From Anaerolineae bacterium (lineage in GTDB: Bacteria; Chloroflexota; Anaerolineae; CG2-30-64-16), in NCBI GenBank assembly GCA_025454565.1, contig JALOOE010000014.1, positions 1-27,223 on the forward strand: a stretch of DNA of 27,223 nucleotides, in the 5' to 3' direction. Each line of letters starts with the position of its first letter. Positions within the stretch are counted from its first letter, which is position 1. A program made the position numbers and the translations under genes. This document shows, one piece after another, positions 1 to 27,223 of this stretch. The notes under the pieces were generated by a model that worked only from the letters and a program-made list of their open reading frames with translations, had not been told where the DNA came from and did no database searches.

Positions 1-739
1 CGATGAGATTCTGAAAGCCCAGGAAGCGCGCCACATACGCGTTCGCCGGCTGCCGATAGACCTCCTGCGGCGCGCCGATCTGCTCGATGCGGCCGCCTTG
101 GCCGAGGTCCGGACGGGCGCGCATGATGGCGACGCGGTCACCGATGGCGAATGCTTCTTCCTGGTCGTGGGTGACGTACAGCGCCGTGACGCACACCTGC
201 TTCAGGATCGCGGCCAGGTCGTTCATCAACTGCTCGCGCAACGCGCGGTCGAGCGCGCCGAGCGGCTCATCGAACATCAACAATCGCGGCCCGGGCGCCA
301 GGCTGCGCGCCAGCGCCACCCGCTGCTGTTCGCCGCCCGAAAGCTCGGTCACGCGGCGCTGCTCAGTGCCCGACAGCCCTACCAGCGCCAGCATCTCAGC
401 CACGCGGGCGCTGATGTCGGATGCGGGCAGCCGCGCCATGCGCAGGCCGAACGCGATGTTGCCCAGCACGTCCTTGTGCGGGAAGAGCGCGTAATCCTGG
501 AACATCAGCCCGAAGTGGCGGCGATGCGGCGGCACGCCCGCCAGATCCTGGCCGTCGAACGCCACCTGCCCCGCGTCCGGCATCTCCAGCCCCGCGACGA
601 TACGCAACAGCGTCGATTTGCCGCAGCCGCTCGGCCCCAACAGGCAGACGATCTCGCCCTCGTCCGCCGTCAGGCTGAGATCGTGGAGCACGGGCAACCC
701 GGGGTAGGATTTGTGGATATGACTGATTTCCAGCAGCAT
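1..739 (-). CDS. thiQ: ABC transporter ATP-binding subunit of the thiamine transporter; 3' end runs off the window
   Basis: Not in the ORF track; translated by hand from ATG at 739: MLLEISHIHKSYPGLPVLHDLSL..., Walker A GPSGCGKST, Q-loop MFQDYALFPH, signature LSGGEQQRVALAR, Walker B LLMFDEPLGALD, H-loop YVTHDQEEA. SD GAGG upstream. Last visible gene of the TPP-riboswitch operon. Confidence 0.88.
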   Translation of the reverse strand, partial: MLLEISHIHKSYPGLPVLHDLSLTADEGEIVCLLGPSGCGKSTLLRIVAGLEMPDAGQVAFDGQDLAGVPPHRRHFGLMFQDYALFPHKDVLGNIAFGLRMARLPASDISARVAEMLALVGLSGTEQRRVTELSGGEQQRVALARSLAPGPRLLMFDEPLGALDRALREQLMNDLAAILKQVCVTALYVTHDQEEAFAIGDRVAIMRARPDLGQGGRIEQIGAPQEVYRQPANAYVARFLGFQNLI

Positions 740-758
740 GGTTTCCTCGAATGGCGAG

Positions 759-855
759 GTTCAGGGTTGAAAGTTGAAAGTTGAAAGTTGAAGGTAGAAG
801 GTTGGCAGCTCTTTTCAACCTTCAACCTGTAACCTTCAACCTGTAACCTTCAACC
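759..855. repeat. Two inverted arrays of 7-bp tandem repeats in the thiP-thiQ spacer
   Basis: + strand: GTTCAGG (GTTGAAA)x3 GTTGAAG GTAGAAG GTTGGCA (759-807), a 6-nt gap, then TTCAACC TTCAACC TGTAACC TTCAACC TGTAACC TTCAACC (814-855), which abuts the thiP stop codon. Confidence 0.92.
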
Positions 856-2396
856 TCAGAACTCCCCCACCCCGCCGGCGCGGAAGCGCTCGATCAACAC
901 GAACGCCGCGGCGCAGACGATCATCAGCAGAGTGCTCATCGCCAACGCCTGCCCATAGTTGAGCGCGCCGGGTTGGCCCAGCAGCCGGTAGATCACTACC
1001 GGCATAGTCGGGAATTCGGGCCGCGCGATCAGCAGGGTGGCGCCGAACTCGCCCATGCTGACGGTGAACGCGAACGCTGCGCCGACCAACAGCGCGCGGC
1101 CGACGATCGGCAAATCGATCTCGCGCCAGACGCGCCACGGCCCCGCACCGAGCATCGCGGCTGAGTCCTGCCAATCGGGATTCAGACTGCGCATCATCGG
1201 CAGCACGGCGCGCACGACGAAGGGAAACGCCACGAGGGTGTGGGCAATCGGGATCAGCAGCGGCGATGCGCGCAGATCCAGCGGCGGCCGGCCAAACGCC
1301 AGCAGATAGCCGAAGCCCAGCGTCACGGCCGAGGCGCCCAGCGGGGGATGGCGATCCCCGGTGGCGCGTAGAAGATCGAATTGGCGCGATTGACGAACAA
1401 TTCCCGGTAATAGCGCGTCGGATCGCCGGGCGCCAGCGACTTGAGCGCCAACGTCACGAGCGGCAGCACGAGGAAGATCAGCAGCTCGGCGACCGTGGCG
1501 GCGACCAACACCCTTTGCCGCGTGGTGACGGGCGGTTGCGCGATCTCTTCCGCCGCGCGCAGATCGAGTGGCGCTGCGGCCCGCGCCTGGACGCGGGCGT
1601 AGACCGCCATGACGACGAAGGTCAGCCCCATTTGCACCAGGCTGAGCGCTGCGGCATCTTCCAGGCGGAAGAGGGTGACCGATTGGCGGTAGATCTCGAC
1701 TTCCAGCGTGGCGAAGGTCGGTCCGCCGAGGATCAGGATCACGCCGAAGCTGGTGAAACAGAAGAGGAAGACCAGCAAGCCGGCTGCTGCGATGGCCGGC
1801 ATCAACAGCGGCAGGGTAATCTCCCACGCCACGCGCAACCGGTTGCCGCCCAGCATCCGGGCTGCATCGGCGAGCTTTGTATCGAGATGGCCCCAGAAGC
1901 CGCCGACCACGCGGATCACCACCGAGGTATTGTAGAAGGCGTGGGCGATCAGAATCAGCCAGATCGTTTGCTGCAGACGGATGGGCGGACGGTTGAGGCC
2001 CAGTGCGGCCATCAGCAGCTCGTTGAGCCAGCCGCGCGGGCCGAGCAGCGCCACGAACGCCGCCGAAACCACCATCGCCGGCAGCACAAACGGGATCGTC
2101 GTCAACGCCTGCAGCAGGCGCTTGCCGCGGAAGCGGAAGCGGGCGAACACGAACGCCGCCGGCAACCCCAGCGCCAGCGTCAATGCGGTCGAAAGGAGCG
2201 CCTGCCAGGTCGTGAACCAGAGTGCGCGGCGAAAGTAGGTCTCGCCCCAGATCGTCACCAGCGGGGTGAGATCAAGCCGGCCCTCGGGCGCGAAGCTCCT
2301 ACCGATCACCATTGCCAGCGGATAGAAGAAGAAGACCGCCAGGAAGGCAAATGGCAAGAGATAGAGCGCGCCGGGGAGGGTGGGGCGTTGTTTCAT
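856..2396 (-). pseudogene. thiP: Thiamine ABC transporter permease (ThiP/FbpB type), frameshifted near 1345 by an apparent internal deletion
   Basis: The N-terminal part (ATG 2396, MKQRPTLPGALYLLP...) has TM helices and the EAA-like loop [10 protein letters not shown] and stops at ...[11 protein letters not shown] (1323). The C-terminal part is in another frame ([15 protein letters not shown]...DSAAMLGA...[10 protein letters not shown], stop 856). The span is 1541 nt, not a multiple of 3. Confidence 0.82.
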
Positions 2397-2503
2397 GGGC
2401 GATTGGCTATTGCGAGGAACGAGAAACGAGTGAGGCATGAACCGCGAACCACTACGGGCGATTGCTTATCACTCGTTACTCGTCACGCATCACTCGTCAC
2501 GCA
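2397..2503. repeat. Heptamer-phased thiB-thiP spacer with partially inverted units
   Basis: + strand 2469-2503: TCACTCG TTACTCG TCACGCA TCACTCG TCACGCA, directly against the thiB stop. Complementary units CGAGGAA CGAGAAA CGAGTGA lie near 2413-2433. Confidence 0.8.
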
Positions 2504-3658
2504 TCAGCGCAACACCGTATCTGTCCACGCCTTCAGCCACGCTTCTCGCCCCGCCTCGATCTGCGCAGGGGTGAGCGCGACGGGCTGCGCCGGTGTCTGC
2601 GCGTATTTGGTGAAGACCTCGGGCAATGGCGTGCCGCTGCGGGCCGGATAGACCCACATTTGCAGCGGGATATCGGCCTGGAACTGCTCGCCGAGCATGA
2701 AGTCGAGCCACTGGCGGGCGAGATCGGGGTTTTTCGTGTCCTTCAGGATGCCCGCGAACTCGACCTGCCGGAAGGTTTGACCCGGCGGCAGGATGTTGCC
2801 GGTGGGCGCGTCGGCCGGCTTCGGATCGGCGAACTGCACCTCGGCCGCCGGGCTGGTCGCGTAGCTCACCACCAGCGGATGATCCCCCTGGCCGCTGCCG
2901 CCGCTGAACTGGTTGTAGTATGCGTCCTCCCAACCTTCGGCGACCAGCACCTGGTTTTTCCGCATGTCCCGCCAGAAATCGAGGTAGGTGTAGTTGCCGG
3001 TCTCGCCGAACGCCGCGATAGTGGTGAGCAGAAAGGCCATGCCGGGCGAGGAGGTGGCGGGGTTCTCCACGACCACCAGGCCCTTGTACGGCGATTTGGT
3101 CAGGTCGCGCAGATTCTGCGGCAGCGGGATGTTGTTGTCGGCGAAGTAGTTCTTATCGTAGTTCAGCGCCACGAAGCCGAAATCCACCGGCAGCAGCCGA
3201 TTGCTGGCGTCGAGCTTGAGGTCGGCCGGGATGCCTGCCAGCGCGGGCGAAGCGTACGGCTCGAAGATGTCGGCGGCCAGGGCGCGGCTGAGGAAGCTGT
3301 TATCGACGCCATAGAAGACGTCGGCGAGCGGGTTGCCCTTGCTCAGGATCGCTTTGTTGAGCGCCAGACCTGCATCTCCCGACTTGAGGAAGCGCACCTG
3401 GCAGCCGCATTGGGCCTGGAACGCGTCCACCACCGACTGGCTGACGCTGAAGCTGTCGTGTGTCATCACGGTGAGGGTGCGGCCCGAGGCGGGCGTCTTG
3501 GCCGGAGTGACCGCAGCAGTCGCTGCGGGCGCGGTAGTCGCGGCTGCGGTCGGTGCGACCGTCGCCGCGGGGACAGGTGTAGGCGTCTCGCCCGGCACGA
3601 CGCAGCCGGCTAAGAGCATGGCAGCAATCAATACGAGAAACACACTTCGACGGATCAT
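2504..3658 (-). CDS. thiB: Thiamine ABC transporter substrate-binding lipoprotein
   Basis: Lipobox LLAGC and a Pro/Ala/Thr linker, then ThiB-type motifs LTVMTHDSF, GDAGLALNKAIL, ADVFYGVDN, PVDFGFVALNYD, ENPATSSPGMAFL, VVSYATSP, FRQVEFAG, QMWVYP. Lies downstream of a TPP riboswitch. Confidence 0.92.
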   Translation of the reverse strand: MIRRSVFLVLIAAMLLAGCVVPGETPTPVPAATVAPTAAATTAPAATAAVTPAKTPASGRTLTVMTHDSFSVSQSVVDAFQAQCGCQVRFLKSGDAGLALNKAILSKGNPLADVFYGVDNSFLSRALAADIFEPYASPALAGIPADLKLDASNRLLPVDFGFVALNYDKNYFADNNIPLPQNLRDLTKSPYKGLVVVENPATSSPGMAFLLTTIAAFGETGNYTYLDFWRDMRKNQVLVAEGWEDAYYNQFSGGSGQGDHPLVVSYATSPAAEVQFADPKPADAPTGNILPPGQTFRQVEFAGILKDTKNPDLARQWLDFMLGEQFQADIPLQMWVYPARSGTPLPEVFTKYAQTPAQPVALTPAQIEAGREAWLKAWTDTVLR

Positions 3659-3659
3659 C

Positions 3660-4346
3660 TCAACCCTCCTGAATTCGGGTATGGATCACGAGCAGCAGAC
3701 CGCGCCGCAGCCAGACGCATGCGGTCGCGGCATCGAAGACGTTGCTGACCCCGCGCGCATGGGCGAAGAAAAGGGTCTCGCCGGCCAGCGGATAGCGCAG
3801 CCCCGCCGTGCTGACCCCCTCCGCGTCGCCCGCCAGCGGCAGCAGCGTCAGCAGATCGCCCGGCGCGCCGGCCAGCACCAGGCACGCGCCCTCGGCGTGC
3901 TGCGTGGGGACGCCCAGCGTCCCCGCATCGCCGCGCAGCACGCGCAGCGTCTGCGCGCCGTCGGCGATGACCGCTTCGACAGCAATCAGCTCACGGCGGG
4001 CCAGCAGCAGGAGGTTGGCAAGCATGTGGTCGGTCCGGCCACCGAGCGCGCCGCAGATGACCAACTCGGTCGCGCCGTCGCCCAGCGCGTGTATCACGGC
4101 CAGCTCCAGGTCGGTCTCATCCTTCGCGGCCGGCGCGGTGATCGTGGGGACGCCGGCCGCGCGCGCAGCCTGGAGCTCGGCCGCTGGGAGCGAGTCCAGG
4201 TCACCGATCAACAGATCGATCGGCCAGCTCCACGCCTGCGCGTGATGTGCGCCGAAATCCGCGGCGATCACGCGATCGGCCGGGCCGGGCGCATATCCGC
4301 ACGGCTGCTGTGCGATCGGGCTGCCTGCGACGATAAAAACCCGCAC
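3660..4346 (-). CDS. thiN: Thiamine pyrophosphokinase (thiamine diphosphokinase)
   Basis: Motifs VIAADFGAHH, LLIGDLDSL, AKDETDLELA, GALGGRTDHMLANL, GLRYPL, RGVSN. GTG start at 4346 with GGAGGT just upstream; the track's start at 4370 lies in the terminator U-tract. Confidence 0.92.
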   Translation of the reverse strand: MRVFIVAGSPIAQQPCGYAPGPADRVIAADFGAHHAQAWSWPIDLLIGDLDSLPAAELQAARAAGVPTITAPAAKDETDLELAVIHALGDGATELVICGALGGRTDHMLANLLLLARRELIAVEAVIADGAQTLRVLRGDAGTLGVPTQHAEGACLVLAGAPGDLLTLLPLAGDAEGVSTAGLRYPLAGETLFFAHARGVSNVFDAATACVWLRRGLLLVIHTRIQEG

Positions 4347-4368
4347 GCTACCTCCGGCAAGACGAAAC

Positions 4369-4393
4369 AAAAAAAGCGACCCCGTCGGGTCGC
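4369..4393 (-). terminator. Intrinsic terminator, expression platform of the TPP riboswitch
   Basis: Minus strand: GCGACCCGACGGGGTCGC hairpin followed by T7, between the aptamer and the thiN start. Confidence 0.88.
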
Positions 4394-4409
4394 CTCACGT
4401 CGCACGTTT

Positions 4410-4503
4410 TCGCATCCCTACGCCGGCATTACCCGTCAGGTTCCGAGGGTCGTCGGCATTCGGGCCGACCTCTCAGCCAGGCTCACCTGGCTCCCCTTGC
4501 ATC
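4410..4503 (-). ncRNA. TPP (THI-box) riboswitch aptamer
   Basis: Minus strand: ...GCAAGGGGAGCCAGGTGAGCCTGGCTGAGAGGTCGGC...GACCCTCGGAACCTGACGGGTAATGCCGGCGTAGGGATGCG. Contains the conserved GGGG, CTGAGA, ACCTGA and TAATGCCNGCGTAGGGA elements, upstream of thiamine genes. Confidence 0.96.
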
Positions 4504-4510
4504 TGAGCGC

Positions 4511-4539
4511 AGTGTATCATGGAGGAAGGATGGTGTCAA
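4511..4539 (-). promoter_or_regulatory. Sigma70/sigmaA promoter of the thi operon
   Basis: Minus strand TTGACA (4539-4534), a 17-nt spacer ending in TGA, then TACACT (4516-4511), just upstream of the riboswitch. Confidence 0.85.
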
Positions 4540-4607
4540 ATGCGCTACGAAACCAGCCATTGGCAGTGTTGGCTCAGCACCAGAGTCAGCGTATCCCATC
4601 CCTTATC

Positions 4608-5183
4608 TCATCCGCGCCACACGAACCGCCACAGCCGGCGGCGCGCAAGCTCGTCGCCGCGCACGCCGATCCGCGGCGTGATCTCCACTTGGTCGTCCGC
4701 CACAGCAGCACCGGACTCAATCGACAGTTCCGCGCTCGCGGTCAGGTCGATGCCATTCTGTGCCCGCGTGATTCCCAATGCCTGGCACAGCTTCCCAGGG
4801 CCGTCGGTCAGGCCGCGGTCGCTGCGCTCGGAGAGACGACCGCGACGGCCGAGCATGATCGCGATCCCTTCGACGGGGGCAATGGCACGGATCAGCACTG
4901 CGCCGGGATGGCCATCGGCTTCAGTCACTGCGTTCAGGCAGAAGTGCATGCCATAGATGAAGTAGACGTAGGCGTAGCCGGGCGGGCCGTACATAATTGC
5001 GCTGCGCGGGGTGCGTCGATACGCATGCGAGGCCTGGTCATCGGCGCCGCCATACGCCTCGGTCTCGCAGATCAAGCCGCCCAGGCGCTGATTGTCGAGC
5101 ACGCGCGCCAGGTGCTGCCCGAGCAGGGCGCGGGCCACGGTCGCAGCGTCGCGTTCATAGAAGGCGCGCGGCAGGCGGATCAT
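4608..5183 (-). CDS. mpg: 3-methyladenine DNA glycosylase (AAG/Mpg family); in frame with upstream lexA
   Basis: LPRAFYERDAATVARALLG, ICETEAYGG..D.ASH, MYGPPGYAYVYFIYGMHFCLNAVT, GAVLIRAI, DGPGKLCQALGI, TPRIGV, WRF. 191 aa from ATG 5183. Confidence 0.93.
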   Translation of the reverse strand: MIRLPRAFYERDAATVARALLGQHLARVLDNQRLGGLICETEAYGGADDQASHAYRRTPRSAIMYGPPGYAYVYFIYGMHFCLNAVTEADGHPGAVLIRAIAPVEGIAIMLGRRGRLSERSDRGLTDGPGKLCQALGITRAQNGIDLTASAELSIESGAAVADDQVEITPRIGVRGDELARRRLWRFVWRG

Positions 5184-5219
5184 GGGGCGAGTATAGTCGA
5201 AGCGCAGGCGATGCGCCGC

Positions 5220-5864
5220 CATCTGGCGGAAGACGGCGACGACCTTGCCTTGAATTTCTAACTGGTTGGCGGGCACAGGGATGGGTTGGTACGCCGGGTT
5301 AGCAGGCTGCAAACGCACCATCTCCCCTTCCGGGAAGTAGTGTTTCAGCGTCGTCTCTTCACGATCCTTGATCCAGGCGACGACCATGTCGCGCGGCTGG
5401 GCCGTATTCTGGGGGCGGATGATGACCCAATCGCCGTCGTTGACCAGGGCATCGATCATCGAATCGCCCTTGACCTGGAGGGCATAGAGCTCGCCGCCGG
5501 CCGGGACCAGATCTTCCGGCAGATCGAGTGTGTCACTGCTGAAGGGGTTATCCTGTTGGCCCGCGGCCGGGATCGGCACGCCGGCCGAGATCAGGCCGAG
5601 CTTGGGGATGATCCGCAGGCGTGCCGCGGTGCGCGCCTCCTCGATCACAGGAACGCCGTCTTTGAGGCGTAAGCCGCGCGAGATTTCGTCGCTGCGCTCC
5701 AGCTTGCCCTTCTCCTCCAGACGCTCCAGGTTATATTTGACGACAGAAGTGGAGCTGATGCCCACCGCCTTGCCGATCTCGCGGATGGTCGGCGGAAAGC
5801 CGTGTTCCTCCCCGAACTCGCGGATGAAGGCGAGGATATTTTCCTGACGTTCTGACAATGACAT
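5220..5864 (-). CDS. lexA: LexA SOS repressor; no stop codon of its own, reads through into mpg (joint ORF 4608-5864, 418 aa)
   Basis: ATG 5864 with GGAGG SD. MSLSERQENILAFI, HTH GFPPTIREIG...SSTSVV.YNLERLEEKG, cleavage site ISAG(VP), catalytic Ser in VKGDSMI, catalytic Lys in TTLK, C-terminal GKVVAVFRQM. Confidence 0.94.
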
Positions 5865-5912
5865 GGAAACCTCCATACCCAGAGCGTGACGCTTGCCGCG
5901 TTGTTGGCACGC

Positions 5913-5941
5913 ATTATAACGAACATCCGTTCGCTTGTCAA
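5913..5941 (-). promoter_or_regulatory. lexA promoter, perfect sigma70 consensus
   Basis: Minus strand TTGACA (5941-5936), 17 nt, TATAAT (5918-5913). Confidence 0.92.
5920..5933. promoter_or_regulatory. LexA operator (Cheo-type SOS box)
   Basis: CGAAC-ATCC-GTTCG palindrome inside the -35/-10 spacer of the lexA promoter. Confidence 0.9.
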
Positions 5942-6040
5942 ATAGATATCGCAGATTTTTCCAACTCATTGTCTGCATGTGCGCCAGGTATCCCAACCGG
6001 CGCGCGTTCTGCTCCGCTTCGTGCGATCCGCGCGAATCTG

Positions 6041-6049
6041 TGCTACACT
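6041..6049 (+). promoter_or_regulatory. Probable extended -10 promoter for nudC
   Basis: TGCTACACT (TGn + TACACT) about 30 nt upstream of the nudC ATG; no clear -35. Confidence 0.5.
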
Positions 6050-6080
6050 CCGGCCACGACACCAAACCGAGGCAAATGTG

Positions 6081-6947
6081 ATGACGGCTGGACAGACCTC
6101 CCTGACGTTCGTTTCGACTATTGCGGCTCCGGAGGGCGATCGCGGGGCCGCGTACTGGTTCGCTTTCCAGGGCGACAAGCTGCTGGTTCATCCGCGGGGC
6201 GATGCGGCCGACGTACCGCTGGCAGCCGGCATCGCGCGGCTGGGCATCGCGCCGATCCGTCAGGTGTACCTGGGCTATCTGCAAGATGCGCAGGCCCAGA
6301 AGACGCACTGCTATTGCGCCGAGATCGCGCCCGACGCGTCGCTGCCCGCTGGCGTGATCGCCGAAGGGCTACGGCAGCTCTATGGCCAGCTCGCCGAGCC
6401 GCTGTTCGCACTCGCCGGTCGCGCCGTGCAGATCGTATCGTGGGATCGGACACACCAGTTCTGCGGGCAATGCGGCGCTCCGACCGTGGCAATGCTGCAT
6501 GAGCGCGCCAAGCATTGCCCCACGTGCGGCTTGATGAGCTATCCCCGGCTCTCACCAGCGATTATCATCGCCGTGGTGCGTGAGACGCCGCAGGGCAAAC
6601 GGCTGTTGCTCGCGCGCAATCACCGCTTCCCGGCCGGCCGCTACAGCGTGATTGCGGGGTACGTCGAACCGGGCGAATCGTTGGAAGAGTGCGCGCAGCG
6701 TGAGGTGCTTGAAGAGGTCGGCATTCGGATCAAGAATATCCGCTACTTCGGGAGTCAGCCCTGGCCGTTTCCAAATTCGCTGATGATCGGCTTCACGGCG
6801 GAGTATGACAGCGGCGAGTTCGCGTTGGAGGAAGCGGAGATCGCCGAGGCCGGCTGGTTCGCCGCCGACGCCTTCCCCGGATTGCCGCCCAAGATGAGCA
6901 TTGCGCGGCGACTGATCGATTGGTTTGCCGAAATCGGTAGGGGGTGA
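6081..6947 (+). CDS. nudC: NAD(H) diphosphatase / NAD-cap decapping Nudix hydrolase
   Basis: Zinc ribbon FCGQCG...CPTCG, YPRLSPAIIIAV, Nudix box GYVEPGESLEECAQREVLEEVGI, NudC signature SQPWPFPNS. Start at 6081 chosen from the promoter position and GAGG upstream. Confidence 0.93.
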   Translation: MTAGQTSLTFVSTIAAPEGDRGAAYWFAFQGDKLLVHPRGDAADVPLAAGIARLGIAPIRQVYLGYLQDAQAQKTHCYCAEIAPDASLPAGVIAEGLRQLYGQLAEPLFALAGRAVQIVSWDRTHQFCGQCGAPTVAMLHERAKHCPTCGLMSYPRLSPAIIIAVVRETPQGKRLLLARNHRFPAGRYSVIAGYVEPGESLEECAQREVLEEVGIRIKNIRYFGSQPWPFPNSLMIGFTAEYDSGEFALEEAEIAEAGWFAADAFPGLPPKMSIARRLIDWFAEIGRG

Positions 6948-6949
6948 GC

Positions 6950-6970
6950 GGTCGCCCCGGCCGGGCGACC
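6950..6970. other. GC-rich hairpin right after the nudC stop
   Basis: GGTCGCCC-CGGCC-GGGCGACC, a perfect 8-bp stem with no U-tract. Confidence 0.5.
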
Positions 6971-6989
6971 GGCCGGGCGCCCCCAAGCT

Positions 6990-7018
6990 TTGCTTGGTCT
7001 GCCGCGTCGTGTTAGAAT
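6990..7018 (+). promoter_or_regulatory. rsfS promoter
   Basis: TTGCTT (6990-6995), 17 nt with TG at the extended -10 position, TAGAAT (7013-7018). Confidence 0.7.
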
Positions 7019-7039
7019 GGCTTCAACGTCACATCTGTT

Positions 7040-7399
7040 TTGGAGGCCAACCTGGACGAGTCACAACTGGCACATCTGATCGTTGACAAACTCGAAGCGC
7101 ATCAAGCCGCGGACATCGTCATGCTCGACTTGCGAGAGCTTACGCCGATCGCGGACTATTTTGTCATCTGCACGGCCGAATCGGGCCGGCAAGCCCGGAT
7201 GCTTGAGGAAATCCTCGAAACGGAGCTCAAGCAGGAACACAAGACGCGCCCATTGTCAACCGAAGGGGATTCCGATTCGGGCTGGATCTTGCTCGATTAT
7301 AACGCGGTGATCGTGCACGTCTTTTCCAAACAGGCACGCGCCTTCTATCGGCTGGAAGAGTTGTGGAAAGCCGCCCCGGTGGTGCTCAAGATCCAATAG
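7040..7399 (+). CDS. rsfS: Ribosome silencing factor (Iojap/RsfS); true start may be CTG at 7052
   Basis: A.DIVMLDLRELTPIADYFVICTAES.RQ, EG...SGWILLDYNAVIVHVF....RAFYRLEELW. Confidence 0.93.
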   Translation: MEANLDESQLAHLIVDKLEAHQAADIVMLDLRELTPIADYFVICTAESGRQARMLEEILETELKQEHKTRPLSTEGDSDSGWILLDYNAVIVHVFSKQARAFYRLEELWKAAPVVLKIQ

Positions 7400-7412
7400 C
7401 GCTCCGCTCGTA

Positions 7413-7509
7413 CGGTGCTGCTGCGAAGCAACACCGCTGCTCCTAGACCCCGCTCACCCTGGCACCCCAACGGATTTCGTCCCGGCGGCGTCTTTTCGAG
7501 GCGCCGCCG
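7413..7509 (+). terminator. Two hairpins downstream of rsfS; the second is a probable terminator
   Basis: 7413-7436: CGGTGCTGCT-GCGA-AGCAACACCG (GNRA loop, one mismatch). 7483-7509: CGGCGGCGTC...GGCGCCGCCG followed by AATTT. Confidence 0.45.
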
Positions 7510-7512
7510 AAT

Positions 7513-7541
7513 TTGACAGCCTGCTTTCTTAAGGGTAGAAT
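7513..7541 (+). promoter_or_regulatory. Sigma70 promoter heading the catabolic cluster
   Basis: TTGACA (7513-7518), 17 nt, TAGAAT (7536-7541). Confidence 0.85.
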
Positions 7542-7549
7542 TTACCTAC

Positions 7550-7582
7550 TCATCAATGATGAGCGTGGTGCACCATTGATGA
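7550..7582. promoter_or_regulatory. Candidate operator (inverted repeat) just downstream of the predicted transcription start
   Basis: TCATCAATG-N15-CATTGATGA, perfect 9-bp arms. Confidence 0.5.
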
Positions 7583-7629
7583 GCTTCAAGACCGAAGTCA
7601 CCTCAATTGAGTCGCAAGGGCGTACTGAC

Positions 7630-8442
7630 ATGACAAGAATGAATCCGCAAGATGGCGTGCGTGCGACGCGAGCCGCACAGATTGAGCGCAGCGATGAGGC
7701 CGAGTATGTTGCTCTGCGCGAACTGAGAACCAACCCGGCGCCCGTGGGATGTTGGCGCATCAAAGCGGTTCTGCACGAGGCCGGCATCGAGATGAGTGAA
7801 GCGACGGCTGGACGGCTGCTGAAGGAGTTCGACTCGCGCGGGCTGACGAGCGTGGTAGGCGCCAAAGGGCGCATTCTCACAAGAGAGGGCGAGCGCCGCG
7901 CCGACAACCTCGAGACCCTGCGGCGTCGCTGGACCTATCAAGATGAGCTGATGGAAGCCATTCGCGCCGAGAAGATCAAGGATATCGAAGACCTCCTCGT
8001 CGCCAGGCGGGCAGTGGAAATCGAAACCGCTCGGTTGGCGGCGCTCCATGCATCCGACGCAGAAATCGAGCAAGTCAAGACTGCTGTCCAGGCGCTCAAG
8101 GATTATTGGCTGGGGGTAGGCGGGGAACGCAATCAGAATCCGGTCATCCACAAGATCATCGCCAAAACCTCCGGCAATCGCGTGTTCGACGCCCTTGTCA
8201 ACCTGCTATATGAGAACAACGAACTGGCACGCACTCTGTGGACCATCCAGCGGGTGATGAAAGCCCTCGATCCTGAAGAGCACGACGACATCCTCGCTGC
8301 GATTGCGGCGCATGACCCGGAACGCGCCGCCACCGCCATGCGCACGCACTTCGACCGGCTGCTCGACGTGGTCAAGCGCTACGGTGAAACGCACACTGAG
8401 CCGCAGGCCGCGATCCAAACCGATGCTGCGCTGACCATGTAG
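7630..8442 (+). CDS. Transcriptional regulator: N-terminal winged helix plus FCD (FadR C-terminal) ligand-binding domain; start uncertain (7579, 7630 or 7639)
   Basis: PVGCWRIKAVL.EAGIEMSEATAGRLLKEFDSRGLT..VG.KGRILT.EG resembles the NrpR/RNase R-type wHTH. FCD-like segments follow: IEDLLVARRAVE...ARLAA, IHKIIAKTSGNRV, EEHDDILAAIAAHDPERAATAMRTH. Confidence 0.8.
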   Translation: MTRMNPQDGVRATRAAQIERSDEAEYVALRELRTNPAPVGCWRIKAVLHEAGIEMSEATAGRLLKEFDSRGLTSVVGAKGRILTREGERRADNLETLRRRWTYQDELMEAIRAEKIKDIEDLLVARRAVEIETARLAALHASDAEIEQVKTAVQALKDYWLGVGGERNQNPVIHKIIAKTSGNRVFDALVNLLYENNELARTLWTIQRVMKALDPEEHDDILAAIAAHDPERAATAMRTHFDRLLDVVKRYGETHTEPQAAIQTDAALTM

Positions 8443-8450
8443 AGGGCGTC

Positions 8451-9491
8451 ATGCAATACACACACCTGGGCCGCAGCGGCGTGACGGTCAGCCGTCTGTG
8501 TCTTGGCACTATGAATTTCGGTGGGGCGGCCGACGAACGGGAAAGTTACGCGATCATGGATCGCGCACTTGAGTTGGGGATCAACTTCTTCGACACGGCC
8601 GATGTATACGGCAACCCGCAGCGCAAGGGGCTGACCGAGGCGCTGATCGGCCGCTGGTTTGCCCAGGGCGGTGGGCGGCGCGAGCGGATCGTCCTGGCAA
8701 CCAAGCTCTTCAGCCCGATCGGCCCCGAGATCAATGATCGCGGCCTGTCCGCCTATCATATCCGCCGTGCCTGCGAAGGCAGCCTGCGCAGGCTGCAAAC
8801 CGACCACATTGACCTCTATCAGATGCACCATATTGATCGCGGCCGGCCCACGACCAGCCAATTGGATTGGTTCGGCGCCGAGCGCGAGCTGGTCTTCCCC
8901 GCGCATCTCGATCCTGCACCGCCGTGGGCAGAGATCTGGCAGGGGATGGAACAGGCGATGCGCGAAGGCAAGATCACCTATGTCGGCAGCAGCAACTTCG
9001 CGGGATGGAACATCGCCCAGGCCAATGAGCGGGCGCGCGGCCGCGGGCTGATCGGTCTGGTGTCGGAACAGAGCGTTTACAGCCTGGCGAAGCGCACCGT
9101 CGAGCTGGAAGTCATCCCGGCCTGTCGCGCCTATGGCGTCGGGTTGTTGCCGTGGAGTCCCCTTGCCGGCGGCTTGCTCGCCGGCGGCCTGGCGCAGGCC
9201 GAAGCGGGCAGCCGCCGCGCGCACAAGAAACTCACACCTGATCAGCAGACGCGAGTGGAGCAGTATGAGGCGTTGTGCCGCGATTTTGGCGAGGAGCCGG
9301 CCGTCGTGGCCCTGGCCTGGCTGTTGCACAATCCGGTCGTGACGGCGCCTGTGATCGGCCCCCGGACGGTGGCGCAACTGGAAGGCGCCGTGAAGGCGCT
9401 GAGCGTGAAGTTGGACGGCGAGACGCTCGACCGGCTGGACAGGATCTGGCCGGGGCCGGGCGGTCAGGCGCCGGAAGCCTACGCCTGGTGA
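8451..9491 (+). CDS. Aldo/keto reductase
   Basis: MQYTHLGRSGVTVSRLCLGTMNFG; catalytic tetrad in DTADVYG, LATK and YQMH; GSLRRLQTDHIDLY, YVGSSNFAG, EQSVYSL, PWSPLAGGLL, PVIGPRT. Confidence 0.93.
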   Translation: MQYTHLGRSGVTVSRLCLGTMNFGGAADERESYAIMDRALELGINFFDTADVYGNPQRKGLTEALIGRWFAQGGGRRERIVLATKLFSPIGPEINDRGLSAYHIRRACEGSLRRLQTDHIDLYQMHHIDRGRPTTSQLDWFGAERELVFPAHLDPAPPWAEIWQGMEQAMREGKITYVGSSNFAGWNIAQANERARGRGLIGLVSEQSVYSLAKRTVELEVIPACRAYGVGLLPWSPLAGGLLAGGLAQAEAGSRRAHKKLTPDQQTRVEQYEALCRDFGEEPAVVALAWLLHNPVVTAPVIGPRTVAQLEGAVKALSVKLDGETLDRLDRIWPGPGGQAPEAYAW

Positions 9492-9528
9492 ACACAACCC
9501 TAATCGACAGGTCGGTGGAGCAGCGAGG

Positions 9529-11778
9529 ATGAACGAAACGACTCTGCGCGAGCTCGGCGAGTGGGCCGCGCTCGGCTTCTACGAAGGGATCGATCTCCCC
9601 CGACCGCGCGGCTATGGCCTGGCCTACCGCCGGCTCTACGAGAACATGTCGATCGCCATCTCGCCGGGACGATACCTGTTTCCGTTCGAACCGCTGCCGC
9701 ACGCGCGGACATGGACGGAGCATGGCGTGTGGACGGCCACCAGCCTGATCCTCGATCACAACCACCACTGCGGACTGCGCGTCAACGACCTCATCGCGGC
9801 CGAGCGCAAACAGCAGTTCCCGCAGCACGCAGCCTTCATCGACGCCTTGACCGCCGACCTCAGGCGCCGGCTCCCCCACTTCGGCGGCTACACCCACAGC
9901 AACCCCGACATGCGCCGTGTGGTGAACGAGGGCTTTGCGGCAATGGTCGCCGAGCTGGACACCGAGCTGGCGCACGTCCAGGCCGGGCAGAACGGGGCCG
10001 GACCGGGCACGCTCGACCTGCTGCTGGCGCTCAAAGATTACGCGGTCGGTGTGGCGGCCTTCCACGGCCGCGCCAGCCAGACGATCCGGCAGGCCGCAGA
10101 CCGGGCGATTGATCCTGACCAACGCCGCAAACTGGCCCTGATCGCCGATGCCTTCGCCCGCTGCTTCGTGACCCCGGCCACCAGCTTCCTGGAGGGCCTG
10201 CTCGCCGTCCATTTCACCTGGCTGCTCGATGGATGCGACAGCATCGGCCGCTTCGACCAGGCGTTGGGACCGCTGTTCGAGCGCGACCTGCAAGAGGGCA
10301 GGTTGGATATCGGCTTCGCCCGCGAACTTCTGGATGAGCTATGGGGCGATTTCGAGCGGTTCAACGGCTGGAACATGCAGATCGGCGGCTTCCGGCCCGA
10401 CGGCGCCGACGGCTGCAACGCGCTCACGCTGGAGTGTATCGCGGCGTGCCAGCGCAACCACCATCGCCGGCCCAACGTCGCGCTGCGCATCACCACGCAG
10501 ACGCCCGATGAGGTTGTCGAGGCTGCGCTGCACGCGCTCGCCGAAGGCAGCGGCCGGCCCGCGCTGTACAACGACGATCTCTACGTGCGCACGCTGGCTG
10601 GCCTCGACCTCGGCCTCACCCGGGAGGACGCGACCGAGATCGGCTTCGGCGGCTGCACCGAGACGATGATCGCCGGCCTCTCCAACTGCGGCAGCCTGGA
10701 AGGGGAGATCAATTTGGCGCTGGCGCTCGAACTGGCGTTATTCGACGGCCGCGATCCGCTGACCGGCAGGCAGGAAGGCCCGCACACCGGCCGTTTCGAG
10801 GAGATGGCGACCTACGCTGAATTCGAGGCCGCGGTGCGCAGGCAGATCCAATACCTGACGGACGGATTCGTCGCGCGCAGCAAAGATGCGCTGGCCCGCC
10901 GCTTCGCCGAGGGGGATCCCAAGCTGCCGCGCACCTTCTTCACGCGCGATTGCGTGAAACGCCACCGCTCGTTCGAAGCCGGCGGCGCGCGGTACAACTG
11001 GGCGGTGGTGTCGTACCAGGGGATCGCGAATCTGATCGATGGCCTGGCCGCGGTGCGGACGTGCGTGTTCGAAAGCCCAGACCTCACCCCCCCATCCCCC
11101 TCTCTTGCGAGGAAAGGAGGGGCAGGCGCAGCAGTTTCCAGGACCGAGCTCCTGGCCGCGCTGCGCGCGGACTTCGATGGCTACGAACTGCTGCGCCGCC
11201 GCTTACAGGCCGCGCCCAAGTTCGGCAACGACGACCCGAGCGTCGACGACCCCGGCGCCGACATCATCCGCTTCGCCTGGGAGCAGCTCCTGGCGCACGA
11301 GACCCCGCGCGGGGGCCGCTACCTGCCCTCGTGCATCCTTTTCGTCACCTACTACGCCGCGGGCCTGCAGATCGGCGCGACGCCCGATGGCCGGTGCGGC
11401 CAGGAGGTGCTGGCCGATTCAGTGGGCCCGGCCCAGGGCCGCGACCGCCACGGGCCGACCGCCATGCTCAACTCCGTGGCGAAGCTGCCGCTCCACCTGG
11501 CAGCCGGCACCCCGGTGCTCAACATCCGCTTCACCAGGACACTGCTGGACGAGCCGGAATCGCTCGGCAAGGTCGTCCAGCTCATCCGCGTCTTCTTCGC
11601 GCGCGGCGGGATGCAGATCCAGCTCTCGGTGCTCGACCGCGAGGCGCTTCTGGCCGCGCAGCGCGAGCCTGAAAAACATCGCGATATCATCGTACGCGTG
11701 GGCGGCTACAGCGAGTATTTCGTCAACCTGAACCCGGCACTCCAGGCGAGCGTGATTGCGCGCGCGGAGCACCACTGA
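9529..11778 (+). CDS. Glycyl radical enzyme (PFL-like superfamily), substrate unknown
   Basis: C-terminal radical motif IIVRVGGYSEYFVNL (RVGGY at 11695-11709), thiyl Cys loop FGGCTE (Cys at 10654-10656), plus SIGRFDQAL, PKFGNDD..VD, GATPDGR, GPTAMLNSV.KL, LNIRF, GGMQIQ. 749 aa. Confidence 0.9.
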   Translation: MNETTLRELGEWAALGFYEGIDLPRPRGYGLAYRRLYENMSIAISPGRYLFPFEPLPHARTWTEHGVWTATSLILDHNHHCGLRVNDLIAAERKQQFPQHAAFIDALTADLRRRLPHFGGYTHSNPDMRRVVNEGFAAMVAELDTELAHVQAGQNGAGPGTLDLLLALKDYAVGVAAFHGRASQTIRQAADRAIDPDQRRKLALIADAFARCFVTPATSFLEGLLAVHFTWLLDGCDSIGRFDQALGPLFERDLQEGRLDIGFARELLDELWGDFERFNGWNMQIGGFRPDGADGCNALTLECIAACQRNHHRRPNVALRITTQTPDEVVEAALHALAEGSGRPALYNDDLYVRTLAGLDLGLTREDATEIGFGGCTETMIAGLSNCGSLEGEINLALALELALFDGRDPLTGRQEGPHTGRFEEMATYAEFEAAVRRQIQYLTDGFVARSKDALARRFAEGDPKLPRTFFTRDCVKRHRSFEAGGARYNWAVVSYQGIANLIDGLAAVRTCVFESPDLTPPSPSLARKGGAGAAVSRTELLAALRADFDGYELLRRRLQAAPKFGNDDPSVDDPGADIIRFAWEQLLAHETPRGGRYLPSCILFVTYYAAGLQIGATPDGRCGQEVLADSVGPAQGRDRHGPTAMLNSVAKLPLHLAAGTPVLNIRFTRTLLDEPESLGKVVQLIRVFFARGGMQIQLSVLDREALLAAQREPEKHRDIIVRVGGYSEYFVNLNPALQASVIARAEHH
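11081..11122. repeat. Palindromic CCCCTCTC...GAGGGG-type element inserted in frame in the GRE gene
   Basis: ACCTCACCCCCCCATCCCCCTCTCTTGCGAGGAAAGGAGGGG encodes DLTPPSPSLARKGG between the conserved VFE and (V)SRTELLAAL segments. Confidence 0.72.
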
Positions 11779-11840
11779 AGGATGCCCCAACGTCCCAACA
11801 ACCCAACATCCGCTTCTCTTGGTCGCTAGAAGGTGCATAA

Positions 11841-12788
11841 GTGATTACGCAGACAGGCCCGTTACAAACCTCGAAGCCATTTTCTGCAAGTGCGTCCGCC
11901 CACCGACCGCGAAGCCATCTGCACCGCCGCGAGGCCATCGAAGGCTTTCTGATGGCGCTCCCGTGGCTGATCGGCTTTCTTCTCTTTACGGCGGGGCCGA
12001 TTACGGCCGCTCTGCTCTTGGGGTTCACTGAGTGGGACATTATCTCACCGCCCAAGTTCGTGGGCTTAGAGAACTGGGTTTCGATATTCACCGAAGACGA
12101 GCTCTTCAGGAAATCCGCAGTCGTCACGCTCACCTATGCGGCGATGGCCGTGCCGCTGCATGTGATCCTGGGCTTTGTCCTCGCCTCGCTCCTGAATAGC
12201 AAAGTGCCGGGCACCAACACCTTTCGTGCAATCTATTATCTGCCGACCGTTTTGCCGCTTGTCGCTACCGCGGTGCTATGGAGTTGGGTACTGAATCCGG
12301 AATTCGGGCTCGTGAACTACATGCTCTCGTTGATCGGCGTTCAAGGACCCGGCTGGCTGACGGATGAGAATTGGTCGCTGCCATCCATTGTGCTGATGAA
12401 CCTGAACTTCATCGGCATCACGGTGGTCATCATGTTGGCCGGTCTGCAACGGGTGCCGCAAGAGATGTATGAAGCCGCGCAACTCGATGGCGCCAACCGC
12501 CGCCAGATTCTGCGTTATGTCACAATTCCCTTCATGTCACCCGTCATCTTCTTCACCATCATCCTCAACCTAAACAACTCGTTCCAGACCTTTACACAGG
12601 CCTATGTGATGACCAACGGCGGGCCGGGCACCTCAACACTGTTCTATATGCTCTATTTGTTCAACAACGCTTTCCGCTATTTCAAAATGGGCTATGCTAA
12701 TGCGTTGGCGCTGGTCTTGTTCCTGACGATCATCACCATCACCATCACGCAGTTCCGCCTCAGCCGTCTCTGGGTCTATTCGGACTAG
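11841..12788 (+). CDS. Carbohydrate ABC transporter permease 1 (CUT1, MalF/UgpA-like)
   Basis: GFLMALPWLIGFLLF, FVGLENW, FRAIYYLP.VLP.VA, LAGLQRVPQEMYEAAQLDGA (EAA motif), VMTNGGP, FRYFKMGYANA. GTG start with AGAAGG upstream. Confidence 0.92.
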   Translation: MITQTGPLQTSKPFSASASAHRPRSHLHRREAIEGFLMALPWLIGFLLFTAGPITAALLLGFTEWDIISPPKFVGLENWVSIFTEDELFRKSAVVTLTYAAMAVPLHVILGFVLASLLNSKVPGTNTFRAIYYLPTVLPLVATAVLWSWVLNPEFGLVNYMLSLIGVQGPGWLTDENWSLPSIVLMNLNFIGITVVIMLAGLQRVPQEMYEAAQLDGANRRQILRYVTIPFMSPVIFFTIILNLNNSFQTFTQAYVMTNGGPGTSTLFYMLYLFNNAFRYFKMGYANALALVLFLTIITITITQFRLSRLWVYSD

Positions 12789-12798
12789 CGGAGGAAAG

Positions 12799-13623
12799 AT
12801 GACAGCCAAATCTATGACAACCGCGTCATGGGGCAGTGCTCGGCAGCTACGTAATGCCTTGCAGCGCGGGGCCGTCCTGCTCTTGTTGATCCTCTTCTCG
12901 GGACCTTTCATTCTGCCGCTCTTCTGGCTGCTGTCAACCGCGTTGAAAGCCCCTGAGCAAGTCTATGTCTATCCGCCGCAATGGATTCCGAACCCCATCC
13001 GGCTGGAAAACTTCCGCGAAGCCTGGACCGCGGCGCCGTTCGGTCGCTATCTCGTGAACACGATCATCACGACGGCGCTACCGCTCATCGGTGAGGTTTT
13101 TGTTTCGGCGTGTGTGGCCTATTCCTTCGCGCGCACCCGCTGGCCGGGACGTGACCTGGCTTTCTCGCTGTGTGTTGCAACGATGTTGATGCCCTGGGTC
13201 GCCACATTCATCCCGGTGTTCCTGTTGTTCAAGACATTGGGCTGGGTTAATACCTTTCTGCCGTTGATTGTGCCATCGTACTTCGGTATCCCCTTCTACA
13301 TCTTCCTGCTGCGGCAGTTTATGCTCACGCTGCCGCACGAGCTGGAGGACGCGGCCCGCATGGATGGCGCCAACACCTTCCAAATCTTCGGACGCATCAT
13401 CCTGCCGTTACTCGGGCCATCGTTGGCTACGGTGGCGATCTTCTCATTCATGAATCACTGGAACAGCTTCATGGGACCGATGATCTACCTGCACAGCCAG
13501 AAGCTCAAAACCCTTTCGCTGGGCCTGGCAACCTTCGAGTCGGCGATGATGGGCACAGGTGGCTCGTATGCGCTGGTCAGTTCGCGGCTACATCTGCTGA
13601 TGGCCGCCGCAGTGTGGTCATGA
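12799..13623 (+). CDS. Carbohydrate ABC transporter permease 2 (MalG-like); last TM helix apparently missing
   Basis: PQWIP, FGRYLVNT, AYSFAR, FLLRQFMLTLPHELEDAARMDGA (EAA motif), WNSFMGPMIYL. Ends abruptly at LMAAAVWS*. Confidence 0.85.
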   Translation: MTAKSMTTASWGSARQLRNALQRGAVLLLLILFSGPFILPLFWLLSTALKAPEQVYVYPPQWIPNPIRLENFREAWTAAPFGRYLVNTIITTALPLIGEVFVSACVAYSFARTRWPGRDLAFSLCVATMLMPWVATFIPVFLLFKTLGWVNTFLPLIVPSYFGIPFYIFLLRQFMLTLPHELEDAARMDGANTFQIFGRIILPLLGPSLATVAIFSFMNHWNSFMGPMIYLHSQKLKTLSLGLATFESAMMGTGGSYALVSSRLHLLMAAAVWS

Positions 13624-13720
13624 AAGGAGGCGCTTCTGCCCAAAACGACGAAGCAGTCCACAAACCTGAATGAACCGAATCCGATCAGCAAAATCACACT
13701 ACCTCAAAAGGAGAGGCATC

Positions 13721-15132
13721 ATGAATCCCAAGAAAAGCTTGTCCCGTCGTCAATTCCTGGTGGGTGTTCAGGCTGCGGCCGTAACCGCAGTCCTGGCGAG
13801 CTGCGCTCCGCAGCCCACTCCCGCGCCGGCGGCAGCCCCCAAGCCGGCCGCGACCGATGCTGCTGCGCCCAAGCCGGCGGCCACCACCGCGCCCGCGCCG
13901 AAGGCGAAGCAGATCGTGCGGTTCACCATGTTCGGGCACCCGAACATGGTCGAGCAGATGGTGCCGCTCTTCAATATGAAGAATCCAGATGTGGAGGTGC
14001 AGTTCGAGCGCAGTGAATCCCAAGGGTATTACGAAAAGCTGCCGGCAGCCATCGCTGGCGGCGGCGCGTGGGATGTCTTCCGCCTGGGTCTCGACTGGGG
14101 CCAACAGTACGGCGGCAAAAATGCCCTGGCGGATATCACCGACCTGGTCAAAGCGGATACGAAGTATCCGGCCAGCGGCTATGTGGATGGTCTGCTGGAC
14201 GCGTGGAAGGTGGCCGAGAAGCAGATCGGCATCCCCGGCTGGACGAACAACTTCTGGCTGTACTACAACAAGAAGTTGTTCGATGAAGCCGGCATCGCCT
14301 ATCCCACGACCAAGACGACGTGGGATGAGTATGTCGAGATGACGAAAAAGCTGACCAAGCGCGACGGCAATACGATCACACAATATGGCGCGGCGGCAAT
14401 ACGATCACACAATATGGCGCGGCGACCTGGGGCGCTTCGATCACGCGCTGCCGGGTGGATGTCTGGAACGCCGGCGCGCCCTTCTGGTACAATGACGATT
14501 TGAAGTCCGTCTCCTTCACCAATCCCACTGCGGTCAAAGTGATGCAGGATGAGGCCGATCTGATGAACGTCCACAAGGTGCATCCCAGCCCGCTGAACCC
14601 GCCCAGCTCGCCGGCTACCATCCTGTCGAAAAAGGTTGCTACTGAAATGATGGGCGACTGGTATGCCTGGGATCAGGTTTCCTCCTGGAGCCCCGATTTC
14701 CAGGTGACGATGCTGCCGCTGCGCGGCGACAAGCGCACCAACCTCTATGTGCATGATGGGTTATGCATCAATGCCCAGTCGAAAGTCCGAGATGCTGCCT
14801 ACAAGTGGATCTCGTGGTGGTCAGCCGATCCTGAGTCGTGGAACATCCAGGGGCCTGTGGTCTTCCCCACCACCAAGAAGATGTACGAAGATCCAACGCT
14901 GCGGGCACTGTGGGCCCGGTCGCCGCGGCCACAGACGATGATTGACCTGGCCATGGAGCACGTGAAATACGCTAAGGTCAACCGGTTGGGGATCGAAGCG
15001 GCGCAGATGACTAACGAGGTCTGGAATCCGGAGATCGACAACCTCTGGCGCGCCAAGGTGACGGCTCAGCAGGCGATGGATACCATCCAGACCAAAGCCA
15101 CCGATCTGATGAAAAAGACGCGCGGCTCTTGA
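13721..15132 (+). pseudogene. Sugar ABC transporter substrate-binding lipoprotein (Tat signal), split by a 29-nt tandem duplication
   Basis: ATG 13721 with GGAGAGG SD. SRRQFL twin-arginine motif, lipobox LASC, PAT linker, WLYYNKKLFDEAGIAYP..TWDEY. Continues in another frame (DVWNAGAPFW...KATDLMKKTRGS*). Removing one repeat copy gives a single 460-aa ORF. Confidence 0.88.
14365..14422 (+). repeat. Perfect 29-nt tandem duplication
   Basis: CGGCAATACGATCACACAATATGGCGCGG at 14365-14393 and again at 14394-14422. Confidence 0.97.
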
Positions 15133-15152
15133 GGCAGACCGAGTCACTGACG

Positions 15153-16040
15153 ATGCAAGCTATCCGTCTTCTCGATCACCCCATTGTTGTGCCGCACATG
15201 GACGACCGCATGGGCGCGAACATCAACGGCCCATCGCTGATTCGCGTGCCGGAGTGGATCGAGGCGCCTCTCGGCAAGTACTATCTGTACTTTGCTGCCC
15301 ACAACGATACCTATCTGCGACTGGCATATGCTGATGCCCTATCCGGGCCGTGGCGTATCTACGGCCCGGGCGTGCTGCATCTGGCGCAAACTGCCTTAAG
15401 TCAGCACATCGCTTCCCCCGATGTTCACGTGGATGAACGCGAGCGGCGCATCCGTATGTACTTTCACGGCTGCTGTGTGGAAGGCCCAGTGTCCCAGGTC
15501 ACGTGTGTCGCGACCTCAACCGACGGGCTCCAGTTTACAGCACAGCCAGAACACCTCGGCGCGGCCTACTGGCGCGTGTTCGAGTGGGAAAGCTGGTATT
15601 ATACGCTGGAAATGCCAGGGCAGTTCCGCCGCTCGCGTCATCCTTTGACCGGCTTCGAGCCGGGGCCGCACCTCTTCACGCGGAACATGCGCCACAGCGC
15701 CGTGCTGTTGCGCGGTCACACGCTACACGTCCTGTGGAGCAATGCCGGCGACTGCCCGGAACGCATCTGGTCATGCGCCATTGATCTGCGCCCCGATTGG
15801 TTTGACTGGCAGGCGTCCGCGCCAAGTCTGCTGTTGCAGCCGGAGATGAGTTGGGAAGGCGCTGATCTGCCGTTGGCGCCATCCAAGCGCGGGCTGATCC
15901 TGGAGCGCGCGCGGCAATTGCGCGATCCGGCCATCTTCGAGGAGGATGGCCGGGTCTATCTGCTGTATTCGGTGGCCGGTGAACACGGCATCGCCATCGC
16001 TGAAGTGGCGGACATATCGCCATCGCATACGGAGGTCTGA
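15153..16040 (+). CDS. Conserved hypothetical protein, probable five-bladed beta-propeller glycoside-hydrolase-like fold
   Basis: Blade-like motifs NINGPSLI, KYYLYFA, IASPDVHVD...RIRMYFHG, MRHSAV, LRDPAIFEEDGRVYLLYSVAGEHGIAIA, recalling GH32/43/68/130-type propellers. No signal peptide. Confidence 0.6.
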   Translation: MQAIRLLDHPIVVPHMDDRMGANINGPSLIRVPEWIEAPLGKYYLYFAAHNDTYLRLAYADALSGPWRIYGPGVLHLAQTALSQHIASPDVHVDERERRIRMYFHGCCVEGPVSQVTCVATSTDGLQFTAQPEHLGAAYWRVFEWESWYYTLEMPGQFRRSRHPLTGFEPGPHLFTRNMRHSAVLLRGHTLHVLWSNAGDCPERIWSCAIDLRPDWFDWQASAPSLLLQPEMSWEGADLPLAPSKRGLILERARQLRDPAIFEEDGRVYLLYSVAGEHGIAIAEVADISPSHTEV

Positions 16041-16041
16041 C

Positions 16042-16953
16042 TTGAGTCCATCACTGCGCGGTTACTACGCCATCGCCAATACGCCATTCACCGCGGATGG
16101 CGCCATCATCTGGGCTGATCTCGAACGCGAGTGGGATTTCATCGCCCATTCCGGCAGCCACGGCCTGGTCTGGCCGGTCAACGACAGCGAGTTCTCGCTC
16201 CTGTCCTATCGGGAGCGCGTCGAGGGATTTCGGCGCGTCGTGCAGGTCGTCGGCAACCGCATCCCGGTGGTGCTGGGGGTAGCCGACACCCATGCGTCTG
16301 GCGCAGCCGACTATGCCGAGGCAGCGGCCAAAGCCGGCGCCGATCTGGTGGTCGCCATGCCGCCCTGGCACACCAAGCTCGCCACGCGGCCGCAATATAT
16401 CGCCTACTACCGCGCCATCGCCGACGCCTGCGGCCTGCCCATTTGCATCCAGAACGTCTTCCCGCCGATGGGTTCCGATCTCTCGGCCGAGACGGTAGCA
16501 GCTATCTGTGATGGCGTGCCGCAGGTGCAGTGCATCAAAGAGGAGCGCCTGCCGCAAGGGGACGCGGTGTCGAGCATCATTGACCAAAAAATCCCACAAC
16601 TGAAGGCGATCTTCGGCGGCGGCTGGTGTTTCAGCATGATCGCCCACCACAAGCGAGGCGCGGCCGGCAACATGGCGAGCAGCGCCGTCCCGGAGGTGCA
16701 TGCCCAAATCTGGGATCTCATGGAAGCGGGCCGCGAAGACGAGGCGCGCAAGATTCAGACCCTGTTGAACGAGCTGATGCGCGCTGAAACGTCCATACAA
16801 ACTCTGCACGGCGTCAAGCAATCGCTCGTCCTGCGCGGCATTTTTACTTCGGTCGCCATGCGCAATATTGCGCCGCGGGTGATCGACGCCCCCTACCTGC
16901 GCGAGCTCGAATGGGCGCTGTCGCTCCTGCAACCCTATCTGAAGCCGATCTGA
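16042..16953 (+). CDS. Dihydrodipicolinate synthase (DapA) family lyase/dehydratase
   Basis: TTG start 6 nt after GGAGG. AIANTPFTADG, SEFSLLSYRER, RIPVVLGV, AKAGADLVVAMPP, YYRAIADACGLPICIQN, Schiff-base Lys in CIKEE. Confidence 0.88.
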   Translation: MSPSLRGYYAIANTPFTADGAIIWADLEREWDFIAHSGSHGLVWPVNDSEFSLLSYRERVEGFRRVVQVVGNRIPVVLGVADTHASGAADYAEAAAKAGADLVVAMPPWHTKLATRPQYIAYYRAIADACGLPICIQNVFPPMGSDLSAETVAAICDGVPQVQCIKEERLPQGDAVSSIIDQKIPQLKAIFGGGWCFSMIAHHKRGAAGNMASSAVPEVHAQIWDLMEAGREDEARKIQTLLNELMRAETSIQTLHGVKQSLVLRGIFTSVAMRNIAPRVIDAPYLRELEWALSLLQPYLKPI

Positions 16954-16964
16954 GAGGGAATGCG

Positions 16965-18215
16965 ATGCACGAACTAAAGCTGCTGACAAAAGCCTGGCTC
17001 GGCGACGAGGAGACGAGCTTCCCGCTGCCGGCGGGTTGGGAGGCCACGATCTACGACGCGCCCGGCGCGCCGATGCTCCCCGCGGCCGCCATCGGCGAAG
17101 CACTGGCGCGTCCACTGGGCTGCCGGCGCCTGGCCGAAACGGCCGCGGGCAAGCGCAGCGCGGCGATCGTCGTGGACGATCTGACGCGGCCGACGCCGGC
17201 CGGCGAGGTGATCCCGTTCATCCTCGCCGAGCTTCACGCCGCCGGGATGCCGGACGAGGGCATTGCTTTCGTGGTCGGCGTGGGGACGCACCGGTCGGTC
17301 ACCGCCGAGGAGGCCGCCAGGAAGGTGGGCGCCGACATCGCAGCCCGTTATCCGGTCATCTGCCACGAAGCGTTCAGTGGCGACCTGATCGGGCTGGGGA
17401 ACCTGGACGACGGCACGCCGCTCTATCTTTCCGAGGTGGTCGTACGTGCGGATGTCCGCATCTTCATCACCAGTGTGATCCCACACAGCGGCGCCGGCTT
17501 CGGCGGCGGCGCCAAGCTGGTGTTGCCTGGGGTGGCCGGCTATGTGAGCACGCACTACAACCATCGGCAGTTGCCCAAGCGGCCGCGGGGCTTGCTGGCC
17601 CACGCAAGCCCCGACGATCTGCGCGACGGCGCGGTGAAGGCGGCGCGGCGGCTGGGCGTAGACATGAGTGTGAACGTGGTCTGTGACACGCGCCGCCGGA
17701 TCGTCGGCGTCTTCGCCGGCGATATCGAGGAGGCGCACGATGCGGCCTGCCGCTATGGTTACGGGGTCTACGAGACGCCGATCCCGAAGGCCGTTGCCCA
17801 GGCGACCGACATCCTCATCATTGACAGCTATCCTCAGGACAACGATACGCAGTGCTTCTACAAGTCGCTCTGGCCGCGCGACTATTTCCCCAACGCGTAT
17901 CACGTGATGATCAACCCCTGTACTGACCGCATCTGGTATCACGGGCTGACGCTGGGGATGGATTATGCGCGCTTCCTGCGGCTGGAGGCGCAGCGGCCGC
18001 CGGCTCCGCCGCGACCCAGGCCCCCGATCGGGCAGCGGGGGCAACTGCTCACCCTTTCGGAGGGCTATCCGCCCGAAGAATACTACAAACGCTATCCCGA
18101 CGCCGTGCTGTACACCGCGTGGCAGGAACTGATGGATGACCTGGCCCGTGTCTGCCCGCAGGCGAAAGTGGCGGTGATCCCATGTGCGCCGCTCCAGATG
18201 ATCCGTCTGGAGTGA
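16965..18215 (+). CDS. LarA-family (nickel-pincer-nucleotide-dependent) 2-hydroxyacid racemase/epimerase
   Basis: IVVDDLTRPTP, GVGTHR, PHSGAGFGGGAKLVLPGVAG....HYNH. The His, Lys(+10) and His(+16 from Lys) spacing equals that of His174/Lys184/His200 in L. plantarum LarA. Confidence 0.88.
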   Translation: MHELKLLTKAWLGDEETSFPLPAGWEATIYDAPGAPMLPAAAIGEALARPLGCRRLAETAAGKRSAAIVVDDLTRPTPAGEVIPFILAELHAAGMPDEGIAFVVGVGTHRSVTAEEAARKVGADIAARYPVICHEAFSGDLIGLGNLDDGTPLYLSEVVVRADVRIFITSVIPHSGAGFGGGAKLVLPGVAGYVSTHYNHRQLPKRPRGLLAHASPDDLRDGAVKAARRLGVDMSVNVVCDTRRRIVGVFAGDIEEAHDAACRYGYGVYETPIPKAVAQATDILIIDSYPQDNDTQCFYKSLWPRDYFPNAYHVMINPCTDRIWYHGLTLGMDYARFLRLEAQRPPAPPRPRPPIGQRGQLLTLSEGYPPEEYYKRYPDAVLYTAWQELMDDLARVCPQAKVAVIPCAPLQMIRLE

Positions 18216-18231
18216 GGTCAGGAGAAAGACG

Positions 18232-18570
18232 ATGAAGTGGCAAGCGATTGTGATCCATCCCAGCGATGACGTCGCCACGGCGATCACCGAACTGAAAGCC
18301 GGTGCATGCGTGCAGGTCGAAGTGACGGGGCGTTTGCTGGAGGTCACGCTGCGGGACGACATCGCGTTCGGGCACAAGTTCGCATTGCATGATCTGAACG
18401 CGGGCGACCAGATTCTCAAATACGGAATGCCTATCCTCAAGGCACAGCAGCCGATCCGCGCCGGCGAGTGGGTGCATACGCACAATGGTCGCAGCGACCG
18501 GTGGGGACCGCAGAACGAAGATAGCGTCATCTTCATGGCGCCGACTGGGCCCCAAAAGGAGCCAGCATGA
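18232..18570 (+). CDS. UxaA/GarD-family dehydratase small subunit (SAF domain)
   Basis: IHPSDDVATA, IAFGHKFAL.DL..GD.ILKYG.PI..A...I.AGEWVHTHN. Overlaps the large subunit by 4 nt (ATGA). Confidence 0.9.
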   Translation: MKWQAIVIHPSDDVATAITELKAGACVQVEVTGRLLEVTLRDDIAFGHKFALHDLNAGDQILKYGMPILKAQQPIRAGEWVHTHNGRSDRWGPQNEDSVIFMAPTGPQKEPA

Positions 18571-19697
18571 CACAAGAGATCCTGGGCTATCTGAGGCCCG
18601 ATGGGCAGATCGGCATCCGCAACAAGGTGGCAATCATCTTCACGGTGGATTGTTCGAAGTTCGTCGCCGAGAAGATCCACCGGCTGTTCCCTGAACAGAC
18701 GCAGGTATTCGGGATCCCCAGAGGGTGCGTCTTCAAGCCGGGGGCAGTCAACAAGATCGTGGCCTTGGGCAAACATTCGCAGTACGGGGGCGTCCTGGTG
18801 GTCGGGTTGACGTGCGAGGCCACAGAAGCCTACACCGTAGCCAACCGCATCGCCGAATCGGGGAAAGCCGTCGAAGCGATCAAGATCGGTGACGACGGCG
18901 GCGATCTGAAGGCGATCGAAAAGGGCAGCCGCATCATGCTGCGCCTCTTGCAGCACACCTCGTTGGCCGAACGCGTCAAGCTGACGCCGGCCGATCTGAT
19001 CGTGGGCGCCGAGTGCGGCGGCTCCGATGCGACCTCCGGCATCGCAGCCAATCCGGCGGTCGGCGTGGCGGCCGATATGCTGATTGACGCTGGCGGCACC
19101 TTCATGCACTCGGAGGAAAAAGAACTGATGGGGTGCGGCGACGTGTTGGCGGCGCGCGCGATCAACGGTGCGGTGGCGCACGACATCAAGAGCCTGATCG
19201 AGAAGGTGGAGCAGGAATGCTTTGCCATCGGCCGGTTCGGTTACGGCTTCGGCAATCGTCTGGGCGGGCTGAGCAGCATCGAGGAGAAGTCATATGGCGC
19301 GTTAGCGAAGTCGGGCAGCCGGCCGTTGCAGGGCGTGCTGCACACCTTCCAGCGGCCCCCGCATAAGGGTTACTGGATCCAGTACGGCGAGCCAGACGCC
19401 GTCACCTTCCACGGCGATCCCGATGGTCTGAACCAGCGCATGGCCTGCGGCGCGCACCTGAATCTGTTCACGACGGGCTGTGGCTCGACAACCGGCTCCC
19501 TCGGCCCTGTGATCAAGGTGATCGCGAACCCGCACCGCCGCCAGTTGATCGAAGACAACGCTGATGTTGATGCGTCGGGCATCATCTTGGGCGAGAAGAC
19601 GATCCAGGAGGTGGGGCGGGAGATCTATGCCGAAATCCTGGCCGTGGCCGTAGGCAAGCTGACCAAGTCCGAGATCCATGGGCACTATGAGGCATAG
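18567..19697 (+). CDS. UxaA/GarD-family sugar-acid dehydratase large subunit
   Basis: GYLRPDGQIGIRN, GGVLVVGLTCE, GAECGGSDATSGIAANPAVG..AD, GN.LGGLSSIEEKS.G, GAHLNLFTTGCGS, PVIKV, DVDASGI, GKLTKSE..GH. Confidence 0.88.
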   Translation: MTQEILGYLRPDGQIGIRNKVAIIFTVDCSKFVAEKIHRLFPEQTQVFGIPRGCVFKPGAVNKIVALGKHSQYGGVLVVGLTCEATEAYTVANRIAESGKAVEAIKIGDDGGDLKAIEKGSRIMLRLLQHTSLAERVKLTPADLIVGAECGGSDATSGIAANPAVGVAADMLIDAGGTFMHSEEKELMGCGDVLAARAINGAVAHDIKSLIEKVEQECFAIGRFGYGFGNRLGGLSSIEEKSYGALAKSGSRPLQGVLHTFQRPPHKGYWIQYGEPDAVTFHGDPDGLNQRMACGAHLNLFTTGCGSTTGSLGPVIKVIANPHRRQLIEDNADVDASGIILGEKTIQEVGREIYAEILAVAVGKLTKSEIHGHYEA

Positions 19698-19727
19698 GAC
19701 GCGGCGTTGGAGCCGTTGGATGGCACA

Positions 19728-20678
19728 ATGACCCATCTTCAAATCGTTGGCCTGGGCCAAGCGACTCTGGATGTGTTGCTGCGACTGCGGGACTTGCCGA
19801 CTTGGGAGACTTACACGCGGCTACAAGGGTTCGGTTTGGAGGGCGGCGGCCCGGCGGCGACGGCTCTGGTGGCTGCTGCCAAACTGGGCGCGCGCGTGGG
19901 CTTCGTCGGCACGGCCGGCAATGACGCCGCCGCCGAGAGCAAGCTGCGCTCGATGCGCGCATGCGGCGTGGATCTGAGCCGGCTGGTGGTGCGTGCGGCG
20001 CCGGAAGGGCAGGTGACGGGGGTCTTCGTCCACAGCGAAACCGGCGAACGCACTTTCGCCTTGATGACCGGGCCAGAGGAGCACTTGTTGCGGGTTGACG
20101 AACTGGATCGCGACTACATCGAATCAGCGGACTATCTTCACCTGGATGGGTTTCATGCACAAGCCGCGTTGCAGGCCGCCCGGTGGATGCGCGCGGCGGG
20201 CAAACAGGTGGTGCTCGACGGACATCGGACGACGGGCCCGATCAAGCCGCACATGGCCGCATTGGTCGAGCACGTCGATATCCTGATCAGCGGCGCTGGT
20301 TTCGTGCAGGCGCTCACCGGCATCTCAGATACGCTCGCAGCCGGCGCGGCTGCGCTCCGCTTTGGCCCTCGTCTCGTCGTGCAGACGGAGGGCGCCGGCG
20401 GCAGCTACACCGTCACAGCGCACGATCGTTTTCACACGCCGGCCTTTGAGGTGGCCGTTCTCGACACCACGGGAGCGGGCGATGTGTTTCATGGCGCGTA
20501 TATCGTGGGACTGCTACATGGCTGGGATCTACGTGATATCGCGCAATTTGCGACCGCGGTCGCTGCGATCAAATGCGGCAAGCTTGGGGGACGCGCGGGC
20601 ATTCCATCCCTCAAGGAAACGCAGGTATTTCTGAAAGCTCGTGGCGTCGAACTGGGCGTCTCCGGCGCCACCACATGA
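19728..20678 (+). CDS. PfkB-family carbohydrate kinase
   Basis: GGGPAATALVAAAKLGARVGFVG..GND and PAFEVAVLDTTGAGDVFHGAY...AAIKC.KLGGRAGIP. Confidence 0.92.
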   Translation: MTHLQIVGLGQATLDVLLRLRDLPTWETYTRLQGFGLEGGGPAATALVAAAKLGARVGFVGTAGNDAAAESKLRSMRACGVDLSRLVVRAAPEGQVTGVFVHSETGERTFALMTGPEEHLLRVDELDRDYIESADYLHLDGFHAQAALQAARWMRAAGKQVVLDGHRTTGPIKPHMAALVEHVDILISGAGFVQALTGISDTLAAGAAALRFGPRLVVQTEGAGGSYTVTAHDRFHTPAFEVAVLDTTGAGDVFHGAYIVGLLHGWDLRDIAQFATAVAAIKCGKLGGRAGIPSLKETQVFLKARGVELGVSGATT

Positions 20679-20692
20679 GGTAAAGAGGCAGC

Positions 20693-21556
20693 ATGGCACT
20701 TGACTCGATGTTGACAGAATTGAAAAAGGCGCAGCAGAACCGTTACGGCATCCCCTCTTTCAACACATTCGATTCGCGCGGCGCCGACGGCATCTTCGCA
20801 GCGTTGGCGGAGAAGCGCGCACCGGGCATCGTGGCGATCTATTCCGGGGTGTTCGACCAGCCGCAAGGCGGCGCGCTGACGGCCTACGTCCGCAAGCTGG
20901 CCGAGCAGGCGCCAGGGCCGGTGGCGGTGCTTCTGGATCATGGCGCCAGCTTCGAACACTGCGTCAAGGCGCTGACGCTCGGTTGCACCGATGTGATGTT
21001 CGACGGCTCCAAGCTCCCGCTCGAGGAGAACATCGCGACGACCAAACTGGTTGTGCGAGCAGCGCACAAGGTGGGCGCGTCAGTCGAGGCCGAGCTGGGG
21101 CATGTGGGCCGCGGATCAGAGTATCGAAGCTTCGGATTGCTGCGCAAGGGCTTCACCAAGCCGGATGAAGTCGAACGCTTCGTGGCTGAGACGGGCGTGG
21201 ACGCGCTGGCGATCGCCATCGGTACGGCACACGGCAAGTACGAATGTGAGCCGCAACTGGCGCTCGACTTGTTGACCGACATCCGGCAGCGCGTCGCTGT
21301 GCCGCTGGTGCTGCACGGCGGCTCAGGATTGGCGGCCGAGCAGTTCCGCGCGGCGATCGCCGGCGGCATCTCTAAGGTCAATATTTTCACAGCGATGGCG
21401 GAGGCTGCAACCGAAAGCATGGTGGATGCGGCGCGGGCCGATGCGCCTTCCTACTTCGGGATCACGACCAGGATCACCGAAGCATTCAAGGAACGCTGCG
21501 CGGCGCATCTGGACATCTTCGGCGCCACTGGACGCGCCGCTGATGGACGGCTCTAA
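20693..21556 (+). CDS. fba: Class II (metal-dependent) ketose-bisphosphate aldolase
   Basis: YGIPSFN, LLDHG, TDVMFDGS.LP.EEN, VEAELGHVG, AIAIGTAHGKY, PLVLHGGSG, GISKVNI. Could be a fructose- or tagatose-bisphosphate type or act on another substrate. Confidence 0.9.
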   Translation: MALDSMLTELKKAQQNRYGIPSFNTFDSRGADGIFAALAEKRAPGIVAIYSGVFDQPQGGALTAYVRKLAEQAPGPVAVLLDHGASFEHCVKALTLGCTDVMFDGSKLPLEENIATTKLVVRAAHKVGASVEAELGHVGRGSEYRSFGLLRKGFTKPDEVERFVAETGVDALAIAIGTAHGKYECEPQLALDLLTDIRQRVAVPLVLHGGSGLAAEQFRAAIAGGISKVNIFTAMAEAATESMVDAARADAPSYFGITTRITEAFKERCAAHLDIFGATGRAADGRL

Positions 21557-21566
21557 GGATGGAGAC

Positions 21567-22778
21567 ATGAATACCTTGCGCGCTATCCACTCGGCCTTCG
21601 AGCGTAGCGAAGGCATCCTGCGGCTGGCCCCGAACTGGGTGCCCCGGCTCAGCAACACGCCCGGCCGACGCCTGCGCCTGCACCCGGACGACTACTTCAC
21701 ATTGGGAATGCAGCGCGGGGCTATCAAAGAGCGCTGGTTTTGCTCCAGCGTACACGCCAACGGCGCGGCGGCGCCCGCGGATGAGGGCATGAGCTACGTC
21801 GCACTATCCGACCGCCAGGAAGATAAGCGCCTGTTCCGGGATGTCGTGGACGAGTTGGGGCCGGCGCTCATCGGCGATGAGCTATACCGGCGTCATGGCA
21901 CCTGGCCGATGTTCAGCAAATTCTATGACTATGACGGGCGGCTAGCGTTCCACATCCACCCCGACGATGCAGCCTCGGCCCAGGTGGGCATGTTGGGTAA
22001 GCCGGAGGCGTACTACTTTCCGTTCCAACTCAACGATCATCTCGGTCAGTTTCCCGTCACCTACTTCGGTTTCGACCCGGATGTTACGCGTGAGCAGGTC
22101 AAGGAGCGCTTGCTGCAATTCGAGTCGGCGGACAATCGCATCACTGAGCTTTCCAGGGGGTATCGGATCCAACTGGGCACCGGCTGGTATACTCCGCCCG
22201 GCGTGGTTCATGCGCCCGGTTCTGTGCTGACCTACGAGCCGCAGTGCAACAGCGATATCGGCTCGGCGCAGGAGAACGTGGTGAACGGCGTGGTCGTGCC
22301 CTATCGCTCCCTGGTGAGCAGTTGCCCGGACGACAAGAAGCACGATATTGACTACATCATGAGCTTGATGGACTGGGAGAGGAACGTTGATCCCCATTAT
22401 CGGCGGCGCTATTTCCGGCCGTCGATCCCCTGCCCAACCGTTGACGACCGCTACCGCGAACAGTGGATAACTTATGGGAATGATCATTTCGGCGCGAAGG
22501 AGTTGACCGTACTGCCCGGCCAGAGCGTCGTGGTGAAGGATCGCGTGGCGTTCGGCTGCATCCTGATTCAAGGGCACGGCCAGTTCGGGGTGCATGACGC
22601 CGAAGCAGCCATCATGCTTCGCTATGGGCAGATGAGCGCCGACGAGTATTTTGTGAGTGAAGCGGCCGCCCAGGCCGGCATCCCCATCACAAACCACAGC
22701 CGCTGGGAGCCGATGGTCTTGCTGAAGCACTTCGCCGCGAACCACCCCCACATGCCGCCGGCGCCCAGCGATGACTGA
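21567..22778 (+). CDS. Conserved protein with phosphomannose-isomerase-like cupin motifs (putative sugar or sugar-phosphate isomerase)
   Basis: GILRLAPNWVPR...PGRRLRLHPDDY, WPMFSKFYD, FHIHP...GKPEAYYF and GTGWY.PPGVVHAPGS..TYEPQ give the H-x-H/E/H metal-ligand pattern of PMI-type cupins. Confidence 0.62.
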   Translation: MNTLRAIHSAFERSEGILRLAPNWVPRLSNTPGRRLRLHPDDYFTLGMQRGAIKERWFCSSVHANGAAAPADEGMSYVALSDRQEDKRLFRDVVDELGPALIGDELYRRHGTWPMFSKFYDYDGRLAFHIHPDDAASAQVGMLGKPEAYYFPFQLNDHLGQFPVTYFGFDPDVTREQVKERLLQFESADNRITELSRGYRIQLGTGWYTPPGVVHAPGSVLTYEPQCNSDIGSAQENVVNGVVVPYRSLVSSCPDDKKHDIDYIMSLMDWERNVDPHYRRRYFRPSIPCPTVDDRYREQWITYGNDHFGAKELTVLPGQSVVVKDRVAFGCILIQGHGQFGVHDAEAAIMLRYGQMSADEYFVSEAAAQAGIPITNHSRWEPMVLLKHFAANHPHMPPAPSDD

Positions 22779-22789
22779 AGGAGGCGCCG

Positions 22790-23878
22790 ATGCGCATCAC
22801 TGAACAGCCCTGGGGTAGAACACAGGATGGCCAGGCGGTTAGCCTCTACACGCTCAGTAATGCGAACGGGATGCAGGCTCAGATCGCCAACTATGGCGGC
22901 GCCGTCGTCTCACTCACCGCGCCGGATCGTCACGGACGTTGGATTGACGCGGTCTTGGGCTTCGACACGCTGGTCAGCTATCTCACGCCCAAGCCGCATC
23001 CCTATCTGGGGGTCGTAGTAGGCCGCTATGGCAACCGTATCGCCAACGGCCGGTTCACGCTGAACGGCGTGGCGTATGTCCTGGCGCAAAACAATGGCCT
23101 GAATCACCTGCATGGCGGGATCAATGGTTTCGACCGCGTGGTGTGGCAGGCGCGCAGCATGTCGAGCGCCGAGGGGCCGCGCCTGGAAATGGCTTACTTG
23201 AGTAAGGATGGCGAAGAAGGCTACCCCGGCAACCTATCGGTCACCTTGAGCTATACTTTGACCAGCGACAACGCGCTCAAGATCGCGTATGATGCCATCA
23301 CCGACAAAGACACGGTGCTCAACCTCACCAACCACTCATATTTCAATCTGGCGGGCGCGGCCGCAGGCGATATCCTGGGGCATGAAATCCAGATCAATGC
23401 CGATTACTTCACACCCGTGACCGGGGACTCGATCCCGACCGGGGAGCTGCGGGCCGTCAAAGGCACACCGATGGATTTCACCCGGCGCACGGCCATCGGC
23501 CTGCGTATTGGTCAGGACGACGAGCAGTTGGCGTTTGGTGGTGGGTACGATCACAATTGGGTGCTCAATGATCGCGATTGGCGGACCGAGAAAGCGGTCG
23601 AATTGTACGAGCCGGCGACCGGTCGCGTGATGGAAGTCTACACATCCGAGCCAGGCGTGCAGTTGTACACGGGCAACAACCTGGCGGGCAACGTGATCGG
23701 TCGGGGCGGAATCACGTACCACAAACACCAGGGGCTCTGCCTGGAGACGCAGCACTTCCCTGACTCGCCCCACCATCCGCACTTCCCATGCACGGTGCTC
23801 CGATCGGGCGAGCGCTATACCTCCACCACGATCTACAAATTCCTGGCAAGCTATAGTGCGTCAGATAAAGATTCGTAG
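22790..23878 (+). CDS. galM: Aldose 1-epimerase (mutarotase)
   Basis: VGRYGNRIA, NHLHGG..GFD, DGEEGYPGNL, NLTNHSYFNL, GYDHNW, PGVQLYTGN, CLETQHFPDSP. Confidence 0.93.
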   Translation: MRITEQPWGRTQDGQAVSLYTLSNANGMQAQIANYGGAVVSLTAPDRHGRWIDAVLGFDTLVSYLTPKPHPYLGVVVGRYGNRIANGRFTLNGVAYVLAQNNGLNHLHGGINGFDRVVWQARSMSSAEGPRLEMAYLSKDGEEGYPGNLSVTLSYTLTSDNALKIAYDAITDKDTVLNLTNHSYFNLAGAAAGDILGHEIQINADYFTPVTGDSIPTGELRAVKGTPMDFTRRTAIGLRIGQDDEQLAFGGGYDHNWVLNDRDWRTEKAVELYEPATGRVMEVYTSEPGVQLYTGNNLAGNVIGRGGITYHKHQGLCLETQHFPDSPHHPHFPCTVLRSGERYTSTTIYKFLASYSASDKDS

Positions 23879-23930
23879 GGGGCAGCGCCTTGTGCCTGCC
23901 CTGGGCGATGCCACAAGGGATCGCCCCTAC
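23875..23930. repeat. GTAG-type REP doublet (REPIN-like inverted pair)
   Basis: GTAGGGGGCAGCGCCTTGTGCCTGCCC-T-GGGCGATGCCACAAGGGATCGCCCCTAC. Each half begins with GTAG on its own strand and carries an internal palindrome. Confidence 0.8.
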
Positions 23931-24162
23931 CACGATACATTATCTGAACATCTATAGAACGCGGCTGCCGAAGACTATCGGGAGCACCGGGGCCTCGATC
24001 AGGGTATCGGCATCTCGACGAAGCGTAAGGGGCATCGCCGGCCGGCGTTCTGAAGTGTTGTCGAAGCTCATCGTCCGAGCGACGACCAGCCCCATGTCGG
24101 CTTTCTGCGCATCGCAGGGGCGGGGTCATCAAGCGGTTCACGGCAACACCTCGCGCTCTGTG

Positions 24163-25248
24163 CTAGTCTGCGTCCTCCAGCCCGTGCACCCGCCGCACGG
24201 CCCGAATCACATCCTCCACGCCGCGCTCTGGCCACGGGCTGGGACCCAGTGGATCGGGGCCGGGCGCAACCTCGCCCAGTAGCGCACGACAGAGATCGGC
24301 GACCGCGTGCGAAAGCACGGTCAAGTTGTATCCGCCCTCAAGAACGGCGATAACCTTGCCGCTGCACCACAGGTCGGTCAGCGCGAGCACCGTTTGCGCC
24401 AGCTCCCAAAAACCGCTCAACGATAGGCGCAATCCCGCCAGCGGATCATCCCAGTGCGCGTCGAACCCCGCCGAAATCAAGATCAGCTCCGGCTGGAAAC
24501 GTTCGGCCAGCGGGGTCAGGATATCGGCGTAGACGCGGCGGAAGCCGTCAGCGCCGACGCCCGCCGGCAGCGGCACGTTGACCGTGGCGCCGCGCCCCGT
24601 TCCCGCGCCGCTCTCGCCCACGCTGCCGCTGCCGGGATAATACGGGTACTGATGAGTGGAGAAACAGAGCACCTGGGGCGACTGATAGAAAATGTCCTGG
24701 GTGCCGTTGCCGTGATGCACGTCCCAATCGACGATCAGGACGCGCTGCGCCCCGAACTCGTCCAGGGCCGCCTGCGCCGCCACCGCCACGTTGTTGAGCA
24801 GGCAGAAACCCATGCCGCCGGCTCGCACTGCGTGATGTCCGGGCGGACGCACGAGTGCGATGCCATTCTGCGCGCGGCCACCCAGGACGGCACGCACCAG
24901 TTCCGCAGCGCCGCCGGCCGCCAGCCGCGCCGCATCGAAGCTGCGGCGCCCGACATAGGTGTCCGCGTCGATGTGGCCGCCGCCCTGTTCGGCGAAGGTC
25001 TGGAGCTCCTTGACATACGCCGCGTCGTGCACGCGCGCCAGCAGGCGCAGGTCGGCGGACCGCGGCGGGACGAGCGTCATGCGGTCGAGCAGCCGCGCAT
25101 CGCCCAGCCCCGCCATGATCCGCTCCAGCCGCGTCCGGTTCTCCGGATGGCCGGGCAGGTTGTGCGCCAGGAAGAGCGGATCGTAGGTGCAGGCGGTGAC
25201 TCGCGCAGGCCGCGCCGGCTCATGGTCAGCCTGGGGGGTGGATGGCAT
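24163..25248 (-). CDS. Histone deacetylase family (AcuC/AphA-like) Zn-dependent deacylase
   Basis: GHPEN..RL, IDADT, RPPGHHA, GFCLLNNVAVAA, IVDWDVHHGNGTQDIFY, STHQYPYYPGSG, VNVPLP, SAGFDAHWDDPL, LEGGY. Confidence 0.94.
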   Translation of the reverse strand: MPSTPQADHEPARPARVTACTYDPLFLAHNLPGHPENRTRLERIMAGLGDARLLDRMTLVPPRSADLRLLARVHDAAYVKELQTFAEQGGGHIDADTYVGRRSFDAARLAAGGAAELVRAVLGGRAQNGIALVRPPGHHAVRAGGMGFCLLNNVAVAAQAALDEFGAQRVLIVDWDVHHGNGTQDIFYQSPQVLCFSTHQYPYYPGSGSVGESGAGTGRGATVNVPLPAGVGADGFRRVYADILTPLAERFQPELILISAGFDAHWDDPLAGLRLSLSGFWELAQTVLALTDLWCSGKVIAVLEGGYNLTVLSHAVADLCRALLGEVAPGPDPLGPSPWPERGVEDVIRAVRRVHGLEDAD

Positions 25249-25266
25249 CACGCCGCCTCCCTGAAC

Positions 25267-25299
25267 AAAAAGAGCGACGCGCCCGAAGACGCGTCGCCC
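25267..25299 (-). terminator. Intrinsic terminator after hppA
   Basis: Minus strand GGGCGACGCGTC-TTCG-GGCGCGTCGCTC-TTTTT: a 12-bp stem with two G-U pairs, a C(UUCG)G loop and a U-tract. Confidence 0.88.
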
Positions 25300-25330
25300 G
25301 TTGCCGGTTCCCGGTTACGAGGTGCCGGGC

Positions 25331-27223
25331 TTACTTCGAATCCATCGCGTCGATGGCGTACTGCGCCGGCGCCTTGCTGCGCATCAGCGCCCAGATCATC
25401 GCGCCGACACAGACCAGCAGCATGAGCCAACCGATGACGCCGATATTCGTCTGCGCCACGATGATGGGAGCGATGATCAGGCTGATCAGGTTGATAACCT
25501 TGATCAACGGGTTAAGGGCCGGGCCGGCGGTGTCTTTCAGCGGATCACCGACGGTGTCGCCCACGACGCTCGCCTTGTGCGAGTCGGAGCCTTTGCCGCC
25601 GTAATGGCCTTCTTCCACCAGCTTCTTTGCGTTATCCCACGCGCCACCCGTGTTGGACATGAAGACCGCCAACAGTTGGCCGGAGAGGATGACACCCGCC
25701 AGGAAGCCGCCCAACGCCTGAGCGCCGAACGCGAAGCCGACCACGATGGGGATCAGGATGACCAGGATGCCGACCGGCAACAGCTCGCGCTGCGCGGCCT
25801 CAGTCGAGATACCGACGGCCAGGCGATAGTCGGGCAATACCTTGCCTTCTCGTACACCGGGCACGTCGAACTGCTTCCGCACCACAGCGACCATGCCGTT
25901 AGCGGCGCGCGCCACGGCCTTGATCAGCATTGACCCGAAGATGAGTGGGATGGCGCCGCCGATCAGCAGACCGATGAAGACGCGCGGATCAGCGACATTG
26001 ATCGACGTGACCTCGGAGCCGGGCGGCAGTTTGCCGACGGCCATGAGTTCGGCAATCACGATGTTGATATCGGTCATGAACGAACCGAACAGAGCCACCG
26101 CCGCGATAACGGCCGAGCCGATGGCGACACCCTTCGTGATGGCTTTGGTCGTGTTGCCGACCGCGTCGAGATCGGTCATGATCTTGCGAGCGCTGGCGGG
26201 CATGGAGGCCATTTCGCCGATGCCGTTGGCGTTATCGGAAATGGGGCCGAAGGAGTCCATCGACACCAGGTTGCCGGCATGAGTCAGCCAGCCGATACCG
26301 ATCAGCGCCACGCCGTAGATGATGTAGTGCGCGCCCTGGGCGCCGTATACGAGCACCGAGCACATGATGGCGGCGGCGATCAGGAGGGCGGACCAGAAGC
26401 TGGATTCGTAGCCTTCGGCCAGACCGCTGAGGATCGTGGTCGCCGGGCCGAACTGCGTGCTCTTGGCGATTTCCTGCACCGGCGCCTTTTCCGTCGCGGT
26501 GAAGTGCGCGGTCACGCGGTTCACGATGACGTTGAAGACGACGCCTACAGTCACCATGGCCGCCGGTTGCCACCAAAAGCCCAACGGACCCTCTGTGACG
26601 CCGGTCGCTGCCGCGTTTTGGGCCCGCACATACACGAAGGCCAGGAGGAAGGACAGACTGATGGTGATCACCGAAGACACTTCGTAGGCGATCTCCATGG
26701 CGTGCCAGGCATTGCCCTTGGCTACCGTGCGCTCCCAAATCGGCACGGAGAACGTGCCGACGATCGAGCTGATGACGCCGATGGCGCGTACGATCAACGG
26801 GAAGATGATCCAGTAGACCTGCCCGGTGAGCGCTACCAGCGCCAGACCCAGGATCAGTGTCGAAACGATGGTGACTTCGTAGGACTCGAAGATGTCGGCG
26901 GCCATACCAGCGCAGTCGCCCACATTGTCGCCCACCTGGTCGGCGATGACGGCCGCGTTGCGGGGATCGTCTTCTTCCAGGTTTTCTTCGACTTTACCCA
27001 CCAGGTCGGCGCCCACATCGGCCGCCTTGGTATAGATGCCGCCGCCCACGCGCATGAACAGCGCGATGAGGGTGCCGCCGAAGCCGAAGCCCAACAGTGC
27101 GTCGGGGGCCGCGGCGCCAAAGATGATGAAGATCGTGGTGCCGCCCAGCAGACCCAAACCGTCGGTCAACATGCCGGTGATCGTGCCCGAGCGGTAGGCG
27201 ATGCGCAATGCGTCGCCGAAATC
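25331..27223 (-). CDS. hppA: Membrane-bound H+-translocating pyrophosphatase, K+-independent type; 5' end outside the window
   Basis: GGGIYTKAADVGADLVGKVE..LEEDDPRN, DQVGDNVGDCAGMAADIFES, FGPISDNANGI, DLDAVGNTTKAITKG, GGAWDNAKK, GDTVGDPLKDTAGP. The frame stays open to the window edge. Confidence 0.96.
   Translation of the reverse strand, partial: DFGDALRIAYRSGTITGMLTDGLGLLGGTTIFIIFGAAAPDALLGFGFGGTLIALFMRVGGGIYTKAADVGADLVGKVEENLEEDDPRNAAVIADQVGDNVGDCAGMAADIFESYEVTIVSTLILGLALVALTGQVYWIIFPLIVRAIGVISSIVGTFSVPIWERTVAKGNAWHAMEIAYEVSSVITISLSFLLAFVYVRAQNAAATGVTEGPLGFWWQPAAMVTVGVVFNVIVNRVTAHFTATEKAPVQEIAKSTQFGPATTILSGLAEGYESSFWSALLIAAAIMCSVLVYGAQGAHYIIYGVALIGIGWLTHAGNLVSMDSFGPISDNANGIGEMASMPASARKIMTDLDAVGNTTKAITKGVAIGSAVIAAVALFGSFMTDINIVIAELMAVGKLPPGSEVTSINVADPRVFIGLLIGGAIPLIFGSMLIKAVARAANGMVAVVRKQFDVPGVREGKVLPDYRLAVGISTEAAQRELLPVGILVILIPIVVGFAFGAQALGGFLAGVILSGQLLAVFMSNTGGAWDNAKKLVEEGHYGGKGSDSHKASVVGDTVGDPLKDTAGPALNPLIKVINLISLIIAPIIVAQTNIGVIGWLMLLVCVGAMIWALMRSKAPAQYAIDAMDSK

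Follow-up and report, generated by a model that had tools for sequence, protein, structure and literature searches.

The window, by which we mean the whole analysed stretch of 27,223 nucleotides, carries 15 co-directional genes between positions 7513 and 23878 (Table 1). With gene starts corrected against homologues, the successive gaps are 8, 37, 62, 10, 46, -4, 1, 11, 16, -4, 9, 14, 10 and 11 nt, that is, -4 to 62 nt, which agrees with the single tightly packed cluster described in an earlier note on this DNA. That note also placed one promoter at the head of the cluster, and a candidate was indeed found at 7513-7541, the sole strong plus-strand site ahead of the genes; as 7513 lies in its -35 box, the start coordinate given earlier marks this box, and the regulator ORF begins near 7630. 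Terminator-like matches within the cluster numbered 14, against 10.8 +/- 3.6 expected in shuffled sequences, and all of them lay inside ORFs, in keeping with the earlier statement that there is no internal terminator. From this layout, the 15 genes are probably co-transcribed. The element at the cluster end, previously called a REP doublet, proved to be a genuine multi-copy palindromic repeat, four more nearly complete copies of which (88-97% identity) lie elsewhere in the genome, on other contigs, and contig depth was raised over it in run X1. Both flanks are housekeeping: upstream lie genes for a thiamine ABC transporter, thiamine pyrophosphokinase, LexA, methylpurine-DNA glycosylase, NudC and RsfS, and downstream, on the minus strand, a deacetylase and an H+-PPase. 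Using Pfam and NCBIfam, together with AlphaFold2 models of the two Pfam-blank ORFs (303 and 403 aa), we could sustain the family calls made earlier for all 15 genes, and none of the cluster's enzymes reached the curated cut-off of any specific NCBIfam model.

Table 1. Features of the cluster, in order along the window
Feature	Position	Strand	Basis or remark
Promoter-like site TTGACA-17 nt-TAGAAT	7513..7541	+	11/12 consensus positions; predicted by consensus match only
GntR/FadR-type regulator with FCD ligand domain	7630..8442	+	FCD 63 bits; start ATG 7630 or 7639
Aldo-keto reductase (AKR), AKR12D-like aldehyde reductase	8451..9491	+	Aldo_ket_red 228 bits
Inserted glycyl-radical enzyme (GRE) cassette	9494..11820	+	35-nt leader with RBS, GRE ORF 9529-11778 (749 aa), 42-nt trailer
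CUT1 ABC permease 1	11841..12788	+	BPD_transp_1; nearest named models UgpA/GlcT
CUT1 ABC permease 2	12799..13623	+	BPD_transp_1; nearest named models UgpE/GlcU
Sugar-binding protein (SBP), Tat-type signal, two frames	13670..15132	+	SBP_bac_1
Inserted five-bladed beta-propeller, glycoside hydrolase/phosphorylase-like	15129..16040	+	GH130/GH43 superfamily, no family assigned
DHDPS/NAL-family Schiff-base enzyme (DapA-like), keto-deoxy-acid aldolase or dehydratase	16042..16953	+	DHDPS 99 bits
LarA-family nickel-pincer (NPN) 2-hydroxyacid racemase/epimerase	16965..18215	+	Lar_N 161 bits
Small (SAF) subunit, split UxaA/GarD-type dehydratase	18232..18570	+	SAF; 4-nt overlap with large subunit
Large subunit, UxaA/GarD-type sugar-acid dehydratase	18567..19697	+	GD_AH_second + GD_AH_C; GarD 6u7l 132 bits
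PfkB-family sugar kinase, YihV/ribokinase-like	19707..20678	+	Best PDB match sulfofructose kinase 7ag6, 136 bits
Class II ketose-(bis)phosphate aldolase	20693..21556	+	F_bP_aldolase 270 bits
PMI type I-fold cupin, putative metal-dependent aldose-ketose isomerase	21567..22778	+	No Pfam match
Galactose-mutarotase-type aldose 1-epimerase	22790..23878	+	Aldose_epim; lineage-specific
Palindromic multi-copy intergenic repeat (REP/MITE-like), cluster end	23851..23957	.	107 nt

We compared the cluster with three related contigs, L052 (~90% DNA identity), L057 (~87%) and L053 (~75%). All three contain a common, colinear core made up of the FCD regulator, the AKR, the CUT1 importer, the DapA-like and LarA-like genes, the split UxaA, the class II aldolase and the PMI-like gene. 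Within this core the LarA-like, split UxaA and DapA-like genes, referred to here as the acid set, are colinear throughout; in L057 they are followed by the PfkB kinase, the aldolase and the PMI-like gene, and in L053 the aldolase and the PMI-like gene occur without the kinase, which was present in one of the three contigs. The regulator is 86% identical to the 268-aa regulator heading the L057 cluster, and permease 1 shows 93-97% identity in L052 and L057. The GRE, on the other hand, was absent from all three clusters, as was the propeller, and because this holds even for the most distant contig, L053, insertion is a more parsimonious explanation than loss. The GRE cassette extends exactly from the AKR stop codon to the permease ribosome-binding site, and since both of its junctions are bridged by contigs from other, independent wetland samples, the insertion is not an assembly chimera. 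Close relatives of this GRE lie within glycan-degradation loci, often adjoining sulfatases, and none of six distinct neighbourhoods of the family contained any core gene; nor does an orthologous AKR adjoin the family elsewhere. No GRE orthologue was found when 400 further genomes of the phylum were sampled, and the LarA-like gene lacks an orthologue in the MAG carrying the closest genome-assigned GRE (83% identity). Judged by these comparisons, the GRE arrived recently, as a single gene, in an operon of about 12 genes that is older and conserved, and for this reason its combination with the core represents a local mosaic rather than a new pathway under conservation. The earlier idea of a link between glycyl-radical chemistry and the remainder of the cluster is thus not upheld. 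Its two enzyme sets, however, are both real and mostly travel together in the relatives; failure to co-occur in other genomes, which had been named as grounds for regarding the cluster as a chance mosaic, applies to the GRE, the propeller and the mutarotase, while the core co-occurs in three of three. The statement that no characterised pathway has this combination stands, as none of the described pathways matches it.

The GRE has PFL-like and Gly_radical domains, an RVGGYS glycine motif, a GGCTE cysteine loop and a histidine aligned with His164 of glycerol dehydratase; the glycine motif, GCTE and this histidine are invariant in 21 family members from several phyla. Its best solved relative is glycerol dehydratase (253 bits), and a kinship with YbiW and PflD, the GREs cited earlier, is not favoured, since these score about 200 bits. 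While the glycine-radical motif, the Cys-x-Glu loop and the His164 equivalent are shared with the B12-independent glycerol/diol dehydratases (1r8w, 5i2a), the window GRE is about 100 residues shorter (family members about 732-749 aa), lacks His281/Ser282, has a Leu aligned to Asp447 of glycerol dehydratase, and belongs to a family with its own invariant DGCDS motif. Also unlike those enzymes, it has no adjacent activase and no microcompartment genes, and elsewhere its family resides in glycan-degradation loci beside sulfatases. As in the glycerol/diol dehydratases, it plausibly acts downstream of an aldehyde reductase.

For the 303-aa Pfam-blank ORF, AlphaFold2 returned a five-bladed propeller (pLDDT 87.5), in line with the beta-propeller called from sequence, with GH130 beta-1,2-mannoside phosphorylases as its best PDB matches (TM 0.68-0.70), followed by GH43. 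At the place where the window has this gene, L052 and L057 have a 160-190 nt inverted-repeat spacer; its junctions are bridged by contigs in runs X1, X2 and X4, and homologues of about 60% identity occur in unrelated contexts. Among the related contigs, L057 alone extends to the mutarotase end of the cluster, and there it has an aldehyde:ferredoxin oxidoreductase (AFOR) gene in the mutarotase position.

Turning to the acid set, the LarA-like protein keeps the equivalents of Asp72, Arg75, His108, His174, Lys184 and His200, that is, all catalytic and NPN-binding residues. It falls below the cut-off of every NCBIfam subfamily, the best model being malate racemase, and its scores to lactate racemase, to malate racemase and to the apoprotein 2yjg, which we take to be GntE1, are all similar (108-122 bits). 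Orthologues above 55% identity are few and confined to a handful of metagenome contigs, and by these scores the protein is a new subfamily of the LarA family. Precedent exists for a LarA-family hexonate 2-epimerase in sugar-acid metabolism, GntE1/GntE2 being likewise NPN epimerases among sugar-acid catabolic genes, in gluconate/mannonate and uronate contexts (Desguin et al. 2020, PMC7583248). The split of the dehydratase is retained in L053, L057, L058 and L060, and its large subunit has four cysteines aligned with those of a full-length UxaA paralogue, as in sugar-acid dehydratases. The earlier assignment of a DapA-type lyase holds as to family, the Schiff-base Lys being retained, but the lyase role is less secure: the protein matches DHDPS 3pud and L-KDA dehydratase 7c0c nearly equally (74.5 and 73.8 bits) and, like the L-KDA dehydratase chain, has Gln in place of the YNVP Tyr and Glu two residues past the Lys, and it may thus be a keto-deoxy-acid dehydratase rather than a lyase. 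UxaA/GarD-type dehydratases and DHDPS/NAL keto-deoxy-pentonate dehydratases have precedents in non-phosphorylative sugar routes of the Weimberg/Dahms type (Watanabe et al. 2019, PMC6336799), with which the window shares the four-Cys dehydratase followed by a Schiff-base DHDPS/NAL enzyme, a GntR-type regulator and an ABC sugar importer, and its relative an aldehyde-oxidising enzyme further on. The window differs in that the SAF and catalytic parts of its dehydratase are separate subunits, preceded by a LarA-family NPN epimerase; a sugar dehydrogenase or lactonase is missing, unless that role falls to the AKR, and a ketose-phosphate branch is encoded in addition.

In this second branch, the aldolase matches 7ncc (174 bits), YdjI (161 bits) and SqiA (149 bits) and lies below all NCBIfam equivalog cut-offs. 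The 403-aa ORF adopts a PMI type I fold in the AlphaFold2 model (pLDDT 95.1, TM about 0.6), supporting the earlier PMI-like call, and in its family of 753 representatives at E<1e-10 His121, His123 and Glu216 are invariant in the alignment. The trio of kinase, class II aldolase and AKR is common to the window and the E. coli ydj cluster, in which we take YdjH, YdjI and YdjG, respectively, to be these enzymes. YdjI is the second-best solved match of the window aldolase, but the YdjH and YdjG matches are weaker, overall similarity is low, and to our knowledge the ydj cluster has no LarA, UxaA, DapA-like or GRE genes.

That the cluster could be one integrated, selected 15-gene pathway, with an essential GRE and with the GRE-less relatives as secondary deletion variants, would fit its gaps of at most 62 nt behind one promoter-like site, the GRE cassette's own RBS and undamaged neighbours, and the occurrence of the GRE-bearing form in several samples; nevertheless, the consistent absence of GRE and propeller from the related clusters, of GRE orthologues from the phylum sample, of core genes from the GRE neighbourhoods and of a LarA-like orthologue beside the closest genome-assigned GRE makes this unlikely. 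A decaying or artefactual locus, either a mis-assembled contig or an operon under loss, seems improbable to us as well. The MAG is admittedly fragmented (745 contigs, 70.6% complete), L052 has in-frame TAG codons in its AKR and SBP genes, and in the window SBP, as assembled, a 29-nt tandem duplication at 14359-14424 shifts the frame, which may have left the importer dead; this duplicated region is a coverage hole, lying outside the contigs of every run (4/4). However, 29 nt is a common assembler k-mer size, and the putative break could be an assembly error. Deleting one copy in silico restores an open frame of about 477 codons, which substantiates the repaired SBP of the earlier note; the gene is unbroken in L057 (460 aa) and L053 (451 aa), all four insertion junctions are bridged by contigs from other samples, and the remaining ORFs are whole with their catalytic residues kept.

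We also weighed a sulfosugar (sulfoquinovose-type) cluster, in which hybrid sulfo-EMP steps (mutarotase, isomerase, YihV-like kinase, SqiA-like class II aldolase) would yield sulfolactaldehyde, the AKR would convert this to dihydroxypropanesulfonate, to be used by a sulfonate-cleaving GRE, and a SuyAB-like lyase of two subunits would be supplied by a LarA-type sulfolactate racemase. The kinase is closest among solved structures to YihV, the E. coli sulfofructose kinase (136 bits versus 106 for ribokinase), and the best LarA subfamily model is for malate, a close analogue of sulfolactate. Moreover, sulfo-EMP and hybrid sulfo-EMP clusters share the PF01263, PF00294 and PF01116 set with the window (PMC8006165, PMC10665668, PMC9594981), hybrid clusters with PfkB kinase, class II aldolase and PF01263 mutarotase having been described (PMC10665668), and SuyAB is the sole heteromeric member of the UxaA/GarD superfamily (PMC6336799). 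Yet this reading, which we consider highly improbable, failed at the residue level, as the kinase has Tyr/Leu/Phe where YihV has its sulfonate triad of Lys27/Asn109/Arg138 (PMC8006165) and the dehydratase large subunit retains the four cysteines missing in SuyAB. The isomerase has a PMI fold and is not YihS or SqvD, SqiA is no nearer to the aldolase than FBP aldolases or YdjI are, the 237-244 bits of the GRE fall short of the HpsG/HpfG cut-offs of 1000, and the cluster has no sulfoquinovosidase, sulfolactaldehyde dehydrogenase or sulfite exporter. The mutarotase, too, is GalM-type and not YihR-type, with 30 bits to a model that presumably represents YihR.

We therefore think it probable that the cluster is an accreted rare sugar/sugar-acid operon composed of a conserved core, two putative routes and a variable aldehyde sink, all substrates named for its enzymes being predicted ones. 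The core would import a neutral sugar or sugar acid. In one route, an aldose would be converted to a ketose by the PMI-like enzyme, phosphorylated by the kinase, and split by the class II aldolase into DHAP and a short hydroxy-aldehyde; in the other, non-phosphorylative route, a 2-hydroxy sugar acid would be epimerised by the LarA-like enzyme and dehydrated by the UxaA-type enzyme, and the DapA-like enzyme would either cleave the resulting keto-deoxy acid or dehydrate it a second time, giving an aldehyde or semialdehyde. The sink for this aldehyde would be the variable part, served by the AFOR in the close relative and by AKR plus GRE in the window, whose lineage would have gained three genes: the GRE, of the dehydratase/eliminase type, right after the AKR, the glycosidase-like propeller and the mutarotase. 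The AKR, found in all three related clusters, has as its best PDB match 8jwk/8xr2 (363 bits), which is AKRtyl of subfamily AKR12D (PMC10923870). By reducing the aldehyde it would form a vicinal diol or polyol, and the GRE would dehydrate that product, a coupling suggested by their adjacency in one genome. The cluster contains neither an activase nor an ABC ATPase, and activation of the GRE would come in trans, from either of the two activases of the genome. Since the genome encodes these together with four GREs and at least five AFORs, the source organism, from a wetland, is an anaerobe. For the LarA-like enzyme, LarB was not found in the 70.6% complete MAG; LarC and LarE are encoded.

All 15 genes of the cluster were recovered on the plus strand and in the order that the earlier note had described, 13 of them by Pfam and NCBIfam models and the other two by folding, and the gaps between them (−4 to 62 nt) are as narrow as it had reported. 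Terminator-like matches within the cluster, where the earlier note had seen no internal terminator, stayed at background level. Position 7513, proposed as the start of the cluster, coincides with a promoter-like site but is itself the −35 box of that site. At the other end, the presumed REP doublet is indeed a repeat dispersed through the genome, where four further copies exist; we class this 107-nt element as REP/MITE-like because it recurs on other contigs, at least four in the same genome (C489, C478, C254 and C458, 88-97% identity). Relative to the window, two letters at 23909 are missing from the contigs of all four wetland-metagenome runs in which the stretch is present. Housekeeping genes flank the cluster on both sides. 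The upstream block carries a thiamine-type ABC transporter and a thiamine pyrophosphokinase; one 566-aa ORF within it holds both LexA and methylpurine-DNA glycosylase domains and is probably two neighbouring genes read together, and NudC and RsfS come after it. The source MAG (4.1 Mb in 745 contigs, completeness 70.6%) encodes four glycyl radical enzymes (GREs), two GRE activases and at least five aldehyde:ferredoxin oxidoreductases (AFORs), and the organism is thus an anaerobe.

Three contigs share the operon with the window, L052 at about 90%, L057 at about 87% and L053 at about 75% DNA identity. L052 is colinear with the window over its whole reach. In L057 the regulator is followed by the aldo-keto reductase (AKR), two permeases, an intact binding protein, the DapA-like and LarA-like genes, SAF, UxaA, PfkB, class II aldolase, PMI-like gene and AFOR, and L053 runs from the regulator through PMI-like, AKR, transporter, DapA-like, LarA-like and SAF to UxaA, its aldolase being encoded on the other strand. 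Both the GRE and the propeller are absent from all three. The junctions are exact: in the relatives the AKR stop codon is followed by the ribosome-binding site of the permease with no GRE segment in between, the propeller segment stands in place of an inverted-repeat spacer of 160-190 nt, and homology with L057 stops right past the PMI-like gene; from there the window continues with the mutarotase and L057 with the AFOR. Mis-assembly could produce such a patchwork, but it is ruled out because contigs from other samples bridge the AKR-GRE, GRE-permease, binding protein-propeller and propeller-DapA-like junctions; the mosaic cluster is no mis-assembly. The cluster itself is confirmed, as a real and uncharacterised one, and its overall reading in the earlier note is partly supported. 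The comparison does not support the proposal that glycyl-radical chemistry is joined with nickel-pincer and sugar-acid chemistry in one pathway, as the GRE is missing from the relatives; the combination is a mosaic specific to this lineage. Because the three chemistries are not conserved together, the finding is less remarkable than it first seemed. Third-position GC was considered as a sign of foreign origin of the GRE and discounted as evidence of transfer, because the GRE value, although the highest in the cluster (0.87 vs 0.73-0.84), is near that of host housekeeping genes (0.73-0.85).

Coordinates of the features discussed, in the window and on other contigs
Feature	Location	Strand	Detail
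Upstream block	window 1-7400		
Promoter-like site	window 7513	+	TTGACA-17-TAGAAT
GRE segment	window 9494-11820		
29-nt tandem duplication	window 14359-14424		interrupts sugar-binding protein
Propeller gene	window 15129-16040	+	five-bladed, pLDDT 87.5
Propeller segment	window 15133-16028		
PMI-like gene	window 21567-22778	+	PMI type I fold, pLDDT 95.1
Palindromic repeat, REP/MITE-like	window 23851-23957		107 nt, nested palindrome; covers last 28 nt of mutarotase gene
In-frame TAG in AKR	L052:461-463		GAG in window
In-frame TAG in binding protein	L052:4225-4227		CAG in window and L057
Sulfatase genes adjoining GRE	L019:12210-15375		
Sulfatase genes adjoining GRE	L020:6004-7407		
Sulfatase genes adjoining GRE	L013:7136-9064		
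Second LarA-family gene of the source MAG	C369:1451-2194		39% identical to cluster LarA
Propeller homologue locus	L100:5023-15022		genome G310
SAF/UxaA pair	L058:15427-16929		70% identical

The binding protein of the window does need repair, as had been suspected: a 29-nt tandem duplication breaks its frame, and removal of one copy restores it. This duplication may be an assembly artefact, because 29 is a frequent assembler k-mer size and none of the contigs of the four public runs covers the region. L052, the closest relative of the cluster, carries an in-frame TAG in the AKR and another in the binding protein; these two codons within 8.5 kb could be nonsense mutations, sequencing errors or read-through.

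By its sequence, the GRE falls with the dehydratase/eliminase GREs, because it has a glycine motif, RVGGYS, matching the RVAGYS of glycerol dehydratase and HypD, a Cys loop, GGCTE, matching the GCVE (Cys433/Glu435) of 1r8w and with the Glu two positions past the catalytic Cys that is expected in this class, and a His aligned with His164 of glycerol dehydratase. The glycine motif is invariant in 21 family members, the Cys loop and the His are likewise invariant in the family, and a DGCDS motif is both specific to the family and invariant there. His164, His281/Ser282 and Asp447 of 1r8w are what we take to be the substrate-binding positions of glycerol and diol dehydratases; those other than His164 are missing in the GRE, His281-Ala286 falling in a gap and Asp447 being replaced by Leu390, with Glu391 next to it. 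The enzyme scored below the cut-off of every curated model (327 bits against 678 for NCBIfam TIGR01774, 244 and 237 against 1000 for HpsG and HpfG) and reached 198 bits against IslA (7kq3). A cognate radical-SAM activase is usually encoded next to its GRE, and none lies within the window; the two activases of the MAG, on contigs C267 and C464, each share their contig with a different GRE, and genomes with a homologue of the GRE encode activases only away from it.

The GRE family is large, comprising proteins of about 730 aa at 58-83% identity whose sources are named as Planctomycetota, Lentisphaerae, Armatimonadota and Victivallales, and it is strongly conserved, with a mean column identity of 68% across phyla. 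One relative, 83% identical, comes from an uncultured Anaerolineales MAG. The GRE is patchy in its distribution: orthologues (E <= 1e-150) were found in none of 400 other genomes sampled within the phylum of the window and in 3 of 99 genomes of one planctomycete order. Six distinct neighbourhoods of GRE homologues hold sulfatases, GH4, GH35, GH38, GH43, a fucosidase, a heparinase-like protein and giant beta-helix proteins, and none of the six contains an activase or a gene of the operon core. Sulfatase genes directly adjoin the GRE in three of them, whose hosts are annotated as Anaerolineales, as Eubacteriales and, for one metagenome contig, left unassigned. To our knowledge, no association between a GRE and sulfatases has been described, and a literature search combining GRE, sulfatase and fucoidan returned nothing relevant. 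The MAG with the closest genome-assigned GRE (83% identical) has no LarA-like orthologue, its best match being 34% identical.

The LarA-like protein keeps all six residues compared with Lactiplantibacillus plantarum LarA (8ezf), namely Asp72, Arg75, His108, His174, Lys184 and His200, of which His108 and His174 are catalytic, Lys184 tethers the nickel-pincer (NPN) cofactor and His200 is a nickel ligand. Among the named LarA subfamilies, including the malate racemase LarAH6, it scored best with NF052593, at 210 bits where the cut-off is 500, and the protein would represent a new subfamily within a conserved operon. Of the proteins for cofactor synthesis, LarC (277 bits) and LarE (266 bits) are encoded in the MAG at contig ends outside the cluster, both above their cut-offs, and a search of the MAG, which is only 70.6% complete, did not find LarB. 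The MAG also has a second LarA-family gene. The DapA-like protein scored equally to DHDPS and to L-2-keto-3-deoxyarabonate dehydratase; its Schiff-base Lys is kept, and where the YNVP motif has Tyr it carries Gln, like the latter enzyme (chain 7c0c). As this Gln and a Glu two residues past the Schiff-base Lys are both common to L-2-keto-3-deoxyarabonate dehydratase, the protein may be a dehydratase-like member that dehydrates its substrate and does not cleave it. The split dehydratase carries SAF, GD_AH_second and GD_AH_C domains; four of its Cys align with those of a UxaA paralogue of full length, and six homologues share them.

We also considered a sulfosugar as the substrate. The closest solved relative of the cluster kinase is the sulfofructose kinase YihV, and the dehydratase shares the two-subunit layout of SuyAB, as known from its published description, while retaining four Cys of its own. 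These Cys mark UxaA/GarD sugar-acid dehydratases and are missing in SuyAB (PMC6336799), and a tblastn search of the dehydratase against plasmids returned only 'UxaA family hydrolase' matches below 40% identity, none of them labelled SuyB. In YihV, the sulfonate is bound by the triad Lys27-Asn109-Arg138 (PMC8006165). The cluster kinase keeps Asp13 and the catalytic GAGD motif and has Tyr36, Leu119 and Phe149 in place of the triad, and the residues exclude a canonical sulfosugar kinase because of this replacement, which gives a weak hint of a substrate whose C6 substituent carries no charge, perhaps a deoxy sugar. The class II aldolase scored 149 bits against SqiA (8q58), an enzyme with Ala for the 6-phosphate Arg, vs 174 for 7ncc, 161 for YdjI and 154 for 4to8; the aldolase, the AKR and the mutarotase are generic representatives of their families. 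No link between LarA and sulfolactate was found in the literature. The sulfosugar reading was thus rejected on three counts: a kinase without the sulfonate triad, a mutarotase of the GalM type and a dehydratase that retains the Cys lacking in SuyAB.

Neither of the two genes identified by folding has a Pfam match, to PMI families in the case of the PMI-like gene. The latter resembles 1zx5, 1qwr and ManA structurally (TM about 0.6, identity 10-19%) and is one of a large family as yet without a name, which counts 753 representatives at E<1e-10 and has conserved His/Glu residues. The best solved matches of the propeller are GH130 beta-1,2-mannoside phosphorylases (TM 0.68-0.70, identity 14%), followed by GH43. 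Homologues of the propeller about 60% identical occur in genome G310 and further genomes of one genus, preceded by an Opp-type ABC transporter and followed by GFO/IDH/MocA oxidoreductases, a xylose-isomerase-like TIM-barrel and a radical SAM protein; no cluster genes lie near them, and the carbohydrate context differs.

From the architecture and motifs observed here we infer the substrates, and the connection of the AKR with the GRE, as follows. The core would import a sugar or sugar acid and process it by two routes, each releasing a short aldehyde: a ketose-phosphate route from the PMI-like isomerase through the kinase to the class II aldolase, and a non-phosphorylative acid route from the NPN epimerase through the UxaA-type dehydratase to the DapA-like enzyme. 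The gene that would handle the aldehyde differs among relatives, being the AFOR in L057 and the AKR with the inserted GRE in the window, where the AKR would reduce the aldehyde to a vicinal diol or polyol that the GRE would then dehydrate by radical chemistry. The propeller and the mutarotase would let the pathway start further up, from a glycoside. A bolder reading, which we regard as rather unlikely, joins two proposals: that in the lineage of the window this uncharacterised GRE clade has come to stand directly behind an aldehyde reductase, giving the operon a new anaerobic AKR-GRE sequence, and that the GRE clade represents a new substrate class of radical eliminases. The sequence would lead from a sugar through a hydroxy-aldehyde and a diol or polyol to radical dehydration, under a regulator shared with a new NPN-dependent sugar-acid epimerase, and the clade, of about 732 aa, would be widely transferred among Planctomycetota, Lentisphaerota, Armatimonadota and Chloroflexota and usually reside in sulfated-glycan loci. 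The nearest described systems are the non-phosphorylative pentose/hexonate routes (PMC6336799), which employ UxaA/GarD-type dehydratases together with DHDPS/NAL-family enzymes, the gluconate 2-epimerases of the LarA family that are found in sugar-acid contexts (PMC7583248), the GRE glycerol and diol dehydratases, and hybrid sulfo-EMP clusters (PMC10665668); none of these four matches the cluster at the level of orthology.

The comparative picture renders three enzyme families testable here, and two leads are the most useful: a new subfamily of LarA, encoded within a conserved operon, and the GRE clade that occupies glycan-degradation loci. Fixed between the DapA-like and split UxaA genes, the LarA-family enzyme has a defined context for what would be a new NPN-dependent sugar-acid epimerisation. 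In uncultured anaerobes the GRE clade occurs at loci for polysaccharide degradation, often next to sulfatases, and its chemistry could bear on how sulfated glycans are turned over anaerobically in wetlands and sediments. The series of variants with no sink gene, with AFOR and with AKR plus GRE represents operon accretion under way and suggests the step that the GRE serves.

The core is rare. LarA orthologues above 55% identity came only from a handful of metagenome contigs, the sole other sampled genome of the family of the window has neither the GRE nor orthologues of LarA and UxaA, and a metagenome scan with the UxaA large subunit yielded a single 1.8-kb contig. LarA homologues at 44-49% identity are uninformative on this operon because their contexts are unrelated. 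UxaA homologues at 68-70% identity keep the SAF/UxaA split with differing neighbours. At one further locus, L058, such a pair lies beside two CUT1 transporters, an SDR and a B12-binding radical SAM protein; here, too, a sugar-acid dehydratase is found together with radical chemistry.

Follow-up and report, generated by a model that had tools for sequence, protein, structure and literature searches.

The sugar-acid dehydratases of the UxaA/GarD superfamily are marked by a four-cysteine signature (PMC6336799), and the UxaA-type D-arabinonate dehydratase, unlike the enolase-type FucD, brings about no 2-epimerization (PMC6336799). Nickel-pincer nucleotide (NPN)-dependent epimerization at C2 of aldonates is known from GntE1 and GntE2 (LarAH19 and LarAH20; 4nar), D-gluconate/D-mannonate 2-epimerases that feed a kinase and the pentose-phosphate route and not a dehydratase. 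The pairing of a LarA-type gene with COG2721 is itself not new: in LarAH group 5, represented by Mar1 of Desulfitobacterium hafniense, 100% association with COG2721 is on record (Desguin 2020, Table S1, PMC7583248). In the L-fucose/D-arabinose locus of Campylobacter jejuni, the DapA-like gene Cj0481 accompanies a split UxaA gene, Cj0482/Cj0483 (PMC6946681).

The window considered here, that is, the whole stretch of DNA analyzed, comprises positions 1 to 27,223 of the forward strand of contig JALOOE010000014.1 from Anaerolineae bacterium GCA_025454565.1. At 16042-19697 on the plus strand, where all of the genes described below are also found, it carries four intact, co-oriented, and translationally coupled genes, adjacent to one another as the first-pass annotation had claimed: a DHDPS-family (DapA-like) gene, a LarA homolog, and the SAF and GD_AH genes of a split UxaA-like dehydratase. 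The spacing up to and within this block is 1, 11, 16, and -4 nt, and ribosome-binding sites are present. The same annotation had treated the block as a module; the tight packing agrees with that, but the four genes are only the middle part of a much larger operon of about 13 to 15 genes (7513-23878), which includes a glycyl radical enzyme. At the head of the cluster stands a GntR/FCD-type regulator with an FCD domain (7513..8442), followed by an aldo/keto reductase (8451..9491; PF00248; best solved relatives 8xr2/8jwk, 363 bits) and the glycyl radical enzyme (1,2-eliminase type; 9529..11778; PFL-like and Gly_radical domains), whose best solved relative is a B12-independent glycerol dehydratase (253 bits) and for which no activase is present in the window. 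The two permeases and the binding protein of a CUT1-type sugar ABC transporter come next (11841..15132; Pfam), the binding-protein gene being frameshifted in the deposited sequence by a 29-nt tandem duplication at 14359-14416. Between the transporter and the block lies a gene for a 295-amino-acid protein (15153..16040) that drew no match in Pfam and NCBIfam searches and is probably a five-bladed beta-propeller of glycosidase-like type, its Atlas neighbors being GH43/32/130-like.

The LarA-superfamily protein (416 amino acids; 16965..18215; Lar_N, E 3e-47) has its true start at the ATG at 16965, 11 nt past the DHDPS stop, and, counted from that Met, carries D71/D72, R75, H109, H174, K184, H200, and K300, with H109 and K300 as the equivalents of LarA H108 and K298. 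The full set of catalytic and NPN-binding residues is kept, both catalytic His residues included, and the His-Lys-His spacing reported in the first reading of the sequence is exact at 10 and 16. An AlphaFold model (pLDDT 86) has the full two-domain LarA fold, and Foldseek aligned it with LarA structures over the full length at TM values of 0.75-0.78. We predict from the sequence that the protein is an NPN-dependent 2-hydroxy-acid epimerase/racemase. It lies below all NCBIfam LarAH cut-offs, the best matches being LarAH6 (210 bits; cut-off, 500) and LarAH5 (158 bits; cut-off, 462), and the latter score places it in a subgroup other than group 5; with the Ni_dep_LarA model the score is 169 bits (cut-off, 460), and the lactate-racemase residues F175 and F176 are replaced by Ser and Gly. 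These comparisons support the view that the homolog is intact and belongs outside every characterized LarA class. Domains of larB, larC, and larE are absent from the window ORFs scanned, as had been noted; the genome search that had been proposed recovered larC and larE, but larB was not found in this assembly, which is 70.6% complete; all five of the relatives checked have it. Because the genome holds three further LarA homologs, larC and larE lend no specific support to the one in the window.

The dehydratase is encoded by two genes that overlap by 4 nt, one for the SAF small subunit of a heteromeric UxaA/GarD-type enzyme (112 amino acids; 18232..18570; PF08666, with a galactarate dehydratase N-terminal match) and one for a large subunit with GD_AH_second and GD_AH_C domains (376 amino acids; 18567..19697; Pfam). 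This two-gene arrangement, with SAF always upstream of the large subunit, is kept in >40 metagenome loci, and the split is therefore not a broken gene. The large subunit retains C29, C54, C83, and C150, the conserved cysteines that UxaA and GarD of E. coli also have, and falls inside a tight clade (support, 100) whose neighbors elsewhere belong to sugar-acid metabolism: a homologous CUT1 transporter, which adjoins SAF and GD_AH genes at other loci, together with a UxaC-like gene, an enolase-type galactonate dehydratase, a 2-hydroxyacid dehydrogenase, and aldehyde oxidoreductases. The cysteines and the clade bear out the first-pass assignment and support a dehydratase of the sugar-acid (UxaA/GarD) type rather than SuyAB.

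The first gene of the block encodes a DHDPS/NAL-family Schiff-base enzyme (303 amino acids; 16042..16953; PF00701, E 2e-28) with a TTG start, 1 base past the stop of the upstream gene, and GGAGG 7-11 nt upstream; it scores under every NCBIfam cut-off (for example, 77.6 versus 206 for dapA). Gln (Q137, in ICIQN) replaces the catalytic Tyr of DHDPS, which had been noticed at the outset as an AraD-like trait, and the same substitution occurs in the solved L-2-keto-3-deoxyarabinonate (L-KDA) dehydratase (PIMVQD). Q137 is invariant across the family of this protein, as are K166-E167-E168 and WPVNxSE. Aligned with the 7c0c/3fkk enzyme, the protein matches Gln143, Lys171, and Glu173, so that the likeness to AraD holds in part, but an equivalent of Glu200 of the L-KDA dehydratase is missing, and for that reason it is not a plain AraD.

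Together, the four genes probably make up a short route for the breakdown of acid sugars. We give about an even chance to the fuller proposal that they are a nonphosphorylative sugar-acid module within a larger sugar/glycoside catabolic operon, in which a C2 epimerase precedes the dehydratase and the dehydratase precedes the DHDPS-family enzyme. The analysis shows the integrity of the genes, the catalytic residues, the fold, the family placement, and neighborhoods that recur; from these we infer in which order the steps follow, that LarA acts on a sugar acid, and what reaction the DHDPS-family enzyme catalyzes. The LarA homolog would be loaded with the NPN synthesized by LarB, LarC, and LarE, which are encoded elsewhere, and would invert C2 of a 2,3-dihydroxy sugar acid via transient hydride transfer, converting an epimer at C2 that is not a substrate of the dehydratase into one that is. 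The substrate may be a five- or six-carbon aldonate, perhaps a 6-deoxy one; allonate and ribonate, put forward earlier as examples, were guesses. The heteromeric, iron-dependent UxaA/GarD-type dehydratase would then remove water to give a 2-keto-3-deoxy acid, which the DHDPS-family enzyme would hold as a lysine Schiff base; with Gln in place of the catalytic Tyr and a Glu two residues past the Lys, further dehydration of the keto acid seems more probable than cleavage. The earlier suggestion that a C2 epimerase feeds a stereospecific dehydratase is favored by the recurrence of LarA-dehydratase neighborhoods and fits the lack of 2-epimerization by the UxaA-type D-arabinonate dehydratase (PMC6336799), but the operon has no recognizable aldose 1-dehydrogenase or lactonase, only the aldo/keto reductase, and no ketoglutarate-semialdehyde dehydrogenase was recognized in it.

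LarA homologs adjoin SAF and GD_AH genes in 8-9 other loci; in L174, L179, and L181 they lie directly upstream, with the gene order unchanged. Elsewhere, a LarA homolog is next to an IlvD/EDD dehydratase (L129) or near an enolase-type dehydratase (L128), and three LarA clades have sugar-acid dehydratase neighbors of the UxaA, IlvD/EDD, or enolase type. Relatives of the DHDPS-like (77%), LarA-like (69%), and large-subunit (82%) proteins are each found on a contig of 158,309 bp, and from this equal size we take the three records to be one contig carrying a conserved trio. The presumed shared contig, together with the 8-9 loci in which LarA stands beside SAF and GD_AH, makes chance adjacency unlikely.

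Several other readings must be weighed. It is possible, though unlikely, that the LarA homolog racemizes a small pathway acid, with the three-carbon aldehyde released by the class II aldolase being converted to glycerate or lactate and the UxaA-type enzyme converting the right glycerate enantiomer to pyruvate. Directly after the block, the operon continues with a PfkB-family ketose kinase (19728..20678; PF00294; best PDB match, 7ag6), a class II ketose-bisphosphate-type aldolase (20693..21556; PF01116), a 403-amino-acid, distant type-I phosphomannose-isomerase-like cupin that is a putative sugar isomerase (21567..22778; PMI-like Atlas neighbors, a weak match to 1qwr, and an empty Pfam search), and a GalM-like mutarotase, or aldose 1-epimerase (22790..23878; PF01263; PRK11055, 328 bits, over the cut-off). 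Known LarA homologs racemize glycerate and other short acids (PMC11770544), the trio of LarA, SAF, and GD_AH occurs without sugar genes in L174 and L179, which suggests a small acid there, and the aldo/keto reductase and the closeness of the glycyl radical enzyme to glycerol/diol dehydratases point to three-carbon chemistry in the operon. The loss of F175/F176 and the low Ni_dep_LarA score speak against such a role, as do the lack of an aldehyde dehydrogenase in the operon and the upstream DHDPS-family enzyme, which needs a longer 2-keto-3-deoxy acid that a three-carbon route does not supply. A little less likely again is a dicarboxylic hydroxy acid (tartrate, a malate-like acid, or an aldarate that is a glucarate/galactarate epimer) as the substrate of the pair, the DHDPS-family protein then resembling 5-keto-4-deoxyglucarate dehydratase. 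LarAH6 and LarAH5 are malate-racemase families, and a similar substrate is suspected for the COG2721-linked group 5 (PMC7583248), where a KM of 55 mM for malate (Desguin et al. 2020, PMC7583248) suggests that Mar1 may act natively on something else; the dehydratase family includes GarD, and KdgD belongs to the DHDPS family. Both LarAH scores are far under their cut-offs, however, the transporter is of the CUT1 sugar type and not a dicarboxylate carrier, KdgD models give only 38-43 bits, and the His/Gln-Lys pair of malate racemases was not located in the LarA homolog, a conserved Y-H-G stretch of its family being the putative counterpart position.

We consider it improbable that the four genes are cotranscribed without acting in sequence, the LarA homolog serving another step of the operon, for instance a hydride-mediated reaction that does not invert C2. 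Among their nearest relatives, the LarA and dehydratase genes are indeed mostly found apart: most of the closest relatives of the large subunit (57-74% identity) lack a LarA neighbor, and the closest genomic LarA relatives (Poribacteria, 42-47%) adjoin TRAP transporter genes and have no dehydratase neighbor. Both genes are absent from the host's relatives, so that the operon looks assembled from parts, and LarAH activity cannot always be predicted from the genomic context (Desguin et al., PMC7583248). Set against this are the order of LarA, SAF, and GD_AH, which is repeated in an independent pair of clades, the trio apparently conserved on a second contig, and the retention of both catalytic His residues, as in true racemases and epimerases. 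Sulfoglycolysis, in which the kinase, aldolase, isomerase, and mutarotase would break down sulfoquinovose, SAF and GD_AH would act as a (2R)-sulfolactate sulfo-lyase of the SuyAB type, and LarA, as a sulfolactate racemase, would supply the inversion that (S)-sulfolactate requires before SuyAB can act, is very improbable and was rejected: SuyAB does have two subunits of the same sizes and architecture in the same superfamily, the best solved relative of the kinase is the sulfofructose kinase YihV of E. coli (136 bits, 35% identity), class II sulfofructose-phosphate aldolases exist, and sulfonate cleavage is frequent among glycyl radical enzymes, but the large subunit has all four cysteines, three of which SuyB lacks, and only one is retained in the suyAB-suyZ reference L187, to which the large subunit is 28% identical and from which it is separated by a deep branch, in the kinase Tyr, Thr, and a deletion stand in place of the sulfonate triad Lys27-Asn109-Arg138, the aldolase is closer to 7ncc (174 bits) and YdjI (161 bits) than to SqiA (142-149 bits), the mutarotase is not YihR-like, and the window has no sulfolactaldehyde dehydrogenase, GH31 sulfoquinovosidase, or sulfite/sulfate exporter, beside the pair or elsewhere.

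The preferred route of epimerization, dehydration, and keto-acid processing can be set beside several described systems. The C. jejuni locus resembles the window in gene content, with a DHDPS-family gene beside a two-gene UxaA-type dehydratase in a nonphosphorylative sugar route and a mutarotase in the locus (PMC6946681), but it has no LarA-type gene and includes a sugar dehydrogenase, a lactonase-like hydrolase, and an aldehyde dehydrogenase of its own (PMC6946681); Cj0481 was read as an aldolase (PMC6946681), whereas the window protein has Gln for the catalytic Tyr. The dehydratase has the same domains and cysteines as UxaA, GarD, and the D-idonate and D-arabinonate dehydratases (PMC6336799), and a heteromeric form has already been predicted for the L-fuconate dehydratase of Paraburkholderia mimosarum (PMC6336799), yet it is at most 42% identical to fused forms in relatives and about 30-40% identical to plasmid-borne members, and it sits in its own long-stemmed clade without a characterized member. 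AraD of Azospirillum brasilense shares with the DHDPS-family protein the DHDPS/NAL fold, the Schiff-base Lys, the Tyr-to-Gln change, the Glu two residues past the Lys, and replacement of the GxxGE motif, but the match is only about 74 bits, not above that to ordinary DHDPS, and in the Weimberg route its partner is an IlvD/EDD-type dehydratase. LarAH group 5 likewise links a LarA-superfamily gene constantly to a UxaA/GarD-family "altronate dehydratase" (PMC7583248); the carriers there are of the TctA/TctC type, in contrast to the sugar ABC transporter, sugar kinase, and aldolase genes here. GntE1 and GntE2 have Glu-Val where the window protein has Ser-Gly, and 4nar is a weak match to it (E 4e-5 in the sequence comparison; rank 19 in Foldseek), but the job that we propose for the LarA homolog, NPN-dependent C2 epimerization of an aldonate in sugar-acid catabolism, is the one that these enzymes perform.

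The module occupies the positive strand from 16042 to 19697 and consists of a DHDPS-family gene (16042-16953), a LarA homologue (16965-18215) and the two genes of a split UxaA/GarD-type dehydratase, namely, a SAF gene (18232-18570) and a large-subunit gene with GD_AH_second and GD_AH_C domains (18567-19697). The DHDPS-family gene has a TTG start at 16042, one base past the upstream stop and preceded by GGAGG; the LarA homologue begins with the ATG at 16965, 11 nt past the DHDPS-family stop; the SAF gene starts 16 nt after the LarA homologue gene and is overlapped by 4 nt by the large-subunit gene. Coordinates, starts, and spacing thus bear out the four adjacent DapA-like, LarA-like, and split UxaA-like genes described by the first-pass annotation. 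All likely genes between 7513 and 23878 are on the positive strand and are separated by gaps of a few bases; therefore, the four genes form the middle part of a larger operon of 13 to 15 genes. This begins with a GntR/FCD regulator, an aldo/keto reductase, a glycyl radical enzyme, two ABC permeases, and a sugar-binding protein; continues with a 295-amino-acid protein without a Pfam family, the four module genes, a PfkB kinase, and a class II aldolase; and ends with a 403-amino-acid protein, also without a Pfam family, and an aldose 1-epimerase.

Several other members of the operon merit description. The relatives of the sugar-binding protein are only generically sugar binding, and its gene is split into 13670-14503 and 14455-15132 by a 29-nt tandem duplication (14359-14416; copies 97% identical) that disrupts the frame; removal of one copy would restore a read-through product of about 478 amino acids, and the duplication may have arisen by genuine mutation or as an error of assembly. 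The glycyl radical enzyme (9529-11778) is just 749 amino acids long and falls below all NCBIfam class cutoffs, its nearest solved relatives being B12-independent glycerol dehydratase, hydroxyproline dehydratase, and diol dehydratase; the window open reading frames scanned did not include an activating enzyme. Together with the upstream aldo/keto reductase, it could process a diol derived from an aldehyde released by the aldolase. The 295-amino-acid protein (15153-16040) is probably a beta-propeller resembling those of GH43/32/130, and the 403-amino-acid protein (21567-22778) is a distant type I phosphomannose isomerase-like cupin; neither has an NCBIfam family, and both have many unnamed protein-atlas relatives.

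By domain, fold, and residues, the product of the second module gene is a member of the LarA superfamily, with inversion at C2 as its predicted activity. It matches the Lar_N domain PF09861 (E value of 3e-47; Pfam covers the N-terminal domain only), and its AlphaFold model (pLDDT, 86.3; pTM, 0.89) was aligned by Foldseek over its whole length with structures 9eia, 8ezf, and 5huq (TM scores of 0.75 to 0.78 over approximately 450 columns). Numbered from the true Met, the protein has D71/D72, R75, H109, H174, K184, H200, and K300, all invariant across 120 relatives; judged by alignment, this is the LarA set of catalytic and nickel-pincer nucleotide (NPN)-binding residues (H108 and H174; D72, R75, K184, H200, and K298) with the same His-Lys-His spacing, and the motifs and spacing reported at first pass are indeed kept. 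The protein was placed against the published classes of LarA homologues (LarAH groups) by its NCBIfam scores. A true lactate racemase, an identity that the first-pass annotation had named as contrary to its proposal, was ruled out by model score and specificity residues: the protein scored 168.6 bits against a Ni_dep_LarA cutoff of 460 and has Ser-Gly after His174 rather than Phe-Phe (175 and 176). Malate racemases (LarAH6/LarAH5) were likewise ruled out, at 210 versus 500 and 157.6 versus 462 bits, the match being confined to the N-terminal domain. The D-gluconate 2-epimerase GntE was ruled out by Ser-Gly at positions 175 and 176, where GntE has Glu-Val/Ser; its structure, 4nar, matched the LarA homologue with an E value of 4e-5 over 86 residues and ranked 19th in the Foldseek search. 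The window subclade differs from its nearest genome-borne relatives beside the active site, at positions 136, 137, 177, 197, 199, 295 to 299, 319, and 324, and these differences fit a changed substrate.

The dehydratase contains the complete set of SAF, GD_AH_second, and GD_AH_C domains in proteins of 112 and 376 amino acids, compared with 495 amino acids for E. coli UxaA. A broken uxaA pseudogene was ruled out, as the two-gene form is kept in more than 40 loci. Four cysteines, proposed to be iron ligands, are conserved in UxaA/GarD enzymes except for the sulfo-lyase (Watanabe et al., PMC6336799). A two-subunit dehydratase adjoining a kinase, an aldolase, a mutarotase, and a glycyl radical enzyme gave initial grounds for reading the window as a sulfoquinovose pathway, in which a SuyAB-type sulfolactate sulfo-lyase would operate with the LarA homologue as a sulfolactate racemase. 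In known pathways, sulfolactate inversion is accomplished by two dehydrogenases. For comparison, we used a SuyAB reference annotated in this analysis from plasmid NZ_CP041241 of Sinorhizobium mexicanum, a species for which suyAB has been reported; the reference (L187:8672-11204) contains SAF, GD_AH, and a PF03601 exporter in the suyAB-suyZ arrangement. This suyA-suyB-suyZ-like trio is unannotated in the record and adjoins genes for a regulator of the GntR/UTRA type and for an ABC transporter. The large subunit shares only 28% identity with the reference, from which it is separated on a deep branch of the tree, and groups with high support in a compact clade of 32 sequences. Its four cysteines, C29, C54, C83, and C150, match those of E. 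coli UxaA and GarD in position, and all four are found throughout its clade, whereas a SuyB type would have lost three of the four and the SuyB reference retains one.

The neighboring genes also argue against a sulfonate substrate. The best solved relative of the PfkB kinase (19728-20678) is the sulfofructose kinase YihV, with 35% identity to the E. coli protein, but in a BLASTP alignment with E. coli YihV, the Lys27-Asn109-Arg138 sulfonate triad is replaced by Tyr, Thr, and a five-residue deletion, a hint that the substrate may be a ketose whose C6 is uncharged. The class II aldolase is less close to the sulfofructose-phosphate aldolases (8q57 and 8q58) than to other enzymes of its class, the mutarotase is GalM-like, and the window lacks genes for an exporter, a sulfolactaldehyde dehydrogenase, and a GH31 enzyme. 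The sulfonate reading was therefore rejected on the basis of the cysteine signature, the low identity, the tree position, the kinase triad, the aldolase, and the mutarotase, and the dehydratase is regarded here as being of the sugar-acid type.

In the DHDPS-family protein, Gln occupies the position of the catalytic Tyr, as the first-pass annotation had noted for AraD, and ICIQN of the window protein is aligned with PIMVQD of the solved L-2-keto-3-deoxyarabinonate (L-KDA) dehydratase; a review describes Gln143 as replacing Tyr in that enzyme and Glu173 as being unique to it. The small family to which the window protein belongs retains, invariantly or nearly so, Q137, K166-E167-E168, and a WPVNxSE motif; Q137, K166, and E168 correspond to Gln143, the Schiff-base Lys171, and Glu173 of L-KDA dehydratase, and WPVNxSE corresponds to its replaced substrate motif. 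Glu200, the second base of L-KDA dehydratase, is unmatched, the Gly and Trp of a conserved FGGGW being aligned with Glu199 and Glu200 by phmmer in a region where the alignment may be imprecise. Genuine DapA was ruled out by a TIGR00674 score of 77.6 versus 206 bits, by Gln in place of Tyr133, and by VNDSE in place of GTTGE (the Thr44 motif). From these residues, the protein appears to be a Schiff-base enzyme whose reaction is more likely dehydration than aldol cleavage, and it would not be an orthologue of AraD.

Synthesis of the LarA cofactor was considered at the level of both the window and the host assembly, a metagenome-assembled genome of 745 contigs that is 70.6% complete and in which the window is contig C611. 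No larB, larC, or larE was found among the window open reading frames scanned, in agreement with the earlier reading. The wider genome search proposed at first pass was partly successful: larC (C173:1-657; 277 bits; partial) and larE (C456:7-585; 266 bits) were found, each truncated by a contig end, so that the cofactor gene cluster is fragmented, but larB was not found in this 70.6%-complete assembly, nor was purE; larB is present in all five host relatives inspected. Three further LarA homologues are encoded in the host genome.

The association of a LarA homologue with a dehydratase was examined from both sides. A query with the large subunit yielded 80 metagenome loci; SAF was invariably upstream of the large subunit, and a LarA homologue lay within a few kilobases in 8 or 9 of them; in three (L174, L179, and L181), the order of LarA, SAF, and GD_AH was identical to that of the window. 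Two of these loci (L174:2607-6342 and L179:32-3428) contain a compact operon of LarA, SAF, GD_AH, and a MoCF_biosynth-domain gene beside a class II tRNA synthetase gene, with no sugar genes. Pairing extends to other dehydratases: in one locus (L129:529-3459), which has a large subunit of the same clade as that of the window, the LarA homologue is immediately adjacent to a dehydratase of the IlvD/EDD type, and in another (L128:4501-5790), the LarA match is beside an enolase-type gluconate/galactonate dehydratase. Both of the latter loci also encode a UxaA-type enzyme in split form, together with aldehyde oxidoreductases and a 2-hydroxyacid dehydrogenase. The LarA homologues of the metagenome loci form two clades apart from that of the window; all three group together, away from LarA paralogues found in relatives of the host. 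Elsewhere, the window dehydratase clade adjoins sugar-acid genes, including a transporter homologous to that of the window, a UxaC-like gene, a 2-hydroxyacid dehydrogenase, and aldehyde oxidoreductases. Relatives of the DHDPS-like protein (77%), the LarA-like protein (69%), and the large subunit (82%) are each recorded on a 158,309-bp contig, which we take to be one and the same.

Against this, the nearest large-subunit relatives (57 to 74%) are mostly without a LarA gene nearby, and the nearest genome-borne LarA relatives, mostly from Poribacteria, share 42 to 47% identity; no dehydratase, DHDPS, kinase, or aldolase neighbors were found around them in 80 genome loci from Poribacteria and Latescibacterota. 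These loci (L005 to L084, at about 10001-11240) display a conserved kdsB-pyrG-LarA-TRAP dctQ-dctM order, often with two tandem LarA copies, and in a different subset the genes that follow LarA encode a Gfo/Idh/MocA protein and a ThDP enzyme. No orthologue of the LarA homologue was found in 60 relatives of the host (best match, 30 to 39%), and none of the split large subunit was found in these 60 relatives and 400 sampled genomes of the phylum, where the best match was 42% and the forms were fused. Thus, the module is patchily distributed.

We suggest that, most likely, the LarA homologue is an NPN-dependent 2-epimerase whose product is passed to the heteromeric UxaA-type sugar-acid dehydratase and then to an AraD-like Schiff-base enzyme, and that the surrounding operon serves a sugar or glycoside that is neutral and perhaps 6-deoxy. 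The aldonate epimerase/dehydratase module originally proposed is partly supported: the dehydratase keeps its four cysteines and the LarA homologue is intact, but the DHDPS-family protein, with Glu200 unmatched, is not read as an AraD orthologue. We hypothesize a new LarA-family specificity. It is possible, and we advance it tentatively, that the LarA homologue is a nickel-pincer aldonate 2-epimerase of undescribed specificity. Candidate reactions would convert ribo-, talo-, or allo-configured acids to the arabino-, galacto-, or altro-configured acids accepted by UxaA-type enzymes, such as the conversion of 6-deoxy-L-talonate into L-fuconate or of D-ribonate into D-arabinonate. With the heteromeric UxaA-type dehydratase and a second dehydratase resembling AraD, the epimerase would then constitute an undescribed nonphosphorylative route within an anaerobic operon that also contains a diol-type glycyl radical dehydratase.

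For over half of the LarA superfamily, no substrate has been assigned, and the single established sugar-acid reaction is that between gluconate and mannonate. The partners of the present gene, comprising a dehydratase, a follow-on Schiff-base enzyme, a transporter, and a regulator, narrow the search for a substrate far more than is feasible for an orphan LarA gene. If the proposal is correct, cooperation of a LarA enzyme with a stereospecific dehydratase would provide a general rule for the interpretation of many such gene pairs, one of which is already present in the supplementary table of a 2020 survey, and a nickel-dependent step would be added to the nonphosphorylative sugar-acid routes of uncultured marine and sediment bacteria.

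Elements of this arrangement have precedents. LarAH group 5 displays a 100% association with COG2721, and for Mar1, which belongs to this group, the KM for malate is 55 mM (Desguin et al. 2020, PMC7583248); the window homologue, in contrast, is outside that group according to its NCBIfam score. In the fucose/D-arabinose locus of C. jejuni, too, a DapA-like gene accompanies a UxaA dehydratase in split form (PMC6946681), and a heteromeric UxaA-type fuconate dehydratase was predicted earlier (PMC6336799). Unlike the enolase-type fuconate dehydratase, the UxaA-type enzyme does not epimerize C2 (figure legend, PMC6336799), and this provides a rationale for a separate epimerase; on the tentative reading given above, the LarA homologue would supply in trans a function that enolase-type fuconate dehydratases themselves possess.
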